In this document: positions 1-64,000 of the stretch, in pieces
Layout of the letters: each line of letters begins with the position of its first letter
How positions within the stretch are numbered: position 1 is the stretch's first letter
DNA from: an uncultured Actinomycetota bacterium
GTDB lineage: Bacteria; Actinomycetota; Thermoleophilia; RBG-16-64-13
Assembly (NCBI GenBank): GCA_963796315.1
Contig: CAWCLH010000019.1
Span: 256,676 to 320,675 of the forward strand
DNA: 64,000 nucleotides
Reading direction: 5' to 3'
Translations under genes and position numbers: made by a program
Notes under the pieces: generated by a model
The model's database searches: none
Seen by the model: only the letters and a program-made list of their open reading frames with translations
Told to the model about the DNA's origin: nothing

Positions 1-273
1 TTCAACGCGGAGAAGATCCCCTGCGGGCCCATCAACACCATCCCCGAAGTCTTCGCCGACCAGCAGGTGCTCGCCCGGGGGATGCTGGTCGAGATGGCAC
101 ATCCCAAGGCCGGCAGCGTGAAGCTGGTGGGCAGCCCGCTCAAGTTGAGCGAGTCCCCGGTCCGCTACGAACGTCACCCCCCACTCCTCGGCGAGCACAC
201 CGAGGAGGTCCTCCAAGAGCTCGGCTACGACGCAGGCGCGGTAGATGCTCTGCGGCGTGGGGGGGTGGTCTAG
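1..273 (+). CDS. Class III CoA-transferase (CaiB/BaiF/Frc family), C-terminal part; 5' end lies outside the window
   Basis: Frame 1 is open from base 1 to TAG 271-273. GPINTIPEVFADQQVLARGMLVEMAHPKAGSVKLVGSPLKLSESP is the conserved C-terminal region of family III CoA-transferases. Confidence 0.75.
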   Translation, partial: FNAEKIPCGPINTIPEVFADQQVLARGMLVEMAHPKAGSVKLVGSPLKLSESPVRYERHPPLLGEHTEEVLQELGYDAGAVDALRRGGVV

Positions 274-366
274 GGGGGAGCACCGACCGAGCGTCTTGAG
301 TAGTGGCCCGGCGCCGAGGGTGGCCGGGCGGACAAGGGGACCCGAGGGGTCCCAAGGAGGAGAAGG

Positions 367-1596
367 ATGGATTTCAGGTACTCGACCGAGCAGGACCTCT
401 TCCGCCAGGGTCTGCGGGAGTGGTGCACGAAGAACCTCGAGCCGCGCGCCCGCGACATCGACCAGGCGGAAGCCGGCATCCCCGACGACATCGTCCAGGG
501 TCTGGTGGACCTGGGTGTCTTCGGCGTGACCATCCCCGAGGAGTACGGCGGCTGCGCCGTCCCCGGAGAAGAGCTCATCTACGGCATGATCGCCATCCAG
601 GAGATCGCCCGCGCCGACCTCTCCATGTCCACCCCGGTGTACACGCTGCTCACCATCGGCTGGTCGTACCTGGTCAACAAGTTCGGCACCGAGCAGCTCA
701 AGAAGGAAGTCCTGACCGCCTCCGCCGCGGGCAAGGCCTTCGTGGGCATCAACACCACCGAGCCCGGCGGCGGCTCCGACCTGGCCAAGATCAAGACCAC
801 GGCCGTCAAGAAGGACGGCAACTACGTGATCAACGGCGAGAAGGCCTACGTCTCCGGTCCGAAGGAATGCGCCAAGCTCGGCGCCCCCTCCGGTCACTGC
901 TCGCTGGTGGTCACCGACCCCAGCACCGGTCACAAGGGTCTGACCTTCCTCTACATCCCCGCCCACCTGGACGGCATCAGCTACACCGTCTACGAGGACA
1001 TGGGCCGGATGGGTCTCTCCACCGGCGGCTGGGTGTACAAGGACGCGGCCATCCCCGAGTACTGCCTGCTGGGTGAGGAAGGCAAGGGCTTCTACCACGT
1101 GATGGAAGGCTTCAACGCCGCCCGCGTGCTCGTGGCCGCCGCCTGCCTCGGTGGTGCCGAGAAGGCCATCGAGATCAGCGCCGAGTACAACCAGCAGCGC
1201 ATGACCTTCGGCCGCCCGCTCATCAAGTACGAGGGCATCTCCTTCGAGATGGTCAACGACTGGATGCAGCTGGACATGCTCAAGCTGAACCTGCAGCGGG
1301 GCGCCTGGATGATCGGCTACGAAGGCCTGAATCCCGGCACCTTCTCGCGCAAGGACATCAACAAGGTCATCGCCACGGTGAAGTGCCTCTCGCCGACCCT
1401 GGGCCACGAGACCGCCCGCCACGGCATGATGTACCACGGCGCCTTCGGCTACACGAAGGACACGCCCCTCGAGATGCTGCTCCGCGGCGTCATGTCCTAC
1501 GAAGTGGGAGCCGAGGGCGGCCTCAACGTCATGCGCGGCATCATCGCCCGCGACCTGTGGGGCGAAGCCGCCAACCCGTTCAAGGCCGACGAGTAG
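367..1596 (+). CDS. Acyl-CoA dehydrogenase (CaiA-like position in a cai/fix-type module)
   Basis: Intact 409-aa ORF with RBS AAGGAGGAG upstream. ACAD-type motifs: GINTTEPGGGSDL, YNQQRMTFGRPL, GAFGYTKDTPLEMLLRG. Confidence 0.9.
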   Translation: MDFRYSTEQDLFRQGLREWCTKNLEPRARDIDQAEAGIPDDIVQGLVDLGVFGVTIPEEYGGCAVPGEELIYGMIAIQEIARADLSMSTPVYTLLTIGWSYLVNKFGTEQLKKEVLTASAAGKAFVGINTTEPGGGSDLAKIKTTAVKKDGNYVINGEKAYVSGPKECAKLGAPSGHCSLVVTDPSTGHKGLTFLYIPAHLDGISYTVYEDMGRMGLSTGGWVYKDAAIPEYCLLGEEGKGFYHVMEGFNAARVLVAAACLGGAEKAIEISAEYNQQRMTFGRPLIKYEGISFEMVNDWMQLDMLKLNLQRGAWMIGYEGLNPGTFSRKDINKVIATVKCLSPTLGHETARHGMMYHGAFGYTKDTPLEMLLRGVMSYEVGAEGGLNVMRGIIARDLWGEAANPFKADE

Positions 1597-1679
1597 TCGT
1601 CGTCTGACCTAACGAAGCGGAATCCCGGGACGCCGGCGCCGCCCGCGAGGGCGGCGCCGGCCGGACGGGGGAAGGAAGC

Positions 1680-2966
1680 ATGGAGAGAGTCGATTGCATC
1701 ATCGTCGGGGGCGGCTTGGCCGGTCTCTCGGCTGCCTACGGCCTGGCCGGCCAGGGGCTCGAGGTCATGGTGCTGGAGCGGGGCAACTACTCCGGGGCGA
1801 AGAACGTCACCGGCGGCCGCCTCTACACCAGCGCCATCCGCGACCTGTACCCGGAGCTCTGGAGCGAAGCCCCCTTCGAGCGAGCGGTCTCTCGCGAGCT
1901 GCTGACCTTCATGGGGGACGACGCCTTCACCACGGTCGAGCTGGCCTCGGGCAAGTTCGCCGCGGAGAAGCAGTCCTCCACGGTGCTGCGGGCGAAGCTG
2001 GACCAGTGGCTGATGGAGCGGGCCATGGAGCAGGGTGCCATGGTCATCCCCAACATGAAGGTGGACGAGCTGCTGCGGGACGGGGAGAAGGTGATCGGCA
2101 TCCGCGCCGGCGACGACGAGATCGGCGCCGACGTGGTCATCATCGCCGAAGGAGTCCTCGGCCTGCTCTCCTCGGCCGCCGGCCTGCGCACCGAGCCGGT
2201 CCCCGCCGACCACGCCCTGGGCTTCAAGGAGATCATCGAGCTGCCGCCGGCCACCATCCAGGACCGTTGGCATCTCAACGACGGCGAGGGTGCCGCCCAG
2301 CTCTTCGTCGGCTCGGTGACCAAGGGCATGTTGGGGGGAGGGTTCCTCTACACCAACCAGGACTCGATCTCGCTGGGCATCGTGGTGGGGATGGAGGACC
2401 TGCGCCGCAATCCGGAGCAGGTGAAGTCCTACACCTTGCTGGACGAGTTCAAAGAGCTGCCCCAGATCCAGCCGCTGCTGGCGGGGGGTACGACGGTGGA
2501 GTACTCGGCCCACGCCATCCCCGAAGGCGGCTACGCCAAGGTGCCCAAGCTGGTGGGTGACGGCTACCTGCTGGCGGGGGACGCGGCCGGCCTGGCGCTC
2601 AACGCGCTCTATACGGTGCGCGGCATGGACTTCGCCATCGCCTCCGGCTACTACGCCGCCCGCGCGGTGGGCGAGGCCAAGGCCGCGGGCGACCTGTCGG
2701 CCGCCGGCCTGTCCCGCTACGACGCCGCGCTTCGTTCGAGCTTCGTGCTCAAGGATCTGGAGACGGCGCGCGAGATCCCGCACCTCATCGAGAACCCGCG
2801 GTTCTTCTCGCACTACCCCAAGGCGATCTCCCGCCTGATGGAGCAGGTCTTCACCGTCGGCCCCGGGCCGCAGCCCAAGGTCTCCTCGGTGGTCATGAGG
2901 AACGTCCGCAAGGACTTCCTGAACCTGACCACCATCAAGGAGATCCTGAACCTGCGGAAGATGTAG
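1680..2966 (+). CDS. fixC: FixC-type FAD-dependent oxidoreductase (ETF-quinone oxidoreductase-like)
   Basis: Intact 428 aa. N-terminal FAD fold VDCIIVGGGLAGLSAAYGLA. It is immediately followed by a FixX-like ferredoxin and etfBA. Confidence 0.85.
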   Translation: MERVDCIIVGGGLAGLSAAYGLAGQGLEVMVLERGNYSGAKNVTGGRLYTSAIRDLYPELWSEAPFERAVSRELLTFMGDDAFTTVELASGKFAAEKQSSTVLRAKLDQWLMERAMEQGAMVIPNMKVDELLRDGEKVIGIRAGDDEIGADVVIIAEGVLGLLSSAAGLRTEPVPADHALGFKEIIELPPATIQDRWHLNDGEGAAQLFVGSVTKGMLGGGFLYTNQDSISLGIVVGMEDLRRNPEQVKSYTLLDEFKELPQIQPLLAGGTTVEYSAHAIPEGGYAKVPKLVGDGYLLAGDAAGLALNALYTVRGMDFAIASGYYAARAVGEAKAAGDLSAAGLSRYDAALRSSFVLKDLETAREIPHLIENPRFFSHYPKAISRLMEQVFTVGPGPQPKVSSVVMRNVRKDFLNLTTIKEILNLRKM

Positions 2967-2978
2967 AGAGGAGCGGGC

Positions 2979-3254
2979 ATGAACATCGAGGCGAAGCTGG
3001 GGCTCGACGCCTTCAAGCTCGACAAGGAACGCCACATCGTCATCGACAACGAGGTCTGCCGCAACGTCTGTTCGTTGAAGGCCTGTCTCTGGGTCTGCCC
3101 GGCCGACCTCTACAGCGTGGACGACCAGGGCGACCACATCGTCAACTGGGAAGGGTGCCTGGAGTGCGGCACCTGCATGATCTCGTGCGACCACCGCGCT
3201 CTGAGCTGGCAGTACCCGCGCGGTGAGTTCGGCGTCCAGTACCGGATGGGTTAG
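2979..3254 (+). CDS. fixX: FixX-type ferredoxin-like protein
   Basis: 91 aa. Cys pattern CRNVCSLKACLWVCP ... CLECGTCMISC is typical of FixX, and the gene sits 12 nt after fixC. Confidence 0.8.
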   Translation: MNIEAKLGLDAFKLDKERHIVIDNEVCRNVCSLKACLWVCPADLYSVDDQGDHIVNWEGCLECGTCMISCDHRALSWQYPRGEFGVQYRMG

Positions 3255-3302
3255 ACGGCGCCGGTCAACGGGCGCCCTACGGAAGGCAGAGGGAGGACGA
3301 GC

Positions 3303-4082
3303 GTGGATATCGTCGTGTGCGTCAAGACGAACCCGGACCTGCAGATGGTGCGGTTCCGGAACCGGGAGCCGGTGTTGGAAGCGGTCCCCTACAAGGTGGG
3401 CGACCTGGAGAAGAACGCCCTGGAAGCGGCCGTGCAGCTGCGGGACGCGGTGGGCGGCAAGGTCATCGCCCTGACCGTGGCCGAGGGGAACCGCAAGGTC
3501 AAGGAGACCATGAAGGAGGCGCTGGCCATCGGCGCCGACGAGGCCGTCGTGGTGGACGACCCGGCCTTGCAGACGGCCGACCAGGCCGCCGTGGCGCAGG
3601 CGCTGGCCAAGGCCGTGGAGAAGATCGGCTCCTGCGACCTGCTGCTCTTCGGCGAGGGCTCCACCGACGGGTACTCCGGCCAGGTGGGCTCGCGCACGGC
3701 GGAGCTCCTGGGCGTGCCGCAGATCGGCTACGCTCGCAAGATCACCGCCACTGACGGCGGGCTGCAGGTGGAGCGGAGCATGGAGGACACCATCGAGACG
3801 CTGGCCGCGCCCTTCCCGGTCGCGGTGACCGTGGTCAGCGAGATCAACGAGCCGCGCATCCCCTCCCTGATGAACATCATGAAGGCGGGCAAGAAGCCGC
3901 TGCAGGAATGGTCCCTGGCCGACCTGGGCCTGGATGCCGCCGCCCTCGCGCCCACGCGCACCATCCTCTCCAATCTGACCGAGGAGCAGGATCGCAAGCA
4001 CATCATGCTGGACGGCGACGCGGCGGCGGCGGCCGACGCGCTGGTCAACGCCCTGGTCAAAGAAGGGGTGGTGGGGAGGTAG
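3303..4082 (+). CDS. etfB: Electron transfer flavoprotein beta subunit (FixA/EtfB)
   Basis: GTG start. MDIVVCVKTNPD N-terminus and LLLFGEGSTDGYSGQVG motif; intact 259 aa. Confidence 0.88.
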   Translation: MDIVVCVKTNPDLQMVRFRNREPVLEAVPYKVGDLEKNALEAAVQLRDAVGGKVIALTVAEGNRKVKETMKEALAIGADEAVVVDDPALQTADQAAVAQALAKAVEKIGSCDLLLFGEGSTDGYSGQVGSRTAELLGVPQIGYARKITATDGGLQVERSMEDTIETLAAPFPVAVTVVSEINEPRIPSLMNIMKAGKKPLQEWSLADLGLDAAALAPTRTILSNLTEEQDRKHIMLDGDAAAAADALVNALVKEGVVGR

Positions 4083-4084
4083 CC

Positions 4085-5032
4085 ATGGCCGATCTGCTCG
4101 TCTACTCAGAGAAGCGCGAGACCGCCCTCGAGCTGGTCTCCGCCGGCCAGGACCTGGCTTCCAGCCTGGGCCTGAGCCTTTCCGCCGCCGCCTTGGGCCC
4201 CGACGCGGCGGCCATCGCCTCCGACCTGGCCGCCCAGGGTGCCGCGAGGGTGTTCGTGTCCGAGGACGCCGCCCTGACCGGTCTGCCCACGGACGTGGTG
4301 GCCGATGCGGTGGCCCAGATCGCCCAGCAGGCCGGCGCCACCGTCGTCCTGGTGGGGTCCACGCGGCGGGGCAAGGAGTTGGCGCCCCGCGTGGCTCAGA
4401 AGCTCGGCGCCGGGTGCGTCACCGACGTCAATGCCCTGGCGGTCGAGGACGGCCGGCTGGTCGCTTCCCGCTACGCCTTCGGCGGCAACACCGTGGCCCG
4501 GGAGACGGTGGACACCGGCTCGCAGGTGCTGGCGGTCATGCCCAAGACCTTCGAGGTGGGCGCCCCCGCCGGCGGGGGCGAGGTGGTCCAGGCCTCGCTC
4601 AGCCTGACGCCGTCCAAGGTCTCGGTCGTCGACCGGCGCCCGAAGGAGGGCGAGTCGGTCAACCTGGAGGATGCCCTGACGCTGGTGGGCATCGGCCGGG
4701 GCATCGCCAAGCGCGAGGACGTGTCCTTGGGCGAGCAGCTGGCCGCCGCCCTGGGCGCCGAGCTCGCCTGCACCAAAGGCCTGGCCGACTTCGGCTGGCT
4801 GGCGGAGGAGCGCATCGTGGGCCTCTCCGGCGCCAAGACGAAACCGGACCTCTACCTCGCCCTGGGCATCTCCGGGCAGATCCAGCATACGGTGGGCATC
4901 AGCTCGTCCAAGGTGATCGCCGCGGTCAACAAGGACAAGGAAGCCCCCATCTTCCAGCTGGCCGACTACGGCATCGTGGGCGACATCTACGACGTGGTGC
5001 CCGCGCTGATCGAGCGGTTGAAGGCGCTCTAG
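4085..5032 (+). CDS. etfA: Electron transfer flavoprotein alpha subunit (FixB/EtfA)
   Basis: ATG at 4085, internal to the listed ORF 3908-5032, 3 nt after the etfB stop. C-terminal FAD motif LALGISGQIQHTVGISSSKVIAAVNKDKEAPIFQLADYGIVGD. Confidence 0.88.
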   Translation: MADLLVYSEKRETALELVSAGQDLASSLGLSLSAAALGPDAAAIASDLAAQGAARVFVSEDAALTGLPTDVVADAVAQIAQQAGATVVLVGSTRRGKELAPRVAQKLGAGCVTDVNALAVEDGRLVASRYAFGGNTVARETVDTGSQVLAVMPKTFEVGAPAGGGEVVQASLSLTPSKVSVVDRRPKEGESVNLEDALTLVGIGRGIAKREDVSLGEQLAAALGAELACTKGLADFGWLAEERIVGLSGAKTKPDLYLALGISGQIQHTVGISSSKVIAAVNKDKEAPIFQLADYGIVGDIYDVVPALIERLKAL

Positions 5033-5047
5033 CGCCACCCGAGCTCT

Positions 5048-5164
5048 GGCGCGACCGGCCGGCGACGCCGGCCGGTCGCGCCCCGAGTCCCCTCCGGCGG
5101 TGAGAGACGGCGCCGCCGGAGGCCCCACGGAGCGGGGCCGCTCAGCGGCCCCGCTCCCCCTTTT
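5048..5164 (+). terminator. Three GC-rich hairpins between convergent etfA and tatC; the last is followed by a T tract
   Basis: Perfect inverted repeats 5048-5063/5067-5082, 5091-5100/5113-5122 and 5129-5141/5145-5157, followed by TTTT at 5161-5164. Confidence 0.6.
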
Positions 5165-5196
5165 GTATCATCCCGGACCGCGATCGGCGGACGGCC

Positions 5197-5958
5197 TTAC
5201 GAGATGGTCGCCGCCGCCTCGCGCCGCGCCCTTCGGCGTTCCTGCAGGCGCGTCAACACGATGCTGAACTCGTAGAGGAAGAGCAGGGGAGCCATCATCA
5301 GCAGCATGCTGACCGGGTCCTGGCTGGGGGTCAGCACCATGGAGACGACCGCGATGACCACCACGGCCACCCGGCGCTGCTTGCGGAGCAGGCGGCTGTT
5401 GATGATGCCCAGACCGCCCAGCAGCAGCATGACGATGGGCAGCTCGAAGGTCGCGCCGAAGGCCAGCAGGAAGAGCGACACGAAGCTCACGTACTCGCCG
5501 GCGCGCAGCTGCTGCAGGAAGATGTCGCCCCCGTACCCCACCAGGAAGCGCAGGCCCACGGGCAGCACCAGGAAGTAGCCGAACACGACGCCCCCCAGGA
5601 ACAGGCCGGTCGTCAGGGCCGCGTACGGCAGGACCATCTTCTTCTCCCGCTCGTAGAGGGCGGGCATGATGTACGCCCAGAACTCCCAGAGTATGACGGG
5701 CAGGGCCAGCAGGAAGCCGGCGTAGACCGAGACCTTGACCACCGTCATGAACGGCTCCGACGGGCTGAGCGTGATCAACTGCGTCGTGATGCCCGAACTG
5801 GTCAGCGGACGCTTGATCAGCGCGAAGACGAAGTCCTGGGCGATGAAGGCGGCCACCACGCCCACCACGAGCGCCGCCACCGAGATCAGGATCCGCCTGC
5901 GCAGCTCGTCCAGGTGCTCGATGACGCTCATTCCCTGCTGCTCATCCACCGGCGCCAT
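5197..5958 (-). CDS. tatC: Twin-arginine translocase subunit TatC
   Basis: Intact 253 aa. MSVIEHLDELRRRIL N-terminal signature and six hydrophobic segments. An alternative start at 5931 is possible. Confidence 0.9.
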   Translation of the reverse strand: MAPVDEQQGMSVIEHLDELRRRILISVAALVVGVVAAFIAQDFVFALIKRPLTSSGITTQLITLSPSEPFMTVVKVSVYAGFLLALPVILWEFWAYIMPALYEREKKMVLPYAALTTGLFLGGVVFGYFLVLPVGLRFLVGYGGDIFLQQLRAGEYVSFVSLFLLAFGATFELPIVMLLLGGLGIINSRLLRKQRRVAVVVIAVVSMVLTPSQDPVSMLLMMAPLLFLYEFSIVLTRLQERRRARREAAATIS

Positions 5959-6232
5959 CGTCCTTCTCCGTCTGCGTCAGCTCGTCCGTCGCTTCCTCCC
6001 TGGCTCGAAGGGGGAGGGCGGGCACCGCCCCGGTGGGCGTGGCCCGGTCCGGCTCGGCGGGTCCGCGGTCGCGTCGCTCGCCTCGCACCGGCTCCCCCAG
6101 GTCCTTCAACAGCGCCGCGAACAGCTCCCGCACGTGTCCGGTCAGCTGCCCGGCCTGACGCGCGAGCTCCGGCAACCGTTCCGGTCCCAGCACCAGGAAG
6201 ACGACCAAGGCCAGCAGCGCGAGTTCGGCCAC
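5942..6232 (-). CDS. tatA: Twin-arginine translocase subunit TatA/TatB family
   Basis: 96 aa. LALVVFLVLGPERLPELARQAG hinge motif. Overlaps the tatC start by 17 nt. Confidence 0.8.
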   Translation of the reverse strand: MAELALLALVVFLVLGPERLPELARQAGQLTGHVRELFAALLKDLGEPVRGERRDRGPAEPDRATPTGAVPALPLRAREEATDELTQTEKDDGAGG

Positions 6233-6423
6233 ACCGAGCAGGGACTCCTCCGTCCTTCGGGCATGCGAGCACCAGTATAGGTCACGAACGGAGGGCCGCC
6301 TATACCGAGTAAGGCGAATGGTATGGTTTGCAGCGCTTCCTCTCGCGTTCAGAGGGCTCGGGTCCGGCCGGCCGAGGGGCGGTCCGACCTCCGACCAGGG
6401 GCTCGGGAAGGCTGTGAAATCCG

Positions 6424-6453
6424 TTGCAAATCACGGCATCGAGATGGTATGGT
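6424..6453 (+). promoter_or_regulatory. Putative sigma-70-type promoter of the nuo operon
   Basis: TTGCAA (6424-6429), an 18-nt spacer, then TGgTATGGT (extended -10, 6445-6453), about 55 nt upstream of nuoA. The string ATGGTATGGT also occurs at about 6318-6327. Confidence 0.3.
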
Positions 6454-6460
6454 GGGCCGG

Positions 6461-6476
6461 GTGTGAGACTTCACAC
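6461..6476. promoter_or_regulatory. Palindrome GTGTGAgactTCACAC between the putative promoter and nuoA (candidate operator)
   Basis: Perfect 6-bp arms GTGTGA/TCACAC around 4 nt, read directly. The half-sites resemble TGTGA/TCACA boxes but the spacing is atypical. Confidence 0.25.
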
Positions 6477-6506
6477 AAAGTCGAGTCGAGGGAATGAGGT
6501 GGGCTT

Positions 6507-6875
6507 GTGATCAACCCGACCGTTGACGTTCTGATCCAGCTTGGGCTCATGCTCGTCGTCGGTGCCGTCGTCGGCGTCGCGCTGATCACCATCGCGCACC
6601 TCTTCGCCCCCGGGAGCACCAACCCCAACAAGGGGCTGCCCTACGAGTGCGGGGTCGTGCCCCTGCAGGACGTGCGGATGCCCCTGAACGTCCACTACTA
6701 CCTGGTGGCCGTCCTGTTCGTCCTCTTCGATCTGGAAGCCGTCTTCATGTATCCCTGGGCCATCAACCTCCGCCGGCTGGGCGGTCTGGGTCTCTGGGAG
6801 ATGCTCGTCTTCATCGCCATCTTGTTGGTCGGTTACGTCTACGCCTGGAGGAAGGGAGTGCTCGAGTGGGAGTAG
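6507..6875 (+). CDS. nuoA: NADH-quinone oxidoreductase subunit A
   Basis: GTG start, 122 aa, three TM segments. PYECG and [16 protein letters not shown] motifs. Confidence 0.9.
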
Positions 6876-7474
6876 CGATACCGGAGTCCGCCGCCCGCGC
6901 GGCTGAGGCGGAGAACGCCCTCCGGCAGGCCTCCGACGCCGAGGTCCGCCGGGCAGTCGCCGGGGAAGAGGACCACGTGCCCGGCGTCGCCATCCCCGCC
7001 ATGTTGGAGAAGCTCCTCGGCTTCGGTCGCAGCTTCTCCTGGTGGCCTCTCCTGTTCGGTCTGTCCTGCTGCGCCATCGAGATGATGGCGACGGCCGGTC
7101 CTCGGTACGACCTCGCCCGCTTCGGCATGGAGGCGATGCGCGCCTCTCCCCGTCAGGCCGACGGCATGATCGTCGCCGGCTGGTGCACGACGAAGATGGC
7201 GCCCCGGGTCGTGCGCCTCTACGAACAGATCCCCGACCCCAAGTGGGTCCTCGCCATGGGTTCCTGCGCCATCTCCGGCAACATCTGGGACACGTACAGC
7301 GTCGTGCAGGGGGTCGACAGCCTGATCCCGGTCGATGTCTACGTGCCCGGGTGCCCGCCCCGCCCCGAGGCCCTCTGGCAGGGTCTCGAGATGATCCGGG
7401 ACCGCATCAAGCAGAGCCGCCACGCGTACGACGGCCTGCGGCAGATCCCGGCACGGGTGGCGATCGGCGAGTAG
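6866..7474 (+). CDS. nuoB: NADH-quinone oxidoreductase subunit B
   Basis: N2-cluster cysteines [15 protein letters not shown] and GCPPRPE. The start is uncertain: GTG 6866 overlaps the nuoA end, and ATG 7001 is the alternative. Confidence 0.85.
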
Positions 7475-7529
7475 CGCGACGGCGCGGTCGCACGGCCGCG
7501 AGGAGAGCTCCAGGGGAGAAGGGACCGCG

Positions 7530-8081
7530 ATGGAACAGATGACAGAAGGCACTGCCCAGGAGCAGCAGGCCCAGGAGGTCTCGCCGGCGCTCCAGAAGGT
7601 GTTTGCGAAGCTGGAAGAGAAGTTCGGCGTGAAGCTGCTCGAGTCCACGGTGTTCCGGGGCGAGCTGACGTTCGTCGTGGCCCTGGAGGACTGGATCGAG
7701 GTGCTGGACTTCTGCCGGACCGACCCGGCTCTGGCCTTCGACCGGCTCGACTGCCTGGTGGGCAACCACTTCCCCAAGCGGGCCGAAGCCCCCTTCGAAC
7801 TGGTCGCCCACCTGACGAACGTGACCACCGCCACGCGGCTGCGCATCAAGACGCGGACGGCCGAGGGGCAGACGCCCCCGACCGCCAGCGGGGTGTGGCC
7901 CTCGGCGAACTGGGACGAGCGCGAGATCTACGAGATGTTCGGCATCGTGTTCGAGGGTCATCCCGACCTGCGGCGGCTGCTCACCCTGCCGGACTTCGAC
8001 GGCTTCCCCCTGCGCAAGGACTTCCCGGTCCAGGGCAGGATCGGCGGGCGGATCAGGACGGACCTGAAAGGACAGCTGTAG
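7530..8081 (+). CDS. nuoC: NADH-quinone oxidoreductase subunit C
   Basis: Intact 183 aa. WDEREIYEMFGIVFEGHPDLRRLL motif. Confidence 0.9.
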   Translation: MEQMTEGTAQEQQAQEVSPALQKVFAKLEEKFGVKLLESTVFRGELTFVVALEDWIEVLDFCRTDPALAFDRLDCLVGNHFPKRAEAPFELVAHLTNVTTATRLRIKTRTAEGQTPPTASGVWPSANWDEREIYEMFGIVFEGHPDLRRLLTLPDFDGFPLRKDFPVQGRIGGRIRTDLKGQL

Positions 8082-9352
8082 ATGGGCGGACACGGAGAGG
8101 AGCACCCGGTCGCAGAGAAGCCCCGGCCCACGCTCGAAGAGCTCCACGCGCGCAAGGAGCGGACCCGCCAGCGCGTCTTGGGCGACCGGGAGACGATCAC
8201 CGTCAGCATGGGCCCGCAACACCCCTCGATGCACGGGGTCTTCCAGGCGGTGCTGGAGCTGGACGGTGAGATCGTCGTCAAGACCACCCCGTACATCGGC
8301 AATCTCCATCGCGGCGTCGAGAAGATGGCCGAGGACCTCACCTACCACCAGGTGATCCCGCTCACCGACCGCCTGGACTACATCTCGAGCTTCGCCATGA
8401 ACCACGCCTACTGCGAGGCCGTGGAGAAGCTGATGGGCGTCGAGGTCCCGCGGCGGGCCCGCTACATCCGGACCATCGGCGATGAGCTCTGCCGCCTCTC
8501 CAACCACCTGCTGTGGCTGGGCGTCCACATCATGGACTTCGGGGCGACCACCTTCTACGAGATCTGCTTCCGCGACCGGGAGTACATCCTGGACCTCTGG
8601 GAGATGCTCTGCGGCGCCCGGCTGACCCACTCCTACGCGCGCCTCGGCGGCGTGGCCAAGGACCTGCCCGACGGCTGGGTGGAGAAGTGCCGCACGGTCA
8701 TCGAGTTCCTGCCGCGGCGCCTGGCCGAGTACCAGCGCCTGATCGAGAAGAACCGCATCTTCCTCAAGCGGGCGGTCGGCATCGGCATCTTCCCGGCCGA
8801 CGAGTGCATACGCGTGGCGGATCACCGGTCCGGCCCTGCGCTCGGCGGGGGTGGCCCGGGATCTTCGCAAGGACGAGCCCTTCGCCGCCTACGACGAGAT
8901 CGACTTCGACGTGATCGTGGAGTACGACGCCGACGTCTACGCGCGGTACCTCGTGCGGATGAGGGAGATGTACGAGTCCTGCAAGATCGTCCTGCAGGCT
9001 CTGGACCAGCTGCCCGCCGGCGACTACATCGCGAAGGACGCGGCCCACGTCATCCCCCGCAAGGAGCACGTGCTGCGCGACGCCGCCGCCATGGTCCAGG
9101 ACTTCGTGCAGGTGTTCCGCGGACCGCAGGCGCCCCAGGGCGAGGTCTACAAGGCCATCGAGGTGCCCAAGGGCGAGATGGGCGTCTACATCGTGTCCGA
9201 CGGCGGTCCTAAGCCGCAGCGGATGCGGCTCGACCACCCCCACCTTCTACCATGCCCAGGCGGTCCCGGCCCTCTTCGAGGGCGAGATGATCGCCGACGT
9301 GGTCGGCATCTTCGGCAGTGTCGACATCGTACTGGGAGACAGCGACCGATGA
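8082..9352 (+). pseudogene. nuoD: NADH-quinone oxidoreductase subunit D; two +1 frameshifts as sequenced
   Basis: GPQHPSMHGVFQAVLELDGEIV and HRGVEK motifs. The frame must switch near 8809 (DECI|AWRITGPALRSAGVARDLRKDEP) and near 9235 (QRMRL|TPTFYHAQAVPALFEGEMIADVVGIFGSVDIVLGDSDR*). TGA 9350-9352 overlaps the nuoH ATG. Confidence 0.85.
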
Positions 9353-10353
9353 GCGACTTCATCTTCCTCGTCATCAAGGCCGTCCTGCTGGTCGCCTGCA
9401 TCGTCGGGATGGTGGTCTTCATCATCTACTTCGAGCGCAAGTTCGCCGGCTTCTTCCAGAGCCGGGTGGGCCCCACGTACGCCGGCCCCTACGGCGCCCT
9501 GCAGTCCTTCGGCGACATGGCGAAGCTCATCTCCAAGGAGGACCTGACGCCCGATCAACGCCGACAAGTGGGTGTTCAAGATAGCGCCCTACATCCTGTT
9601 CATCCCGGGCTTCATCTCGATGGCGCTCATCCCCTTCGGGCCGATGGGAGTCAACATCTTCGGCTACAAGGTCGACCTGGTGATGGCCAACTTCGACGCC
9701 GGGGTCATCCTCTTCCTGGCGCTGGGCTCCATCGCCGTGTACGGCATCGTCTTCGGGGGCTGGTCCTCCCGGAACCACTGGGCACTGCTGGGCGCGCTTG
9801 CGCTCCGGCGCTCAGATGATCTCCTACGAGATCTCCATGGGCCTCGCCCTGATCGGCGTCCTGATCATGGCCGGCACGCTGAACTTCGTCCAGATCGTCA
9901 ACCAGCAGGCGGGCAACTTCTGGGACTGGTACTTCATCCCGCAGATCGTCGGCTTCCTCATCTTCTTCGTGGCCAGCATCGCCGAGCTGAACCGGACGCC
10001 CTTCGACATCGCCGAGGGCGAGCAGGAACTGGTGGCCGGCTTCATGACCGAGTACACCGGCATGCGCTGGGGCCTCTACATGTTCGGCGAGTACATCAAC
10101 CTGGTGGTGATGTCCGCGATCATCTCCACCCTCTTCCTGGGGGGCTGGCGCGCCCCCTTCGACTTCCTCAACTTCATCCCCGGGTTCATCTGGCTGATCG
10201 GGAAGGTGATCTTCTTGATCTTCATGTACATGTGGATCCGGTGGACCCTGCCTCCGCTATCGGTACAACCAGCTGATGGACATCGGGTGGAAGATCTTCT
10301 TGCCGCTCGCCATCGCCAACCTGGCCGTCACGGCCATCCTGGTGGTGATCTGA
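9349..10353 (+). pseudogene. nuoH: NADH-quinone oxidoreductase subunit H; three +1 frameshifts as sequenced
   Basis: MSDFIFLVIKAV..FERKFAGFFQSRVGP, then SIAELNRTPFDIAEGEQELVAGFMTEYTGMRW. Frame switches near 9555, 9799 and 10253. The C-terminus [32 protein letters not shown] is recovered only after the third switch. Confidence 0.85.
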
Positions 10354-10356
10354 GTC

Positions 10357-10822
10357 ATGGGCCTCATGGACATCGTCAAGAAAGCGACCTTCTTCGAGAT
10401 CCTCCAGGGGATGTCGGTCACCGGGGGCTACTTCGTCGGTGAGAAGGTCACCGTGGAGTATCCCAAGGAGAAGATCGTGCCCTTTCCGCGGTACCGGGGC
10501 ATGCACGCCTTGATCTCCGATCCGGAGACGGCGGAGCTGAACTGCGACGCCTGCCATCTCTGCGCGACCATCTGCCCCTCCCATTGCATCCACATGGAGA
10601 GCTCCGAGGGCCCCGGACGGACGCAAGCAGCTGGACGAGTTCACCATCGACTTCGCCCGCTGCATCTTCTGCGGCTTCTGCGAGGAAGTCTGCCCTCGGG
10701 CCGCCATCGTCCTGACGCCGGTCTACGAGCTGGCCACGTACGACAAGGCGGACTTCACGTTGACGATGGACAAGCTCATCGCCAACGAGGTGAACGTCCA
10801 TAAAGAAGTCAAGAAGCGCTAG
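10357..10822 (+). pseudogene. nuoI: NADH-quinone oxidoreductase subunit I (2x[4Fe-4S]); one +1 frameshift
   Basis: [12 protein letters not shown] is in frame 1. The second cluster [12 protein letters not shown] is readable only after a switch near 10613. Stop TAG 10820-10822. Confidence 0.85.
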
Positions 10823-10831
10823 GGAGAAGGC

Positions 10832-11415
10832 ATGGTAGAGAAGATCCTCTTCATCGTGTTCGCCGCCCTGGCCGTCGGCGGGGGCCTGGCGACGATCACC
10901 CGGACGAACATGGTCCACGGGCTGATCGCCCTGGTCTTCACGTTCCTGAACATCGCCGCGATCTACCTGCTGACGCAGGCCTACTTCCTCGCGGTCGTCC
11001 AGATCCTGGTCTACGCGGGCGCGATCCTCGTCCTCTTCACCTTCGTCGTCATGTTCCTGGACCTGCCCCTCTACGCCGAGATGGAGCAGCTCCACCGACG
11101 GCAGCGCTGGCTGGCCCTGGTACTGGGGCCTCTCATGCTGGCCGAGCTGCGTCTACGTGCTGACCGGCCTCACCCTGCACTCCGTGGCCGGCGGGCTCTC
11201 GCCGGCGGCCATCGCCGCCGCCGGCGGCAACGTCGCGGATGTTGGGGCAGTCCCTCTTCCAGGACATGCTGCTGCCCTTCGAGGTCGCTTCCCTCATCCT
11301 CCTGGTCGCCATGGTGGGGGCCATCGTCCTGGCCAAGAAGGAAGACTCGATGATCGCGACTCGCGAGTGGGCCGTCGAGGAACCCGACCGCGAGCTCGTA
11401 GAGCAGGAGGTCTAG
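10832..11415 (+). pseudogene. nuoJ: NADH-quinone oxidoreductase subunit J; two +1 frameshifts
   Basis: VQILVYAGAILVLFTFVVM core. Switches near 11150 and 11243 restore GQSLFQDMLLPFEVASLILLVAMVGAIVLAKKE. Confidence 0.8.
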
Positions 11416-11416
11416 C

Positions 11417-11723
11417 GTGAACGCTCCCCATCGAGTGGTACCTGGTCCTCTCCGCCTTCCTCTTCGTCATCGGCGCGGTCGGGGTCATGACCCGGCGCAA
11501 CATGTTCATCGTGCTCTTCTCCATCGAGCTGATGATGAACGCCGTGAACATCAACCTGGTCGGCTTCAGCCGGTTCCACGAGAACCTCATCGGGCAGAAC
11601 TTCGTGCTCTTCACCATGACGGTGGCCGCCGCTGAGGCCGCGGTCGGCCTGGCGATCGTGACGTCGCTCTACCGGAACCGCGAAACGCTGATGGTCGATC
11701 TCTTCGACTCCATGAAGGGATAG
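11417..11723 (+). pseudogene. nuoK: NADH-quinone oxidoreductase subunit K; one +1 frameshift at codon 4
   Basis: GTG AAC GCT then an extra C in a C run near 11427. After it: PIEWYLVLSAFLFVIGAVGVMTRRNMFIVLFSIELMMNAVNINLV. Confidence 0.85.
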
Positions 11724-13640
11724 GTGGACATGAAGGAACTCATCTGGCTGATCCCGGCCCTGCCGCTGGCGGCCTTCCTCATCACCATCCTCTTGGGGAA
11801 GTGGTGGATCAAGGAGACGCGCACTGGCTGCCCATCCTGGCCATGGCCGGCATCGTTCGTGCTCTCGGTCGGGGCGTTCTTCAGAGCCCGGCAGCCGGAG
11901 CAGCCCTCGTGCTCAAGCTGTGGGATTGGATCGTCGTGGGCAGCTTCAACGTGCCCATCGCCCTCCAGCTCGACCAGCTCTCCGCCGTCATGCTCCTGGT
12001 GGTCACCGGCGTGGGACTCCTGATCTTCATCTACTCCAAGGGCTACATGCACGGCGACCCGGGCTACTACCGCTTCTACGCCTATCTCTGCCTCTTCGCC
12101 TTCAGCATGCTGATGCTGGTCCTGGGGGGCAACTACCTGCTGCTCTACTTCGGCTGGGAAGCGGTGGGCCTGTGCTCCTACTACCTGATCGGCTTCTACT
12201 ACCACAAGCAGTCGGCCGCGGCGGCCGGGAAGAAGGCCTTCCTGACCAACCGCGTGGGCGACTTCGGCTTCGGCCTGGGCATCATGCTCATCTTCACGAC
12301 CGTCGGCACGCTGAACTACACGGGAGTCTTCGAGAAGGTGGAGGCCGGCGGCATCGGCCAGGGCACCCTGACCGCGATCGCCCTGCTGCTCTTCATGGGG
12401 GCCATGGGCAAGTCGGCCCAGTTCCCGCTGCACGTCTGGCTGCCGGACGCCATGGAGGGCCCCACCCCCGTCTCCGCCCTCATCCATGCCGCCACCATGG
12501 TCACCGCCGGGGTCTACATGGTGGCCCGCAGCAACGTCATCTTCGCCAGCGCACCAGACGCCATGCTGGTGGTGGGCGGTCATCGGGGCCTTCACGGCCC
12601 TCTTCGCGGCCATCATCGGCATCGCGCAGAACGACATCAAACGGGTGCTGGCCTACTCCACCGTCTCCCAGCTGGGCTTCATGTTCATGGCCCTGGGGGT
12701 GGGCGCCTGGGCGGTGGCCATCTTCCACCTGGTGACGCACGCCTTCTTCAAGGCCCTGCTCTTCCTGGGGTCCGGCTCCGTGATCCACGCCCTGTCCGGC
12801 GAGCAGGACATGCGCATGATGGGAGGCGTTGGCGAAGAGGATCCCCTACACGTACTGGATACCTTCATGGCCGGCGTCCCTGGCTCTGGCGGGCATCTTC
12901 CCGTTCGCCGGCTTCTGGTCCAAGGACGAGATCCTGGGCATGCAACTTCGCGGGCGGCAAGTACGTCATCTGGGCCGTCGGCATCGTCGCCGCCTTCATC
13001 ACCGCCTTCTACACCTTCCGCATGATCTTCATGACCTTCTGGAACGAGTCGCGGATGGACCCCGAGGTGGAGCATCACGTGCACGAGAGCCCCTGGGTGA
13101 TGATCGGTGCCGCTCATCATCCTGGCCTTCTTCTCGCTGGTGCCGGCTTCGCGCTGGGCATCCCGGTGGACGGCGGCCCCATCCACACTTACCTGGAGCC
13201 GGTGTTCGCGCCGGGCAACGCGATCCTGGGGTTGGAGCACGAGGGCGCTACGGCGACGACCTACATCCTGATGCTGGTCTCGCTGGCGGTGGCCATGGCC
13301 GGGATCGCTCTGGCCTACGTCTTCTACGTGCCTCGCCGCAAGGAGCTCCCGCAGCGGGCGGGCGCGGCGGTGCCGGTGCTCTACCGGGCCGTGCTGCAAC
13401 AAGTGGTACATCGACGAGATCTATAACGCGACCATCATCCGCCTCGTGGTGGACGGTTCCCGTTGGGTCTGGCGGTCTGTCGACGCCGCCGTGATCGACG
13501 GGGCGGTAAACGGGGTGGCGAAGCTCTGGGAACTCGGCGGACGCGCGGTCAGACCGGCCCAGACGGGCAGGGTCCAGAACTACGCGGGCGTCATGTTCCT
13601 GGCGGTCTTCGTCATCGTGACCGCGGTGATCTTCTTCTAG
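11724..13640 (+). pseudogene. nuoL: NADH-quinone oxidoreductase subunit L; at least 8 frameshifts (insertions and some deletions)
   Basis: Conserved blocks are spread over three frames: [99 protein letters not shown]. The C-terminus NKWYIDEIYN..VIFF* ends at 13640. Confidence 0.85.
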
Positions 13641-13663
13641 CCGCCGGACGAGGAGGAGCGAGA

Positions 13664-15229
13664 GTGGAATTCGGATTCGCTGAGCAGCTGGGCTTCAGGG
13701 GCCTCACCTACCTCACCTTGTTGCCGGTGGCGGGGGCCCTCATCATGCTCCTCTTCCTGAGGGGCCGGGCGAGCGCGTACAAGGCCACGGCACTGGTGAC
13801 GTCGCTGGCCACCTTCGCCTTGAGCGTCTACCTCTACACCCAATTCAAGACCGACACCGCGGCCTTCCAGTTCCAGGAGAACTTCCGCTGGATCGAGAGC
13901 TTCGGTATCCGCTACCACGTGGGCGTGGACGGCATCTCCATGCTGATGATCATGCTGACCACGTTCCTGTCGGTCATCGCCATCATCGGCTCCTGGAACT
14001 ACGTCAAGGACCGGGAGCTCGCCTTCTTCATCAGCCTGCTCCTCCTGGAGACGGGCATGATCGGCGTGTTCACCGCCATGGACCTGTTCCTCTTCTACGT
14101 GTTCTGGGAGATCCAGCTGATCCCCATGTACTTCATCATCGGGATCTGGGGGGGCGAACGGCGGATCTACGCCGCCATCAAGTTCTTCCTCTACACCTTC
14201 GCCGGCTCGGTGCTGATGCTGGTCGCCATCCTGGCGGTGGTGTTCTGGTACAGCAGTCACGGCGCCGGCGGCGTCACCTTCGACATCCTGACCCTGCAGA
14301 AGGCGGGCTTCCCCTCGGGCATCGCGTTCTGGGCCTTCCTGGCCTTCTTCGCCGCCTTCGCCATCAAGGTGCCGATGTTCCCGGTCCACACCTGGCTCCC
14401 GGACGCCCACGTGGAGGCTCCCACCGCGGGCTCGGTCATCCTGGCCGGCGTCCTGCTGAAGATGGGCGTCTACGGCATGATCCGCTTCTGCATCGGCTTC
14501 TTCCCGGAGATGTCGATCAAGGCGGTGCCGTACGTCATGATCTTCTCGGTGATCGCCATCATCTACGGCGCCGCGGTCTCCCTGGTGCAGCCCGACATGA
14601 AGAAGCTGGTGGCCTACTCCTCGGTCAGCCACATGGGCTTCGTCACCGGCGGGCTCTTCGCCTTCAACCTGCAAGGGGTGCAGGGCTCCATACTCCAGAT
14701 GATCAACCACGGCATCCTGACGGGCGCTCTGTTCCAGATGGTGGGCTTCTTCTACGAGCGGACCCACACCCGCCAGATCAAGGACTACGGCGGCATGGCC
14801 CGGCCCCTGCCGGTGGCGGCCGCCTTCTTCAGCCTGTTCGTCCTGGGCAGCCTGGGGCTACCCGGCCTGAACGGGTTCGTGGGCGAGTTCCTCATCCTGC
14901 TGGGCATCTTCCAGTACGCCAAGGTGGCGGCCGTCTTCGCGTCGATCGCCCTGATCCTGGGGGCCGCCTACCTGCTCTGGATGTACCAGCGCACCATGTT
15001 CCAGGAACTGACCAACCAGAAGTGGCTCAAGCTGCACGACCTCAACGCTCGGGAGATCTTCACCCTGGTGCCGCTGGCGGCCATCGCCCTGTTCATCGGC
15101 CTCTACCCGGCACCGTTCCTGGAGCTGATCCGGGCCCCCTCCGAGAACATCATGGCCCAGGTGCAGCCGTACCTGGCGCAGAAGCAGTCGCTGTTGCAAT
15201 TCGCGAGCACGTTCTTGGGAGGGCTGTAA
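13664..15229 (+). CDS. nuoM: NADH-quinone oxidoreductase subunit M
   Basis: Intact. GTG 13664 follows RBS AGGAGGA, and the listed ORF extends upstream into nuoL. Motifs VPMFPVHTWLPDAHVEAPTAGSVILAGVLLKMG and KKLVAYSSVSHMGF. Confidence 0.9.
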   Translation: MEFGFAEQLGFRGLTYLTLLPVAGALIMLLFLRGRASAYKATALVTSLATFALSVYLYTQFKTDTAAFQFQENFRWIESFGIRYHVGVDGISMLMIMLTTFLSVIAIIGSWNYVKDRELAFFISLLLLETGMIGVFTAMDLFLFYVFWEIQLIPMYFIIGIWGGERRIYAAIKFFLYTFAGSVLMLVAILAVVFWYSSHGAGGVTFDILTLQKAGFPSGIAFWAFLAFFAAFAIKVPMFPVHTWLPDAHVEAPTAGSVILAGVLLKMGVYGMIRFCIGFFPEMSIKAVPYVMIFSVIAIIYGAAVSLVQPDMKKLVAYSSVSHMGFVTGGLFAFNLQGVQGSILQMINHGILTGALFQMVGFFYERTHTRQIKDYGGMARPLPVAAAFFSLFVLGSLGLPGLNGFVGEFLILLGIFQYAKVAAVFASIALILGAAYLLWMYQRTMFQELTNQKWLKLHDLNAREIFTLVPLAAIALFIGLYPAPFLELIRAPSENIMAQVQPYLAQKQSLLQFASTFLGGL

Positions 15230-15230
15230 G

Positions 15231-16693
15231 GTGCCGACGCCTGATGTGACCCCGATCATCCCCGAGATCATCCTCGCGGTGACGGCCTGCCTGGTGCTGC
15301 TGGTCGAGACCTTCCTCAAGAAGGACAAGACGGCGTGGTGGCCATCGCCGTCACCGGTCTGCTCGCCGCGGGGATCGTCGCTCTGGGCTCTGGCCGGCGA
15401 GACCCGCGCCAGCTTCAACAACATGATCGTGCTGAACCGGTACACGGCGTTCTTCTGCGTCCTGTTCGCGGCGCGGCGGGATCCTGACCGTGCTGATGTC
15501 GCCCCGGTACCTGGAGACGTACGACCGGAACCTGGGCGAGTACTACGCCATGCTCCTGTTCGCCATCACGGGCATGATGCTGATGGCCGCCTCCCGCGAC
15601 CTCATCGCCTTCTACGTTGGTCTGGAGTTGATGGCCATCAGCAGCTACCTGCTCGCCGGGTACCTCCGCTACCAGGCGCGCTCGAACGAGGCCGCACTCA
15701 AGTACTTCGTGACCGGCACCTTCGCTTCCGGCCTGACCCTCTACGGGATCTCCATCGTCTACGGGCTCAGCGGCTCCACCAACTACCAGGAGGTGGGGCA
15801 GGCGCTGATGGCGGCGGGCAACAGCACCGGGCTCAAGGTGGCGACGCGCTCTGGTGGTCGCCGGGCTGGGCTTCAAGGTGTCGATGGCGCCCTTCCACAT
15901 GTGGACCCCCGACGTGTACGAGGGCGCGCCCACCCCCATCGCCGGCTTCTTCTCCGTCGGTCCGAAGGCCGCGGGCTTCTCCGCCCTCTTGATGATGCTT
16001 CCTCACCGTCTTCCAGGCGCTCGATGGATACCTGGAGGGTGCTCTTCCTGGTGCTCTGCCTGATCACCATGATCACGGGGAACCTCTTCGCCCTGGTGCA
16101 GAAGAACCTCAAGCGGATGCTGGCCTATTCCTCCATCGCCCACGTGGGCTACCTGCTCGCCGGCCTGACCGCGCTGGGTCAGGGGATCGATCAGCTGGCC
16201 GGCCAGGCCATCCTGCTCTATCTGGCGGCCTACACCTTCATGAACCTGGGCGCCTTCGGGATCCTGGCCTACCTCAAGGCGCAGGAGCCGGAGAAGTTCG
16301 ACTACAGTCTGTCCGACATCGCCGGGCTGGGGCGGCGCTCTCCCTGGGCGGCCGTGCTGCTGGCCCTGTTCATGTTCTCGCTGACGGGGATCCCCGGCAC
16401 GGCCGGCTTCATCGGGAAGTTCTACCTGTTCAACGCGGTGGTGCGCGCGGACCTGACCTGGCTGGCCGTCGATCGCCGTCATCTTCAGCGCCGTGTCCGC
16501 CTTCTACTACCTGCGGGTGGTCATGTACTCGTTCTTCCGCGAGCCGGAGGAGGAGTTCGCGACCCGCGAGCCCATCGCCGGTTCCATGGCCGCCTCCCTC
16601 GCGCTCTGCGCGGCGGGCGTGCTGATCATCGGCATCGTGCCCATGGGCGTCTGGAACTCCGCCATCAGCGCCTTCGGCAACTTCTTCGGGTGA
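15231..16693 (+). pseudogene. nuoN: NADH-quinone oxidoreductase subunit N; at least 6 frameshifts
   Basis: GTG 15231 is 1 nt after the nuoM stop. Blocks [58 protein letters not shown] and KRMLAYSSIAHVGY lie in different frames. The C-terminus ends at TGA 16691-16693. Confidence 0.85.
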
Positions 16694-16738
16694 TCGGCAC
16701 GCCCGGTCCGGCGGCCGGCGTGCCCAAGAGATGAGACC

Positions 16739-16768
16739 CACGACGGGCCCTCCTCGGAGGGCCCGTCG
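16739..16768. terminator. GC-rich hairpin between convergent nuoN and the transglutaminase-like gene
   Basis: ACGACGGGCCCTCC / GGAGGGCCCGTCGT inverted repeat, read directly. Confidence 0.55.
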
Positions 16769-16779
16769 TCTCGTACGGG

Positions 16780-17457
16780 TCAGCTGCGGCTGGTCTCCAG
16801 GTCCCGCGGTCGCGGAGAGCGGTCCCGGCCGGGCAGTCGAAGCAGACGGGACGGCAGGAAGCCACCCGCGAGGAAGAGGGCCATCACTCCCACCAGGAGC
16901 GCCCCTTTGCGGTCGGCCGGCATGGGGTACCAGTGGAAGGCCACCCGCTGGTCCACGATGTCGCGGATGGGGAACTTGTCGGGCAGGCTGGCGAACCACC
17001 CTTTGCCCCCTCCGGAGACGAAGGCCGTGCCGGGATCGGTCAGCGTCGAGGTCACCTGCCGGCCCGGGTAGTCCACCCAGACATGGTCGAACGAGTAGCG
17101 CAGCGTGAAGGGCAGGCCCTTGGCCTTCATGAGGCTGGCCATGAGCAGGGCCTGGGCCTGGCAGTCGCCGGCGCGGTCCCGTAGGACCTCCTTGACGGTG
17201 GGGAAGTACCAGGGCTGGTGGTAGACGTCCCAGGCGGAGGCGTAGCGCACGTAGCCCATGGAGAAGCGCTCGATGGCGTGCGGATCGTTGGGGAGGGTGG
17301 CCGCCAGCCCTCGGACCGCCTGGGCGTCGATGGGCGGCCGGATCAGTCGGCCGACCGAGGTCGTGAAGACGCGGGGGTCGGGGTAGAGCACCAGGCCCAC
17401 CCAGAGCAGCATGGCGAAGAGGGCCAGAAGGTTACGGCGTAGCTTGCGGGACGGCAT
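16780..17457 (-). CDS. Membrane-anchored transglutaminase-like (Cys-protease fold) protein
   Basis: ATG 17457 (MPSRKLRRNLLALFAMLLWVGLVL). The listed ORF extends upstream into ggt. GDCQAQALLMASLMKAKG .. FDHVWV resembles the transglutaminase-core Cys/His arrangement. There is a C-terminal TM segment. Confidence 0.6.
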   Translation of the reverse strand: MPSRKLRRNLLALFAMLLWVGLVLYPDPRVFTTSVGRLIRPPIDAQAVRGLAATLPNDPHAIERFSMGYVRYASAWDVYHQPWYFPTVKEVLRDRAGDCQAQALLMASLMKAKGLPFTLRYSFDHVWVDYPGRQVTSTLTDPGTAFVSGGGKGWFASLPDKFPIRDIVDQRVAFHWYPMPADRKGALLVGVMALFLAGGFLPSRLLRLPGRDRSPRPRDLETSRS

Positions 17458-17645
17458 GAGGTGCTTTCGTCTCCCCTGCTCGACGAAAAGGTACCTTCTA
17501 GTATACCCAGCAGGAGCGGCCCCGACCGCGGGGCCTCGGCCGGGCAGTGAGTCCCCGCGGACGCGACGGGCGGCCACAGCGGCGAGGCAGGCCGGGCGGA
17601 GGGCGGCCACGGTCGGGCGAGCGCGAGCCGGCGCCGAGCGCCCGG

Positions 17646-19244
17646 TCAGGCGAAGATGGCCACCCCGCCTCGACGGGGATCGCCCGCCGCCGTCGAAATG
17701 GGTGCCGCCGGAGCCGGAGAGGCGGGCGGCCACCTGGACGCCGCCGAAGTAGAGGTCGCGGACCGGCCAGGCGTTGATGGGATGGCCGTCGGCCCGCAGG
17801 CTCTGGCGCGACGCCGTCCGGCAGCCCGGGCTCCAGCTGGACCACGGTCGGCTGCTCGGTGGAGGGCGGGAGGTGCAGCCGGGGTGCGTCCACCGCCTCC
17901 TGGGCCGGCAGGCCGCGGTCGATGATGTTGACCAGCACCTGGGTGATGGCCGAGCGCAGGCGCTCGCTCCCCGCGCTGCCCAGGGCGATCAGTTCGCCGT
18001 CAGGGGGAGGGCCGCCGCAGGCGATGGTGGGCGCCATCATGGAGGTCAGCCGGGCTCCCGGCGGCAGGCTGAAGAAGCCTCCCGGGTTGAGGTCGCGCTC
18101 GCCCATCATGTTGTTCATGATGATGCCCGTGCCTTCGACCACCACCCCGGAGCCCGAGCCGCAGGAGGAGGTCAGCGACACGGCCAGCCCGTCCCGGTCG
18201 ATGACGGCGACGTGGGTGGTGCTCCCGACCCCTCCCGGCTTGGCCCGCGAGCCGTACCGCTCCACGTGGGCGCGCTCCAGGAAGGCCTCGGCGAAACCGG
18301 GCTCGCCCATGCGAAGGTTGAAGACCTCGTCGCGGGCCCGCTCGGTCGCGGCGAACGCGGTGACGAGGGCCCGGGCCAGGGTCTCGCCGTCGAGGCCGGC
18401 GAGGGGCACGCGGTCCAGCAGGGCCAGCGTGAACGCGATCAGCGTGCCCCCGGAGCTGGGCAGTGGGTTGGTCAGGATGGTCCGGCCCCGGTAGGGGATG
18501 GAGACCGGGTCGCGAAGGGCGACCTCGTAGCCTCGGAGGTCTTCCGCGGTGATCAGGCCGCCCTCGTCTCTCCATGAACTCGGTGATCCGGGCCGCGTAG
18601 GCGCCGTGGGTGAAGGGTTCCGCGCCGTCGCGGCCGAAGGTCTCCAGCGCCTCGGCCAGTCCCGGCACCCGCACGCGGTCCCCGGCGCGCAGTAGGGAAC
18701 CGCGCGGGGCGAAGATCTGGGCCATCCCCTGGGTGCCGGTCAGCAGTCCCTCGAGGATGTCGTGGAGGTAGTCCTGCTGGGGGACGAGGACGGCCCCGTC
18801 TCGGGCGAGGCGGACCGCCGGGGCGATGGCGTCGGCCAGCGGCAGGCGCCCGTGCCGGCCGTGCAGGGCGGCCAGCCCGGGCACGATGCCGGGGATGGCG
18901 CAGGAGGCCGGACCCACGTGGAACACCTGGGTGGTGGCCTTGAACGGCACCTCGTAGGGGTGGATGACGGCGCGCTCGGCCAGGTCCGCGTCGCTCCTGC
19001 CCTGCCCGCTGGCGGAGACGAAGAAGTCCAGCAACTCGGCGGCGCCGTCGGGGGTGCGCACGAGGGCGAAGCCGCCGGCGCCCAGGCCGGTGAGGGAGGC
19101 TTCCGCCGTCATCGAGGCGCAGACGGCGGCCACCGCCGCGTCGGCGGCATTCCCGCCCGCGCGCAGCACCGCGGCGCCCGCCTCCGCCGTGGCCGGGTGG
19201 CCGCCGGCGACGACGCCCAGGGGTGTCGGTTGGACCGCGGTCAC
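17646..19244 (-). pseudogene. ggt: Gamma-glutamyltranspeptidase; three +1 frameshifts
   Basis: GGHPATAEAGAAVLRAGGNAADAAVA N-terminus and nucleophile region GGVGSTTHVAVIDRDG. Switches near 18568, 17800 and 17680 restore GLITAEDLRGYEV.., SLRADGHPINAWPVRDLYFGGVQ and DPRRGGVAIFA*. Confidence 0.85.
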
Positions 19245-19252
19245 GGGGAGGG

Positions 19253-19996
19253 TCAGTCCGCGGGCGAGGCCGGCGGTGCGCCCTGCGGATCCGGCGATGC
19301 GGACCCGCCTCCAGCGCCGGCCGCGGGCGAGGCCGGCGGTGCGGGTGTCGCGGACCCGCCTTCGGCGCTGCTCCGCTCCCGCTTGAGCGCGGACCAGAGC
19401 AGGTCGGCCAGGATGCGCAGGTCCTGGAGGGGCAGGTTCCGGGCGCCGCTCCGCTCGTAGAGGACCTTGGCCTTCGCCGGGAACTCCTCGTCGGCGAGCC
19501 AGAGGGCCAGCACCATCGGCACCCGGGGGAGCGGGTGGAACACCAGGGCGACGTCGGCCAGGTCGGCCGGCCGCCCGCCCAGCGGGCGGCCGGCCGCCAG
19601 GAAGGCCTCGGCAGACTCCCCGAAGGCGGCGGCCAGGGGCTGCTCCACCTCGCGGGTGACCGTGTTGGCGTAGAAGAGGCCGTCGGGGATCTCCCGGTAG
19701 CCGATCCAGTCCTCTGCCGGCTCGCTGCCGGTGGCGGTCGCCAGGTAGTGGAGCGCGATCAGCCGCCAGGGGAAGGTCTGCAGCAGGGGATGCTCGGCCC
19801 GGAAGGTCAGGTCCGGCCAGTCGATGCGGGCCACCCCACCGAAGGCCGGCACGATGAGGCTTCCGACCCCCTCCGACTCGCCCGGGACCCACTCCAGTCC
19901 GGCCCTCTGGGCCAGGCGGGCCGGGTCGGCCCCGCGGAGGGCATCCTCGGCGGCCCGGTAGGTCTCCTCGTGCTTCTCCTGGTTCGTCGGCCCCAC
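19253..19996 (-). CDS. DUF3786-like protein with an Ala/Pro/Gly/Ser-rich tail
   Basis: GTG 19996 follows GAAGGGGGAG. Only the last 248 codons of the listed 761-aa ORF look real. The pattern ..YREIPDGLFYANTVTREVEQPLA..ALWLADEEFPAKAKVLYERS.. matches my memory of DUF3786. Confidence 0.5.
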   Translation of the reverse strand: MGPTNQEKHEETYRAAEDALRGADPARLAQRAGLEWVPGESEGVGSLIVPAFGGVARIDWPDLTFRAEHPLLQTFPWRLIALHYLATATGSEPAEDWIGYREIPDGLFYANTVTREVEQPLAAAFGESAEAFLAAGRPLGGRPADLADVALVFHPLPRVPMVLALWLADEEFPAKAKVLYERSGARNLPLQDLRILADLLWSALKRERSSAEGGSATPAPPASPAAGAGGGSASPDPQGAPPASPAD

Positions 19997-20143
19997 TCGC
20001 TCCCCCTTCGTACGGGCTCGGCCACTATACCAGCGGCGCCCATTTCCCCGTGTCCCCCCCTCCGCTAGAATGGACCGATCCGTCCGCCTCCCTGGGACGG
20101 GGACGTGCCGCCGTCGGGGTAGACCGGGACAGAAGGAGCGCCG

Positions 20144-21490
20144 ATGATCTTCCAGGCCGAATGGGTCCTGCCGGTGTCCAGTTCGCCGATCCACGATGGC
20201 GCTGTGCGGGTCCAGGGAGGCGAGATCAGCGACTTCGGACCGGCCGCCGAGGTGCGGCGCCGACATCCGGACGAGGAGGTCCGAGACTTCCATCACGCCA
20301 TCCTCCTGCCCGGCTTCGTCAACGCCCACGTGCACCTGGAGTACTCGGTCTACCGGGGTCTCTTCGACGACTGCGACTTCGGGCAGTGGATGCTGCGGTT
20401 CATGAAGAGCCGCTCCCTTCTGGGCCCGGAGGAGTACGCGGCCTCCGCCCGCCTGGGGGCCATGGAGTGCGTCGGGTCGGGCATCACTACCATCGCCGAC
20501 ACCGTCTCCGACGGGGAGGCGACGGTCACGGCCGCCAACCTCTTCGGGCTGCGCGCCTACGCGTTCCTCGAGGCCTTCGGCATGGACGACAGCCGGATCG
20601 GCCGGACCCTCGCCCACGTCGAACGCCGGATCGGGGAACTGCGCGCGCTCGCGGGCGACCTGGTGCAGATCGGTCTCTCGCCCCATGCGCCCTACACGGT
20701 GTCGGGACCCCTCTATCGAGCGCTGAATGCCTTCGCCATGGAACGCGGCCTCAAGGTGGCCATGCACGTGGCCGAGTCGCGGGAAGAGGTCACCTTCGTG
20801 CGGAACGGCGCGGGCGTGCTGGCTCACGATTTCCGGGAGCTGGCCGGCTGGGAGCACTTGATGTGGATGCCGACCGGCACCAGCCCCATCAAGTACCTGG
20901 AGCAGTGGGACGCGCTGGACGGGGACGCCATCGCCATCCACTGCGTGCAGGCCTCGCCCTCCGACATCGACGTGCTCAAGAAGTACGACGTGGCCGTGGT
21001 CCACTGCCCCAAGTCCAACGCCAAGCTGGGCTGCGGCATCGCGCCTTTGGAGGACTTCCTCGCGGCCGGGCTGCGCGTGGGACTGGGCACGGACAGCCTG
21101 GCGACGAACAACATCCTCGACATGTTCGACGAGATGCGCATGGCGATCTTCCTCTACCGCGTGAGAAAGGAGTCCAGGAGCTGCTTCGGCGCGCAGCAGG
21201 CGCTGACGATGGCGACGATGGGCGGGGCCCGCGTGCTGGGGCTGCAGGACCAGGTGGGCAGCCTGGAGGTGGGGAAACGGGCCGATCTGATCGCGGTCGA
21301 CATGGAGCACAGCCAGTTCGCGCCCATCGACGACCCGGTGTCGGCCCTGGTGTACGGGGCGAACCAGGAGGAAGTCTTCTTCACGATGATCGACGGCCGC
21401 GTGGTGTACGACAAGAAGGTGTTTCTGGGCGTCGATCGCGCGCTCGTCACCGCCGAGTCCGACGCCGTGCGTCAGAAGCTGCGAGGGTAG
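20144..21490 (+). CDS. Amidohydrolase-superfamily deaminase/chlorohydrolase (MtaD/SsnA-like)
   Basis: Intact 448 aa. Metal ligands in GFVNAHVHLEYS, then AMHVAES and HCVQ..; C-terminal GSLEVGKRADLIAVD. Confidence 0.8.
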   Translation: MIFQAEWVLPVSSSPIHDGAVRVQGGEISDFGPAAEVRRRHPDEEVRDFHHAILLPGFVNAHVHLEYSVYRGLFDDCDFGQWMLRFMKSRSLLGPEEYAASARLGAMECVGSGITTIADTVSDGEATVTAANLFGLRAYAFLEAFGMDDSRIGRTLAHVERRIGELRALAGDLVQIGLSPHAPYTVSGPLYRALNAFAMERGLKVAMHVAESREEVTFVRNGAGVLAHDFRELAGWEHLMWMPTGTSPIKYLEQWDALDGDAIAIHCVQASPSDIDVLKKYDVAVVHCPKSNAKLGCGIAPLEDFLAAGLRVGLGTDSLATNNILDMFDEMRMAIFLYRVRKESRSCFGAQQALTMATMGGARVLGLQDQVGSLEVGKRADLIAVDMEHSQFAPIDDPVSALVYGANQEEVFFTMIDGRVVYDKKVFLGVDRALVTAESDAVRQKLRG

Positions 21491-21658
21491 GCGGCCGGCC
21501 GCCGGGACGCTCCCGGACGTTCGACCCGGGACGCCCACGCCTGGTGCCGGTCACTCTCATGCGGCATAATCGTCTGTGGCCGCCTCCATCCGTAGGTCGC
21601 GGCCGTCCGGGCCGTGCGGCCCACGACTACAAAGCCGTCGAGCAAGGAGACATGGCTC

Positions 21659-22294
21659 GTGCTTCTCGATAGAAAACGGATCGACCGATGGGCGAAGGTG
21701 ATGGCCGCCGGCATGGCCCTGATCTTCGGGCTGAGCTTCGTCTTCCTGGGAGTGGGCAGCGGGCTCGGGGGCCTGGGCGACCTGTGGGGGTCGGTCTTCG
21801 GCGGGAACAAGACCGCCAACTCCGGCGGCAGCACCGACCAGATCAAGACGTACGAGGCGACGCTGGCGACGAATCCCAAGGACCTCACGGCCCTCCTGGG
21901 CATCGCCACCCAGTACGAGCAGCTGGACGCTCCGGCGAAGGCTGCTCCCTACCTGGAACGGGCGACCGAGGTGGCGCCGACCCGGGTTGACATCCAGCTG
22001 CGCCTGGCGACGCTGTACCTGAGCGACACCGTCCGCGACTACGGTTCGGCGGCCCGGGTGCTGAACAAGACGACCGCGCTCGAGCCCAACAACGCCGACG
22101 CCTTCCTCCGGCTGGGCGTGGCCGAGCGGGGCGCGGGCAACACCAAGGCGGCCATCCTGGCCTGGAACCGGTACCTGGCCTTGGCCCCCGAGGGGGACAT
22201 GGCGGCTACCATCAAGTCCGAGCTGGCCCAGATGACCGCAGCGACCGAGACGACGGCCACGGCCGGCTCGACCACGGGTACCACTACCAAGTAG
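21659..22294 (+). CDS. TPR-repeat protein with an N-terminal membrane anchor
   Basis: GTG 21659 lies 8 nt after AAGGAGA. TM segment AAGMALIFGLSFVFLGV, then TPR-like helices (AFLRLGVAERGAGNTKAAILAWNRYLALAP). Confidence 0.6.
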   Translation: MLLDRKRIDRWAKVMAAGMALIFGLSFVFLGVGSGLGGLGDLWGSVFGGNKTANSGGSTDQIKTYEATLATNPKDLTALLGIATQYEQLDAPAKAAPYLERATEVAPTRVDIQLRLATLYLSDTVRDYGSAARVLNKTTALEPNNADAFLRLGVAERGAGNTKAAILAWNRYLALAPEGDMAATIKSELAQMTAATETTATAGSTTGTTTK

Positions 22295-22376
22295 CCGCGT
22301 CCCGCGTATCGGTCGGATTGGGCAGCATGCCCGTCGGCGGACCTGGGCGGGAACGGGGAAAGGGCCGAGACACTTC

Positions 22377-22712
22377 ATGGACGTCATCATCAACACCGCC
22401 GTCACCGGGGACGCGATCGTCATCGAGCCCAAGGGCGAGCTCGACGTCTACACCGCTCCGCAGCTGAAGGACGCGATCGCGGAGGCCGTGGCCGAGGGCC
22501 ACAAGACCGTGATCATCGACCTGCGTCCGGTGGGTTTCCTGGATTCCACCGCGCTGGGCGTCCTGGTCGGAGGTCTGCGGCAGATCCGGGCGGAGAGCGG
22601 CGACCTGCGCTTGGTCGTGGACCATCCGCACATCGCCAAGATGTTCCGCATCACCGGGTTCGACAACGTCTTTCGCATCCACAGCACCCTCGAGGAGGCC
22701 TTGGAGGACTGA
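22377..22712 (+). CDS. Anti-sigma-factor antagonist (STAS domain, SpoIIAA/RsbV-like)
   Basis: 111 aa. ELDVYTAPQLKD .. IIDLRPVGFLDSTALGVLVG .. GFDNVFRIHSTLEEAL is the canonical STAS layout, including the phosphorylatable Ser. Confidence 0.85.
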   Translation: MDVIINTAVTGDAIVIEPKGELDVYTAPQLKDAIAEAVAEGHKTVIIDLRPVGFLDSTALGVLVGGLRQIRAESGDLRLVVDHPHIAKMFRITGFDNVFRIHSTLEEALED

Positions 22713-22854
22713 CCTCCGCGGCCCTGTCGGCGGCCTCCTCCCGTCCCGCCTCGCCCGTCGGGCCAGTTGCAATGCGCGCCGTCGGGGGTATCCTTACGCG
22801 GCGCTCGGCCCAGGGAGGCCGGCGCTGAGTGACACCGATCTTTAGGAGCGCCTC

Positions 22855-25197
22855 GTGCGTCTCATCATCTCCGAGAAGAACAACGTCGCCGAGAAGATCG
22901 CGACGATCCTGGCCGTGGGGAAGCCTCGCGTGGAGAGCTTCCTCAAGGTGCCGTACTACCTGTTCACCGACAAGGACGGCGTGGAGAACGTCGCCGTCGG
23001 CCTGAAGGGCCACGTCCTGCAGGTGGAGTTCCCCGCCGAGTACGCCGACTGGCGCAAGGTGGAGCCCCGCGACCTCATCGACGCGCCCCTGATCAAGGGC
23101 GAGACCGCCAAGAGCGTCGTCCGGGCGGTGCGGAAGCTGGCCGTCCAGGCGGATTCGCCTGGTCATCGCCACCGACTACGACCGCGAGGGCGAGCTGATC
23201 GGCCTGGAAGCCCAGGAGATCGCCGCCGGAGAGAACGAGCAGCTGCTCCGCTCGGTGCGGCGGGCCCGGTTCTCCGCGCTGACCCCGCACGAGATCAACG
23301 AGGCCTTCGCCTCGCTGGACCACCTGTCCGAACCGCTGGCCCGGGCCGGGGAAGCCCGGCAGGACATCGACCTGATCTGGGGGGCGACGCTCACCCGGTT
23401 CGTCTCCCTGGCCACCTCCCGCCTGGGCAGCCAGTTCCTCAGCGTGGGCCGGGTGCAGAGCCCCACCCTGGCGCTGGTCGTCGCCCGCGAGAAGGAGCGC
23501 CGCGCCTTCGTGCCCGAACCGTACTGGGTGGTCCGGGTGGACCTCACCGCTCAGGGCGAGGCGTTCTCCGCGCGTCCATAAGGAGGAACGTTTCCTGGAC
23601 GAGGCCCGGGCCCGCGAGGTCTTCGAGAAGCTGCGGGGGCCGGGCTCGGTCACCCAGGTCGAAGCGCTCGGAGAAGAAGGTGCCCCGCCCGGCGCCGTTC
23701 AGCACCACCAGCTTCACCAGCGCGGCCACGGCGCTGGGGATGAGCGCCTCCTCGGCCATGCGCGCGGCCGAGGACCTCTACATGGACGGGTACATCAGCT
23801 ATCCGCGGACCGACAACACGGTCTACCCCAACTCCCTCGACCTGCGGGAGATCCTCACCGAGCTGCGCTCGAGCCCCTTCGGCAAGGAGGCCGCCGAGCT
23901 GCTGGACCGGCCGAAGCTGCAGCCGAGCCGCGGGGGCAAGAAGACCACCGACCACCCGCCCATCTATCCCACGGGCGCCGCCCGGCGCGAAGCGCTGGAC
24001 GACCGCAAGTGGAAGGTCTACGAGCTGGTGGTCCGCCGCTTCCTGGCCACGCTGGCCGACGACGCCGTCTCCGAGTCCAACCGCATCGACTTCGACATCG
24101 ACGCCGAGCCCTTCTTCCTGCGCGGCAGCCGTATCCTCAAGCCCGGGTGGCTCGCCTACTACCCGTACTCCCGCCAGAAGGACGCCGAGCTGCCCCACCT
24201 GACCGAGGGCGACCGCGCCGACCTGGTGGAGAAGTACCTGGACGGCAAGGAGACGCAGCCCCCCGGACGCTACGGCCAGGGCCCCCTGATCGAGCTGATG
24301 GAGAAGCACAACCTGGGCACCAAGGCGACCCGGCACAACATCATCCAGAACCTCTACGACCGGGGCTACATCCACGGCAACCCCATCGAGCCCACCGAGA
24401 CCGGCATCAAGATGGCGGAGGCCCTGCAGGAGTACGCCCCCCGCATCGCCTCGGCCGACATGACGGCCCAGCTCGAGCTGGACATGGACCGCATCTCCGA
24501 GCGGGAGATGACCAAGGACGAGGTGGTGACCATCTCGCGCGAGCTGCTGCGCGACGCCTACCAGTCGTTGGAGGACAACCGCGAGCAGGTGGCGGCCAAG
24601 ATCGTCGAAGGCATCATCGACGACAAGATCCTGGGCGAGTGCCCCAAGTGCCACGTGAACAAGCTGCGCATCATCCGCTCGAAGGCCAGCCGCAAGCGCT
24701 TCGTGGGCTGCGAGGGCTACCCCGAGTGCGACCAGACCTATCCGCTGCCCCAGCGGGGCGACATCATCGCCCTGAACGAGACCTGCCCGCAGTGCGGCAG
24801 CCCGCGCATCAAGATCCTGGGCGGGAAGCGGCCCTGGATCCTCTGCGTGGACCCGGACTGCCCCACCAAGGCCGACTACCGCGAGAAGCGGCAGGCGCGC
24901 GAGGCGGCGGCCGCCGCCAAGGCCGCGGCCGCCGCTGAGGCGGGGAGCGACGGCGGCGACGGCGCGGCTCCGGCCAAAGGACGCCGCGCGGCCACGACGA
25001 AGACCAAGGCGGCGGCGAAGAGCAAGGCCAAGACCACCACCAAGACCGCGGCCAAGCCGAAGGCCAAGACGGCCGGCGCCAAAGCCAAGCCCAAGGCGGC
25101 CGCCGCGAAGCCGCGGGCGGCCCGCACCCGAGCGCAGGCGCGCCGGCCGCCGCCGCGGTCGCCGCCGGTGAAGGGACCGAGGAGGAGAGCTAGATGA
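22855..25197 (+). pseudogene. Type IA DNA topoisomerase (TopB/archaeal-TopA-like N-terminus) with a Lys/Ala-rich tail; three +1 frameshifts
   Basis: MRLIISEKNNVAEKIA Toprim start. ATDYDREGELIG and GRVQSPTL are readable only in frame 2 (23155-23572). SYPRTDN active-site Tyr region. C-terminal Zn ribbons CPKC..CEGYPEC, CPQC..CVDPDC. Switches near 23154, 23572 and 23664. Confidence 0.85.
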
Positions 25198-26069
25198 ACG
25201 GAGCAACGCACCCGCGCCGGCGGCGACTCGGACTCCTGCTGGCGGCCATCGTGCTGGTCCTGCTGGTGGCGGCCGCCCCCGCCTTCGCGAAGGACACGGT
25301 CGTCGTCACGCTGGGGGCCAACCTCACCAACGCGCAGCAGCAGCAGATGCTCGACCTCTTCGGCGTCAACCGCAATGACACGTCCGTGCTGACCGTGACC
25401 AACCAGGAGGAGCGGGACGCCCTCCAGGGCCTGGTCCCCCTCCAGCAGATCGGCACGCGGGCCATCTCGAGCGTGTACGTCAAGACCAAGTCGGACGGTT
25501 CGGGCATCAAGGTGCAGACCCAGCACATCACCTACATCACCCAGCAGACCTACGCCAACGCCATGGTGACGGCCGGGGTGAAGGACGCCGACGTCTACGC
25601 GGCCGCGCCCTTCGACGTCTCGGGCACGGCGGCCCTGACCGGCATCTTCAAAGCCTTCGAGAAGGCCACCGGCAAGCCCATCTCCGAGCAGGCCAAGAGC
25701 ACGGCCGCCAAGGAGATGGTGGAGACGGCCAAGGTCGGCGAACAGGTGGGCAACCAGGACAAGGTCGCCGAGCTGATGAAGCGGGCGAAGCAGGAGGTGG
25801 TGGACAAGGGCCTGAAGGACCGGGTCTCCATCCAGCAGGTGATCGTCAACATCTCCAACGAGCTCAACCTCAACCTGACCCAGACGCAGATCGACCAGCT
25901 GACCCAGATCCTGGTCGACGTGCAGAAGCTCAACATCGACCCGAGCACCCTGCAGAAGCAGCTGAAGGATTTCGGCACCAAGATCGGCCTCACCAGCGAG
26001 CAGACCCAGGGGATCTGGGAGTCCATCCAGTCGTTCTTCAAAGACCTCTGGCACAGCATCTTTGGCTAG
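25194..26069 (+). CDS. Secreted DUF1002-like protein
   Basis: Signal/TM segment RRRRLGLLLAAIVLVLLVAAAPAFA. The repeated helical Q/K-rich body matches my memory of DUF1002 extracellular proteins of Firmicutes. Confidence 0.55.
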   Translation: MNGATHPRRRRLGLLLAAIVLVLLVAAAPAFAKDTVVVTLGANLTNAQQQQMLDLFGVNRNDTSVLTVTNQEERDALQGLVPLQQIGTRAISSVYVKTKSDGSGIKVQTQHITYITQQTYANAMVTAGVKDADVYAAAPFDVSGTAALTGIFKAFEKATGKPISEQAKSTAAKEMVETAKVGEQVGNQDKVAELMKRAKQEVVDKGLKDRVSIQQVIVNISNELNLNLTQTQIDQLTQILVDVQKLNIDPSTLQKQLKDFGTKIGLTSEQTQGIWESIQSFFKDLWHSIFG

Positions 26070-26180
26070 TCCGCCGACCGGCGGTCCCGTCCCGGACGAC
26101 TGCGCGCCGCGCGGCGGGGGGCGGCGGCCGATGACCGCTGGGAACGGCTGGCGACCGAGGACGTCTCCCTGGGCGACGAG

Positions 26181-26849
26181 GTGCTGGCGGGCATGGGCAG
26201 CGGCACGCCCGGGCTCTTGATCACCTTCGAGGGGATCGACGGCAGCGGCAAGACCACGCAGCTGGCCCTCCTCGCCGAGGAGCTCCGCGCGGCCGGCCAC
26301 GACGTCCTGGTCACCCGCGAACCGGGCGGCACCGCCGTGGGCGAACGGGTGCGGGAGGCCCTCCTGGACACCCAGCACCGCGGCATGTCCCCTCAGGCGG
26401 AGGCGCTGCTCTACGCGGCGGCTCGGGCACAGCTGGTGCAGGAGGTGCTCCGCCCCGCCCTGCAGGCCGGCCGGACCGTCCTCTGCGACCGTTTCCTGGA
26501 CTCCTCCCTGGCCTACCAGGGCTTCGGGCGCGAGCTGGGCGCGGACAACATCATGATGCTGAACGTCTGGGGCACCGACGGCCTCTTTCCCGACCTGACC
26601 CTGGTGTTCGTCATCGGGGAGGAGACCCGGCGGGCGCGGACCGGGCAGGAGCACGACCGCCTGGAGGAGGAGGACGACGCCTTCTTCGCCCGCGTCTCCG
26701 CGGGCTACCGGCGCCTCATCGCCGACCATCCCCACCGCATCCGCGCCATCGACGGCGAGGGGACCGTCGAGCAGGTGCACGAGCAGGTCCGCGCGGTCGT
26801 GGACGAGGAGCTGGGTCTCTTCGGCGCGTCCGTCCCTCCCGCCCGCTAG
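26181..26849 (+). CDS. tmk: Thymidylate kinase
   Basis: P-loop LITFEGIDGSGKTTQ, TREPGGT and DRFLDSSLAYQG motifs. The start could be ATG 26193. Confidence 0.92.
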   Translation: MLAGMGSGTPGLLITFEGIDGSGKTTQLALLAEELRAAGHDVLVTREPGGTAVGERVREALLDTQHRGMSPQAEALLYAAARAQLVQEVLRPALQAGRTVLCDRFLDSSLAYQGFGRELGADNIMMLNVWGTDGLFPDLTLVFVIGEETRRARTGQEHDRLEEEDDAFFARVSAGYRRLIADHPHRIRAIDGEGTVEQVHEQVRAVVDEELGLFGASVPPAR

Positions 26850-26858
26850 ACTTCTTCC

Positions 26859-27977
26859 ATGCCCCTCTTCGCTGACATCGTCGGGCAGGAGCGGGCCGTC
26901 TCGCTGCTCCGCCGCTCGCTCGCCACCGGCGCGGCCCACGCCTACCTCCTCACCGGTCCGCCGGGCGTGGGCAAGGTGTCGGCGGCGCTGGACCTGGCCG
27001 CGGGGATCGTCTGCCCGGAGGACGGCTGCGGCGAGTGTCCCGAGTGCCGGCGGGTGCGGCAGGGCATTCATCCCGACGTGGAGCTGGTGGCGCCCACGGG
27101 CAGCGTCCTCACCGTCGACCAGATCCGGGAGATCAACCGGGAGGTGGCCCTGCGCCCGTTCGAGGCGAAGGCCCGAGCCACCATCCTGCTGGAGGCGGAG
27201 GCGATGAACAAGGAGGCGGCCAACGCCTTCCTCAAGACCCTCGAGGAACCGCCGCCGCACGCGCACTTCATCCTGGTCTCAAGCTCCCCCGAGGAGCTGC
27301 TCGAGACCATCGTCTCCCGCTGCCAGCGCATCCCCTTCGTGCGCACGCCGGTCCGGGCGGTGGTCGCGGCGCTGAGGCAGGAGTACGGGCTCTCCGAGCT
27401 CGACGCCACCGCCTTCGCCCGCGTGACCCAGGGCGATCTGACCCGGGCCCGCGAGCTGGCCGCCGACCCCGCCGCCCGCGAGCGCCGGGGCCTGCTGCTG
27501 GGCTGGGCCCGCGAGCTGCCCCAGGCCTCCGCCGTGGACCTCCGCGGGTTGCTGGACGAGATGCTGCGCTCGGTCGAGCGCTGGGGCGAATCCCGCTTCG
27601 CCGCCCTGGAGGCCCAGCGCGACCGCGACCTGGAGTGGGCGCCCGACGCCCGCAGCCGGGCCCGCATCGAGAAGGCGCACGACCTCCGCCTGAAGCGCGA
27701 GAAGCGCCGAGCGGCCACCGACGCCTACCGGGAGATCCTCGAGACCTTCGCCGGCTGGTACCGGGACCTGGCCTGCGCCGCCCTGGGCGCCGACGAGGCC
27801 GTGCTCAACCACGACTACCTCTTCGAGCTGCAGGAGGCGGCCTTTCCCGGTCTCGTGCCGGTCTACCTGGAGGTGCTCGCCGCCGTGAAGAGGGCCCAGG
27901 AGCGCTTCCGCTATAATGTCGATGCGCGTCTTGCGCTCACGGACCTGGTCCTCACCACGAAGGAGATCCTCGCCTAA
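26859..27977 (+). CDS. holB: DNA polymerase III delta' subunit
   Basis: Intact 372 aa. GPPGVGK, Zn module CPEDGCGECPECRRV, FLKTLEEPP and SRCQRIPF. Confidence 0.9.
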   Translation: MPLFADIVGQERAVSLLRRSLATGAAHAYLLTGPPGVGKVSAALDLAAGIVCPEDGCGECPECRRVRQGIHPDVELVAPTGSVLTVDQIREINREVALRPFEAKARATILLEAEAMNKEAANAFLKTLEEPPPHAHFILVSSSPEELLETIVSRCQRIPFVRTPVRAVVAALRQEYGLSELDATAFARVTQGDLTRARELAADPAARERRGLLLGWARELPQASAVDLRGLLDEMLRSVERWGESRFAALEAQRDRDLEWAPDARSRARIEKAHDLRLKREKRRAATDAYREILETFAGWYRDLACAALGADEAVLNHDYLFELQEAAFPGLVPVYLEVLAAVKRAQERFRYNVDARLALTDLVLTTKEILA

Positions 27978-29138
27978 TGCCCAATGTCGTGGGCGTCGTG
28001 TTCCATAACGGCGGCCGAGTCTATTCCTACGATGCCGGCTCCCTGGCCCTCTCCCGGGGCGAGCAGGTGGTCGTCCCCACCCAGCGCGGGCAGGAGGTGG
28101 GCGAAGTCGTCAGCTTCTCCCAGGACGTCCCCCGCGAGGAGCTCACCGGCCCGCTCAAGAGCGTGGTCCGCGCCCTCACCGACGAGGACCGCGTCATGTT
28201 GAGAGACAACGAGGAGCTTCGCCAGGAGGCCCTGCAGGCCTGCCGGAAGCTCATCGCCGATCACGGGCTCGACATGAAGCTGGTGGACGCCGAGGTGCTC
28301 TTCGGCGGCGGCAAGATCCTGTTCAGCTTCTTCTCCGAGGAGCGCGTGGATTTCCGGGGATTGGTGTCCGACCTGGCCCGCACCCTGAAGACCCGCATCG
28401 AGCTCCGCCAGATCGGGGCGCGCGAGGAGGCGCGGATGGTCGGGGGCCTGGGTCCCTGCGGCCGGGCGCTCTGCTGCACGCGTTTCCAGGGCGACCAGGA
28501 GCCGGTCTCCATCCGCATGGCCAAGGAACAGAGCCTGCCGCTCAACCCCATGAAGATCTCCGGCCTCTGCGGCCGCCTGATGTGCTGCCTGAAGTACGAG
28601 CAGGAGCAGTACGTGGCCTTCCGCAAGGAGGCCCCCCGCTGCGGCACCCCGGTGGACTGCGGTCACGGCGAGGGCGTGGTGATCGGCTACCGCGTGCCCA
28701 AGGATTCGCTCACCATCCGCCTGGCCGACGGCAGCGTGGTGGAGGAGCCGATCGGCGGATGCAGCTGCGGAGGCGCTCCCTGCCGGGCCTCGAGCACCGT
28801 CGAAGAAGCCGCCGAGTGCCTGCCCGCCCCGCTGCCGACCGCCGGCGAGGCCGACTACCTGCCGGTGGAGGAGTGCGCCGAGGCGGCGGATGTCTCGACG
28901 GAAGCCGGTCCCTCGCTCGACGCCCAACCCGCCGCGCAGCCGGAGTCCGCCGACGCATCCTCTCCTGAGCCGGCCCCCGCAGGCGACTCGGACGAGGGAC
29001 CAGGCTGGCGCCGCCAGTCGCCACCGGCGACGCGGAGCAGCCGGGACGGCCGGCGGCGGCCGCCGTCGTTCGCGGTCCCGCCGGCGGCGTCGCCGCCCGG
29101 GCGGCGGGCAGGCCTCCGCCGGTTCCTCGGGGGAGTAG
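27977..29138 (+). CDS. ricT: PSP1-domain protein RicT/YaaT; the true 3' end is uncertain
   Basis: ATG overlaps the holB TAA. The PSP1 core (..KILFSFFSEERVDFRGLVSDLARTLKTRIELRQIGAREEA..CCTRF..CGRLMCCLKYE) ends near 28760. As sequenced the frame stays open to 29863, into the next gene. A +1 switch in the acidic/Pro-rich tail would stop at 29138. Confidence 0.8.
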
Positions 29139-29269
29139 CGCTTCCCGCTCCCTCTGAGGGCGACCGCAGGCCTCGCCGAGCGCTTCACCTTCGACCGGTT
29201 GCTTCGCTAGACTCAGCGGACGGGCGTCGCGCGACGACCCGGCCGACCAGCCTGACGAAAGGGGCGCGC

Positions 29270-30303
29270 GTGAACGGAGCTCGTTGGGGGAGAGGCTCGC
29301 TGTTGCTCCTGGGCATGGTGTTGGCGCTGTCGGGGCTTCTCCTCTTCCCAGCGACCGGCCGCGCGACCACCGAGTTCGCTCAGCAGACCGGCAAGGATTG
29401 CACCTACTGCCACGTCACCCCGGGGGGCCCGCTCACCGCCCAAGGTGACGCCTTCCGGGCGAACGGCAACCGCCTCCCCACCGAGACGACGTCCGGCGGC
29501 GGGACGCCTGGTCAGACGGTGACCAGCTCCACCCTTGGCGGCGGGACCGCGAGGCACGGCGGGCGGCGGCGCTGGCGGCGAGGGCGGCGGTCCGCGGTGG
29601 GGCGACCGGAGGGGGCACTGGCGGCACATCGGCCCTGCTGGGGATGCCGTCCTGGCTTCGCTCGCTGCTCCTGTTCGCCCACTTGGTGTCCATGGTGGCG
29701 TGGCTGGGGGCGATCATCTTCGTCCACCTGGTGCAGTCCCCCCGCATCGCGGGCCGGGGCATCCCCAGCGGCTACCTCAAGTTGGCGTGGCCCTCCATCG
29801 TCGTACTGGGGATCTCCGGCGTGCTGCTCACCCTCCATGCCATCCCCGACCTGGGCACCCTGACCGACACCCACTGGGGCCGAGTCCTCCTGGTCAAGGT
29901 GGTGCTCTACCTGCTGTTGGCGTCGGTGGCCACGTTCGTCACCCTGGTGGTGAACCCGCGCCTGAAGCGCCTGGCGGACACCGAGGCCGGCCATCCCGTC
30001 GCCGCCCACGACCACCTCAAGGAGGGCGGTCGCATCACCTTCTCCTACAGCGGCAAGGTCTACGACGTGACCGAGAGCAAGCTGTGGCGGGACGGCCGTC
30101 ACGCCCGGCGGCACGATGCCTGGCAGGACCTGACCAGCGTCATGGCCGGCGCTCCGCACGGCTTGGAGGTCCTGGACCGCTTCCCCGTCATCGCCGGCGG
30201 CGCCGAGCAGCCCACCCCGCGCCCGGTCCGTTTCTTCATCATCCTGGCCTACTCGAACCTGCTGCTCGTGCTGGGGGTCCTCTACGCGGTGGCGGTCTGG
30301 TAG
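29270..30303 (+). pseudogene. Membrane redox protein: signal anchor + CxxCH motif + Gly-rich linker + 4-TM CopD/DUF2269-like module + cytochrome-b5-like domain; two +1 frameshifts in the linker
   Basis: GTG 29270 follows GAAAGGGG. EFAQQTGKDCTYCHVTPGGPLTAQG carries a heme-c type CxxCH motif. The linker reads GGGTA / GTAGGGAGGEGGG / GGATGGGTGGTSALLG across frames 2, 0 and 1. Then RSLLLFAHLVSMVAWLGAIIF... and GKVYDVTESKLWRDGRHARRHDAWQDLT..APHG. Confidence 0.55.
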
Positions 30304-30503
30304 GGGGCTGGCGGGTCGGCACCGGGCCGTTGCGCCGCCGCCGGTCGGCGAACGGACGGCGGACTCCGACATGAGGGCGGCACCGCACGACAGCTGCAGG
30401 GCGGCGGGCAGTCGCTTGGACCGACCTCTCTTGCCATCCTCTGAGGCAGCCTCTACACTACTACGGCGCTCCGGCCGTCCGGTCGGACGCCCGAGTCGTC
30501 CGT

Positions 30504-30576
30504 GCCGACGTAGCTCAGTTGGTAGAGCAGCTCACTCGTAATGAGCAGGTCTGGGGTTCGAATCCCCACGTCGGCT
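30504..30576 (+). tRNA. tRNA-Thr (anticodon CGU)
   Basis: Cloverleaf read by hand: acceptor GCCGACG/CGTCGGC, D arm GCTC-AGTTGGTAG-AGC, anticodon arm GCTCA-CTCGTAA-TGAGC, T arm TGGGG-TTCGAAT-CCCCA. No encoded CCA. Confidence 0.9.
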
Positions 30577-31018
30577 TTCCCAATCAGCCTTATCTTCCCT
30601 CTCTTATGAGGGGATTCCTACCCTTCGCACGGCCTCAGTCCTTCACGGTGGTACACGAAAATACGGACCATCGAACGGCGCCGGGGGCGTCGCCGTGCGG
30701 CTTCCTCTGGCGCGGCCCGGTGCAGGTCGTGCGGCAGGTGGCACGGCCCTTCGTCCGACAGTACGTCATACGCCACAGCATCTCTGTGTCCTACTCCCGC
30801 GACAGCCACGCGTGAAGCTCGCCGCGCGAGGCTCGTGCTTCTGCGAGCAGCTCGGCAGGCGGGGACGCGGCCGGCAAGGCTTGGGGCACCTGCCCCCGTC
30901 GCCGTCCACGCTCAGCAGAGAAGCCACTCACCGCGGCGTGCCAGCAGCTCCAGGACCGCGCCGTTCACGCCGACCACTTGAATGTCGCCAGCAATGCGAA
31001 ACTGACCCCCTTCCAGCA

Positions 31019-32293
31019 ATGCGGGGTTCCAGGGTGAATTCCAGGCATCGTCGCAACACTCAGGCCTCGTACGAGCGTAGCGCATTGTGGTGAACCTCTG
31101 CTGGCGTGCGCCACCCCAAGCCCTTGCGCGGACGGTGGTTGAGCAACTCCTCGACCGCTCGCAGTTCCTGCGGCGCGTGCCGGGAGAGGTCGCTGCCCTT
31201 GGGGGAGTGCTGGCGCAGCAGACGGTTGGTGTTCTCGTAGGTGCCGCGCTGCCACGGGGCGCCAGGGTGGGCGAAGAAGACGCCCTTGTCGAGGAGTCCC
31301 CCGATGCCGTCATGGGCCGCCATCTCGGGACCCTGGTCCCAGGTCAGCGTCCTCCGTTCGGAAACCGCCATCGCTCCGAACGTGCTGCGCAGCGCAACAC
31401 AGACCGCATCGGCGCCGTGGCCAGCGGGAAGATGCACGAGGCGCACCAGGCGAGAGTGCCGGTCGACCAGGGTGCCGATCGCGGACCTGTGCTGGCGCCC
31501 GACGATGAGGTCTCCCTCCCAGTCCCCGAGCCGCACTCGGCCGGCCGCCGCCGAGGAGCGCTCGTCGATCAGCTGCGAGGAGGCTTTGAATCGCGGGGTG
31601 CGCACGGCCGGCCGGCGCCGCCTCTGACGCAGCGGTCTCCCGGTGCGCAGGCGCTTTGTGAGCGTGCGTGCGAGCCCCGAGAGCGCCGGCGCGTAGAGGC
31701 CCTGGTAGATGGTCTCGTGGCAGAGGTGCCAGTGTGGCCTCGCCGGGTAGGTTTGGCGTAGCCACGCGGCGATCTGCTCCGGCGACCAGTCCATGACCAG
31801 GTGGTCGGCGACGAGCTCCCTCAGCTCCGCGTCGAGCTTGAGCTTCCCGGGCCGGGACCGTCTCGCCCGGGATCGAGCCCGGGCGTGGGCGAGGTCGCCA
31901 TCGTAGACGCCGCGGTCGTACGGCGCGAGGTTGCGAACAAGCTCGCGGCTCACCGTCGACGCTGCGCGCCCCAGCGCACGGGCGATTGAGCGCACCGATT
32001 CACCCCGGGCGCGCAGGGTCGCGATGCGCTGCCGCTCGAGTAGCGAGAGGTACCGAATCGAATGCTCGGCCTCGACCGGACGCACCGGGGCGATGCCACC
32101 GCGCTCCTTGCGCCAGCGGCAACCGGTCTTGCGAGTGATGCCGACACGCCGGCACGGTTCCACGGTGCCGGCGCCGGGCAAGGATGAACTGCCAGTACTC
32201 GTCTTCCAGATGAAGCCGTCTCTTGCGTCCTCTGCGACCCATGCACACGTTCTGATCGTTGGAGAGTGTTGCATCGAGCACTGGAACCCGCAT
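31019..32293 (-). mobile_element. IS30-family insertion sequence
   Basis: An imperfect terminal inverted repeat flanks a DDE transposase: AGTGTTGC...CTGGAACCC(C)GCAT at 32265-32293 and, reverse-complemented, at 31019-31060. No target-site duplication was recognised. Confidence 0.6.
31060..32242 (-). pseudogene. IS30-family transposase; one +1 frameshift near 32175
   Basis: MGRRGRKRRLHLEDEYWQFILA | GAGTVEPCRRVGITRKTGCRWRKE (HTH), then the DDE region GDWEGDLIVG .. TLTWDQGPEM .. PWQRGTYENTNRLLRQ. Confidence 0.85.
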
Positions 32294-32858
32294 GATGCAC
32301 AGGGGTTCATTTCAGGGTGCTGTTGACATGAAGCAGACGTTGGCGTCTCGAGCGGAGCCTGACTCGGCATCTCGGGGGTCACAGTGTCGCCGGTGGGGGC
32401 CGGCCACCAGACAGAATCCTTGGGGACTGAGGGGACGTTCGTGACGCGTGTCAATGCCGAAGCTAATGGTTCTCCGCAATTGCGAGCCTTCGGCTTCCCA
32501 ACTACCAGACGAGTGCCCAAGGCCCGACACAACCTCTCGGAAGACGACAATACATTACGATGGAGTTCGTCCCGAGGACGAAAAGACCCTAAGTCCGAAG
32601 AAGCCTGGCAAGAAGAGATCCAACTACTAATTATAGAATTATAATAGAAGCGACACCCTACGCATACGCAAGTGACAACAACGATTAACATCCTGGAGTC
32701 GACAATGCTACGGTCGCTGTAGTAGCTTCATATGCTCCATAGCGAAAAGATGAGAGACATGCGTGGCTATTGTAGCCGGTTCTCACCTCGGATAAGGTGC
32801 CGCCTGGTCTGGCCGACAAGGCCAGCAGGCACGGGACGGAGGGAAGGAGAACCGGCAC

Positions 32859-34391
32859 ATGGCAAGCAGTCAACGGTCGGTGCAACGCGGGTATCTGATC
32901 GCAGTGGGGCTCGTTGTCCTGCTGCTTATCGGTGGCATTTTGCCTACGACGAGGGGGTCGGCTTCGGGCGATAGCGCGTTCTACGATGTTGGCAGCTCCG
33001 ATTCGGAACTGTGGAAGGCGGCGTGGTACGTCAAACAGAACGGAATCTTCGAAGGGTACGATGGTGCGCTGCACCCGTGGGAACCGATGACGCGCCGCCA
33101 TGTCGCTTTGGTTCTCGAACGCGCCGGGCGCGGCTCACGCCCCAACTGGACGGACGACTATCAGACAGCGACCAGGGGCGAAGTCCTGGCGGCATTCCCG
33201 GGCCTGGCGTGGACCGAGGAACGGTGGTCCGAGAAGGTACTCCGCTCCCAAGTGGTTCGATTGATCTACCGAGGGAGGGCAGATCTCAACGGGGCCCTCC
33301 CGAGCAAAGTGGTCTCGGCCTCGCTCCCCCCTGCCTCCCAGGACGGAGCCATCCCCGAGGTCTCCGAGGCATTCGACGTCAGCACCTACGGCGCCACGGG
33401 CGACGGCCGCACCAACGACACGGCCGCCATCCAGCGGGCCATCGACGCCGCCGCCCGCACGTTCGGCACCGTCACCTTCCCGGCGGGCACCTTCCGGGTC
33501 GAATCGACCCTCTACCTGAAGAGCAACGTCACCGTGTCCGGGGTCGCGGGCCAGACCGTGCTCTCCATGCCGGCCAAGAGTTCGGCCACCGCCCTCTTCT
33601 ACGGGTCGGGTCTCAGCAACGTCACCCTGCAGAACCTCACCCTGCGCTCGACCGGTCCCCAGAGTTGGGTCTACGGGATCTCCACCTCCGGCATGCAGGC
33701 GAGCACCTTGCGCAACCTGCGCTTTGAGGATCTCCAGTTCGGCATGAAACTGGGGGGCGGGAACCTGTCCACCGGTTGGCTTGTGGAGGACATCGTCGCC
33801 CGGCACACTCGAGCCCCCCTCTACCTGGGGGACGTCCACGATTCGACCTTCCGCCGGCTCGACCTGGAAGGGGCGGGCACGGACGCGACCATCCCTCGAC
33901 CACTGCATCTACATCAACGCGAACGTGCAGGACTCGTTCGTTCGAGGACCTCAGCCTGACCAAGCCCTCGGGCTACGCCTTCCACATCGACCCCAACAAC
34001 GGCACCGCTCCCACCACCAGACTGGTCTTTCGCCGGGTCTTGGCCGACGCGTCCTGGAGCGGTAGCCCCATGGTCATCGCTGGGAGCCTCGCCACCGGCA
34101 TTCAGATCTACGATCTCACCGCCATCGGTGCCAACCGGTACGACCAGGCCATCCTGATGCTCGATAGTGCCCAGCAACATCCTGGTGGACGGCTTCCAGG
34201 CCAAGGGCAACAACTACCTCGTGCGCCAGTTCGGGGGCAGCAGCGCCAACGGGGTCACCTTCCGCAACGGCAACTTCAACGGCGTGCGGTTGGACTACGG
34301 CAGCCCGGCCACGCAGAACCTGGTCTTCCAGTCGGTCACTCTGAATGGGCCCAACGATATCGTCGCCTTGCCGGAACTGCCACATTCCTAG
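32859..34391 (+). pseudogene. SLH-domain cell-surface protein with a right-handed beta-helix (pectate-lyase-like) domain; three +1 frameshifts
   Basis: TM/signal segment, then an SLH-like FYDVGSSDSELWKAAWYVKQNGIFEGYDGALHPWEPMTRRHVALVL, then the beta-helix start DVSTYGATGDGRTNDTAAIQRAIDAA. Switches near 33890, 33935 and 34168. Confidence 0.7.
33375..34351 (+). repeat. Copy 1 of a ~0.98 kb near-identical direct repeat (beta-helix coding module)
   Basis: Aligns base for base with 35172-36148 at a constant offset of 1797 at both ends. Differences are a few substitutions and single-base indels. Confidence 0.9.
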
Positions 34392-34439
34392 GAAATCCTC
34401 AATAGCGTTGCGGCGCCCATGCCGCCCGTCTACGCCTGT

Positions 34440-34605
34440 CCCCCACACCTCATCGAACACCTCCCCGACCTCCCCGCCCTGGCCGAGGAGGCAGCCCAAC
34501 GACTGGAGCTACACCGAGTCCCTGGAGCGCCTGCTGCACGAGGAGACGGAGGCCGCCGACCGCCGAGCGGTGGAGATGCTCGAGAAGGTGGCGACCCTGC
34601 GACTG
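34440..34605 (+). pseudogene. IstB (IS21 helper ATPase) N-terminal fragment
   Basis: LIEHLPDLPALAEEAAQR | WSYTESLERLLHEETEAADRRAVEMLEKVA, read over two frames, resembles the N-terminus of IstB proteins. No ATPase domain follows. Confidence 0.4.
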
Positions 34606-34877
34606 TACTTGGTGGCCTCCGGTCGCCGCCGGAGCCTGCATGGAACCCCTTGCAGTGATCCGGGGGGTTCAGGCGATTCCAGGACTGGGCGAAGACCGGG
34701 CGCACGCCAGTCTGCGGACACCCCTGGATCTTCCCCCAGCCCTGCGTAAAGGGAAAGGCCGGTGAAGGAGCCGATATCCCCGGCAGCCCTTTCTTCGTGA
34801 CGACTCATATGGCGTAACACCAACCCGGCCACTGCGTTAACTGATCATGTAGTCCGCGGGCAGTTCACGAGAACTCC

Positions 34878-34962
34878 CACACGAAAAGGCACACCCACCG
34901 CGAGGTGGGGCCGCAAAGCCACGGGACTCCCGTCGGGAGTCAGCCGGGTTGCCGAAGTCTTG
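34878..34962 (+). promoter_or_regulatory. Class I c-di-GMP riboswitch (GEMM-I) candidate in the 5' leader of the 35025 gene
   Basis: AAAAGGCACACC-CACC-GCGA-GGTG-GGGCCGCAAAGCCACGGGACTCCC-GTC-GGGAGTCAGCCGGGTTGCCGAAG matches the conserved GGCAAACC / GNRA hairpin / GACGCAAAGCC / second hairpin / GGGGTTACCGA architecture of GEMM-I. Confidence 0.65.
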
Positions 34963-35171
34963 CGGGGTCGAGCCCTAAAGGCTTCAGCGCAAGTTGAAGT
35001 AGACCCCTGCATCGGGAGGTACACGTGCAGACTACAAGAGCGCAGCATTCTCGCCGCCGTCAACGTCCGGCACCGCTACACCTTATCTTCTTGGTAGTGT
35101 TGACACTGATGCTGGTCGCGACGGTCTTCGCCGGAGCGTTTCCCAGTCACGCCGGCGCCGTGGGGTTCTAC

Positions 35172-36148
35172 GACGTCAGCACCTACGGCGCCACGGGCGA
35201 CGGCCGCACCAACGACACGGCCGCCATCCAGCGGGCCATCGATGCCGCCGCCCGCACGTTCGGCACCGTCACCTTCCCGGCGGGCACCTTCCGGGTGGAA
35301 TCGGCCCTCTACCTGAAGAGCAACGTCACCGTGTCCGGGGTCGCCGGCCAGACCGTGCTCTCCATGCCGGCCAAGAGCTCGGCCACCGCCCTCTTCTACG
35401 GGTCGGGTCTCAGCAACGTCACCCTGCAGAACCTCACCCTGCGCTCGACCGGTCCCCAGAGTTGGGTCTACGGGATCTCCACCTCCGGCATGCAGGCGAG
35501 CACCTTGCGCAACCTGCGCTTTGAGGATCTCCAGTTCGGCATGAAACTGGGGGGCGGGAACCTGTCCACCGGTTGGCTTGTGGAGGACATCGTCGCCCGG
35601 CACACTCGAGCCCCCCTCTACCTGGGGGACGTCCACGATTCGACCTTCCGCCGGCTCGACCTGGAAGGGGCGGGCACGGATGCAGCCTATCCCTCGACCA
35701 CTGCCTCTACATCAACGCGAACGTGCAGGACTCTTCGTTCGAGGACCTCACGCCTGACCAAGCCCTCGGGCTACGCCTTCCACATCGACCCCAACAACGG
35801 CACCGCTCCCACCACCAGACTGGTCTTTCGCCGGGTCTTGGCCGACGCGTCCTGGAGCGGTAGCCCCATGGTCATCGCTGGGAGCCTCGCCACCGGCATT
35901 CAGATCTACGATCTCACCGCCATCGGTGCCAACCGGTACGACCAGGCCATCCTGATGCTCGATAGGCCCACCAACATCCTGGTGGACGGCTTCCAGGCCA
36001 AGGGCAACAACTACCTCGTGCGCCAGTTCGGGGGCAGCAGCGCCAACGGAGTCACCTTCCGCAACGGCAACTTCAACGGCGCGCGGTTGGACTACGGTAG
36101 CCCGGCCACGCAGAACCTGGTCTTCCAGTCGGTCACTCTGAATGGGCC
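35172..36148 (+). repeat. Copy 2 of the ~0.98 kb direct repeat
   Basis: See 33375-34351. Confidence 0.9.
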
Positions 36149-36167
36149 GGCCTACCCGGTCGCTACG

Positions 36168-36340
36168 ACCACCACGCAGGCGCCCACGACCACCACGACC
36201 GTCCGGCCCACGACGACCACGCTGGCGCCCACGACCACTACCACGGTCCGTCCCACGACGCACTACGCTGGCGCCCACGACGACCACGCTGGCCCCGACG
36301 ACCACGACCCTGATTCCAGCACCCACCACCACGCGGACGG
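36168..36340 (+). repeat. Tandem 45-bp coding repeat (A-P-T-T-T-T-T-V-R-P-T-T-T-T-L units)
   Basis: Unit 36180-36224 is 45 nt. The next unit, 36225-36270, is 46 nt with an extra C (ACGACG[C]ACTACG), followed by two shortened units. Confidence 0.8.
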
Positions 36341-37173
36341 CTACTCCGGCGTCTCCCGACGGTCAGGGAGGCTGGTACGTGACCGCCCCGAGCATCACGC
36401 TCTCTACCAGTTCCGCCGCTACCATCCACTACGCTTGGGCTGCCGGCTCGTTCGGCATTTACACGGGCTCGCTGACCGCCCCCGAGGGGACCACCGCGCT
36501 CTCATACTACGCCACGGCCCCGGGGAGCGAGACTGAGGCGACCAGGAGCGTCATGTATAGCGTTGACACGGTCGCCCCCCAGACCCCGCTCCTTACGGTC
36601 GTACCTTCGGGCACTGGTGTTGTCACTCTGAGTTGGGTCTCGTCCGACGCGGTCAGCGGCGTTGCCTTCTACGACGTCTTCATGGACGGGAACCTGCTGG
36701 GGAGCGTCGGGCCGGTCTCCACGTACCCCGTCTCCGGCCTCCTTGCCGGGAGCACGCACGCGTTCCAGGTCCGTGCCCACGACGTCGCCAGCAACCTGTC
36801 GGCGCTGAGCAACTCGGCGGCGGTGACCACAACCCTGGCCCTCGCCACCACAACGAGCCCGATCCGGGTAGCGTCGCTGAGTGTCACCGCAGTGACGCTC
36901 AGGAGGGCCTGGCAGGTCAGGGCCACCGTCAAGATCACTAATCTCTCTAACCAGCCGGTTTCGAAAGTCAGGGTGACCGGCATGTGGAGTGGCGCGGCCA
37001 CGGGCAGTTCCTCCAGTCTGACCAACGCGAGCGGCGTTGCGGTCCTGACATCGCCCAAGTTTGCGCCGGGAGGGGCCGCGACCTTCACCGTCACCGACGC
37101 AACGAAGACCGGCTACACGTACGACCCGGCCTCCAACCTTGTCCCGGGCTTGACCACACCGTAGGGCTATGAC

Positions 37174-37217
37174 GCGCGGGGCGGGAGGCCGACAATCCGC
37201 CGGCTCCCGCCCCGCGC
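37174..37217 (+). terminator. Hairpin terminator after the 35025-37164 gene
   Basis: Perfect 14-bp arms GCGCGGGGCGGGAG / CTCCCGCCCCGCGC, 10 nt after the stop. Confidence 0.6.
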
Positions 37218-37486
37218 CCTGTTGGGCACAAATCGGTGCCGTTCGGCCGGCCCCGGGTTGTCAGGCATGGACCCCCAAATTCCTCGTGGGAGTACGCGCG
37301 GAACCCGACCAACGAGGCGGAGATACCGTGCTTCGACCGGCGCGCGGCGAGGAGTGGAACGCCTCAATTTCTGCGACCAAGAGGTCTCGCAAACCCCTTG
37401 CTAGCGCGGCCAGCGGGGGTATCGAGTCCGGCAGAGGGCGTGGCGCTTATATCAAGAGGCGAAAACCAAGATCACAGGGCTAACCT

Positions 37487-37533
37487 TCTCATTCGTAATG
37501 AGCAGGTCCGGGCTTCGAATCCCTGCGTCGGCT
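37487..37533 (+). repeat. Displaced 3' half of tRNA-Thr (anticodon arm to discriminator); att-type island boundary
   Basis: TCTCATTCGTAATGAGCAGGTCCGGGCTTCGAATCCCTGCGTCGGCT versus the tRNA GCTCACTCGTAATGAGCAGGTCTGGGGTTCGAATCCCCACGTCGGCT. Five mismatches over the last 46 nt, the T stem no longer pairs fully, and no 5' half is present. Confidence 0.8.
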
Positions 37534-37920
37534 TCAAGGAAGACCTCGCTACAGGCGGGGTTCGGCTCGAGTGGCCGACTGGGCACTAGGCGGGAACAGC
37601 CTGCGTCCTGATGTTCGTCGTACGAAAAGCGCCGAATGGCCTCATCCTGTGTGCTCGATAACTCGTTAGTCACGAGTGATGCCTCCCCCTCGATTTCCGG
37701 CACAACGTGCGCATAGAATCCTGTACGGTGCTTCGTCAGGTGGGTGCGCCCTCGCGTTGAAGCGAATGAGCCGCTTTGCTTCAGCGATCTCCAGAGGCCT
37801 ATCTCTGGAGGTGTAGTGCGGTACAACGCGAATAGAATATTCACCTGCAGCCATCAAGGCACCGGCCAACGCCTTCGGTCGCTGACCTAAAAGGCCAGAT
37901 GATGCTACTCGAGTTCAAGA

Positions 37921-37949
37921 TTGACACCGAATGTGCCCTGATGAATACT
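37921..37949 (+). promoter_or_regulatory. Putative promoter of the 38000 gene
   Basis: TTGACA (37921-37926), a 17-nt spacer, AATACT (37944-37949), in an AT-richer stretch. Confidence 0.3.
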
Positions 37950-37999
37950 TGGAGATGGTGCCATGGGGAGGCTACCAAGGGAGAGGGTGAGGAGAGGGC

Positions 38000-38509
38000 A
38001 TGAGACGATTGTTGCTGCCGCTTGTTGTTGTGGTGTTCGCTCTCGCTGTTGCAGGACCGGCGACGGCCAAGCCGGCTGGCGCGCCGTCGGTGCGCAGTGT
38101 GTCCGGGGATTTTGTGTGGCTCGCAGGAACCGAGCACGTCACGGTACGTGCCAAAGGTAACGCGGCGAAGGCGTCCGGCCGGCTGTATTGGGTAAGCAGC
38201 TACGCCGACGGCTCAACGGTCAGGTTGTGGACACGCTATTCCGTAGTAGGCATCTATACAGAGGAGAACCGCGCCGTCGTCCTAGCGCGGGAGATAGCCA
38301 GGAGCGACGAGGCGGATCTTCGAAGCGGCTTCCGCGCTTTCATTCTGGCCGATGAAGGGGAGACTGGAGGCCAATTCTGTTTCGAATGCGGAGGGGGGAC
38401 CGAGAGATGGCAAACCGATGAAGAGTACATCCTGGCCCTTGAGCTTTACGAACAAGGGTGGTTTGAGCCGTACACGTACCCCATTACTGGGAGGCTTTCG
38501 ATTCGTTAG
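38000..38509 (+). CDS. Hypothetical secreted protein
   Basis: Intact 169 aa. Signal peptide MRRLLLPLVVVVFALAVAGPATA|KP. RBS GGGTGAGGAGAGGG. I recognise no family. Confidence 0.55.
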   Translation: MRRLLLPLVVVVFALAVAGPATAKPAGAPSVRSVSGDFVWLAGTEHVTVRAKGNAAKASGRLYWVSSYADGSTVRLWTRYSVVGIYTEENRAVVLAREIARSDEADLRSGFRAFILADEGETGGQFCFECGGGTERWQTDEEYILALELYEQGWFEPYTYPITGRLSIR

Positions 38510-38693
38510 TGACTCGGGCGACCTTTAGCAACGGGAGAGCCCAATAGCGCCCCGGCCCCAATCGGCGCCTGTCGGTGCTCGTGGGGCTGACGGTCGGGGT
38601 CGTCCTCCCAGAGATCCCGCCACAGCCCGTCAGCACGGCGGCCAAGAGGAGCACCGCTCCGAGGATGACTCTCCGCACGGTTCCGCGTCTCAT
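38484..38693 (-). CDS. Possible small lipoprotein
   Basis: MRRGTVRRVILGAVLLLAAVLTGC lipobox. Short, and it overlaps the 3' end of the convergent gene by 26 nt. Confidence 0.3.
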   Translation of the reverse strand: MRRGTVRRVILGAVLLLAAVLTGCGGISGRTTPTVSPTSTDRRRLGPGRYWALPLLKVARVTNESKASQ

Positions 38694-38781
38694 CGGATCG
38701 CCGGTGAGCATCTGACAACCGGTGGGCGAAGCCCGTTCCCCGTGAGAGAGTGGTGAGAAGAGGTTGGGCTGCGTCTCACGT

Positions 38782-39444
38782 TCAGGAATCCGCCTCGACC
38801 TTCTCCCGCCACGGCGCCACCCTGGCGAGCAGCCAGGAGCCGAGGACCAGCGCGGTCAGCAGGGCGTAGCCGATCTCCGTGGTGGTGATCGCCTTGACCG
38901 ACCACCAGTAGTGGATCGTCACCAGGACGGCCGCCGCGGGCGTCAGCCAGGCAAGAAGGGATCGGAGGCCGGTGCCCCCGCCGACGCCGCCGTCCCGACG
39001 TCCGAGGGCCAGGGGCAGCACTCCCCGCGCCAGAAGCAGCACCAGGGCGGCGAGGCCGACCAGCGCGAACCGCTTCTCGGCGACGGCGTCCCACAGCAGG
39101 GAGGGGTCGAAGGCGTAGTCCAGACCCACGAAGACCAAGACGTGGACCCCTGCCCAGCCCAACACGGCCCAGCCGAGGACCCGGCGCAGGGGGGAGAGCC
39201 TCTCTGGCCCCCAGCCGCGCGGGGTGAGTCGCGCGAGGCGGAGCACGCGTGCGACCGGGGTCACCCCCAGGCTGAGCAGCAGCAACAGGTAGGCCGCCTT
39301 CCCCGTCTGTCGCTCGAGCTCCTGGATGGGGTTGGCCGTGAGCCGGTCGCCGGCGGCGTTCAGGAGTAGCAGCACCAGGGGCGCCAGCGCCAACGTGAGG
39401 GCCAGGACCAGTTGGATGGCGGAGAAGAGCGACGGCCGGCGCAC
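38782..39444 (-). CDS. msrQ: Protein-methionine-sulfoxide reductase heme-binding subunit MsrQ
   Basis: 220 aa polytopic protein directly downstream of msrP. ANPIQELERQTGKAAYLLLLLSLGVTP and ..VTIHYWW are YedZ/MsrQ-like. Confidence 0.8.
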   Translation of the reverse strand: MRRPSLFSAIQLVLALTLALAPLVLLLLNAAGDRLTANPIQELERQTGKAAYLLLLLSLGVTPVARVLRLARLTPRGWGPERLSPLRRVLGWAVLGWAGVHVLVFVGLDYAFDPSLLWDAVAEKRFALVGLAALVLLLARGVLPLALGRRDGGVGGGTGLRSLLAWLTPAAAVLVTIHYWWSVKAITTTEIGYALLTALVLGSWLLARVAPWREKVEADS

Positions 39445-39455
39445 CGCGCGCCGGC

Positions 39456-40427
39456 TCAGAAGTTCTTGGTGAGGTCGAGGCCCTTGTACAGCGAAGCCAC
39501 CTGGTCACCGTACCCGTTGAAGAGCAGGGTCTTCCGGCGCTTGAGCTCGCCGATGCGCCGCTCGCTGGCCTGCGACCAGCGCGGGTGGTCCACGTTGGGG
39601 TTGACGTTCGCGTAGAAGCCGTACTCGTTGGGAGCGGTCTCCATCCAGAAGGAGCGGGGCATCTCGGTGACCAGGTCGATGCGCACGATCGACTTGATGG
39701 ACTTGAACCCATACTTCCACGGCACGACCAGGCGGAGCGGGGCGCCGTTCTGCGGCAGGAGCCGGCGGCCGTAGAGCCCGGTGGCGATCAGGGTGAGGTC
39801 GTTCATGGCCTCGTCCACGCGCAGACCCTCGACGTAGGGCCAGGGGAAGCGGTACTTCTTCTGTCCGGGCAGCCGCTGGGGATCGTCCACGCTCTGGAAG
39901 CGGACGTACTTGGCCTCAGCCTTGGGCTGGACCGTCTCGAGCAGGCGTCGCAGCGGGAAGCCGAGCCAGGGGATCACCATGGACCAGGCCTCCACACAGC
40001 GGAGCCGATAGACGTGTTCCTGGTCGGGGAAGCGTTGGTAGATGTCCTCGATGGAGAATCGCCCCGGCTTCTCGACCAGCCCGCCCACCTCCACGGTCCA
40101 GGGGGTGAACGGGTAGGCCGCGGCCAGCTCGGCGACGCCTTCCTTGTCGACGGTGAACTCGTAGAAGTTGTTGTAGTGGGTCACGTCCTTGAAGGGGGTC
40201 AGCTTCGCGCCCAGCTCGTCGGTGGTGGCCTTGACCGGACCCGGGGCGACGTCGCCGGCGGTGCCGGTCCCCGTGCTGCCGCCGTTACTGCCCCCGAAGG
40301 GGCCGCACCCGCCCAGAAGCGAGGAGGCCGCCAGCCCGACGGCCCCCGCGATGAAGGCTCGACGAGAGACGTAGAGCCGGTACGGAGTGATTCTCAGATC
40401 CTCTGCCATCGGACCTCCGCTCCTCAC
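39456..40427 (-). CDS. msrP: Protein-methionine-sulfoxide reductase catalytic subunit MsrP (YedY-type molybdoenzyme)
   Basis: Tat signal [64 protein letters not shown] and [15 protein letters not shown]. Confidence 0.9.
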
Positions 40428-40541
40428 TGCTTCCGCAACGCCGCCGCCATCCGCGCACGGGTCGGGCGTTTCCGTCAGGCTAGCAGAAAGGAGGAGGGAT
40501 CTGCGTACAGGGGAGGGCGGACCGAGGCTGAAGGAGGATGC

Positions 40542-42585
40542 CTAGCCTGCTTCGGCCGGGCTGAGAGAGTAGGTCGGGCGATTTGCCGGGGTGGTCGGTG
40601 CCGGGAGTCTCACGTCCGCGCAGTGATCCACTCCGGGGAACGTGCCCACTTGCGTCCAGTCGAACGGCTGGTACGAGGGGACGCAGCACTGGATGGCCGC
40701 GAGCATCTCCTCCCGGCTGGGATAGCGCTCGCCGAGGCTGATCAGCCGGTGGAGGTGCTCCTCGAAGCCCTCGGGTATGCCACCATCGCCGCTGTGGCCG
40801 TTCCCGTTCGTCAGCACTGCCAGGTTGATCGCCGGGTGGCTCGTCGGTAGTGTGGACTCCCCCTTGGCATAGAGTTCCTCGTGCAGCTTCTCGCCGGGTC
40901 GAAGCCCGGTCACCTCGATGCCCATCTGAGCGCTTCCCGTGGGTGCGAGCATGTCGATCATCTGCTGCGCCAGATCGATGATCCGCACGGGTTTGCCCAT
41001 GTCGAGGACGAAGGCGCCGTATCGGCTCTCAATCTCTTGCCCGACCTCGCCGGCCATCGACCCAGCCTGCAAGACGAGGCGGACCGCCTCTTCGATCGTC
41101 ATGAAGTAGCGGGTCATCTCGGGGTCGGTGATCGTCACCGGCCCTCCGGCCTCGATCTGCTGGCGGAACAGAGGGATCACGCTGCCTCGGCTGCCCAGCA
41201 CGTTGCCAAAGCGCACCGAGCGGAAATGGGTGCGGGGATAGAGTTCGGCCATCATGCGTACGGTCTGCTCGCCGATCCGCTTGGTCGCGCCCATGACGTT
41301 GACCGGGTCGACCGCCTTGTCCGTGGAGATGTTGACCACCCGCTCCGCGCCGTAGCGGCCGGCCGCCTGGCTGATGACCAGCGTACCCTTGACGTTGTTG
41401 ATCACGGCCTCGTCCGGGTGGAGCTCCATGAGGGGAACGTGCTTGAAGGCCGCCGCGTGGAACACGATCTGCGGCCGATAGGCGGCGAAGACCGCGTCCA
41501 TCTTCATGGGAAGTGCCACGCTCGTCGGGTTGATCGTATAGTTGGTGTAGCCGCGCTCGCGCAAGCTCCTCGTGCAGGTGATAGAGCGCGGATTCGTCTT
41601 TGTCGATGAGGAAGAGCTCCTGTACCCCGAACGCCGCGATCTGCCGGCAGAGCTCCGAGCCGATGGAGCCCGCCGCTCCGGTGACCAGCACCTTCTTGCC
41701 GTGCAGGTAGGCGCCGATGGCCTCCAAGTCGATGTCCACCTTCTCGCGCCCCAGAACGTCCTCGATGCGGAGCTCCCGCGCGTCCTTGAAGTGGACCTCT
41801 CCGTTCATCATCTCCGACAACGTCGGGAGCGTCTTGACCGGGATGCCCAGGGGGCTGATGAGGCCATGGATGCGAGCCAGATCCTCGCCGGAGGCCTCGC
41901 GGTCAGCGATGAGCACCTCAGAGACGTCATGACGCGAGATGACCTCGGGAATATGGTCGATGGAACCGAGCACCTGTGCCTGATGCAGGCGCATGCCCTC
42001 GAGCTCGCGATCGTCTGTGACGATGCCCACGACGCGGGTACGCAACTCCGGGGTCTGACCGATCTCGCGGATGAGGTGTTCGGCCGTGGGTCCGGCACCG
42101 ACGACGAGCAGTTGCTGCTCCCAGGCCACGTTGGAAAGGCTGCGCTCATAGAAGATGCGCGTGTAGAAGCGGACAGCGACCATGACCACCATACTCATGA
42201 AGCCGCCGACCACCACGACGGACAAGGGAGCGAGACGGCCCGAGATGGGCAGCACAGCAACGGCGACGAATAGGATGCTGGTGCCGAAGAATGAGGCCTT
42301 AACGATCCTGAGCGCCTGGATCAGGCCGATATAGCGATTGATAATGGTGTACGCCCCGCTGAACCAGTTCGCGGTGATATGAGCCGCGATGGCCAGGACA
42401 AGGAAGAACGGCAAGTTGGAAAGATACTGTGCCTCCTTGGCTTGCCCTTCGGATCGGAAGGTCAGTGCCAAAGAGTACGCCACGGCGACTATCAGTGCGT
42501 CGATGACAATCGCCATGAGTCGGCGTCGCCATACTCTATGCAGCGCGACCCTCACCGACCCTCCACGTCCTCTCCACTCCTGCAT
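40542..42585 (-). pseudogene. Membrane-bound nucleotide-sugar 4,6-dehydratase (CapD/PglF/WbpM family); one frameshift near 41565
   Basis: Four N-terminal TM segments, Rossmann folds LLVVGAGPTAEHL and KKVLVTGAAGSIGSEL, then (other frame) IVFHAAAFKHVPLME, NISTDKAVDPVNVMGATKR and RFGNVLGSRGSVIP. The start (42585, 42516 or 42678) is uncertain. Confidence 0.8.
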
Positions 42586-43074
42586 CTCTCGCGGCCCGGA
42601 CGCCCCACGTCCGTGGCCCGGAGAGATGAAAACTCCCTCATCCAGCATAGAGGCGAATAGTTGGCCACGCAAGTGCAAAATTCGACGGAAGCGATAGCGA
42701 TTTCACCAGCGTGCACCAGCCTACCCCGCTCGGAGGCGAGACCAATCGCGATAAGAGTCGGTCTCCGTAGGAGATTGCACCTCGTCGGACCGCGTTGACC
42801 ACGTGAACCCTGCCAAGCCTTCTCGCCGGGGACGATGCAAGTGCTACGCCTCACGTTGATACAATCGTCGCTGCATGCAGCAGACGGCGGACTCTGACGC
42901 CGTCCGCGCAAAGCCAATCGAGCATGAAGGAGCACGCTCTTTCGGTGGCTCCGCCAGCACGGAACCGGAGGATCGCACGTCCCAGAATGGCTGAATCGTG
43001 CGCTGATGGACTCTCACAGAACGCTCAAGTGCTAGCTGTGAGCGACGAAGACGCTCCCTCACGCCGTCGGCGGT

Positions 43075-43667
43075 TTGACTGCCCGCGACCGGGCTTTGAA
43101 GCGGGCCTTCGACGTGGTCGCTGCCCTAGGGGGACTCATACTCACCGGCTGGCTGATCGGGCTGGCCTTCATCGCCGCCACCGTCGACACGCGAGCCCGC
43201 GGATTCTTCACCCAGGAGCGGGTAGGCCTTGGCGGTAGACGTTTCAGGGTGATCAAGATCCGTACCATGCGCGTCTCGGCCGGATTCCAGACCAACGTCA
43301 CCACGGCGACGATCCCCGGATCACTCGGCTCGGAAGGGTCCTGCGAAGGACCAAGATCGACGAACTCCCGCAGCTCATCAACGTCTTGGTGGGCGACATG
43401 AGCATGGTGGGACCGCGGCCGGATGTACCGGGAGTCGCGGACGCGTTGCGCGGTGAGGATCGCCTCGTGCTCTCCGTCCGGCCCGGCCTTACCGGACCAG
43501 CATCTCTTGCGTACAGGGATGAGGAACTTCTGCTTGCCAGACAGGCTGACCCCCAGCGTTACAGCGAAGAGGTCATCTATCCGGAAAAGGTCCGTCTAAA
43601 CGTAGAGTATGTCAAGAACTACAGTTTCTGGGGGGATATAGCCTACATAGTCAGAACTGTCTTCTGA
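43075..43667 (+). pseudogene. Small phosphoglycosyl transferase (bacterial sugar transferase, PglC/WbaP-C-terminal type); one -1 frameshift near 43315
   Basis: TTG start. KRAFDVVAALGGLILTGWLIGLAFIAA, FTQERVGLGGRRFRVIKIRTM, then after the switch [37 protein letters not shown]. Confidence 0.8.
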
Positions 43668-43693
43668 ATCTACTTAGGAAGTCCTCAGCAAGA

Positions 43694-44829
43694 TCACAGC
43701 TGAAGTTTGGCGCCTTCTTCTAGTGCGTCCGCGACCAAGTCGACTTCAGCTATAGTGAGGCTCCCGTGGAAGGGAAGCGCGATTGTCCGCTCGGCTCACG
43801 TCTTCTGTGACAGGCAGACTTCCCGGGCCCCATTTCCATTCGTTGGTTGGCTCCTCTTGCCGAGAGAAGCTCGCGAACGTAAGGCTGCGAGTGCACTGGA
43901 GGGAAGTAAGAACGTGCAGGGATGCCCACGCTGTTCAAGTAGGTGATCAGCTGGTCACGGTCCACGCCCGGCTTCAGAGTCACCACGTAGACAAACCAGC
44001 TCACCCGGACATCTGATCGTGAGACCGGGAGCGTCAGCCAAGAGAAGCCGCGGAGGCGTCGGGAGTACATCTGGGCCACCATTTCACGCTTGCGGAGTAG
44101 GGTCTTCACTCTCTTCATCTGGGAGACCCCAGCGCCGCGCTCATTTCATCGAGACGATAGTTGTAGCCCAGGCGCTCATGCGCGAGCCATGAGCCCATTC
44201 TGCCTCGGCCCTGATTTCGCCAACTCCGGCACGCCTCAGCCAACTCGGCACTGGAGGTCACGATCATGCCCCCTTCGCCGGTGGTGATCTGCTTATTGGC
44301 ATAGAAGGCGAAGGTGGCGGCGTCCCCGAAGGAACCTACTGGTCGTCCCCGATACTGGGCGCCGAGGGCCTCGCACGAATCGTCAATCACCGCGAGGCCG
44401 TGCTCTTGAGCGATCCGGTCGATCTCGTCCCAGTCGGCCGGGTGGCCAAAGACGTCCACCACCATGATCGCCTTGGTCTCTGGGCTGATCTTCTGTTCGA
44501 GGTCCTTGTGGATCCACGGTGTAGGTATCTGGCTCTATGTCGACGAAGACCGGAGTCGCGTGCTCGTAGAGGATGCAGTTGACGCTGGCGGCGAAGGTGA
44601 AGGACGGGACTAGCACTTCATCGCCGGGGCCGAGGCCCAGCGCCCGGACCGCTAGGTGAAGAGCGGCAGTGCCCGAACTGACGGCGACAGCGTGCTCGAC
44701 CCCCACATAATCGGCAACCATCGCCTCGAACTCGTCTTGCTTCGGGCCGAGGGAAAGACGTCCCGAGCGGAGGACGTCGACGACGCCGGCGATGTCGTCC
44801 TCATCGATGTCGGGCGCCGACATCGACAC
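43694..44829 (-). pseudogene. DegT/DnrJ/EryC1-family sugar aminotransferase (PglE-like); at least 4 frameshifts
   Basis: MSMSAPDIDEDDIAGVVDVLRSGRLSLGP .. SSGTAALHLA .. FYANKQITTGEGGMIV (PLP-Lys) .. GYNYRLDEMSAALG. The C-terminus ALPFHGSLTIAEVDLVADALEEGAKLQL* was recovered by hand, with stop at 43694-43696. Confidence 0.8.
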
Positions 44830-44889
44830 GCGGTCGTTGACTCACCGACTGCCTCCCCGCGTCGCGGAACGTCGGCCAATCAAAGGAAG

Positions 44890-46398
44890 TCAGATCCGGC
44901 CGTTACGCACATCTTCCTGTGCCTGCTGGTAGTCCTCGTGGCGCCCCACATCCAGCCAGTACTCGATGATGGGGAAACTGACGACCGTCCGCCCTTCCTC
45001 GAGCATCTTGTGGATCAGGTCGGTCATGTCGAAATGCTCGTCCTCCGGGATGAAGTCGCACGCCGTTGGCTCAAGTAGATACACCCCGGCATTGATGAGG
45101 AAGCTCAATGCGGGCTTCTCGTCGAGTGCGATGACCCTTGCGTCGTCGCATCGCACGACCCCGAAGGGAACCTTCACTTCGTACTTCCTCACTCCGACCG
45201 TGAGTTCCGCCCCGTGCTTTCGGTGATAGTGCAGCATCTCCTCGAATGAGACTCCGGTGAGCACGTCCCCGTTCAGCACCAGGAAAGGTCCGTCATCTCT
45301 GTCCCTCAGCTTCAGTCCGCCGGCAGTGCCGAGCGGCTGATCTTCCCTTGAGTAGGTCAGCCTGATCCCGAAGCCCTCCCCGTCGCCGAAGTGCTGGACG
45401 ATGTGGTCAGGCAGGTAGTGAGTGGTCAGGTTCACGTCCCGGATGCCGGAGCGGCGCAGTTGCTCGATGGTCCGTTCGAGCAGGGGGCGGTCTCCCACCG
45501 GCAGCATGGGCTTGGGAACGCTCTCGGTCAGCGGCAGCAGCCGCGTCCCGTATCCCCCAGCCATGATCACGGCGGAAATGCCCAGGTGGTTCTCCTGCAA
45601 GAGGTCTCGGCGTGGGAGGAACTGGACGAGCGTGCCCTCCTCATCCACGACCGGAAGGTGGTTGATGTCGCGCTGGGTCATGAGGTGGAGGGCATCGGCG
45701 GCGGATATCGAGCCTCGCGCGGTGATGGGATGAAGGTTGGCGATCGACTCGCAGGGATCGTCAAGAGAGGCCCCCCGAAGGATGGCCCGGCGGATGTCCC
45801 CATCGGTCAGCAGTCCCAGGAGTCTCCTGTCGGAAGAGCAGAGTGCCAGTGCCCCCGTCCCCGCCCTATCGAGGCGGGCCATCGCCTCCAGGATGGGCAG
45901 TTGGGGAGGGACGATGACCGCGTCCAAGAACTCGCTCACCCCCGCGACGAGATCCTTCTCCACGATGAGGTCCTTGCGCAGCAGCAGGGCCTGAAAGACG
46001 CCCTCCTCATCCACGACCGGAAGGTGGTTGATATCGCGCTGGGTCATGAGGTGGAGGGCATCGGCGGCGGATATCGAGCCTCGCGCGGTGATGGGATGAA
46101 GGTTGGCGATCGACTCGCAGGGATCGTCCAGAGAGGCCCCCCGAAGGATGGCCCGGCGGATGTCCCCATCGGTCAGCAGTCCCAGCAGCTTCCCGTCGGG
46201 GGCGCAGAGTGCCAGTGCTCCGGTCGCGACCTTGTCCAGGTGAGCCATGGCTTCGCCGATCGACGATCCCGGCGCGACGATGGCATCCTCCAAGGGTCGA
46301 CCGGGACTCATGGGCGGCACGTTGCGCTTCCGGCTTGCACGGCTGGCCCTCTGGCGGCGGAGCCGGTCATGTGATCCTCTTGGCCGGGGTGCCGACAT
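44890..46398 (-). CDS. Sugar-phosphate nucleotidyltransferase with four N-terminal CBS motifs (PtmE-like)
   Basis: Intact. Two CBS pairs, then AVIMAGGYGTRLLPLTESVPKPMLPVGDRPLLE, typical of the NTP-transferase fold. The start may be ATG 46311. Confidence 0.8.
   Translation of the reverse strand: MSAPRPRGSHDRLRRQRASRASRKRNVPPMSPGRPLEDAIVAPGSSIGEAMAHLDKVATGALALCAPDGKLLGLLTDGDIRRAILRGASLDDPCESIANLHPITARGSISAADALHLMTQRDINHLPVVDEEGVFQALLLRKDLIVEKDLVAGVSEFLDAVIVPPQLPILEAMARLDRAGTGALALCSSDRRLLGLLTDGDIRRAILRGASLDDPCESIANLHPITARGSISAADALHLMTQRDINHLPVVDEEGTLVQFLPRRDLLQENHLGISAVIMAGGYGTRLLPLTESVPKPMLPVGDRPLLERTIEQLRRSGIRDVNLTTHYLPDHIVQHFGDGEGFGIRLTYSREDQPLGTAGGLKLRDRDDGPFLVLNGDVLTGVSFEEMLHYHRKHGAELTVGVRKYEVKVPFGVVRCDDARVIALDEKPALSFLINAGVYLLEPTACDFIPEDEHFDMTDLIHKMLEEGRTVVSFPIIEYWLDVGRHEDYQQAQEDVRNGRI
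45634..46185 (-). repeat. Intragenic duplication: 186-bp cores 45634-45819 and 46000-46185 spaced exactly 366 bp (one CBS pair)
   Basis: I find only two mismatches between the cores (45667 G/A, 45764 A/C). The flanks of each unit are clearly more diverged. Confidence 0.85.
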
Positions 46399-46997
46399 AG
46401 GTACCGGGGGTAAGGAGGTCTCTGATGACCGTGGCCCCTGCGCCGACGACGCAGTCGCCGCCGATCGTGATGCCCTGTATTACGGTCGCCCCTGCGCCGA
46501 CCATGGTGTTATCGCCGATCGTCACCCCGCCGCTCACCGTTGCCCCCGGGGCCACGTGAACGTTCTCACCGATCCGGCAGTCATGCTCCACCGTGCTGTT
46601 CGTGTTGAGGATGGACCAGCCGCCGACCACCGTCCCGCTGTTCACCACGACGCCGTCGAGCACCACCGTCCCGGCGCCGAGATCCACCTCTTCATTGACG
46701 ACCGCCTGGGGGGAGGTAATCGCGGGGAAGCGATACCCAAGTGGCTGGATGGTTCGCTGGAGCTCCATCCGGTAGGGGGACGCATCGATCTTCCCCGTCC
46801 CGAGCACCGCTTGGCAGGAAGGGTCCTGCCCGATCAGCTCGGCCAAGAATCTCGTCGCTTCCAAGATACGGCGCTCCGAGACAGGGCCCTCGGTCCCGAT
46901 GGTCGGTGTAGCCGATAACGGCAAAGCCCAGCCTCTTCAGAACGCCGATCACCACCTTGGCGTGCCCCCCGCCGCCAACGACGACGATCCTATCCAT
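46367..46997 (-). pseudogene. NeuD/PglD-family hexapeptide-repeat sugar N-acetyltransferase; one frameshift near 46900
   Basis: MDRIVVVGGGGHAKVVIGVLKRLGF N-terminus, then left-handed beta-helix repeats IGENVHVAPGATVSGGVTIGDNTMVGAGATVIQGITIGGDCVVGAGATV. Confidence 0.8.
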
Positions 46998-48161
46998 CGC
47001 GGAGCGCTTGGACGACGTAGTCGATGTCGCTTGCCGTGAGACTCACACTGCAGGGAAGGTTGAGGGTGGTTTCCAGCATGCGCGGAGCCCTCTCGATCCG
47101 GTAGGGCTGAAAGCGGCGAAAGGGGGTCTGCAGATGGTTGAGCTGCCACAGCGGCCTCGTCTGGATGCCTTTCTCCAGCAGGTAGCCGCATGAGCTGCTC
47201 GCGATCGCGTCCGTAGATCCGGCTGTCGATGCGCAGGGGATACATCCAGTGGTTGTTTCGAGCATATGACGGGCTCGCCGCCATCTCCAGCCCATCGATC
47301 TGCTCGATGGCCGCAGAGTACGCTGCGGAAGTTCTCGCGCTTGGTCTCGAGGAAGTCGGGCAGACACTCCAGCTGAGCCACGCCGATGGCCGCCAGCACG
47401 TTGGTCAGCCGGAAGTTGTAGCCAATCTCCTCGTGGACGTAACGGACTTCATCATCCTTGGCCTGAGTGGTCAGGTACTTCGCCTTCTCCGCATGCTCCG
47501 GCCCGGTCGGTGACGATCATCCCCCCACCGCCGCTCGTGATGATCTTGTTGCCGTTGAAGGAGAAGCATCCGATGTCGCCGAGCGTCCCGGTGTGGCGCC
47601 CGGCCAGCTCACCCTCAAGGTAGACTGTCCCCAGGCTCTCGGCCGCATCCTCCACGATCTTGATGTTGCGCTCGCGACACGCCGAGAGAAGCTCCTGCAG
47701 TTGCGCGGCGTTCCCGAAGACGTGGACGGGTACTATGGCCGCTATCCGGTTGCCCGTTCCCCGATTGTAGGTACGACCCGTCCCTGGCTCTCGGTCTCCG
47801 TCTCGAGGAAGTCCAGCACCTTCTCCGCATCGATGTTGTAGTACTCGTCGCAATCCATGAAGATCGGGTCGGCTCCCTGATACCGGACGGCATTGACGGT
47901 GGCCACGAAGGTCACCGTGGGGACGATCACCTCGTCGCCGGGCAGCACCCCCGCGACCCGGAGGGCGACCTGGAGCGCCGCCGTGCCGTTGACACAGGCA
48001 ACCGAGTGGCCCGCGCCGGTGTAGGAGCGGATCGCGGCCTCGAACTGTTCGACGTACTTCCCTGCCGTCGACACCCACTCCGTGTCGAGGCACTCCTCGA
48101 CGTACTTCCACTCGTTGCCTCGTATGCACGGAACTGCCAGGGGTATCATGCGTTTTTCCAA
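46990..48161 (-). pseudogene. DegT-family aminotransferase (LegC-like); at least 5 frameshifts
   Basis: IPLAVPCIRGNEWKYVEECLDTEWVSTAG .. NGTAALQVAL .. FSFNGNKIITSGGGGMIVT .. GYNFRLTNVLAAIGVAQLE .. LNLPCSVSLTASDIDYVVQALRDG*, spread over three frames. Confidence 0.8.
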
Positions 48162-48165
48162 GTTT

Positions 48166-49143
48166 CTATGTATTGCTGTACTCTGCGGCGTCCGGGTTGG
48201 TGACTATTCCCTCATGTACGACATCGTATATCTCTCTAATGCCCTGTGGCACTCGCTTGGTTATTGTGAACCCTAGTTCATCTCTTATCTTGGAGAAATC
48301 GACGCGATAATCACGAGGGTCCTCGTCCCTGTGGACGAAGCGGATCTTCGCAGCCGGGTCGAGCTTCCACAGTTCGTCCGCAAGCATCGACTTTCTGGTA
48401 GTTCTCTGCGGTGTCGCCCACGCCGAACACGTTCTGCCGCAGCTTCTCAGGCGCACCCTCCAGAGCGAAGATGCACGCGCGAGCCAAATCGTCCACATGG
48501 CAGTAGGGGCGCCAGAACTGCTCCCCGAAGATTTCGAGCTCGCGCCCCAGAGCGACTTCTCGGGCGAACTCGTTGACCGTGAGATCGAAGCGGATCCGAG
48601 GCGAGAGGCCGTAGACCGTGGAGAAGCGCAGGGCGGTGGGGACGAAGTCTTCCCGGATCTCGCTTTGGAGCAGGTAGCGTTCGAACTCCACCTTCAGCTC
48701 GGCATAGAGCGAGACGGGAGTGAGAGGCGAGTCTTCGTTGACGAAGCCGTCCCCCTCCATCTTGCCGTAGTTGCTGCAGGTGGACGCGAAGATGAAGCGC
48801 TTGACGTGGCTGGTCGCCGCGCAGAGGTCGAAGAGGCTGCGCGACGCCTCCCAGTTGATCTCTCGCGCCAGCTCTGGCTGCTTGCGCAGGCGGGATCGCC
48901 GACGATGGCGGCCAGGTGGACTACCGAGTCGACCTCCGCGAGCGCGGCCCCCAGGCGCTCCGCATCTCGCACATCGCCCTTCACGAACTCGAAACGGGGA
49001 TGATTGTAGACAGGGATCAGGGGTTCGCCACCAAAGCTCAGGTTGTCGTAGCCCCTGACGGAGTAGCCATTCTCGAGCAGCAAACGGACGAGCACGGATC
49101 CGATGTAGCCGGCGGCGCCCGTGACCAGCACTCTCGCGCTCAT
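48166..49143 (-). pseudogene. NAD-dependent nucleotide-sugar epimerase/dehydratase (LegB-like); two frameshifts
   Basis: MSARVLVTGAAGYIGS, ..STCSNYG.. and YAELKVEFERYL (YxxxK). Switches near 48880 and 48420. Confidence 0.8.
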
Positions 49144-49646
49144 GTTGATTTGCCTCTCATGATCATGTCCCGTCCATTCCGTCCCGTCCGGCACCGCAAT
49201 GTTTGCGATCTACTGACGCGCTTCGCGCTGAGGAGGCGCGTGGTCGATGACGAATCGGTGAGCACCACGCCTGCGACATGACGGTCGTCGATTTGAGTGC
49301 GATAGCCAACCCCCGCATGAATGACCCTACATGCCCTATCGGTCGTAACAAGGTGTTCATCAAGGGTAGCGCATGCGTCGCACCCGGGGGAGACCTCGTG
49401 GCAGAGCCGCCTCCGGAGGCCGGCCCGACATTCCGCAGGCACTCCCGATGCACTCATTTCAAGGGAAGCTGCCCAGTGCCGACACGCGATTGGGGCCCCT
49501 CTACCCATGGTTCCCGGAGTTCACGGTTCTGCCGCGGCCACCCCGCGCCCAGCTTACTGCACAGCCAAACGTGCGTTGCGGCCGGCGTTTCCGATAGGAT
49601 GGCTGCACCACAGCCACGTCTATGGTGTTCCAACGAGGAGAACAAG

Positions 49647-50666
49647 GTGATCGGCGAAGACCGAGCGTTCATCATTGCTGAGGCGGGAGTCAATCACAAT
49701 GGTTCGGTCGATGTCGCCAAGAGATTGATCGACGAGGCTCGACACGCTGGTGCGGACTGCATTAAGTTCCAAAGCTTCATCGCTGACAAGTTGGTGAGTC
49801 GTTCTGCCGAAAAGGCGCAGTACCAGAAGCAGACTACTGAGGGTCCAACTACCCAATACGAGATGCTCAAGCGTTTGGAGTTGAGCGAGGAGGATCACCG
49901 CACTTTACTCGCGCATTGCCGCGAAAACGGGATGATGTTCTTGTCGAGCGCATTTGATGAGGAAAGCGCCGATTTGCTCGAGGATCTTGGGGTGGTCGCC
50001 TACAAGATCCCTTCGGGAGAAGTGACCAATCATGGGTTCCTTCGATACCTTGCGCAGAAGGAAAAGCCCTTGATCCTCTCGACCGGGATGTCGACATTGG
50101 CTGAGGTCGCCGAGGCGATAGAAGTGATCATCGCGGCAGGCAACCAGCAACTGTACCTACTGCATTGCGTGACTGAATACCCGGCTCCGTTTGCCGAGAT
50201 CAACCTAAAGGCTATGCTCACATTGGAAAACGCTTTCGGTTTCCCCGTGGGCTATTCCGACCACACCGAGGGAATAGAGGTTGCCGTGGCGGCCGTGGCG
50301 CTCGGTGCCAGGATCATTGAGAAGCACTTCACTCTCAGCAGGGACATGGCGGGTCCCGATCACAAGGCGTCGCTCGAGCCGCACGAGTTGCGTGCCATGG
50401 TGGAGGCTATCCGGAACGTCGAGGACTCCCTGGGAAACGGCGTCAAGATGCCCGCCCCTTGCGAAATGAAGAACATGGCTGTCGCCCGTAAGAGCGTCGT
50501 GGCACGGCGGGACATCGCGAGCGGAGAACGCATCAGCCGAGAGAACGTGGCGATCAAGAGGCCGGGTCACGGCATTCAGCCCAAGGATATCGACAAGGTG
50601 ATGGGGTTGATGGTCACTACCGACGTCGCGGCCGACAGCGTCATTACGTGGGAAGATCTGAAATAG
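49647..50666 (+). CDS. neuB: N-acetylneuraminate-type (nonulosonic acid) synthase, NeuB/LegI family
   Basis: Intact. FIIAEAGVNHNGSVDVAKRLIDEA, AYKIPSGEVTNHGFL, GYSDHTEGIEVAVAAVALGARIIEKHFT and a C-terminal SAF-like domain. GTG 49647 follows GAGGAG; ATG 49599 is the alternative. Confidence 0.88.
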   Translation: MIGEDRAFIIAEAGVNHNGSVDVAKRLIDEARHAGADCIKFQSFIADKLVSRSAEKAQYQKQTTEGPTTQYEMLKRLELSEEDHRTLLAHCRENGMMFLSSAFDEESADLLEDLGVVAYKIPSGEVTNHGFLRYLAQKEKPLILSTGMSTLAEVAEAIEVIIAAGNQQLYLLHCVTEYPAPFAEINLKAMLTLENAFGFPVGYSDHTEGIEVAVAAVALGARIIEKHFTLSRDMAGPDHKASLEPHELRAMVEAIRNVEDSLGNGVKMPAPCEMKNMAVARKSVVARRDIASGERISRENVAIKRPGHGIQPKDIDKVMGLMVTTDVAADSVITWEDLK

Positions 50667-51857
50667 ACTCCAGACGTGTCTGTGTCGTAACCACCTCTCG
50701 CTCCGACTACGGGCTGCTCCGCTGGCTCATGCGGGCAATCCAAGAAGACGAGGAACTGAGACTGCAGGTGATCGCGACCGGGATGCATCTCTGTCCCGAA
50801 TTCGGGCTCACCTACCGAGATATCGAGGCGGACGGCTTTCAGATCGATCGGAAGATCGAGATGGTGCTTTCCGCTGATACCGACAGGGCAGTCACGAAGT
50901 CAATCGGGATAGGTCTACTGGCGTTTGCCGATGCTGTCGAGGATCTACGCCCTGACATTGTCGTCATCCTTGGGGACCGCTTCGAACTGCTCTCCGCGGC
51001 TATCGCGGCTCTGATTGCCAAGATACCTCTCGCGCATATCCACGGTGGGGAGACAAGCCAGGGCGCCATTGACGAGAGTGTAAGGCATGCCATAACGAAG
51101 ATGGCTTCGTTGCATTTCGCGGCAACAGAGGCGTACCGACAGAGAATCATCCAGATGGGCGAGGAGCCTCAGGCTGTCTTCGCATTCGGTGCTCCCGGTT
51201 TGGATGCATTGCGTCACATCACGCTCCTGACCAAAGAGGAACTTGAATCGCGTCTCGATTTCCGAATCCAGAGCCCGGCCGCCATTGTGACGTACCATCC
51301 GGTCACGCTCGAGAAAGACACTGCGGAGGCCCACATCAAGAGTCTCCTTAGCGCATTGCTGGAGGAGGGGATCCGGGCTGTCTTCACAAAAGCGAACGCA
51401 GATCCGCAGGGTCGATTGATCAACGATATCATTGCCGATTTCTGCCGGAATCGTCCTGATGACTATAGACTTTTTGACAATCTTGGCCAGCGAGTGTACT
51501 TAAGCTGTCTAAGCAATTTCGACATGATGATTGGGAATTCGTCCAGCGGTCTCATTGAAGCGCCCTCATTCAGGCTTCCAGTCGTCAACGTCGGTGACAG
51601 GCAGAAGGGGCAGAATCAGGGCGCTGAACGTCATAGATGTTGGTTGCTCCGTTTCGGAGATCTCGTCTGGTATCAGCAAGGCGTTCTCCAAATCTTGGAG
51701 GGAAGGATTAAAGGACGTCCAAAATCCATATTTGGGTTGTGCCGACGGTGATGTGAGTTTCTACATCAAGGAAGAGCTTAAAGGGATTGAACTTGGTGAA
51801 TCGCTCTTGAAGAAGGCTTTTCACGACATCCCCCGGAGCGGAGAGACCAGGATATGA
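50648..51857 (+). pseudogene. neuC: Hydrolysing nucleotide-sugar 2-epimerase, NeuC/LegG family; one +1 frameshift near 51610
   Basis: RVCVVTTSRSDYGLL, VVILGDRFELLSAAIAALIAKIPLAHIHGGETSQGAIDESVRHAITKM and GNSSSGLIEAPSFRLPVVNVGDRQKG, then the tail in the next frame. Confidence 0.85.
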
Positions 51858-52558
51858 TGGACGGCGAACGAGTCATTGCGGTGATTCCCGCGCGCGGGGG
51901 CAGCAAAGCCGTCCCACGCAAGAACATCGCGCCTCTCGGTGGAAAGCCGCTGATCGTCTGGTCGATTGAAGTCGCGCGGTCCGTCGATCTGATCGACCGT
52001 GTCGTTGTTTCCACCGACGATGAGGAGATCGCTGCCGTGGCGTCGCAACATGGTGCCGAGGTGTACCTCCGGCCGCCGCATCTGGCCACGGATGAGGCAC
52101 TCGTCATTGATGCGATACGGGACCTGATCCAGACGATGCGTGCCGAAGGAGAGGAAGCGCCTGTCATGGTTCTCCTGGAACCAACCTGTCCGTTTCGGTC
52201 CGTCGCTGACGTGGCGGCATGCCTGACCGAACTCGCGAAAGAAGGCATGGATTCGGTGGCGACTTTCAAGGAGGCGGACCTGAATCCTCACCGGGCCTGG
52301 GTCATCACGGACGGCAGACCGGCCCCGTTCATTCCTGGTGCGAACCCCTGGCAGCCTCGCCAGAAGCTCCCTCCGGCGCATCAACTCAACGGGGCTGTCT
52401 ATGCCTTTCGCGCTGACCGACTCCCCGATGATGGCGTGGCCCTGCTGTATGGTCGCAGCGGGGCTGTTCTCATGCCGCCGGAGCGGTCTATCGACGTGGA
52501 CACCGAGTTCGATTTCGCCGTCGCAGAGACACTGCTGAGATATGGAGGATCTAGATGA
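51854..52558 (+). CDS. neuA: CMP-nonulosonic acid synthetase (acylneuraminate cytidylyltransferase, NeuA/LegF family)
   Basis: Intact 234 aa. [27 protein letters not shown] and LLEPTCPFR. Confidence 0.88.
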
Positions 52559-53355
52559 CTGTCACGCTGAAGGATCTCTTCTCGCTGGAAGGTCGTACCG
52601 CTCTAGTGACCGGCGGGGCTGGGTTTCTTGGATCCGCCATGTGTGAAGCCCTCGCCGAGCTCGGCGCAAGTGTTGCCATCGCGAGCCGCGACGAGCAGAA
52701 ATGCAGGAATGCAGCGGCAGCCATCCAGGAGGAGTTTGGCGGCAGCAGTCGCGCGATCGGGCTGCCGCTGGACCTTCTCGAACCCCAGTCGATCACTGCT
52801 TGCGTCGAAGCGGTGGAGCGGGAATTCGGCCGGCTGGACATCCTCATCAACAATGCATGGTCGGGGAACAAGAACACGTGGGAGAGCATCTCCGAGAAGG
52901 ACTGGCTCTACGACATCGACATGAGTCTCAACTCGCCCTTTAGGATGATCAAGGCTGCCTTCTCGATGCTGAAGGAGCAGCGTGGGGTGATTTTGAACAT
53001 CGGGTCGATGTACGGTCACGTAGCGCCTGACTATCGGATCTACGATGGGAAGGAATTTGCCAATCCGCCTAGCTATGGTGCGGCCAAGGCCGGCGTGATC
53101 CAATTCACCAAGTATCTCTCGAGCTTCCTGTCGCCGTATGGCATACGTGTGAACGCTCTTAGTCCCGGCGCCTTCCCCCATCCACCGACCAGAGAGCACA
53201 AGGTGTTCTTGGACAAACTCTCCGCCAAGAACCCCCTCGGTCGGGTCGGTGACCCGCCGGACCTCAAGGGTGCGGTTGCGCTGCTGTGCAGCGACGCCGG
53301 CGCCTACATCACCGGCCAGAACATCTGTGTCGACGGTGGGTGGGCAGTGTGGTAA
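52555..53355 (+). CDS. Short-chain dehydrogenase/reductase (SDR)
   Basis: Intact 266 aa. [22 protein letters not shown] .. YGAAKAG. Confidence 0.85.
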
Positions 53356-54275
53356 CGAAAGTCGGAATCTTAGGCCTGAGTCCAGGAAACGGACATCCGT
53401 TCTCTTTCTCGGCCATCATCAACGGCTTCGATGATGAAGGTATGGCCCGGTCAGGGTGGCCGGGCATCCATGACTACCTGAAGCGTCGCGACGCCTCCGA
53501 ATTCGGCATCGACGGCCTGCAGGTCACCCATGCGTGGACTCAGGACGAAGACACGACACGCACTCTGTGCTCGGCCTGCCGTATTCCCTCCGCTGTTGGT
53601 CGGCGGGAGGAGATGCTTGGAAACGTCGACGCCGTTATCATTGCGCGTGACGACCACGAGACCCACCTTGAGATGGCACGACCGTTCCTGGAGGCCGGGT
53701 TACCCGTCCTGGTCGACAAGCCCCTTGCCTTGGACGCCAGTGCCCTCGGCTTCTTCAGAAGCTATCTTGGAGGAGGGCAAGCTCATGTCCTGCTCTGGAA
53801 TGAGGTACGCGAAGGAGTTGGACGACGTGCGTGCATCCCTGGCGGCAATCGGCCCGCCGTTGTTGGTGCGGGGAGCGATAGTCCTCTCGTGGGAGAAATA
53901 CGGTATCCATCTCATAGATGCCGTATTTGGCGTTACGGGGGCACGCCCAGTCTCGGTCGTCGCTCTCGATACCGCGCACAGTTCGATGGGAATCGCCATG
54001 GACGACGGTTCTCTTCTCCAAATCGATGCTCTCGGCGAGGCGCCTCCGACGTTTCGGTTGGATTTCTGGGCGGCCACGCGCTCATGGACGCTGCGAGATC
54101 ACCGACAACTTCTCCATGTTCCGACGAATGCTGTGGCATTTCGCCGAGATGATGCGGAACCGGACGGCCGGAGGTGCCCGTTCAGGACACTCTGGACGCC
54201 ATGCGGCTACTCATCGCGGGCAACCTTGCGAAGAAGACGGGAAAGAAGGTGCTGCTCAGTGACATCGCACTATAG
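53349..54275 (+). pseudogene. Gfo/Idh/MocA-like oxidoreductase; three +1 frameshifts
   Basis: GTG overlaps the SDR stop. KVGILGLSPGNGHPFSFSAIING .. AVIIARDDHETHLEMARPFLEAGLPVLVDKPLA. Switches near 53765, 54085 and 54170. The end ..KKVLLSDIAL* stops at 54273-54275. Confidence 0.65.
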
Positions 54276-55083
54276 GGACCTCTTCTCTCTTCGCGGGAAG
54301 ATGGCGATCGTCACGGGAGGCCTTGGGATTCTCGGCCGCGGGTTCTGTCGCGGACTGGCCGAATTCGGAGCGGACATCGCCGTCGTCGACCTCGACGGCG
54401 AGGCCTGCGCGCGCTTTGCTCAGGAACTCACGGACAGCGTGGAGTCCGGGCTGCAGGCGTCGGGTGCGACGTCGCCGATCCTGATTCGGTCGAGGCGATG
54501 GTTCGCCGTACGGTGGAACTTCTAGGCGGAGTGCATGTCCTCCACAACAACGCGGCTTCGAAATCGGCGAATCTCGACGCCTTCTTTGCGCCCTTCGAAG
54601 AGTATTCGCCTGGACGAGTGGCGGAAGGTGATGGCCGTTAACATCGACGGCATGTTCCTTGTCGCCAAAGCGGTGGGACGGCAGATGATCAGACAGAGGA
54701 CCGGCGGAAGCATCATCCAGACGGCGTCGATCTACGGCATCCGCGGTTCGGACAAGAGGATCTATGAAGGTTCTTTCTATCTGGACCGGCAGATAAGCAA
54801 TCCGGCCGTCTACTCCACCTCGAAGGCCGCGGTCGTGGGGTTGACCAAGTACCTCGCTGCCTACTGGGCAGACCAGGGGATACGGGTCAACACGCTGGTG
54901 CCGGCGGGCGTCGAGAGCGGGCAGAACGAGACCTTCAAAGCGCGGTATGCGGCGCGGGTCCCGATGGGCAGGATGGCCCGAGCGGACGAGATGGTCGGCG
55001 CCCTAATCTACCTGGCCTCGGATGCGTCCAGCTACGTGACGGGCCAGAATCTCGTCGTCGATGGCGGGTTAAGCGCTTGGTAG
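54259..55083 (+). pseudogene. Short-chain dehydrogenase/reductase (SDR); two compensating frameshifts (about 54430 and 54605)
   Basis: KMAIVTGGLGILG, LHNNAA (shifted frame), ASIYG .. YSTSKAAVVGLTKYLA, YVTGQNLVVDGGLSAW*. Confidence 0.8.
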
Positions 55084-55102
55084 TAGGACGACAGCGCGCC
55101 TT

Positions 55103-56114
55103 GTGAGTCTCTACGTGAATCGCCGCGTCACGATCGTCATGTACCATTTCGTGCGTGAGCTGAAGCGCAGCCGATTCCCCGACATCAAAGGACTCTCAAT
55201 CGAGGAGTTCCGCGGCCAGATAGAGTACATCCGCCGGCACTACAGCGTTGTCGGCGTGCCGGACCTGCTTGCCGCGCTCGGGTCCCCGACCGATCCCTGC
55301 CGCCGCGCGCGCTCCTGTTGACCTTTGATGACGGCTACCGCGATCATTTCGACACTGTCCTGCCCATTCTGGTGGAGAACGGCCTCACTGGATGCTTCTT
55401 CCCGCCGGCAAAGGCAGTGACTGAACACGAGGTACTCGACGTCAACAAGATCCACTTCATCCTTGCCGCCGTTCCGGACAAGGACGCGTATCCTCGACTC
55501 ACTCTTCGCCTTGGTCGATGCCGCCAGGGGGGAGTACTCCCTACGGAATCGCGACGACTATATTGAGCAGCTCGCGCATCCCAACCGTTTCGACACGGCC
55601 GAGGTGATCCTCATCAAGCGGCTGCTGCAGCGGGAACTGCCGGAGACCCTGCGAAAGAGGATCACCGGTGAGCTCTTCCGGCGGTTTGTCACCGAGGATG
55701 AAGCCGCCTTTTCGCAGGAGCTGTACATGGACACGGCCGAGCTGCGCGTGATGAGAGAAGCAGGGATGCATATCGGTAGTCACGGCTTCGATCACTACTG
55801 GCTTGATTCGCTGGATGAGCAGGCTCAGATGCGCGAGATAGATCTATCGCTGCGCTTTCTCCGTGCGAGTGGGATACGACACCGAGAACTGGGTCATCGG
55901 CTATCCCTACGGCGCCTACAACGATTCGCTCCTGCGCATCCTCAGGCAAAGAGGCTGCAGAGCCGGTTTCACCACCGAGGTTCGTGTCGCCGACATCGAT
56001 CACGACGACCCGTTGACGCTGCCGCGGCTCGACACGAACGATCTGCCCAAGCGGGCGGATGCGGCGCCTAACGCGTGGACGATGCGGCGTGTCACAGGGG
56101 AGGTTGCCACGTGA
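55103..56114 (+). pseudogene. Polysaccharide deacetylase-family protein; at least 3 frameshifts
   Basis: VTIVMYHFV .. LLTFDDGYRDHFDTVLPIL .. MHIGSHGFDHYWL .. VIGYPYGAYN, read over three frames. Confidence 0.7.
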
Positions 56115-57406
56115 CTGTGATGATGAGGATCCTCGAGGACCTCACCCCGCTGAATCGGACCATGTGCTCGACGTGACTACGACCGGGCCGTGGAGTACAT
56201 GCGAGCAGCTGCTGCCGTTCGAGGTCTTGTCGTACTCCTCCGCGTCGGAGGAGCACAACGGCTGGGTCATCCCGCCCAGGTGGGATGTGTCGGAGGCCAG
56301 CATCACCAAGGATGGCCGACTCGTCTACGACGGTACGTGGCATCCGCTGGGCGTCATCGCCCTCTCGGCCCCCTTCGAGGGCACGGTGTCCCGAGAGGTG
56401 CTTGAGGGACCACCTGCACTATGACCATCGCTACAGCGACTCGCTGACTTATCATTTCCGGCAGCAGTTCCGCACGTGGGATCGAGAATGGGGTTTCTGC
56501 GTTCCCAAGGACGTCTACGACGCGTTGGAACCCGGTGACTACAACGTCCGCATCGTGACGGACGAAGCGCCCGGCGTGTTGAAGGTCCTCGTGGGCACGC
56601 ACACGGGCTCACTGCCGTATTCCATCGCCCTGTGTGCGAATCTCGATCATCCCGGTGTGGCCAACGATGGGCTTGGCCGGGGTGGCTGTGGGGGTGGAGG
56701 TCTTTCGGCGGCTGCAGGACAGGGCGACGAAGTACACCTACAAGTTGGTGCTCGCGCCCGGCATCCTCGGCACGGAGTACTACCTCGGCAAGCTTGCGCC
56801 GGAGGAACGAGGGAGCATCCTCGAATGCCTTTGCCTGTGGATGTTGGGCTCGCGCACGGAACTCGCCCTCCAGGAGTCGCGCGGCGTCCCGCTCGAACAT
56901 CGAGCACGCCATGGCCGCCGTCATGGACGCCCAGGCGATACCGTATCGCCGAGGCGAGTTCGAGAGCATCATCATCAACGACGAGTACCTCTGGGAGGCC
57001 TACGGCATCCCCACGAGCTCGCTGTCCCGATTCCCGTACCCGGAGTATCACTCTTCGCGTGACGACATCTCGATCATGAGCGAGGAACACCTCGAGGAGG
57101 CCGTCGCCATTGTCCTCGGGGCGATCGAAGAACTCGAGGCTACCGCCACTGGTGGAGAAGCGGTTTGAGGGCACTATTTGCCTGTCCAATCCACGCTACG
57201 GTCTGTACGTGGATCCCGGCCAGATCTCCTTCGGCGAGGGAGTCAGCGAAGAGCAGCGCCGACTCCGCATGTTGCAGGACTACCTGCCGACACTGCGGCT
57301 TCCGGTAACTATCCGGAATCTCGCATCGCGATTCGAACTGTCGGAAGCAGATGTCTTGGACTATCTACGGAAGTGGGACGAGAAAGGCCTTGTCACGATT
57401 TGGTAG
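56111..57406 (+). pseudogene. Aminopeptidase-like domain protein with a C-terminal winged helix (COG4310 / DUF2172-DUF4910 type); at least 6 frameshifts
   Basis: GTG overlaps the deacetylase stop (GTGA). The reconstructed protein reads MMRILEDLTPLNRTMCS .. NGWVIPPRWDV .. LCANLDHPGVANDGL .. YTYKLVLAPGILGTEYYL .. RFPYPEYHSSRDD .. LASRFELSEADVLDYLRKWDEKGLVTIW*. Confidence 0.55.
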
Positions 57407-57668
57407 TAGTTGGATTCAGTTCTTTCCCACTGGTGCTAGCTGGGCGCGTCCGACGTTCACTGACTAGTCGAGGCCGATGTCAAAACTCTGGCTAGGCGAC
57501 TTGGGGAGTCGCACTTGCTGCAGTGAGCAACCCGGACTGACGCCAGTATTAAATCATATAGTATGCACACGCAAGGCTGTGTATATGTTGTCTCGTTTGT
57601 CGTTCTTCTAATTCAATAAGGATGCGTAGTCCGTCTCTTAGCCTAGGTGCTGAGATCGGCGTATCCGA

Positions 57669-60226
57669 TTGCATGCGGCAGATGAAGAGAGTAGCCTCGG
57701 TAAGACGCCTCACGCAAGGACCGAACCGCACGGAAGTGCGCCGGTCGTGGCCTGCTCGATGGGGCTTGGTGGGCGCACCGACTCAGCGGCTTCGCGACAG
57801 AGAGGCAGGTCCTTGTCCCGACTCGTTCGCTCGCTGAGGGCAGAACTCAGGTGGGTTGCGGCGCTCGCCCTGGCGCCGTGGATTGCCGTAGCACTCGCGA
57901 CCGGCGGCCCAGTCGTCGCGGTCCACCTGCTGGTTTCGCTTGCCGTCCTCGGCGGGCTGGGCGTGATTGCCCTGCGCCTTGGAATGGCCGAACGGCGCGG
58001 GGAGGCACTCGTCCTGCTCGCCATCCCAGTTGGATTCGTCTTCGCGGCCGCGCTCCTCGCGCTCTCAGCACGGCTCTCTCTTTCGCTTCGAGTCACCGGC
58101 TGGGGCTTGGCGGTCATCGGCTTGGCGGGACTCCTCCTCGTGCAACGGGAATGGCGGGGCTTGGCTCGCGAGAGCCTTCGGTACGGGATTGCCTATGTTG
58201 TGTTGTCCGCCGTGATTTGCGGTGTGTACTTCGCGCCGGGCGCATTGCAGGACGGAGTCACGACCTCAGAGGGTGCATTCCAATGGATGTATGTCGATAC
58301 GCAGAACCACATGGCGGTCGCTTCGGCTGTGAAGACGGACCACGGTCAGCCGAAGATGCCCGGATTGGCGACCGCCCCGCTCACCTATCACTTCGCACCG
58401 TTCGCGGCGGCGGGTGCGCTGTCGACAATGACAGGCTTGCCGATTCCGGATGCGCTCGCGCGGGTCGTACGGGGTATCGGTCTACTGGCGCTTCTACTGG
58501 CTGCACTCGGGTGCGGTCGTGTCCTGGGGAGGCGCCTCGGGGGTGCCGCCTTGGGGGGTATTGCCTCGGTGGTCGGACTGTTCTTCTACGGGTCGCTCTC
58601 CGCCCTCTTCGTGCCTCAAGCTAATTCGTCGTCCGCGGCCGGCCTTCCGGCATTACTCTTCTCGGTGCCGGGCCTCGCCGTCGTTCACGACGCCGGGTGG
58701 TTCTCTCACCTCGTTCTGGGGCATTCCGAGCTGTGGGGGGGATCGGCATTTTCGTTACGCTCGCGCTCGTCGCCGATCGTCTGACGTCTGTCGAGCATGC
58801 CCGGCTTCCCATCGACCTACTGATCGTCCTGCCGGCGCTCGTTGCGTGTCTCAACGTGATCGCTGGCATCGGCATCGTGGGGGTCGTGGTCGCGGTCTAC
58901 GCGCTTCTGGGTCTTCGCCACAAGCGTGCCCTGATCGCTTCGGTCGGCACTCTTTTGGCCGCCATTCTCGTTGCATGGATCATGGGCTACGTCGGTAGCG
59001 CCTCCGCGTCGGGGGTCGCGTTCGACCTTGGGTATTCTGCGAAGGCGCTTACGCTCTGGAAATGGCTGTTTGTCGGCTTGGGCGTTCGGATAGTGGCGGC
59101 GGCTTGGCTGCGCCGCTGGCGAGCAGACCCAGTCGCGTGGGTCCTGATCGCATTCGTGGTGGGCTACCTCGCGATGGGCTTCCTACTGCGTGACGACTTC
59201 GACGAACACAATCTCTACGCACTGAAGTTCCTGCAGGGGATTCTGAGCGTGTTCGCATTCGCTTGGCTGGGTGCCATTTGGGCGAGAGCGAAACCCCACT
59301 GGAGTGAGACCGCCGCGCGCGAGTTGCTGTGGTGGTCTTGGCGGCTCGGTGGGCTTCTGTTGATGGCCGATGTCGCTGCCGTGGGTCTAACGGCGATTCG
59401 TGGCGACGCGACGCCTAGATCGCTGCTGTTGGCGACGGTTGGCGCCCTGGCGGTCACGCTGGCGGCCGCCGCCCTACTAGCCTGGCGGCGGCGTGCGCCG
59501 ACCGGGTGGCGGTCGGCATCGGCTGCCGTGCTCATTGTGGTGGCCGTTGGTTTAGCAGCGTGGCTACCCTCATGGATGGGATACGGTCTCAACCGCCTGC
59601 ACGTGGAGGTCACTCTGTCTTCCGACGAGGTAGCAGCGCTTCGGTGGGTGCGCAACACATCCGGTCCGGACGCGCTCATAGCGACCAATCATCACGCCAT
59701 CGAACAGTTTCGAGTCCGCCCGGACCGTTCATACGGATACCGCGTGATCGCAGAGCGCCCGGTGCTGTTGGAAGGCTGGGAGTACGGGGAGAAACTCGCG
59801 CCATCGTTTGCCACAGTTCGCCGTGACAACGACGTGCTATTCCACGCGACAGACCCCGACTCGGCCCGCGCGGTGGTCCAACGATACGGCATTCAATTCA
59901 TTGTCATGGCCCCAAAGACCGACTTGCACATCACGGCAGCGCCCTGGTTGCGGCTCGCCGCGCAGTTCGGATCGGTGAAGGTGTACCGAACCAACGCGGC
60001 TCGTGTCGGGGAATCTGACCAGGGAGGTCCCCGCACCACGCGCTGCGTCCTTTATCCATCCCCAGATTCGGTCCCGTCACATAGCCGATGCGTCCGACGC
60101 CAGATGGACCATGGCACCAACCAGTCGTCAGCCGTCGCCATCCGCCCCATCGGGACCCGCGCCGCATACTCTTGCTCGAAGTCTTCGTTCCGGCGGCTCT
60201 CGACGTCGGCGAGTACAAGTGTGTAG
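57669..60226 (+). pseudogene. Large polytopic membrane protein with a C-terminal soluble domain (GT-C-like glycosyltransferase/polymerase candidate); one frameshift near 58740; 3' end uncertain
   Basis: About 15 hydrophobic segments across ORFs 57669-58784 and 58697-60226, joined at HLVLGHSELWGG|IGIFVTLALV. Soluble tail ..RWVRNTSGPDALIATNHH..VLLEGWEYGEK..QFIVMAPK. Beyond about 60010 the frame runs antisense through an SDR remnant. Confidence 0.5.
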
Positions 60227-60600
60227 GTCCGGATACCCCTGTCTGCCACTCCCGGCCCTTGCGAGCATAGCCGAGCGCGGCACCTCGAGGAGGCTGCACG
60301 CGACATTCAGACGGCGCGGGGCAGGTGTTTCCTCCTCTCCTGTGTGAGGTCATCGGATCAAAGGGCGCCCCTTCTAGGCCTCCTTGAGGATGTCGATGTC
60401 CAAGAGCAGATTCGCCCATCTTCTGCTTGTGGCGCTTGGGCTGTTCGCCCTCAGGGGCTTCTTCACCCTTGGCATCGAGCGCAGCCCGCCTACTTTGCCG
60501 TCCAACGTTGGACGTTCTCCGGGATCTCTTCCGACACCATAACCACCTCCTCCCGTGATGCAATCACGGCTTATGGGTAGCTCCAACGGGGAGGGGAGCA
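60010..60600 (-). pseudogene. Decayed SDR paralogue (inverted relative to 54259-55083)
   Basis: Minus-strand fragments ITGGGGYGVG .. DIDILKEA .. GGN..PRGAALGYA .. GIRTYTLV..EQEYAARVPMGRMATADD .. YVTGPNLGMDKGRSAW. A 23-nt identity TATGCGGCGCGGGTCCCGATGGG is shared with 54945-54967. An internal deletion and frameshifts are present. Confidence 0.55.
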
Positions 60601-60799
60601 CAATAAACCCCCGTCTTTGCGGGCTGCCTTCTGGGCCGTGGTCTCGCCCTACGAAATGCGCACGACAAGCGCCGCCATCGCTTGGCTGTCCAGCGCTGCA
60701 CACTCTCCCGGATCTCCTCCGACGAGGGTGCCACCACCTGGGGCAACACGCGACGCCGCATTTTGACGAGGGCATAACGGCAGCGGAGAAGGATAAGCG

Positions 60800-62129
60800 C
60801 CTAGTCTGAGAGCGCAACCTCGACGACGGCATGCCCGTGCGATGACTTGCGCAATTCGCGCCGAAGCGGCACCGTCTAGTCTGAACAGGTGATCCTCGAC
60901 TACCCGAATTCCCCCTTCATATAGTTTGTGCCGCACCTGTTGATTCTCCATAGCGTCATGAACGGCAGTTGACAGGTCTTGGCTGTTTGTTACATTTAGC
61001 GCTCCTCCGTATCGGTATGCGTCAAATTCTAACTCTTGAAGGTAGGCTACAGTTACAATTGGTATACCTCTAACAATTGCGTGATATGCAACAGTGGAAA
61101 ACATAGTTACTAACACGTCTACATCATCTAGCATGTCTACTGCATCGCCATAGTTCTGATTTCCAGCAAATTCTTCCGAGCATCGGAATTATGTATCACC
61201 TTAAGTAGATTATGTACGTTCGCCTTCGAAAAAGGATGGAGCTTAATAATAAGGGAATAACCGTGCTCGTCACAACAAATACGTGTCAAATCTTCGAAGA
61301 ATGCCATTTCAGCAGACTCCTCTAAAATGTGCTGCTGGGCATACATTACTCTGCCATCAAGTGTTTGGCGGGTAGCATCCCGGAAGTTCCGTAATGTGAT
61401 CGAAGCTCGGGTTACCTACCACAAATGCCGTGTCACTTCGACGACCGTGACGTATGGTCTCTCTCTTTGAAGCGTTACCATACGCACAAAAACAATCAGA
61501 ATGGGTATACGGTATCCTAGTCTCCCGGAACAGTTCATGAGGAACACGGCGGAGCAACCAGCGTGCAGAACTGCGTAACCCACCTCCGAGCGCTGCGCGC
61601 AGTCTGGGCTCATCAGGCGGATCCTGAGCCGGAAACAGGCCCTCCTGTACCGCTATCGAGGGAATCCTCGTACCTTCGCCCAGTAGACCAACACTCGGAG
61701 CCATTTGTAGTAGTCCAGGTGCGTGACGATCGCAGCGAACGGTGGTCGTGAGAAGATCAATCGAGCTCCGCGAGCAGTACCTAACTCTACTAGCGGATTC
61801 CAGGACGCGAGTCCGAAATGGCTGTTCGACAGCGGGAGTCTCACAGTGCGACAGCCTGGAACGGCGTAATCCGCGGTCGGCAGCGTCCGTTCCTCGTCAA
61901 GTTCTGCGTACAACGTTGCAACGGTTAGTCCCGTCTCCAGACATGCCGCTGCAATGCGCTGCTGCTGCCGCACAACATTCTTGTTCGCCACCATGAAGAT
62001 TGCCACGTCCGCAAGCCACTCCCCTTCCCAAGGCCGGCCATCTACCAGCACAGGAAGGCGTGGACCCCTGGTGACGGCGCGGACTACTCGTTCAAGGGAT
62101 CTGTCGAATGAGAAACTCCTGAAAGCCAA
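60800..62129 (-). pseudogene. AT-rich glycosyltransferase of the capsule-synthesis (KpsS/KpsC-like) or TagF-like type, split into four ORF pieces
   Basis: Pieces 61653-62129, 61357-61704, 61137-61346 and 60649-61134. ..GYSLIIKLHPFSK.. and ..DVLVTMFSTVAYHAIVRGIPIVTVAY.. resemble the KxHP and xxTxxSTxxxEAxxxGxPV motifs of those families. Confidence 0.45.
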
Positions 62130-62687
62130 CAGAACTCCTTATCTGAATTCCTCACCTAGCAGGCATATAGCGAGCCACTCATTAAGAAGCTTAGCAGGTG
62201 TCCGCAACAACTCGATGCCTCACAGTCTGTGACTGCCGACATCTGCACACTCGAAGAGTGGGAACCATGCGAGTGTATTGCTCCCCGATTCAAGCCACGA
62301 GTTGCTCTTGTGCGCCCGATACTAGGGCGGCGCGGGCCACGATCCGGTACCTGTCAACCCCAATGAGACGGTCGGTGTTCGTAATCGGTGAGCAGCCTCC
62401 TTCCCTCGGGCTTATTGATTAGCAGGCTGTTGACAATCGACGCCCGGTGGCTGCCCCAGTGAGCGGCCGAGTATGCTGACGGGCGCTGGGGAGGGAGACC
62501 TCGGGATAGCGTCCCAGAAGCGCTCGTTGTGATGTTCAGTGAGGACCGCCGCCTGCTCGGCCAAATAGAGTGTCGACGCCGCCTGAATAATGGACACCTG
62601 CGCCGGTTGAAATCTGAACACTCTGGAGTGGTTCTGGTTTCTGCGAGACCCTTGCGTCCCGGAAGACGGGCGTGAGGGGAGGGAGGC

Positions 62688-63911
62688 GTGTATCAGGTGC
62701 ACGACTGGGCTGAGGTGCGGCGGTTGCGCGCAGAGGAGAACGATCAACAAGATCGCCAAGGAGCTCGGCATGAGCCGGACCACGGTCTATCGGCTGCTCG
62801 CGCTGCGCGAGCCGCCGAGCTAGTCCGTGCGGCCGAGGCCTCCTCGCTCTTGACCCCTTCAAGGAGCAGATCGCCGCGCTTCTCGACGAGGACGAACGGG
62901 CGCCGGCCACGGTCATCCTCGAGCGGCTGCGGGCCCAGGGCTACGCGGGCGGCATCACCATCCTAAAGGACCACCTGGCCGAGGTGCGCCCTCACTTCCT
63001 GGCCGCCCGTGCCTATCAGCGCACGACCTATCTGCCCGGCGAGATCCGGCCAGCTCGACTGGTGGCAGCCGCCGCTCAAGCTGCCGTGGGTCTCGCGCAC
63101 AAGCGCCAGGTCCACGGCGCTCGTGGCCACGCTTCCCCACTCGGCCGCCCATGCCTGCGTCTTCACCTTCGGAAAGACCCTGGCCGATCTCTTGCCGGCC
63201 TTCCTCGGCTGTCTTACGCGCCTGGGCGGGGTCCCTCAGGCCGTCGTGCCGACAACGATACCTCGCTCCTTGCACTCCGGCTACGGCCGTCGCGCCCGGC
63301 TCCACGTCGAAGCTCGCCGCCCTCTTCGGTCACCTGCGCCTGCAAGGCCATCGTGCTCGGCCCGGCCGGCCCGAGTCGAAGGGCCAGGTGGAGCGCACGA
63401 ACGGCTACCTGGAGAGCTCCTTCCTGCCCCTGCGCACCTTCGGGACCTCGCCGACCTGCAGGCCCAGAGGACACCTGGACCCGGGAGGTGGCCTTTCGCC
63501 GCCACCACCGGCGGGTGGGGGCCGTGGTCGGCGACGCCTGGCGGGTGGAGCAGGGCTACCTCGCCCCGCTTCCCGATCCTGCTCCCGACACCGACCGGCA
63601 CACTGGAGACCCGGGTGACCAAGGACGCCTTCGTGCGCGTCGCCGGCGCCGACTACTCGGTGCCGCCCGGGCCTCGTCGGCCGGCGGGTGCAGATCCGGC
63701 TCTCGCCCACTGAGGTCGCGGTCTTCCTCGAGGGCCGCGAGATCGGCCCGCCACCTCGCAGCTACGTGCCCGCCGACGTCGTCATCGACCCCGAGCATGC
63801 TCGGGCGCTCATCGCCGCCCGGGAGGCCAAGCGACCGCCTCGCCGCGGTGACGTCCCCGTCGAGCCCCCGATCTTGCCCGCTACGACGATCTCCTGGGGG
63901 TGGCGCTGTGA
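62688..63911 (+). pseudogene. istA: IS21-family transposase IstA; many frameshifts
   Basis: MYQVHDWAEVRRLRA..INKIAKELGMSRTTVYRLL (HTH) .. ERLRAQGYAGGITILKDHLAEVRP .. GQLDWW .. RKGQVERTNGYLESSF .. VTKDAFVRVAGADYSVPP .. VQIRLSPTEVAVFLEGREI, read across all three frames. Confidence 0.8.
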
Positions 63912-64000
63912 GTCGGCCGGCGTCTGAGGTCGCCTACCTCTCCCGGGCGCTTAAAGGCCCCGCGCATCCGCGAGACGGCCGCGCTTCTGGCCGAACGGGC
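63908..64000 (+). pseudogene. istB: IstB helper ATPase, N-terminal codons only (window edge); one frameshift
   Basis: VSRPASEVAYLSRALK|APRIRETAALLAER. The GTG overlaps the istA TGA. Confidence 0.6.

Follow-up and report, generated by a model that had tools for sequence, protein, structure and literature searches.

The gene that starts at position 35025 of a 64,000-nt stretch of DNA from an uncultured Actinomycetota bacterium (GCA_963796315.1, CAWCLH010000019.1:256676-320675; the whole stretch is referred to hereafter as the window, and positions are counted from its first letter) lies behind a leader in which a preliminary description had placed a candidate class I c-di-GMP riboswitch. The same description held that only this gene, and not a second, paralogous beta-helix gene upstream, would be under its control. 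We asked whether the leader carries such an aptamer and which ligand its pocket would accept, whether the gene at 35025 is its target, and in which direction it would switch expression.

Identity, structure and pocket of the aptamer

The whole window was searched with cmscan against Rfam 15. At gathering thresholds there were two matches, a tRNA at 30504-30576 and, on the plus strand at 34879-34957, a match to the c-di-GMP-I clan CL00126 with a score of 69.8 bits (E = 4.5e-13), which is far above chance level. This is the covariance-model search that the preliminary description had called for, and its match exceeds the gathering score (65.9) of the best-scoring family, RF03168, whose model it spans from end to end (positions 1-81). 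Two more CL00126 families reached or exceeded their own gathering scores at the same site and were masked by clan competition. RF01051 belongs to the clan and has 35 as its gathering score; its own score at the site was likewise hidden and was at least 35 bits. No second GEMM match was found anywhere in the 64 kb by cmscan against Rfam 15. The sequence elements quoted in the preliminary description were all in place, exact to the base, and the leader RNA that it gave as AAAAGGCACACC...GCCGAAG is 34884-34957. The aptamer and its helices are as follows.

34879-34957, plus strand: GEMM-I (c-di-GMP class I) aptamer, full model matched (cmscan)
C34882-G34954 and G34883-C34953, plus strand: proximal pairs of P1a (Rfam structure)
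34889-34914, plus strand: P1b hairpin (Rfam structure line)
34917-34950, plus strand: P2 hairpin (Rfam structure line)

The architecture is that of Vc2, the aptamer upstream of tfoY in V. cholerae (RF01051): P1a, P1b and P2 meet in a three-helix junction, with a GNRA tetraloop on P1b. P1b closes with G34889-C34914 and C34890-G34913, continues as a stem of 34894-34899 with 34904-34909 and is capped at 34900-34903 by GCGA. In P2, 34917-34920 pair with 34947-34950, and 34922-34931 with 34935-34941 and 34944-34946, leaving A34921 bulged, an AG bulge at 34942-34943 and a loop of GUC (34932-34934); RNAfold recovered this hairpin in all constructs. C34912 and G34943, at the positions of Vc2 C44 and G83, are a candidate inter-helix pair of the kind whose role in Vc2 has been described (PMC11705072). 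Also shared with Vc2 are the junction CGCAAAGCC, the closing GGGUUNCCGA and the equivalents of G20, A47 and C92. The window aptamer departs from Vc2 in its compact P2, whose loop is 3 nt long and which lacks the 11-nt GAAA receptor, in the sequence of its tetraloop and in a P1a of only two aligned base pairs.

The helices are supported by covariation in a hand-checked alignment of eight sequences, namely the window and seven relatives with a common core. Across 22 pairs, 97.7% of the cells were paired, with double changes in three pairs (seven cells). The covariation score was matched by none of 500 shuffles, and 3' partners that had been slid out of register paired at 28-46%. In P1b all cells were paired and two pairs were compensatory; the corresponding values for P2 were 99% and one.

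The pocket bases, read off the model alignments, are G34888 (G20 in Vc2), A34915 (A47), which lies within the CGCAAAGCC junction, and C34952 (C92). In the Vc2 crystal structures A47 intercalates and contacts the ligand, and A34915 is its equivalent here. G20 and C92 of Vc2 contact the two guanines of the ligand (PMC11705072). The best-scoring Rfam model was nevertheless RF03168, the c-di-GMP-I-UAU family, rather than the parent RF01051, and a specificity variant with a ligand other than c-di-GMP, as that label suggests, had to be considered. The top score, above the family's own gathering threshold, speaks for such a variant. The window also shares a compact, GC-rich P1b and P2 with RF03168. 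The bases that appear to define UAU are absent, since the U10 and U76 of the RF03168 consensus face G34888 and C34952 in the window, as mismatches to that consensus. As G34888 and C34952 make up the canonical pocket, filing the aptamer under UAU is unwarranted.

The two other specificity variants of the class fared no better. Weinberg and co-workers reportedly defined the UAU and GGC variants in PNAS in 2017, and we infer the logic of these names from the consensus lines of the models. The feature of RF03167 (GGC) is a G at the A47 position (ACGCGAAGCC; the consensus of the model at the junction is ACGCGAAgCc). It is missing from the window, which reads CCGCAAAGCC with A34915, and the window and all its relatives have ACGC or CCGC followed by AAAGCC. 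The GEMM-Ib riboswitches, which sense 3'3'-cGAMP, are defined by an A at position 20; the window has G34888 there.

Close relatives also argue against an altered specificity. The orthologous aptamers on contigs L001, L002 and L007 switch to RF03167 as top model (60-64 bits), with which they and the window have short P1a pairs in common, and yet they carry the canonical CGCAAAGCC where RF03167 has CGCGAAGCC. The labels were then calibrated on 18 actinobacterial loci chosen with a pattern in which G20 and A47 were set to the canonical bases. Of the 23 aptamer calls at these loci, 16 bore a GGC or UAU label and seven were assigned to RF01051 (50.9-60.2 bits; gathering score 35). Because canonical-pocket controls were labelled in this way, the variant label seems to follow a compact, GC-rich periphery and not the pocket. 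The UAU label on the window aptamer thus seems to be spurious, a product of related models competing with one another, and a true specificity variant is extremely unlikely. More generally, compact GC-rich canonical aptamers receive UAU or GGC labels through clan competition, and the pocket should be checked before altered specificity is inferred.

The gene behind the aptamer and its paralogue

The aptamer ends 67 nt upstream of the gene at 35025, on the same strand, and the gene has a strong Shine-Dalgarno sequence. Its GTG start is backed by the L002 homologue, which is co-linear at the N-terminus (tblastn alignment from residue 4), and by a signal-peptide-like N-terminus. The features of the gene and of the paralogue upstream are listed here.

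32859-34391, plus strand: upstream paralogue A, without riboswitch, with a hydrophobic N-terminal segment and one marginal SLH-like repeat; shares the beta-helix module
33374-34351, plus strand: apparently homogenised beta-helix tract, copy A (partner of 35171-36148)
35025-37164, plus strand: beta-helix gene predicted to be regulated (Pfam PF12708, E = 1e-17; frames; homologues)
35171-36148, plus strand: apparently homogenised beta-helix tract, copy B, inside the gene behind the aptamer

Behind the signal-peptide-like segment, the product comprises a PF12708 right-handed beta-helix, a Pro/Thr linker, an FN3-like domain and a further C-terminal region. A comparison of the family profile with the PDB returned GH55 and alpha-1,3-glucanases, alginate C5-epimerases, polysaccharide lyases and phage tailspikes. 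The protein is predicted to be a secreted beta-helix polysaccharide-active enzyme. The preliminary description had spoken of an FN3/PT-linker version of the protein. An FN3 domain is indeed present (PDB 1k85, E = 2.4e-8; Pfam fn3 gave just E = 0.067), but it is out of frame with the ORF that starts at 35025: beyond the Pro/Thr linker the protein resumes in another frame, in an ORF at 36142-37164 that includes FN3. The tail is out of frame in the assembly because of a frameshift in the linker.

Relative to homologues, the frame of the gene changes at about 35688, 35752 and 36255. Comparison with homologues shows that 21 residues were deposited in a wrong frame, a conserved LDHCxYINANVQDSxFEDL being read in another. 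Once repaired, the protein aligns co-linearly with an orthologue of 482 aa that is intact in L002. Such breaks would be expected if an intact-looking aptamer stood before a decaying gene and regulation were no longer relevant, and the neighbourhood fits this picture in that paralogue A is broken too and an IS30-like transposase adjoins. The window assembly, however, contains many 1-nt indels, and NuoL, an essential gene that also lies in the window, is broken up by at least four changes of frame. As NuoL is likewise split, the frameshifts are put down to an indel-prone assembly and not to pseudogenisation. The aptamer itself is undegraded, with a full-length model match and all helices intact, and the L002 orthologue that lies behind the same aptamer is whole. 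We therefore regard a relic as very unlikely; assembly errors are the most likely source of the frameshifts in the target gene, which should not count as pseudogenisation. Were they real, the switch would guard a decaying gene.

The pairing of aptamer and gene recurs. An aptamer lies directly upstream of PF12708 beta-helix homologues on three other contigs: L001 (63% protein identity), the second copy in L002 (68%) and L007, a Thermoleophilia MAG (37%). Outside coding sequence, the aptamer is the sole block conserved between the window and L002 (86% over 78 nt); the coding sequence is about 75% identical. There was no aptamer match at the homologues L003-L006, L008 and L129-L133, several of which are on contigs with little upstream sequence, and a protein-based scan of metagenomes yielded just two loci, both lacking the aptamer. 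Conversely, a pattern for the aptamer core found at least 120 GEMM-I loci in reference genomes of many phyla, and among the matches listed (tblastn) the beta-helix gene was in none of them. Judged by sequence, the aptamer-gene pairing is real and is confined to a narrow lineage.

We conclude that 34879-34957 is a functional GEMM-I c-di-GMP aptamer that acts in cis on the gene at 35025, with a probability of about 0.85. The class I reading put forward in the preliminary description is borne out by the covariance model, the canonical pocket, the covariation in P1b and P2 and the recurring gene pairing; family membership, contact bases, covarying helices and pairing are all properties established at the sequence level. 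The aptamer is a fresh example of a long-known RNA family and not a novel type of element.

The preliminary description was also right that there are two paralogous beta-helix genes and that the aptamer is found at the second only. The tracts 33374-34351 and 35171-36148, each of 978 nt, are 98-100% identical and differ by four single-base indels. The leader of 32859 has no GEMM match, and a permissive scan (E up to 10) of 32500-33000 gave no GEMM-like match in it. Two attributes given to paralogue A, which is also frameshifted in the assembly, held in part. One SLH repeat is present in the copy that was called SLH-anchored, but it is marginal (19.8 bits against a cut-off of 20.8) and the claim is weak; its leader, described as AT-rich, is so just in relative terms, with 58% GC as compared with 65.5% for the window.

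The layout recurs in L002, where two beta-helix genes stand in tandem and the second alone is preceded by an aptamer. The L002 copies share a 965-nt tract with 99.9% identity, whose start is no more than 3 nt away from the homologous position. Since L002, at about 75% DNA identity, shares the layout, the tandem arrangement seems older than the split of the lineages. Gene conversion then seems to have homogenised the catalytic module in each genome separately; recent duplications that occurred independently, in place of an ancestral arrangement, would be less parsimonious. Concerted evolution of a controlled and an uncontrolled paralogue in two lineages is mildly interesting as an observation, as is the systematic mislabelling of variants through clan competition; neither would surprise a specialist.

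Leader layout and direction of the switch

The segments of the leader that flank the aptamer are these.

34857-34878, plus strand: 5' leader segment with an anti-Shine-Dalgarno CUCCC (34874-34878) and CACG (34866-34869), from minimum-free-energy folds
34958-35011, plus strand: spacer or insert of about 54 nt between aptamer and ribosome-binding site (sequence and fold)
35014-35027, plus strand: Shine-Dalgarno sequence GGGAGG (35014-35019), 5-nt spacer and GTG start codon (35025-35027)

In the insert, GGGGUC (34964-34969) pairs with GACCCC (35002-35007) in a stem of 6 bp that encloses a hairpin capped by GCAA (UUCAGC-GCAA-GUUGAA, 34983-34998). Six nucleotides, UGCAUC, separate this stem from GGGAGG. 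Minimum-free-energy folds also contain an alternative tail hairpin in the region, G34951-U34961 with A34978-C34988. The 5' segment at 34857-34878 either folds as a local hairpin (GGGCAGUUC/GAACUCCC) or pairs over a long range with the Shine-Dalgarno sequence and start codon. The preliminary description had taken the 6-bp stem for an expression platform. The stem is present, but it is absent from L001 and L002, and the fold of 34955-35030 is no better than that of shuffled sequences (z = -1.04). In L001 and L002, the closest relatives, the insert of about 54 nt is missing: CCGAAA runs straight into UCGGAGG and then the start codon, which puts the Shine-Dalgarno sequence 5 nt past the aptamer. 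The spacer of L007 differs from that of the window, and a repeat check found no further copy of the insert in the window.

A terminator scan detected no intrinsic terminator on the plus strand of the leader, and a promoter scan found no sigma-70 promoter upstream. Two terminator-like sites on the minus strand were discarded as the reverse complement of P1b and the A-rich junction. In this the leader differs from Cd1 (C. difficile flgB) and Bc1 (B. thuringiensis), Firmicutes switches of the same aptamer class that control motility or surface functions and that act via intrinsic terminators (PMC6366702; PMC11218506). Control at translation initiation is most likely here. The data establish the identity of the aptamer and its position in cis; binding of c-di-GMP by the 34879-34957 RNA and the polarity of the switch are inferred. 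The RNA would bind c-di-GMP at the P1a/P1b/P2 junction, and binding would close the short P1a helix described above. Closure would in turn change how accessible the ribosome-binding site, 57-70 nt downstream, is to the ribosome. In Vc2, stable binding of the ligand is coupled to the length of P1a (PMC11705072).

We tentatively prefer a translational OFF switch, to which we give slightly less than an even chance. Closure of P1a would favour pairing of the leader CUCCC (34874-78) with GGGAG (35014-18) and of CACG (34866-69) with the CGUG that holds the start codon, extending P1a round the aptamer. In ligand-free RNA the 5' segment would be kept in its local hairpin (34857-34878) and the tail of the aptamer in the alternative hairpin (34951-34988). 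High c-di-GMP would then reduce synthesis of the enzyme. Vc2 is itself an OFF switch upstream of tfoY (bioRxiv 10.1101/617340), the polarity favoured for the window; Cd1 is an OFF switch as well.

Minimum-free-energy folds of the window and L001 leaders contain a helix round the folded aptamer that buries the Shine-Dalgarno sequence and start codon. The L001 version of this enclosing helix has 5 bp and 6 bp and covers the Shine-Dalgarno sequence and the AUG. Compared with shuffles, the duplex between 5' flank and start region gave p = 0.02 in L001 and p = 0.11 in the window, and was not significant in L002 and L007. When the aptamer was forced into the holo form, Shine-Dalgarno accessibility in L001 fell from 0.38 to 0.05; under the same constraint it was unchanged in the window (0.22 to 0.19), L002 and L007.

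The same aptamer could act with the opposite polarity, as a translational ON switch. Without ligand, the tail G34951-U34961 would pair with A34978-C34988 and ACCCCUG (35003-35009) with CGGGAGGU, masking the Shine-Dalgarno sequence; with ligand, P1a would capture the tail, GGGGUC (34964-69) would pair with GACCCC (35002-07) and the Shine-Dalgarno sequence would be freed. Both ligand-free hairpins occur in the minimum-free-energy fold of longer constructs, GGGGU is common to the two alternative hairpins, and the Shine-Dalgarno sequence is mostly paired in unconstrained ensembles (accessibility 0.06-0.22), the default state that an ON switch would require. In L001 and L002 a small tail hairpin, CCG-AAAU-CGG, overlaps the Shine-Dalgarno sequence, but it has just 3-4 bp, and these closest relatives lack the insert that bears the ON elements of the window. 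The holo constraint, moreover, fails to raise accessibility in the window, and the fold of the region that includes the insert does not stand out from shuffles, as given above. An ON switch is possible in our view, if unlikely.

A strand-swap version of an ON switch, in which the P2 5' strand ACUCCC would serve as anti-Shine-Dalgarno, was set aside because P2 is very stable in all folds and because CUCC at this site of P2, present in 8 of 126 core matches among the matches listed, looks like a shared ancestral trait of a sub-lineage of the aptamer.

Rho-dependent termination or mRNA stability might instead be the main route, or act in addition to a block of the ribosome-binding site. In favour are a long leader (at least about 150 nt), a GC-rich genome, the absence of an intrinsic terminator and thermodynamic models that show no consistent change in Shine-Dalgarno access; Vc2 is also reported to control RNA stability (bioRxiv 10.1101/617340). 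Against this route, 34958-35024 has no obvious C-rich, G-poor tract of the rut type, and L001 and L002 have no room for a separate Rho-loading platform, as their Shine-Dalgarno sequence lies 5 nt from the aptamer. We consider it distinctly unlikely. The probability left after these three readings falls to non-function or other explanations. Neither the folding nor the shuffle tests gave a consistent direction, and platforms vary among the relatives.

Genomic setting and significance

The host lineage is probably Thermoleophilia-like, judged from named homologues, and MAGs of Thermoleophilia and Solirubrobacterales carry several GEMM-I aptamers. Like Vc2, the window aptamer sits in the 5' leader of a gene with a surface or 'environment' function. 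The setting is otherwise unlike that of Vc2, with a GC-rich actinobacterial host, a PF12708 beta-helix enzyme gene downstream and a platform that contains the lineage-specific insert of about 54 nt. Upstream of the aptamer lie a tRNA, the IS30-like transposase (31060-32691, minus strand) and then paralogue A. Downstream there is a surface-glycan cluster that encodes NeuB, a UDP-GlcNAc 2-epimerase, a cytidylyltransferase, a CapD-like dehydratase and an acetyltransferase. No GGDEF motif was present in any long ORF within the 64-kb window.

The two paralogues, if maintained by gene conversion in at least two lineages, might place one activity under two regimes, constitutive and wall-bound in one case and c-di-GMP-gated and released in the other. 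The insert of about 54 nt may then have rewired the polarity of the switch in the window lineage. We regard this extended reading as decidedly improbable.

The points made above on variant labels and on frameshifts do not alter existing knowledge of riboswitch biology. The position of the gene beside a cluster for nonulosonic acid (surface-glycan) biosynthesis fits the usual role of c-di-GMP in the remodelling of matrix and surface. If the aptamer is functional, a polysaccharide-active beta-helix enzyme would join the c-di-GMP regulon in an actinobacterial lineage that has received little study.

Near-identical modules and frameshifts in the tandem paralogues

The catalytic module shared by the tandem beta-helix paralogues, copy A (32859..34391, +), which has no riboswitch, and copy B (35025..37164, +), which is preceded by the GEMM-I aptamer (34879-34957, +), is ~99% identical between copies within a genome. 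This holds both in the window and in L002, a related contig with the same tandem layout; between the two genomes identity is only ~75%. The near-identical tract begins at one homologous position in both.

Paired catalytic-module tracts
33374-34351 / 35171-36148, window
4767-5730 / 6505-7469, L002

This pattern of identity points to gene conversion, by which the riboswitch-controlled and uncontrolled copies would evolve in concert.

Comparison with homologues revealed frameshifts in both copies.

Frameshifts in the paralogues
~35688, ~35752 and ~36255, copy B
~33890-34170, frameshift region of copy A

In copy B the first two shifts, separated by 64 nt, cancel each other out. As a result, 21 residues of the deposited protein are out of frame, replacing the conserved LDHCxYINANVQDSxFEDL. 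The third shift lies within the PT linker and places the FN3 tail out of frame.

Probable assembly indels in conserved genes

A NuoL-like complex I gene (11724-13494, +) is broken into consecutive fragments across at least four reading frames.

ORFs of the NuoL-like gene, all (+)
11724-12023
11801-13426
12486-13025
12829-13494

Single-base indel errors are therefore frequent in the assembly, and they bear on all frameshift and pseudogene calls in the window. The topoisomerase I ORF (22855-25197, +) is probably another conserved gene with a frameshift: its Topoisom_bac match, starting at residue 269, is limited to profile positions 113-410, and no Toprim domain was detected in this ORF.

The genomic surroundings of the paralogues

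After a tRNA comes an IS30-like transposase bordering directly on the copy A leader, and GC content is 68.4% over 1-30000 versus a lower 62.8% over 30600-64000. Together, the tRNA, the transposase and the drop in GC suggest a tRNA-flanked, variable surface-glycan island.

Features around the paralogues
30504-30576, tRNA
31060-32691 (-), IS30-like transposase with HTH_38 and rve domains
40542-53355, nonulosonic-acid and polysaccharide biosynthesis cluster

The cluster encodes a Polysacc_synt_2 dehydratase, a CBS-nucleotidyltransferase, a hexapeptide acetyltransferase, NeuB, a UDP-GlcNAc 2-epimerase, a CMP-transferase and a short-chain dehydrogenase.

Annotation of GEMM-I aptamers

Two minus-strand 'terminators' called by the terminator scan at 34892-34909 (-) are artefacts, consisting of the reverse complement of P1b, the first hairpin of the aptamer, followed by a T-run complementary to the AAAA junction. 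In the 2941-3003 region of L007, a contig of a Thermoleophilia MAG with an aptamer upstream of a beta-helix homologue, an in-frame AUG lies immediately 3' of the aptamer, with GAGG 5 nt upstream of it; the annotated start, 60 nt downstream of this AUG, is likewise preceded by a strong GGAGG. Which of the two is the real start is ambiguous, and so, in consequence, is the platform length. Additional GEMM-I aptamers are present in Thermoleophilia MAGs.

Additional aptamers, Thermoleophilia MAGs
L056 5072-5304, two tandem aptamers, back to back
L043 3945-4019 and 4777-4851, two aptamers ~0.8 kb apart

At 18 actinobacterial control loci (among L013-L081), Rfam labelled 16 of the 23 aptamer calls as the variants c-di-GMP-I-GGC or -UAU despite canonical G20/A47 (Vc2 numbering). 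Clan competition, in which the best of several related models supplies the label, gives variant labels to most compact, GC-rich GEMM-I aptamers with canonical G20/A47. 'Variant' riboswitches would thus be over-reported by automatic annotation.

Follow-up and report, generated by a model that had tools for sequence, protein, structure and literature searches.

What does a compact, lower-GC glycan locus in an uncultured Actinomycetota bacterium make? The window—the whole 64,000-nucleotide stretch of DNA that was analysed—holds a contiguous glycan-biosynthesis block of 21.6 kb, from 40,542 to ~62,110, with a GC content of 0.611 (61.1%) against 0.677 (67.7%) in both flanks, in agreement with the lower-GC ~21.6-kb locus described in a first-pass annotation. 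We conclude, with a probability of roughly 0.7, that the product of this island is a CMP-activated 5,7-diacylamido nonulosonic acid, either of the legionaminic-acid type or a near stereoisomer. Gene products were judged against curated NCBIfam/TIGRFAM and Pfam models with per-model cut-offs, using frameshift-stitched sequences (Table 1).

Table 1: Features of the glycan island and its right flank (positions in the window).
Feature	Position	Strand	Description	Remarks
G7	40542–42516	−	Membrane-anchored PglF/CapD-type NDP-GlcNAc 4,6-dehydratase	~620 aa; 1 frameshift near 41,565
G6	43093–43667	+	Small PglC-like polyprenyl-phosphate sugar-phosphate transferase	Opposite strand; 1 frameshift
G5	43697–44823	−	Second DegT-family sugar 4-aminotransferase	At least 4 frameshifts
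G4	44890–46311	−	PtmE-like sugar-1-phosphate nucleotidyltransferase, four CBS domains	473 aa, intact
CBS repeat	45634–46294	−	Tandem duplication of CBS pair inside G4	45,634–45,928 and 46,000–46,294
G3	46367–46997	−	NeuD/PglD/LegH-type N-acetyltransferase	TIGR03570; 1 frameshift
G2	46990–48149	−	LegC-family aminotransferase	TIGR04181; 4 frameshifts
G1	48166–49143	−	Extended SDR, STCSNYG motif, LegB position	2 frameshifts
Intergenic	49144–49586	.	Divergent intergenic region between operons	Coding signal absent in both directions
R1	49587–50666	+	NeuB/LegI-type nonulosonate synthase	TIGR03569; intact
R2	50678–51857	+	Hydrolysing NDP-sugar 2-epimerase (NeuC/LegG type)	TIGR03568; 1 frameshift near 51,610
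R3	51854–52558	+	CMP-nonulosonate synthetase (NeuA/LegF type)	Intact
R4	52555–53355	+	SDR, PtmA-like	Pfam adh_short_C2, 171 bits; intact
R5	53349–54275	+	GFO/IDH/MocA-family oxidoreductase, PtmF-like	PF01408, 34.8 bits; 3 frameshifts
R6	54280–55083	+	Second SDR	Pfam adh_short_C2, 150 bits; 2 frameshifts
R7	55127–56090	+	Polysaccharide-deacetylase-family protein	PF01522, 66.6 bits; 3 frameshifts
R8	56123–57406	+	DUF4910/DUF2172 aminopeptidase-like protein	PF16254, 87.8 bits; PF09940, 68.1 bits; 6 frameshifts
R9	57834–60016	+	Polytopic membrane protein	720 aa stitched; frame open to 60,226; 1 frameshift
SDR2-like remnant	60036–60246	−	C-terminal fragment only	tblastn
T1	60820–62108	−	Low-GC (52%) GT-B-fold protein; candidate CMP-nonulosonate transferase	~5 frameshifts
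istA	62743–63831	+	IS21-family transposase gene	NF033546; ~7 frameshifts; flanks right end of island

Two divergent operons, starting at 49,143 on the minus strand and at ~49,587–49,647 on the plus strand, meet at 49.14–49.59 kb, as had been proposed (49.1–49.6 kb); the intergenic region between them yielded no match to the sigma-70 consensus. Within the island GC is lowest in T1 (0.524), NeuC (0.543) and NeuB (0.567). Horizontal acquisition, suggested in the first-pass annotation, is supported by the GC contrast, by the IS21 flank (istA matches NF033546 at E = 4e-44, its stitched sequence scoring 151 bits against a cut-off of 160), by the SDR gene remnant inside the island (59–69% identity to residues 212–282 of SDR2 from related locus L001) and by the closest relatives, which lie in a contig of 57% GC and in MAGs of Gammaproteobacteria and Conexibacteraceae. 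Two details of the claimed setting were not borne out: the tRNA island said to lie 2 kb off is absent, the single tRNA found in the window by ARAGORN and Rfam being a tRNA-Thr at 30,504–30,576, 10 kb from the island, and a crude motif scan of the window for the SLH domains of the supposed SLH-protein context found none. The core reading of the block as a horizontally acquired locus for a legionaminic-acid-type nonulosonic acid holds.

Most of the enzymes central to nonulosonate synthesis fall into the families to which they had first been assigned. G2 exceeds the cut-off of the LegC model (470 bits against 420) and is 66–74% identical to LegC of related loci L001, L023 and L026; the NeuD/PglD acetyltransferase G3 reaches 190 bits (cut-off 160.8); the synthase R1 scores 479 (cut-off 400), with the PseI model at 313, under its cut-off of 340; and the epimerase R2 scores 456 (cut-off 236), with the WecB model at just 58. 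R3 is a NeuA-type cytidylyltransferase, falling under the PseF cut-off (140 against 206) and matching the KdsB family too. Identity to counterparts in L026 and L001 is 80% and 75%, respectively, for R1 and 77–78% for R3. None of the gene products scored above the respective model cut-offs for PseB, PseC, PseG or PseH. In a neighbour-joining tree, an analysis proposed in the first-pass annotation, R1 falls inside a clade of synthases from canonical legionaminic-acid clusters, where, since the biochemically validated LegI proteins (Cj1327, Lpg0752) are absent from the tree, the Leg assignment rests on gene context; it stands apart from PseI (8H2C), Neisseria meningitidis NeuB (1XUU) and Bacillus subtilis SpsE (1VLI). 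R1 is 35–36% identical to the N. meningitidis NeuB and PseI references versus 50–80% to synthases from Leg-type clusters. Model matches and clade together agree with a legionaminic-type product, neither sialic nor pseudaminic.

In the scheme that we infer—which extends to every substrate, the nucleotide used, the target polymer and the roles of G1, T1, R7, R8 and R9—G4 and the PtmA/PtmF-like R4 and R5 would supply an NDP-HexNAc, from which G1 would form a 4-keto sugar, to be transaminated at C4 by G2 and N-acetylated by G3. R2 would release the nucleotide and epimerise C2, R1 would condense the resulting hexose with PEP, and R3 would form the CMP-sugar. R7 and R8 would probably re-tailor an N-acyl group. 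An R7-type deacetylase is kept in the cassette at 33 of 80 metagenome loci and an R8-type protein stands beside it at 31; Leg-type sugars are reported to undergo deacetylation as nucleotide sugars (bioRxiv 10.64898/2026.04.20.719630).

The nucleotide on the early NDP-HexNAc is probably GDP. The CBS-plus-nucleotidyltransferase enzyme first read from the DNA is indeed present: in G4, Pfam finds CBS domains (three stretches scored) and NTP_transferase (165 bits), and the best matches are mannose-1-phosphate guanylyltransferases (NF052502, 162 bits; PDB 7X8J, 7D72). A homologue of 476 aa in L023 shares 65% identity with G4. The two CBS-pair copies of G4 (295 nt each, 366 nt spacing) are 87% identical, and this divergence, with the same length in L023, argues against an assembly artefact. 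R4, for which 338 metagenome relatives were found, sits where known Leg clusters have PtmA (PMC4481668); R5 is 70–81% identical to its L001 and L026 counterparts, and an R6-type SDR lies beside the GFO oxidoreductase in 57 of the 80 loci. In Campylobacter jejuni and Tannerella forsythia PtmE is GTP-specific and LegC GDP-specific (PMC5378307). The GDP-sugar features claimed at first stand in part: the guanylyltransferase-like G4 favours them, but this evidence is indirect, and a PglF-type dehydratase of the UDP route, which had gone unremarked, is present too.

That dehydratase, G7, belongs with G5 and the opposite-strand G6 to a group of genes not fully described in the first-pass annotation. 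The best PDB match of G7 is 5BJU ('WlaL protein'; 254 bits across the catalytic domain), which we take to be C. jejuni PglF; G7 carries an STDKAV motif and, with scores of 159 for PseB and 144 for FnlA, stays under both NCBIfam cut-offs. G6 matches the C-terminal domain of TIGR03025 (172 bits, E = 2e-50). G5 scores 307 for PseC and 255 for LegC, under both cut-offs, and among PDB entries it matches GDP-perosamine synthase best (3BN1, 246 bits), with PglE 1O61 at 145. These genes probably form a PglF/aminotransferase/PglC priming module, whose probable product is an undecaprenyl-phosphate-linked 4-amino-4,6-dideoxy-HexNAc, the sugar at the reducing end. The island has one N-acetyltransferase for two amino-sugar branches, which sits awkwardly with our main reading.

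As the PglF-type dehydratase is complete and another aminotransferase accompanies it, a UDP route could feed the same synthase: G7, G5 and G3 would yield UDP-diNAc-bacillosamine for conversion by NeuC and NeuB, as likened to legionaminic acid synthesis in Legionella pneumophila and B. subtilis, leaving G1, LegC and the CBS-nucleotidyltransferase to produce, separately, an NDP-4-amino sugar that goes into the glycan. The 5BJU match and STDK motif of G7 favour this, as do the UDP-dependent Leg route with a PglF-like first enzyme established in B. subtilis (PMC7439481), a T1-containing cluster (L029) in which a PglF-type enzyme is seen but neither G1 nor LegB, and the occurrence elsewhere of the nucleotidyltransferase, G1 and DegT genes without nonulosonate genes. 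We nevertheless consider it unlikely, as in L026 and many metagenome loci G1–LegC travels with NeuB, NeuC and NeuA, with no PglF nearby; G5, beside a PglC-like gene, is closer to GDP-perosamine synthase than to PglE; and the PglF, PglC and aminotransferase genes are contiguous, as in a priming module.

The second step of the preferred pathway would fall to G1. This protein had been called a LegB-like dehydratase; at 55.6 bits against a LegB cut-off of 475 we reject this identity, and no LegB homologue was found anywhere in the window. Among solved structures its closest relative is PDB 6VO6 (174 bits over the full length), which is presumably Cj1427, a C4-dehydrogenase and not a dehydratase. 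Dehydratases carry T-D-E, T-S-E or T-D-K where G1 has T-C-S. Cj1427 oxidises a GDP-heptose at C4, and alpha-ketoglutarate serves as the co-substrate (PMC10680097). The SDR family of G1 is large, and its STCSNYG motif is at least 98% conserved (n = 120 homologues), T-C-S being kept also in the G1 proteins of 16 metagenome cassettes. G1 lacks the Asp/Glu (or Asp/Lys) pair that known 4,6-dehydratases possess; given this and its kinship to 6VO6, a 4-keto-6-deoxy intermediate is not assured.

In L023, L026, L027 and L028 a G1 homologue is the gene immediately upstream of LegC, and of 18 related metagenome cassettes 14 have a family member in that place. In cassettes otherwise 75–80% identical, the slot that holds G1 in L026 holds LegB in L001, which argues that the two are functionally interchangeable. 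The trio of NTP-transferase, G1 and DegT also occurs in polysaccharide clusters without NeuB, NeuC or NeuA, and so looks like a generic 4-amino-sugar module. Were G1 a Cj1427-type C4-dehydrogenase, it would oxidise NDP-HexNAc without 6-deoxygenation, and LegC, the acetyltransferase, NeuC and NeuB would lead to a different, possibly undescribed product, a 5,7-diacylamido-3,5,7-trideoxy (9-hydroxy) nonulosonate re-acylated via R7/R8. The 6VO6 match, the T-C-S signature and the trio's independence are in keeping with this, and the aminotransferase partner would supply alpha-ketoglutarate. However, LegC, NeuC and NeuB remain 66–80% identical across the G1/LegB swap (L001 versus L026 and the window), a sign that the intermediate is shared; the invariant Cys of G1, an Asn in 6VO6, could act as the missing acid/base; and we know of no report of a natural 9-hydroxy 5,7-diamino nonulosonate. 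Such a product seems distinctly improbable.

Of the 17 reconstructed island genes, 13 are broken by frameshifts, ~35 in all. These could be real, marking a decaying cluster from which no nonulosonic acid is made; the gene remnant, the adjoining IS element and a frameshift density above that of the GC-rich parts of the window, which hold many intact genes, would fit, and this bias towards lower-GC stretches is not obviously explained by errors alone. Yet frameshifts occur also in nuoD, nuoH and nuoL of complex I and in the IS21 transposase gene; no in-frame stop was seen over ~6,000 codons of HSPs in the correct frame and no large deletion in the island genes; identity to intact homologues is 63–82% on either side of the junctions checked (G1, NeuC, R9); GC3 bias is kept; at least one junction, that of R9, lies in a run of seven G (58,736–58,742); and the closest public relatives, error-prone MAG contigs, show split genes of the same kind. 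The frameshifts are thus most likely assembly errors, and we assume a functional locus; decay is very unlikely. That the product is N-acetylneuraminic or pseudaminic acid is scarcely credible: the former would need no more than NeuB, NeuC and NeuA, and TIGR03569 is named N-acetylneuraminate synthase, but a LegC-family aminotransferase and a PglD-type N-acetyltransferase share the operon set, the Pse models all failed and R1 is far closer to Leg-type synthases.

The two SDRs, GFO oxidoreductase, deacetylase, DUF4910 protein, R9 and T1 had not been fully described before. R9 spans ~730 residues (intact homologue 733 aa), has no Pfam match and no assignable fold, and is 67% identical to its L026 homologue; a word-index search found seven relatives and a full profile search 213 representatives, with homologues inside nonulosonate clusters in L026, L032 and 29 of the 80 metagenome loci. 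T1, 47–56% identical to an intact L026 homologue over four segments, belongs to a family of which a word-index search of 5.8 billion proteins found only nine members; its QEG and KLHP motifs are invariant, and all four contexts examined are Leg-type clusters. Its AF2 model (pLDDT 84) has a GT-B fold, for which a fold search gave a generic match with 2-epimerases top-ranked; Pfam matches to DUF6716, Capsule_synth and Epimerase_2 were sub-threshold. In Acinetobacter, PF05159-family proteins encoded beside nonulosonate modules have been predicted to act as nonulosonate transferases (PMC4487303). As homologues of both sit inside Leg-type/nonulosonate clusters in every context examined, these two rare uncharacterised proteins probably attach and export the sugar, T1 most likely transferring the nonulosonate and R9 most likely polymerising, ligating or exporting the product. 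Set against the main reading are the generic fold match of T1, the lack of an assignable fold for R9 and the absence from the island of a Wzx-like flippase, which L026 has.

The island cassette is syntenic with L001 and L026, from unrelated MAGs, at 66–82% amino-acid identity, and the common order across the 80 metagenome loci is AcT–NeuB–NeuC–CBS_NTase–NeuA–SDR–GFO–SDR–(R9)–PDA–DUF4910–G1–LegC. Its gene set is that of the canonical LegC–NeuC–NeuB–AcT–PtmE–NeuA clusters of Vibrionaceae, Moritella, Shewanella and Leptospira, and it matches the PtmA, PtmF, PtmE, LegH, LegI and LegG carried by experimentally studied Leg clusters (PMC4481668). The pathway is of a kind already known, with an uncharacterised family in place of LegB as its putative first enzyme.

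When six-frame reading was followed by gene-by-gene, frameshift-tolerant stitching with fixed ends, the island between 40,542 and 62,108 resolved into 17 genes, which form a real glycan locus, as the first-pass annotation had found. Two divergent series dominate, with msrP/msrQ as the left-hand neighbour of the island, and a sigma-70 promoter scan of the region between the operons gave no match. Features of the island and of the rest of the window are collected in the table.

Positions and strands of features in the glycan island and elsewhere in the window
Feature	Position	Strand	Remarks
G1, extended SDR	leftward from 49,143	-	first gene of the minus-strand series
G2, aminotransferase		-	second
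G3, hexapeptide acetyltransferase		-	third
G4, CBS-nucleotidyltransferase		-	fourth
Duplicated CBS pair of G4	45634-46294		295-nt copies, 87% identical
G5, second aminotransferase		-	fifth
G7, membrane-anchored dehydratase		-	beyond G5, after a plus-strand insert
G6, small sugar-phosphate transferase	43,093-43,667	+	
R1, NeuB	from ~49,587	+	first gene of the plus-strand series
R2, NeuC		+	second
R3, NeuA		+	third
R4, SDR		+	fourth
R5, GFO-family oxidoreductase		+	fifth
R6, second SDR		+	sixth
R7, polysaccharide deacetylase		+	seventh
R8, DUF4910/DUF2172 protein		+	eighth
R9, polytopic membrane protein		+	ninth
Conserved motif of R9	~59,760-59,800		
SDR gene fragment	60,036-60,246	-	beyond R9
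T1, GT-B-fold protein	60,820-62,108	-	52% GC
IS21 transposase gene	62,743-63,831		follows T1
Complex I operon	8082-16731		GC 0.648, below surroundings
NuoD	8082-9209 and 8743-9816		split; second piece in frame into NuoH N-terminus
Topoisomerase I ORF	22846-25194		
tRNA-Thr	30504-30576		
IS30-like transposase ORF	31063-32727	-	HTH_38 + rve
Paralogue of pectate-lyase-like gene	32796-33956		
c-di-GMP-I riboswitch (UAU variant)	34879-34957	+	69.8 bits, gathering score 65.9
Secreted pectate-lyase-like protein gene	35025-37164		

Gene products were assessed against curated NCBIfam cut-offs, by Pfam scans and by their best PDB sequence matches, and most of the enzymes named in the first-pass annotation held up. 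G2 passes the LegC model (TIGR04181, 470 bits against a cut-off of 420), G3 the LegH/PglD-type (NeuD/PglB) acetyltransferase model (TIGR03570, 190 bits against 160.8), R1 the NeuB model (TIGR03569, 479 bits against 400) and R2 the hydrolysing NeuC (LegG) model (TIGR03568, 456 bits against 236, with only 58 for the non-hydrolysing WecB). The proposed NeuA/LegF CMP-synthetase, R3, is a cytidylyltransferase that matches PseF and KdsB models (140 bits, under the PseF cut-off) and is 77-78% identical to the NeuA proteins of two related loci, L001 and L026, the latter of which carries PF02348. Pfam finds both CBS and NTP_transferase domains in G4, as had been claimed and as in PtmE, and the same architecture occurs at the equivalent position in Vibrionaceae and Leptospira clusters. 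The top matches of the G4 catalytic domain, in NCBIfam and PDB alike, are mannose-1-phosphate guanylyltransferases. Tandem duplication of its CBS pair gives G4 four CBS domains, and an extended length is also seen in three related loci (L023-L025), where a 476-aa homologue is 65% identical over 467 residues. R4 and R5 (an SDR and a GFO_IDH_MocA protein by Pfam) adjoin NeuA and match PtmA/PtmF by family and position; PtmA/PtmF-type genes likewise adjoin NeuA in clusters of P. shigelloides and V. fischeri (PMC4481668).

Together, the LegC-family aminotransferase, the hydrolysing 2-epimerase, the PglD-type acetyltransferase and the NeuB tree support a product of the legionaminic-acid type, and the main interpretation of the first-pass annotation was right in kind. 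In a neighbour-joining tree, the window's NeuB groups with those of L026, L001 and L003, and this group joins a wider clade with synthases from L002, Leptospira and Vibrionaceae. Outside that clade, at 35-39% identity, fall PseI (8H2C), Neisseria meningitidis NeuB (1XUU) and Bacillus subtilis SpsE (1VLI). The phylogenetic check named in the first-pass annotation therefore placed the enzyme apart from all three references and with synthases from Leg-type clusters, the Leg side of the tree being defined by gene context, with no biochemically validated LegI among its members.

One claim about the pathway did not survive: the supposed LegB-like dehydratase, G1, reaches 55.6 bits with the LegB model (TIGR04180, cut-off 475) and is rejected as LegB on that score, G7 also fails at 37 bits, and the genuine LegB of L001 scores 475 bits. 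A tblastn search of the window with that L001 protein recovered only the Rossmann N-terminus of G1. The closest solved relative of G1 is PDB 6VO6/6VO8 (full-length alignment, 174 bits), for which the 6VO6 title reads 'putative sugar-nucleotide epimerase/dehydratase' and which we take to be Cj1427, a GDP-sugar C4-dehydrogenase, an identity with which the sequence is consistent. Cj1427 oxidises GDP-heptose at C4 with alpha-ketoglutarate as co-substrate and without dehydration (PMC10680097). G1 and 6VO6 share the elements GAGYIGS, PRMR.DL.VN.F and YxxxK, and neither has the dehydratase acid/base pair: at the key position, where dehydratases carry T-D-E, T-S-E or T-D-K and the LegB of L001 carries T-S-E-T, G1 has T-C-S-N and 6VO6 has T-N-S-G. 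The two also differ in their company: G1 goes with a LegC aminotransferase and nonulosonate genes, 6VO6/Cj1427 with heptose epimerases and reductases. The motif STCSNYG is at least 98% conserved among 120 homologues of G1, which come from many phyla and range from 63 to 82% identity.

A scan of the genome collection with NeuB as query gave 22 loci, with identity peaking at 75%; looking up NeuA by exact protein match gave no hit. L001, from a gammaproteobacterial MAG, has the order LegB-LegC-AcT-NeuB-NeuC-CBS_NTase-NeuA-SDR-GFO-SDR-PDA-DUF4910 (AcT, acetyltransferase; CBS_NTase, CBS-nucleotidyltransferase; PDA, polysaccharide deacetylase); most of its proteins are 66-78% identical to those of the window, with the acetyltransferase (48%) and CBS-nucleotidyltransferase (33%) far more divergent. 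Loci of Vibrionaceae, Moritella, Shewanella and Leptospira have the order dehydratase-LegC-NeuC-NeuB-AcT-CBS_NTase-NeuA, which is regarded as the classical Leg cluster (PMC7371886, PMC4481668). The closest relative of the whole island is L026, a contig of 57% GC (identities: G1 72%, LegC 74%, NeuB 80%, NeuC 75%, NeuA 78%, SDR 82%, R9 67%). Scanning metagenomes with R4 gave 338 relatives, from which 80 loci were kept (identity peak 80%), and the recurrent order among them was AcT-NeuB-NeuC-CBS_NTase-NeuA-SDR-GFO-SDR-(R9-like)-PDA-DUF4910-G1-LegC. From this order and these relatives it follows that the island is one instance of a widespread cassette whose genes have here been rearranged into divergent operons.

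In metagenome loci with LegC in view, the gene immediately upstream was G1-type in 14 and LegB-type in three, with a contig edge in one. The G1-type copies keep ASTCSNYG at ~50% overall identity and the LegB-type copies carry TSTSE[TV]YG, so the SDR with the STCSNYG motif is the usual partner of LegC in the cassette. LegB is thus systematically replaced there by the G1 family of Cys-containing, uncharacterised SDRs. Homologues of G1 occur in two contexts. In nonulosonate clusters (L023-25, L026) they immediately precede a LegC-type aminotransferase, and in polysaccharide clusters lacking NeuB, NeuC and NeuA (L027, L028; 10001-10975 and neighbours) they belong to NTP-transferase/G1/DegT trios. 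Because such trios occur without the nonulosonate genes, the pairing of SDR and aminotransferase is a general 4-amino-sugar module and not specific to nonulosonates.

The kinship of G1 with 6VO6 allows another reading of the product, in which the sugar made by the conserved cassette is not legionaminic acid but an undescribed nonulosonic acid. Here the SDR with the STCSNYG motif would be a Cj1427-like C4-dehydrogenase, recycled by alpha-ketoglutarate and coupled to LegC; were it only that, the C6 hydroxyl would be kept and the product would retain its C9 hydroxyl, the synthase would give a 9-hydroxy 5,7-diamino nonulosonate for the conserved deacetylase and DUF4910 protein to re-acylate, and T1 would found a new family of nonulosonate transferases. 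We consider this unlikely: LegB and G1 have been exchanged between cassettes in which the identity of the downstream enzymes remains at 66-80% (L001 against L026 and the window), which is most simply explained by a common intermediate. The view of G1 as an analogue of LegB that yields the same intermediate is well ahead. The first-pass annotation had argued against both sialic and pseudaminic acid; family models and the NeuB tree leave Neu5Ac very unlikely, and pseudaminic acid is excluded by failure of the NCBIfam models for PseI (313 against 340), PseC (best 307 against 423) and PseB (best 159 against 408) and by the separation of NeuB from PseI in the tree; the PseG and PseH models gave no match among the island genes.

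Several features point indirectly to GDP as the nucleotide used: the PtmE-like architecture of G4, its guanylyltransferase-like catalytic domain, the LegC family of G2 and the relation of G1 to 6VO6, presumably a GDP-sugar enzyme. The PtmE of C. jejuni is specific for GTP (PMC5378307); B. subtilis, for its part, makes Leg by a UDP route (PMC7439481). A complete PglF-type dehydratase, G7, is also present in the island. Its best PDB match (254 bits) is 5BJU, 'WlaL protein', which we take to be C. jejuni PglF. Beside it, G6 is a PglC-type phosphoglycosyl transferase with a Bac_transf-type C-terminal domain (E = 2e-50), and G5 is a DegT-family protein that scores 246 bits with GDP-perosamine synthase against 145 bits with PglE (1O61). 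Since these three genes are contiguous and G6 is an initiating transferase, we infer that they would form a module priming the reducing-end sugar.

T1 is the best candidate for the nonulosonate transferase, because, apart from the initiating transferase, the island has no other glycosyltransferase-like gene. A word-index search of 5.8 billion proteins gave a family of nine members, and the four contexts examined are all Leg-type clusters (the window, L026, L029/L030 and L031); none of the 80 metagenome cassettes held T1. QEG and KLHP motifs are invariant across the family and, in our view, call to mind the motifs D/E-D/E-G and HP that bacterial sialyltransferases carry. The T1 homologue in L026 is intact. 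Modelled with AlphaFold (pLDDT 84), the intact homologue has a GT-B fold that matches 2-epimerases, GT4 and GT1 enzymes and TagF about equally, and the search of this model for a sialyltransferase-specific fold returned generic GT-B matches only. The same homologue scores 19.4 bits for PF05159 (Capsule_synth), not reaching the Pfam cut-off of 20, and its DUF6716 and Epimerase_2 matches are equally weak, just under threshold.

R9 has 720 aa as stitched (733 aa in its intact L026 homologue) and belongs to a family of 213 representatives, with homologues inside nonulosonate clusters; gene context alone suggests a polymerase, ligase or exporter. A Pfam scan of 40 diverse relatives gave nothing but one PTPS_related match (PF10131, E = 1.6e-8), in a representative protein of 1304 aa (P0149) that is fused to, or was called with, an N-terminal PTPS_related membrane domain, a family that we place in the GT-C clan. 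The match sits in the separate N-terminal half of this protein, which profile comparison showed not to be homologous to R9. AlphaFold gave a poor model of R9 (pLDDT 53), for which Foldseek returned no meaningful match (best E = 0.09). Members of the family conserve the motif R-P-x-L-L-E-G-W-x-Y-G in their soluble C-terminal domain (residues 641-652 in the L026 homologue). Its W-[DE]-Y-G core recalls, to our eye, the WWDYG of STT3/PglB oligosaccharyltransferases; R9 has no STT3 match in Pfam. The deacetylase and DUF4910 pair (R7 and R8) is conserved in the cassette. A report that Leg-type sugars are deacetylated as CMP-sugars (bioRxiv 10.64898/2026.04.20.719630) makes it plausible that the pair re-tailors N-acyl groups.

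Of the 17 reconstructed genes, 13 are broken up, by about 35 frame changes in all. We read these as assembly errors, because NuoD, NuoH, NuoL and the IS21 gene are split likewise, correct-frame tblastn segments hold no stop codons, identity to intact homologues is 63-82% on both sides of the junctions checked (G1, NeuC and R9), one junction falls within a stretch of seven G residues, and the closest public relatives are MAG contigs with similar splits. That the frameshifts are real and the island is decaying strikes us as decidedly improbable, even though they concentrate in lower-GC stretches (8-13.6 kb and 40.5-64 kb) and many GC-rich genes are intact, a pattern that errors leave unexplained. 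The complex I operon (nuoD, nuoH, nuoL and nuoM/N) carries several frameshifts. The Pfam domain of the topoisomerase I ORF is matched only from profile position 113 onward, which suggests another frameshift near the 5′ end.

The island is probably mosaic in origin and acquired horizontally, as its lower GC, relatives in unrelated lineages, mosaic affinities, SDR remnant and IS21 flank agree. GC content is 0.611 within the island and 0.677 in all that lies to the left and in the remainder to the right, in line with the first-pass annotation. G1, LegC, the acetyltransferase and the four-CBS nucleotidyltransferase have their affinities with L023, and NeuB through DUF4910 with L001 and L026. The claimed IS21 flank is supported by an IstA that scores 151 bits on NF033546 (E = 4e-44, cut-off 160) as a frameshift-stitched query, the window stopping before any istB or terminal repeats. 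Between R9 and T1, a C-terminal remnant resembling SDR2 (59-69% identical to the SDR2 of L001) overlaps a 70-codon extension of the R9 reading frame and suggests a recombination scar from another nonulosonate cassette. Two earlier claims fell away on searching: no SLH domain was found within the window, and the argument for acquisition from a nearby tRNA island fails, the sole tRNA of the window being that for Thr. An IS30-like transposase ORF, a second mobile element, lies 0.5 kb from that tRNA, and a c-di-GMP-I riboswitch lies directly upstream of the gene for a secreted pectate-lyase-like protein.

Nonulosonic acids shape the recognition of bacterial surfaces by phages, hosts and neighbours. 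To our knowledge, their genetics outside pathogens are thinly charted and transferases for them are scarce in the literature. The locus typifies a cassette that is frequent in metagenomes from soil and peat (one scan gave 338 relatives of the R4 SDR), and in which an uncharacterised family of SDRs usually stands in for LegB, the textbook first enzyme. This systematic replacement and two rare cluster-specific proteins, R9 and T1, are of most interest in the locus, rather than the features stressed in the first-pass annotation; T1 is a concrete candidate for a nonulosonate transferase, and an intact homologue of it is known. As to the organism itself, only a modest conclusion follows: horizontal transfer probably gave it the ability to make a Leg-type surface glycan.

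Among known systems, T1 resembles KpsS1, KpsS2 and Gtr59 (PF05159), Capsule_synth proteins predicted to be nonulosonate transferases in Acinetobacter capsule loci (PMC4487303), in being a GT-B protein encoded beside a nonulosonate module; its family shows weak PF05159 matches around KLHP (precomputed in two of the nine members), but the intact homologue of T1 falls under the cut-off and the family is very small. With the Pgl module of Campylobacter and Neisseria (PglF, PglE, PglD and PglC) the island shares a PglF-like membrane dehydratase, a short PglC-like transferase, a DegT aminotransferase and a PglD-family acetyltransferase, whereas GDP-perosamine synthase, not PglE, is the nearer relative of its aminotransferase, it has a single acetyltransferase and no PglB- or PglL-type oligosaccharyltransferase is recognisable.

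Enzymes of the kinds that serve the UDP-dependent Leg pathways of Legionella pneumophila and B. subtilis (SpsM, C, D, G, E and F) are all in the island, namely a PglF/SpsM-type dehydratase, aminotransferase, acetyltransferase, NeuC, NeuB and NeuA. SpsE is the best PDB sequence match of the island NeuB (220 bits), although it lies outside its clade at 39% identity, and unlike those pathways the island also has two enzymes of the GDP route, one PtmE-like and the other a LegC-family aminotransferase. It departs from the C. jejuni-type Leg pathway in having the STCSNYG-motif relative of 6VO6 in place of LegB, a duplicated CBS pair in its nucleotidyltransferase, an extra SDR, a deacetylase and a DUF4910 protein, divergent operons and no Maf-type flagellin transferase. 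With the CMP-legionaminic acid pathway of Campylobacter jejuni/coli, Tannerella forsythia, Plesiomonas and Vibrio it has in common a LegC-family aminotransferase, a PglD/LegH-type acetyltransferase, a hydrolysing 2-epimerase, a NeuB-type synthase that shares a clade with those of Vibrionaceae and Leptospira clusters, and a CMP-synthetase (PMC4481668, PMC5378307), as well as the CBS-nucleotidyltransferase and the pair of SDR and GFO oxidoreductases.

Follow-up and report, generated by a model that had tools for sequence, protein, structure and literature searches.

A putative legionaminic acid-tailoring gene cassette downstream of neuA in an uncultured member of the Thermoleophilia

Introduction

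Directly 3' of neuA, a gene for CMP-nonulosonate synthetase, the window (the whole stretch of 64,000 nucleotides that was analysed) carries five consecutive genes on the plus strand. Only the first of them is an open frame in the raw sequence, while the other four require around 14 frame changes to be read. An initial annotation took the five for a tailoring block coupled to neuA which could give rise to a new nonulosonic acid derivative. The locus raises two questions: are these genes functional, and what might they do to the sugar that is activated by NeuA? The evidence leans towards a functional cassette for a legionaminic acid (Leg) derivative that has spread horizontally and whose 3' half is this block, the apparent decay being an artefact of assembly. 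This cassette probably remodels a sialic-acid-like sugar.

Organization of the locus

The genes of the locus, with families assigned by Pfam, are as follows.

44890..46398, minus strand: PtmE-like CBS and sugar-phosphate nucleotidyltransferase; NTP_transferase (E 4e-48) and three CBS stretches
49647..50666, plus strand: neuB/legI-type nonulosonate synthase; intact; NeuB (E 9e-103) and SAF
50648..51857, plus strand: neuC/legG-type hydrolysing 2-epimerase; Epimerase_2 (E 9e-79); one frame break near 51605
51854..52558, plus strand: neuA/legF-type CMP-nonulosonate synthetase; intact; CTP_transf_3 (E 2e-25)
52555..53355, plus strand: SDR1, 266 aa; intact; adh_short_C2 (E 3e-50)
53349..54275, plus strand: Gfo/Idh/MocA oxidoreductase (Gfo), 307 aa read through; GFO_IDH_MocA (E 4e-8); three 1-nt insertions
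54259..55083, plus strand: SDR2, 274 aa read through; adh_short_C2; one deletion and one insertion, mutually compensating
55103..56114, plus strand: CE4/NodB-type deacetylase, 336 aa read through; Polysacc_deac_1; three frame breaks
56111..57406, plus strand: DUF2172 and DUF4910/Peptidase_M28 protein, 429 aa read through; six 1-nt insertions
57407..57668, no strand: AT-rich spacer of ~260 nt, read from the sequence as the operon end

Pfam agrees with the families named in the initial annotation, and gene order together with overlapping junctions upholds an operon-like coupling of the five genes to neuA. On reading the sequence, neuA and SDR1 share an ATGA overlap at 52555, SDR1 and Gfo meet at GTGGTAA (53349) and the deacetylase and DUF4910 genes at GTGA (56111). 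A further GTGA junction proposed at 54259 is the reading of a frameshifted piece; the true stop of Gfo is the TAG at 54273-54275, giving a 17-nt overlap with the start of SDR2 that is likewise found in intact relatives. The deacetylase, described as fused, is a separate gene preceded by a 19-nt spacer. Beyond the AT-rich spacer lies a gene for a large polytopic membrane protein with its own upstream region. An inverted, decayed fragment of SDR2 is found at 60036-60246. Upstream, the minus strand carries LegB-, LegC- and LegH-like genes.

The cassette in other genomes

At least 15 other loci share all or most of the gene order neuB-neuC-ptmE-neuA-SDR-Gfo-SDR-deacetylase-DUF4910. They belong to Thermoleophilia, Acidobacteriaceae, Steroidobacter, Halomonadaceae and Gemmatimonadales or are metagenomic, and one cultured carrier is Modicisalibacter coralii. 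The order is retained in G004, L027, L029, L031-L033, L035, L037, L038 and L108/L109, with a near-complete cassette in L036. The window neuB product is 71-76% identical to those of G004 and L027. The PtmE-like gene, positioned between neuC and neuA in relatives, shares 31-35% identity with its counterpart in the window.

The block might have been absent from, or unlinked to, the neuABC genes of related genomes; instead it is intact at loci elsewhere and always accompanied by neuB, neuC and neuA. It does not behave as one unit, however. In L028, L030, L034 and L110 there are insertions between SDR2 and the deacetylase, and thus the block consists of two separable sub-modules, neuA-SDR-Gfo-SDR (A) and deacetylase-DUF4910 (B). 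The cassette is shared by bacteria from several phyla, soil-dwelling as well as salt-loving, and has probably spread horizontally, with the synteny of both sub-modules conserved. It includes no obvious acyl-donor gene (ACP, ATP-grasp, formyltransferase or FkbH-like), a point against its proposed role in making a Leg derivative.

The oxidoreductases of sub-module A

Both SDRs have the cofactor (TGxxxGxG) and catalytic (YxxxK) motifs of classical SDRs, as TGGAGFLG and YGAAK in SDR1 and TGGLGILG and YSTSK in SDR2. SDR2 and Gfo are 77-84% and 69-74% identical, respectively, to their counterparts in G004 and L027, whose cassettes are closest to that of the window. SDR1 is only 35-36% identical to the SDR in the same position there, which is a 247-aa protein of the adh_short type according to Pfam, and is instead 62-70% identical to the type found in Acidobacteriaceae, Halomonadaceae and Gemmatimonadales. 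By sequence comparison, then, the first SDR position is occupied by either of two unrelated, non-orthologous SDR types. Gfo, placed in its family by Pfam, has DKP where the family motif is EKP, and its glycine motif (GLSPGNG) is atypical relative to the N-terminal Rossmann GxGxxG; its PDB relatives are marginal (E ~0.007) and an NCBIfam search with the protein matched no family. Homologues of Gfo numbered 2513.

A parallel is provided by the aciABCD/aciAECD and elaABC genes of Acinetobacter baumannii and the phage epaAB genes, which convert Leg or pseudaminic acid (Pse) to C7/C8 epimers. Exchange of AciB (246 aa, adh_short) for AciE (265 aa, adh_short_C2) changes the configuration at C8 (PMC5595891), and EpaB, also of the adh_short_C2 type, makes 8ePse (PMC12053666). 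In aci and ela loci, as in the window, extra oxidoreductase genes adjoin the Leg (lga) module and a cytidylyltransferase, and the one-gene swap (~246/~265 aa) resembles the 247-aa and 266-aa alternatives seen here. The likeness to the Aci, Ela and Epa references (JN107991, MF362178, ASR24079.1, SBS22545.1) is one of Pfam type, length and gene position. Unlike the window, the Acinetobacter modules, reported only from Acinetobacter, have neither a deacetylase nor DUF4910, and their products are di-N-acetylated.

The best-surviving alternative is that SDR1, Gfo and perhaps SDR2 belong to a PtmA/PtmF-like supply of precursor in the GDP-linked Leg pathway, where they would catalyse steps between fructose-6-P and GDP-GlcNAc, leaving tailoring to the deacetylase and DUF4910 protein only. 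In Campylobacter, the genes for PtmA (an SDR), PtmF (an oxidoreductase) and PtmE (a CBS-nucleotidyltransferase) are clustered with legF, legI and legG, and counterparts exist in Plesiomonas, Vibrio and E. coli (Elg/Wei), such classical loci having one SDR and one oxidoreductase of ~326 aa beside legF and ptmE (PMC4481668). The neuA-linked PtmA and PtmF of C. jejuni are assigned to precursor supply rather than tailoring. The cassette also includes a PtmE-like gene, and a gammaproteobacterial nonulosonic acid locus has a Gfo (32% identical)-SDR-NeuA arrangement adjoining NeuB. Gfo can be likened to PtmF (Cj1330, WeiH, VF_0146) by position and through this distant homologue only; among 400 Gammaproteobacteria, such a homologue occurs in just two genomes besides the carrier G041, which argues against precursor supply.

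Neither SDR is a PtmA equivalog. The model for PtmA (flagellin modification protein A), NF050062 (cut-off 350 bits), does not appear among the 25 top-scoring families for SDR1 or for the SDR2 orthologue, so that either SDR would score below ~127-130 bits. The two give 147 and 163 bits with the related model NF006619, short of its cut-off of 255 bits; these sub-threshold matches, to a model that a PtmA-like SDR of Halorussus caseinilyticus passes, speak for precursor supply. Yet that SDR is separate from a neuA-SDR-Gfo trio at the same locus (plasmid NZ_CP119810), whose products are 57%, 44% and 48-51% identical to those of the window. Moreover, the block has two SDRs where the Ptm pathway has one, and an SDR that is swapped between non-orthologous types is a better fit for setting stereochemistry than for housekeeping. 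Precursor supply is an unlikely role for these enzymes.

The deacetylase and DUF4910 protein of sub-module B

The deacetylase is 69-76% identical to its counterparts in G004 and L027. It matches Polysacc_deac_1 in two stretches, with an insert of ~110 aa between the halves of the catalytic domain, and the read-through product has the catalytic Asp-Asp motif of CE4/NodB enzymes as TFDDG (residue 74) and their His-x3-His metal motif as HGFDH (near residue 227). Its PDB matches are the PgaB N-domain and NodB domains. No signal peptide or transmembrane segment was found in this or any other product of the block, and the deacetylase is accordingly predicted from its sequence to be cytoplasmic.

Pfam matches DUF2172 and DUF4910 in both the window pieces and an intact orthologue, placing the last gene in the DUF4910 family. 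The protein is ~20% identical to CA_C2195 of Clostridium acetobutylicum, the protein of PDB entry 3k9t (phmmer E 7e-20), with which its His/Asp/His zinc ligands align. In the window the zinc site reads DHPGVAND and YHSSRD, and 46 homologues retain the ligands (H175, D181 and H308 of P0001; H189, D195 and H324 in CA_C2195) without exception. For the G004 orthologue, an AF2 model (pLDDT 91) matches 3k9t over 429 columns (E 2.7e-31, TM 0.76), including a C-terminal domain of three helices plus a strand. The C-terminal winged helix of the initial annotation is in keeping with this full-length match to the orthologue model, but no Pfam HTH family, HTH_47 included, exceeds the threshold in the window protein or the orthologue.

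This family (PIRSF015244/COG4310, 'polysaccharide biosynthesis protein with aminopeptidase-like domain'; DUF2172, DUF4910 and HTH_47 for Cj1295 and CA_C2195) had been taken in the initial annotation to have no assigned role in any glycan pathway, a view that the literature overturns. In C. jejuni NCTC 11168, Cj1295 is required for Pse5(2,3-di-O-methylglyceroyl)7Ac, an N5-acyl variant of Pse (PMC3068675), and for CA_C2195, whose structure has been solved, Das et al. (2014) used gene neighbourhoods, in which a NeuB-type synthase occurs, to predict that it takes part in the biosynthesis of modified sugars (PMC4000134). Features in common with the window protein are an M28-like domain carrying an alpha+beta insertion, a single-zinc His/Asp/His site, a cytoplasmic location and a place in nonulosonic acid loci, together with, going by the orthologue model, a helical domain at the C-terminus (PMC4000134; PMC3068675). 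The gene in the window differs from Cj1295 in having a CE4 deacetylase partner and in belonging to a locus for legionaminic acid, not to a flagellar one for pseudaminic acid; the ACP, HAD, methyltransferase and ATP-grasp genes that neighbour DUF4910 in Campylobacter and Clostridium are missing beside it.

Deacetylases are embedded among Leg genes elsewhere too, in loci for non-acetyl N-acyl forms. One lies inside the Leg genes of a Ca. Kuenenia stuttgartiensis cluster (SugarBase preprint), and the Halorussus plasmid has neuA-SDR-Gfo-formyltransferase and a CE4 deacetylase. In those loci formyltransferases re-acylate and DUF4910 is missing, whereas the present cassette has DUF4910 and no formyltransferase.

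Rather less probable than precursor supply is the proposal that the deacetylase and DUF4910 protein act on a finished glycan or glycoprotein, or that the latter, bearing a wHTH, regulates the locus. CE4 enzymes usually de-N-acetylate polymers, and the closest solved structures here are PgaB N-domains. The M28 relatives of the DUF4910 protein are peptidases and its C-terminal domain is wHTH-like. The anticipated co-occurrence of COG4310 genes with neuB is also only partial across the family: linkage was found, but in 29 of 80 loci and four of 28 actinobacterial genomes. On the other hand, both proteins are devoid of signal peptides and membrane segments and so would have no access to an exported polymer. 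In CA_C2195 the catalytic Asp and Glu of M28 are missing (PMC4000134), the Cj1295 phenotype is an altered sugar that is also detected in its CMP-linked form (PMC3068675), and the deacetylase-DUF4910 pair stays within sugar-synthesis operons.

Frame breaks in the block

Frame changes fall near 53766, 54091 and 54158 in Gfo, 54440 and 54609 in SDR2, 55287, 55489 and 55868 in the deacetylase and 56174, 56202, 56407, 56669, 56886 and 57148 in the DUF4910 gene. These 12 insertions and two deletions have the same spectrum as indels throughout the genome, and the neuC break is, by frameshift-aware alignment, a single 1-nt insertion. Across the genome, frame switches occur in 34 of 73 orthologue-like genes, and insertion-biased indels of the same kind break 18 of 40 conserved genes (45%), some of the affected genes being 79-84% identical to relatives. 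Of the 38 indels in these 40 genes (44.7 kb), 32 are 1-nt insertions, and the genes have only one in-frame stop. When the frames are corrected, the block genes yield full-length products with 67-84% identity to relatives and no internal stops; the four read-through genes amount to ~1,350 codons free of in-frame stops and retain all catalytic motifs. Because the same indels are found genome-wide and the read-through products are full-length and uninterrupted, the breaks are, on the evidence of the sequence, assembly errors in genes predicted to be functional rather than irreversibly decayed. True decay, in which the organism itself would carry the indels and its tailoring genes would be pseudogenes, is highly improbable, for although the indel density of the block (~2.9 per kb) exceeds the genome-wide estimate (0.85 per kb) and the inverted SDR2 fragment is a real rearrangement nearby, other genes reach 3-4 per kb, the insertion bias and stop-free codons are as described, and the assembly is estimated to be 78% complete in only 21 contigs.

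A model for the cassette

The block is best read as tailoring legionaminic acid in the cytoplasm, both by redox steps and at its N-acyl groups; the substrates, order of steps and final sugar are assigned by inference. The LegB-, LegC-, LegH- and PtmE-like proteins, with NeuC and NeuB, would make a Leg-type nonulosonate. Sub-module A would activate the sugar with CMP and may alter its stereochemistry or oxidation state via keto intermediates, much as has been proposed for aci, ela and epa in Acinetobacter; which product results would depend on the interchangeable reductase, the SDR encoded immediately after neuA. Sub-module B, the cytoplasmic CE4 deacetylase and Cj1295-like zinc protein, may remove an N-acetyl group, most likely that at N5, a group originating in the acetamido group of GlcNAc; N5 would be left free or given another acyl group. 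The N-acyl exchange or epimer formation originally envisaged is plausible and has precedent in the literature.

More tentatively, the nine-gene cassette may make an undescribed nonulosonic acid, derived from Leg but altered at C7/C8 (or C4) and with a free or non-acetyl N5. Both uncultured soil bacteria (Acidobacteriaceae, Thermoleophilia and Gemmatimonadales) and cultured Halomonadaceae would display this sugar. The exchangeable SDR that follows neuA would switch stereochemistry in the manner of AciB/AciE, and the CE4 and DUF4910 proteins would constitute a two-enzyme machine for N-acyl exchange. If this is so, the Cj1295 family would gain its first defined biochemistry.

Organization of the genes downstream of neuA

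The five genes that follow neuA form a conserved and mobile predicted tailoring cassette for a legionaminic acid derivative. The cassette is built of two sub-modules, each made up of families that already have partial precedents. The presence of this five-gene block, proposed in the initial annotation, is confirmed by Pfam and by the sequence itself. The genes concerned are:

44890-46398, - strand, PtmE-like nucleotidyltransferase, on the opposite strand to the block
49647-50666, + strand, neuB, upstream of the block
50648-51857, + strand, neuC, upstream of the block
51854-52558, + strand, neuA, directly 5' of the block
52555-53355, + strand, SDR1 (Pfam SDR)
53349-54275, + strand, Gfo/Idh/MocA protein (Pfam)
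54259-55083, + strand, SDR2 (Pfam SDR)
55103-56114, + strand, polysaccharide deacetylase (Pfam)
56111-57406, + strand, DUF2172 + DUF4910/Peptidase_M28 protein (Pfam)

The overlapping junctions described at 52555 (ATGA), 53349 (GTGGTAA) and 56111 (GTGA) are borne out by the sequence. The junction at 54259 is in fact an overlap of 17 nt, since Gfo really terminates at the TAG of 54273-54275, and the deacetylase, thought to be fused, is a separate gene starting 19 nt past the SDR2 stop. A 260-nt AT-rich spacer lies 3' of 57406. The right-hand operon (window positions 49000-57500) is a low-G+C island, with a G+C content of 0.54-0.62 versus 0.68 for the genome. The PtmE-like gene lies between neuC and neuA in relatives; its product has 502 aa and at least three CBS stretches in the window, against about 358-379 aa and a single weak CBS match in the relatives.

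Frame breaks in the block

SDR1 is the sole block gene that is open in the raw sequence, and decay of the block therefore had to be weighed against assembly error. Frame changes were located by frame-tolerant alignment to the window DNA of the intact orthologues from G004, a genome of the same family that carries the cassette at locus L008. The block has some 14 such events, 12 being one-base insertions and two one-base deletions, and neuC has one further insertion. When these are read through, the products (307, 274, 336 and 429 aa) match the orthologues in length, have no internal stops and share 67-84% identity with the two closest cassettes. Similar lesions occur throughout the genome, the assembly of which comprises 21 contigs with an estimated completeness of 78%. 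Frame switches were seen in 34 of 73 orthologue-like genes, and a set of 40 well-conserved genes (44.7 kb) held 38 indels, 32 of them insertions, which broke 18 genes alongside a single in-frame stop. This pattern is characteristic of an insertion-prone long-read assembly and not of gene decay; the possibility that the block had decayed irreversibly is thus not borne out once the frames are corrected. At 2.9 indels per kb, the block exceeds the genome mean (0.85 per kb) about threefold, but other genes reach 3-4 per kb. In practical terms, the appearance of a pseudogene in this source genome is not to be trusted.

No indels fall in the 1.5-kb stretch of neuA and SDR1. Apparent frameshifts at 53348 and 55117 proved to be artefacts of guide ORFs with over-long N-termini. 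A homopolymer-error origin of the insertions was rejected, the mean longest run being 2.08 at the inferred sites and 2.19 at control sites. In contrast to the assembly indels, a decayed inverted fragment at 60036-60246 (- strand) looks like a true rearrangement relic. It resembles the C-terminal third of SDR2 (53-63% identity over two short pieces) and adjoins the 3' end of a large membrane-protein gene.

Conservation and spread of the cassette

The order neuB-neuC-ptmE-neuA-SDR-Gfo-SDR-deacetylase-DUF4910 is seen repeatedly across many loci and in several phyla, often with a PglD-like acetyltransferase gene ahead of it and, behind it, LegB- and LegC-like genes together with a GT4 gene and one encoding about 500 aa. 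Carriers include G004 and the uncultured MAG L027 within the Thermoleophilia, MAGs from seven Acidobacteriaceae/Terriglobia, one Steroidobacter and one Gemmatimonadales, and further metagenome contigs. The whole cassette is also found in two cultured isolates, Modicisalibacter coralii 362.1 and Aidingimonas lacisalsi XHU 5135. Among 41 relatives, a DUF4910 gene of any kind is present in four and the full cassette in G004 only. This sporadic distribution, together with the low G+C content, points to horizontal spread.

In four loci (L028, L030, L034 and L110) extra genes separate SDR2 from the deacetylase, while neuA-SDR-Gfo-SDR remains unbroken as a quartet and deacetylase-DUF4910 as a pair. 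The block therefore consists of two sub-modules, neuA-SDR1-Gfo-SDR2 and deacetylase plus DUF4910.

The inserts of L028 and L030 (at about 1.4-9 kb) and L110 (at 11871-17912) carry acyltransferase_3, GT2, GtrA-like, amine-oxidase-like and wecB-like genes, and the neuB/neuC interval of L110 holds a B12-radical-SAM gene and another acyltransferase_3 gene. The same sugar or glycan may be decorated further by the products of these genes. A membrane protein without a Pfam match, polytopic and about 760-780 aa long (57669-60226, + strand, in the window), accompanies the cassette in L028, L030 and L034; in some Acidobacteriaceae loci its gene occurs twice, directly after SDR2 and again after DUF4910. 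Polysaccharide pyruvyl-transferase genes lie beside the cassette at L008 (11061-12380), L032 (13659-14981) and L108 (2032-3429), recalling the pyruvyltransferase association of DUF4910 loci described in 2014 (PMC4000134).

Exchange of the SDR after neuA

With the exception of SDR1, the cassette genes of the window are closest to the Thermoleophilia versions (69-84% identity to L027 and 67-77% to G004). SDR1 shares only 35-36% identity with its positional counterpart in these two loci, and 62-70% with that of Acidobacteriaceae, Halomonadaceae and Gemmatimonadales. Two alternatives thus occupy this position, a 247-aa adh_short and a 266-aa adh_short_C2 protein. In Acinetobacter baumannii, replacement of AciB (246 aa, adh_short) by AciE (265 aa, adh_short_C2), with the rest of the module identical, gives the C8 epimer in place of acinetaminic acid (PMC5595891), and EpaB (adh_short_C2), with a cytidylyltransferase-reductase, yields 8-epi-pseudaminic acid (PMC12053666). 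The parallel with the Aci and Epa SDRs in Pfam type, length and position is suggestive. Domain assignments for AciA, AciC and AciD were not found in the Acinetobacter papers, and a search of phages with the SDR1 protein returned only generic SDRs of about 33% identity. Neither SDR1 nor SDR2 reaches the PtmA equivalog of NCBIfam, and a Halorussus locus encodes a separate PtmA-like SDR besides neuA-SDR-Gfo, which argues against equating SDR1 with PtmA.

Gfo and deacetylase

This Halorussus locus (L107), on the H. caseinilyticus plasmid NZ_CP119810 (342366-361337), carries neuA-SDR-Gfo genes 57%, 44% and 48% identical to those of the window. The archaeal plasmid also encodes two formyltransferase-family proteins, CE4 and PIG-L deacetylases, NeuB and NeuC, and probably specifies a pathway of the N-formyl legionaminic acid type. 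A Gfo search of 400 Gammaproteobacteria gave only two distant homologues. At the gammaproteobacterial locus L114 (G272:C1:147000-165755), a Gfo of 32% identity lies within consecutive aldo-keto reductase-Gfo-SDR-NeuA genes (9052-12285), with NeuB nearby; its domain set matches that of Acinetobacter phage EpaA (cytidylyltransferase plus aldo-keto reductase) and EpaB (SDR).

The deacetylase, which contains an insertion of some 110 aa, retains the TFDD and HxxxH motifs of NodB. Signal peptides and membrane segments are absent from all block products; the deacetylase and DUF4910 proteins are therefore predicted to be cytoplasmic and to act on the sugar, either as such or in nucleotide form, and not on the exported polymer. 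In the legionaminic acid locus of Ca. Kuenenia, an embedded deacetylase accompanies non-acetyl N-substituents (SugarBase preprint). Together, the two sub-modules would provide redox or epimer tailoring and N-acyl remodelling.

The DUF4910 protein

The initial annotation took this COG4310-type protein to have no assigned glycan role, a view at odds with two earlier studies. Campylobacter jejuni Cj1295, an 'aminopeptidase-like' protein (PIRSF015244), is needed for 5-(2,3-di-O-methylglyceroyl) pseudaminic acid, with cleavage of the N5 acetamido group as its proposed activity (PMC3068675). In CA_C2195, crystallography (3k9t) revealed a single-zinc M28-like site from which the peptidase catalytic residues are missing, and analysis of the gene neighbourhood led to a proposed function in amino-sugar acylation or deacylation (PMC4000134). 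An orthologue of the window protein matches 3k9t in sequence (E 7e-20) and, as an AlphaFold model (pLDDT 91), over its full length in structure (Foldseek E 2.7e-31, TM 0.76). The zinc ligands are retained in the window protein. The DUF4910 protein has no NCBIfam model, and neither do Gfo and the deacetylase. Compared at the protein level, the cultured Oryzomonas rubra and Petrachloros mirabilis have DUF4910 homologues of 61% and 69% identity.

The suggested co-occurrence of this family with neuB was examined in the 80 best DUF4910 loci, in which cassette genes were scored as far as the fetched flanks extend. Twelve of the 80, at 50% identity or above, have cassette genes within these flanks, whereas those at 47% or below have no Gfo or deacetylase, about 20 of them still with NeuB within 10 kb. 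Overall, 29 of the 80 have NeuB no more than about 10 kb away. DUF4910 occurs in 26 of 401 sampled genomes of the same phylum, and an adjacent NeuB is seen in four of 28 actinobacterial carriers (these 26 with G002 and G004). A universal tie is ruled out by these counts; the link to nonulosonic acids is strong in the subgroup of at least 50% identity and only partial across the family.

Significance

Phages, hosts and antibodies recognise bacterial surfaces in ways shaped by nonulosonic acids, and the synthesis of the many variants of these sugars is poorly understood. The cassette brings together three families whose chemistry is unsettled, namely the neuA-linked SDR/Gfo pairs, a cytoplasmic CE4 deacetylase and Cj1295/DUF4910. 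The Cj1295 phenotype was reported sixteen years ago; with cultured carriers available, what the DUF4910 family does biochemically is directly testable in them.
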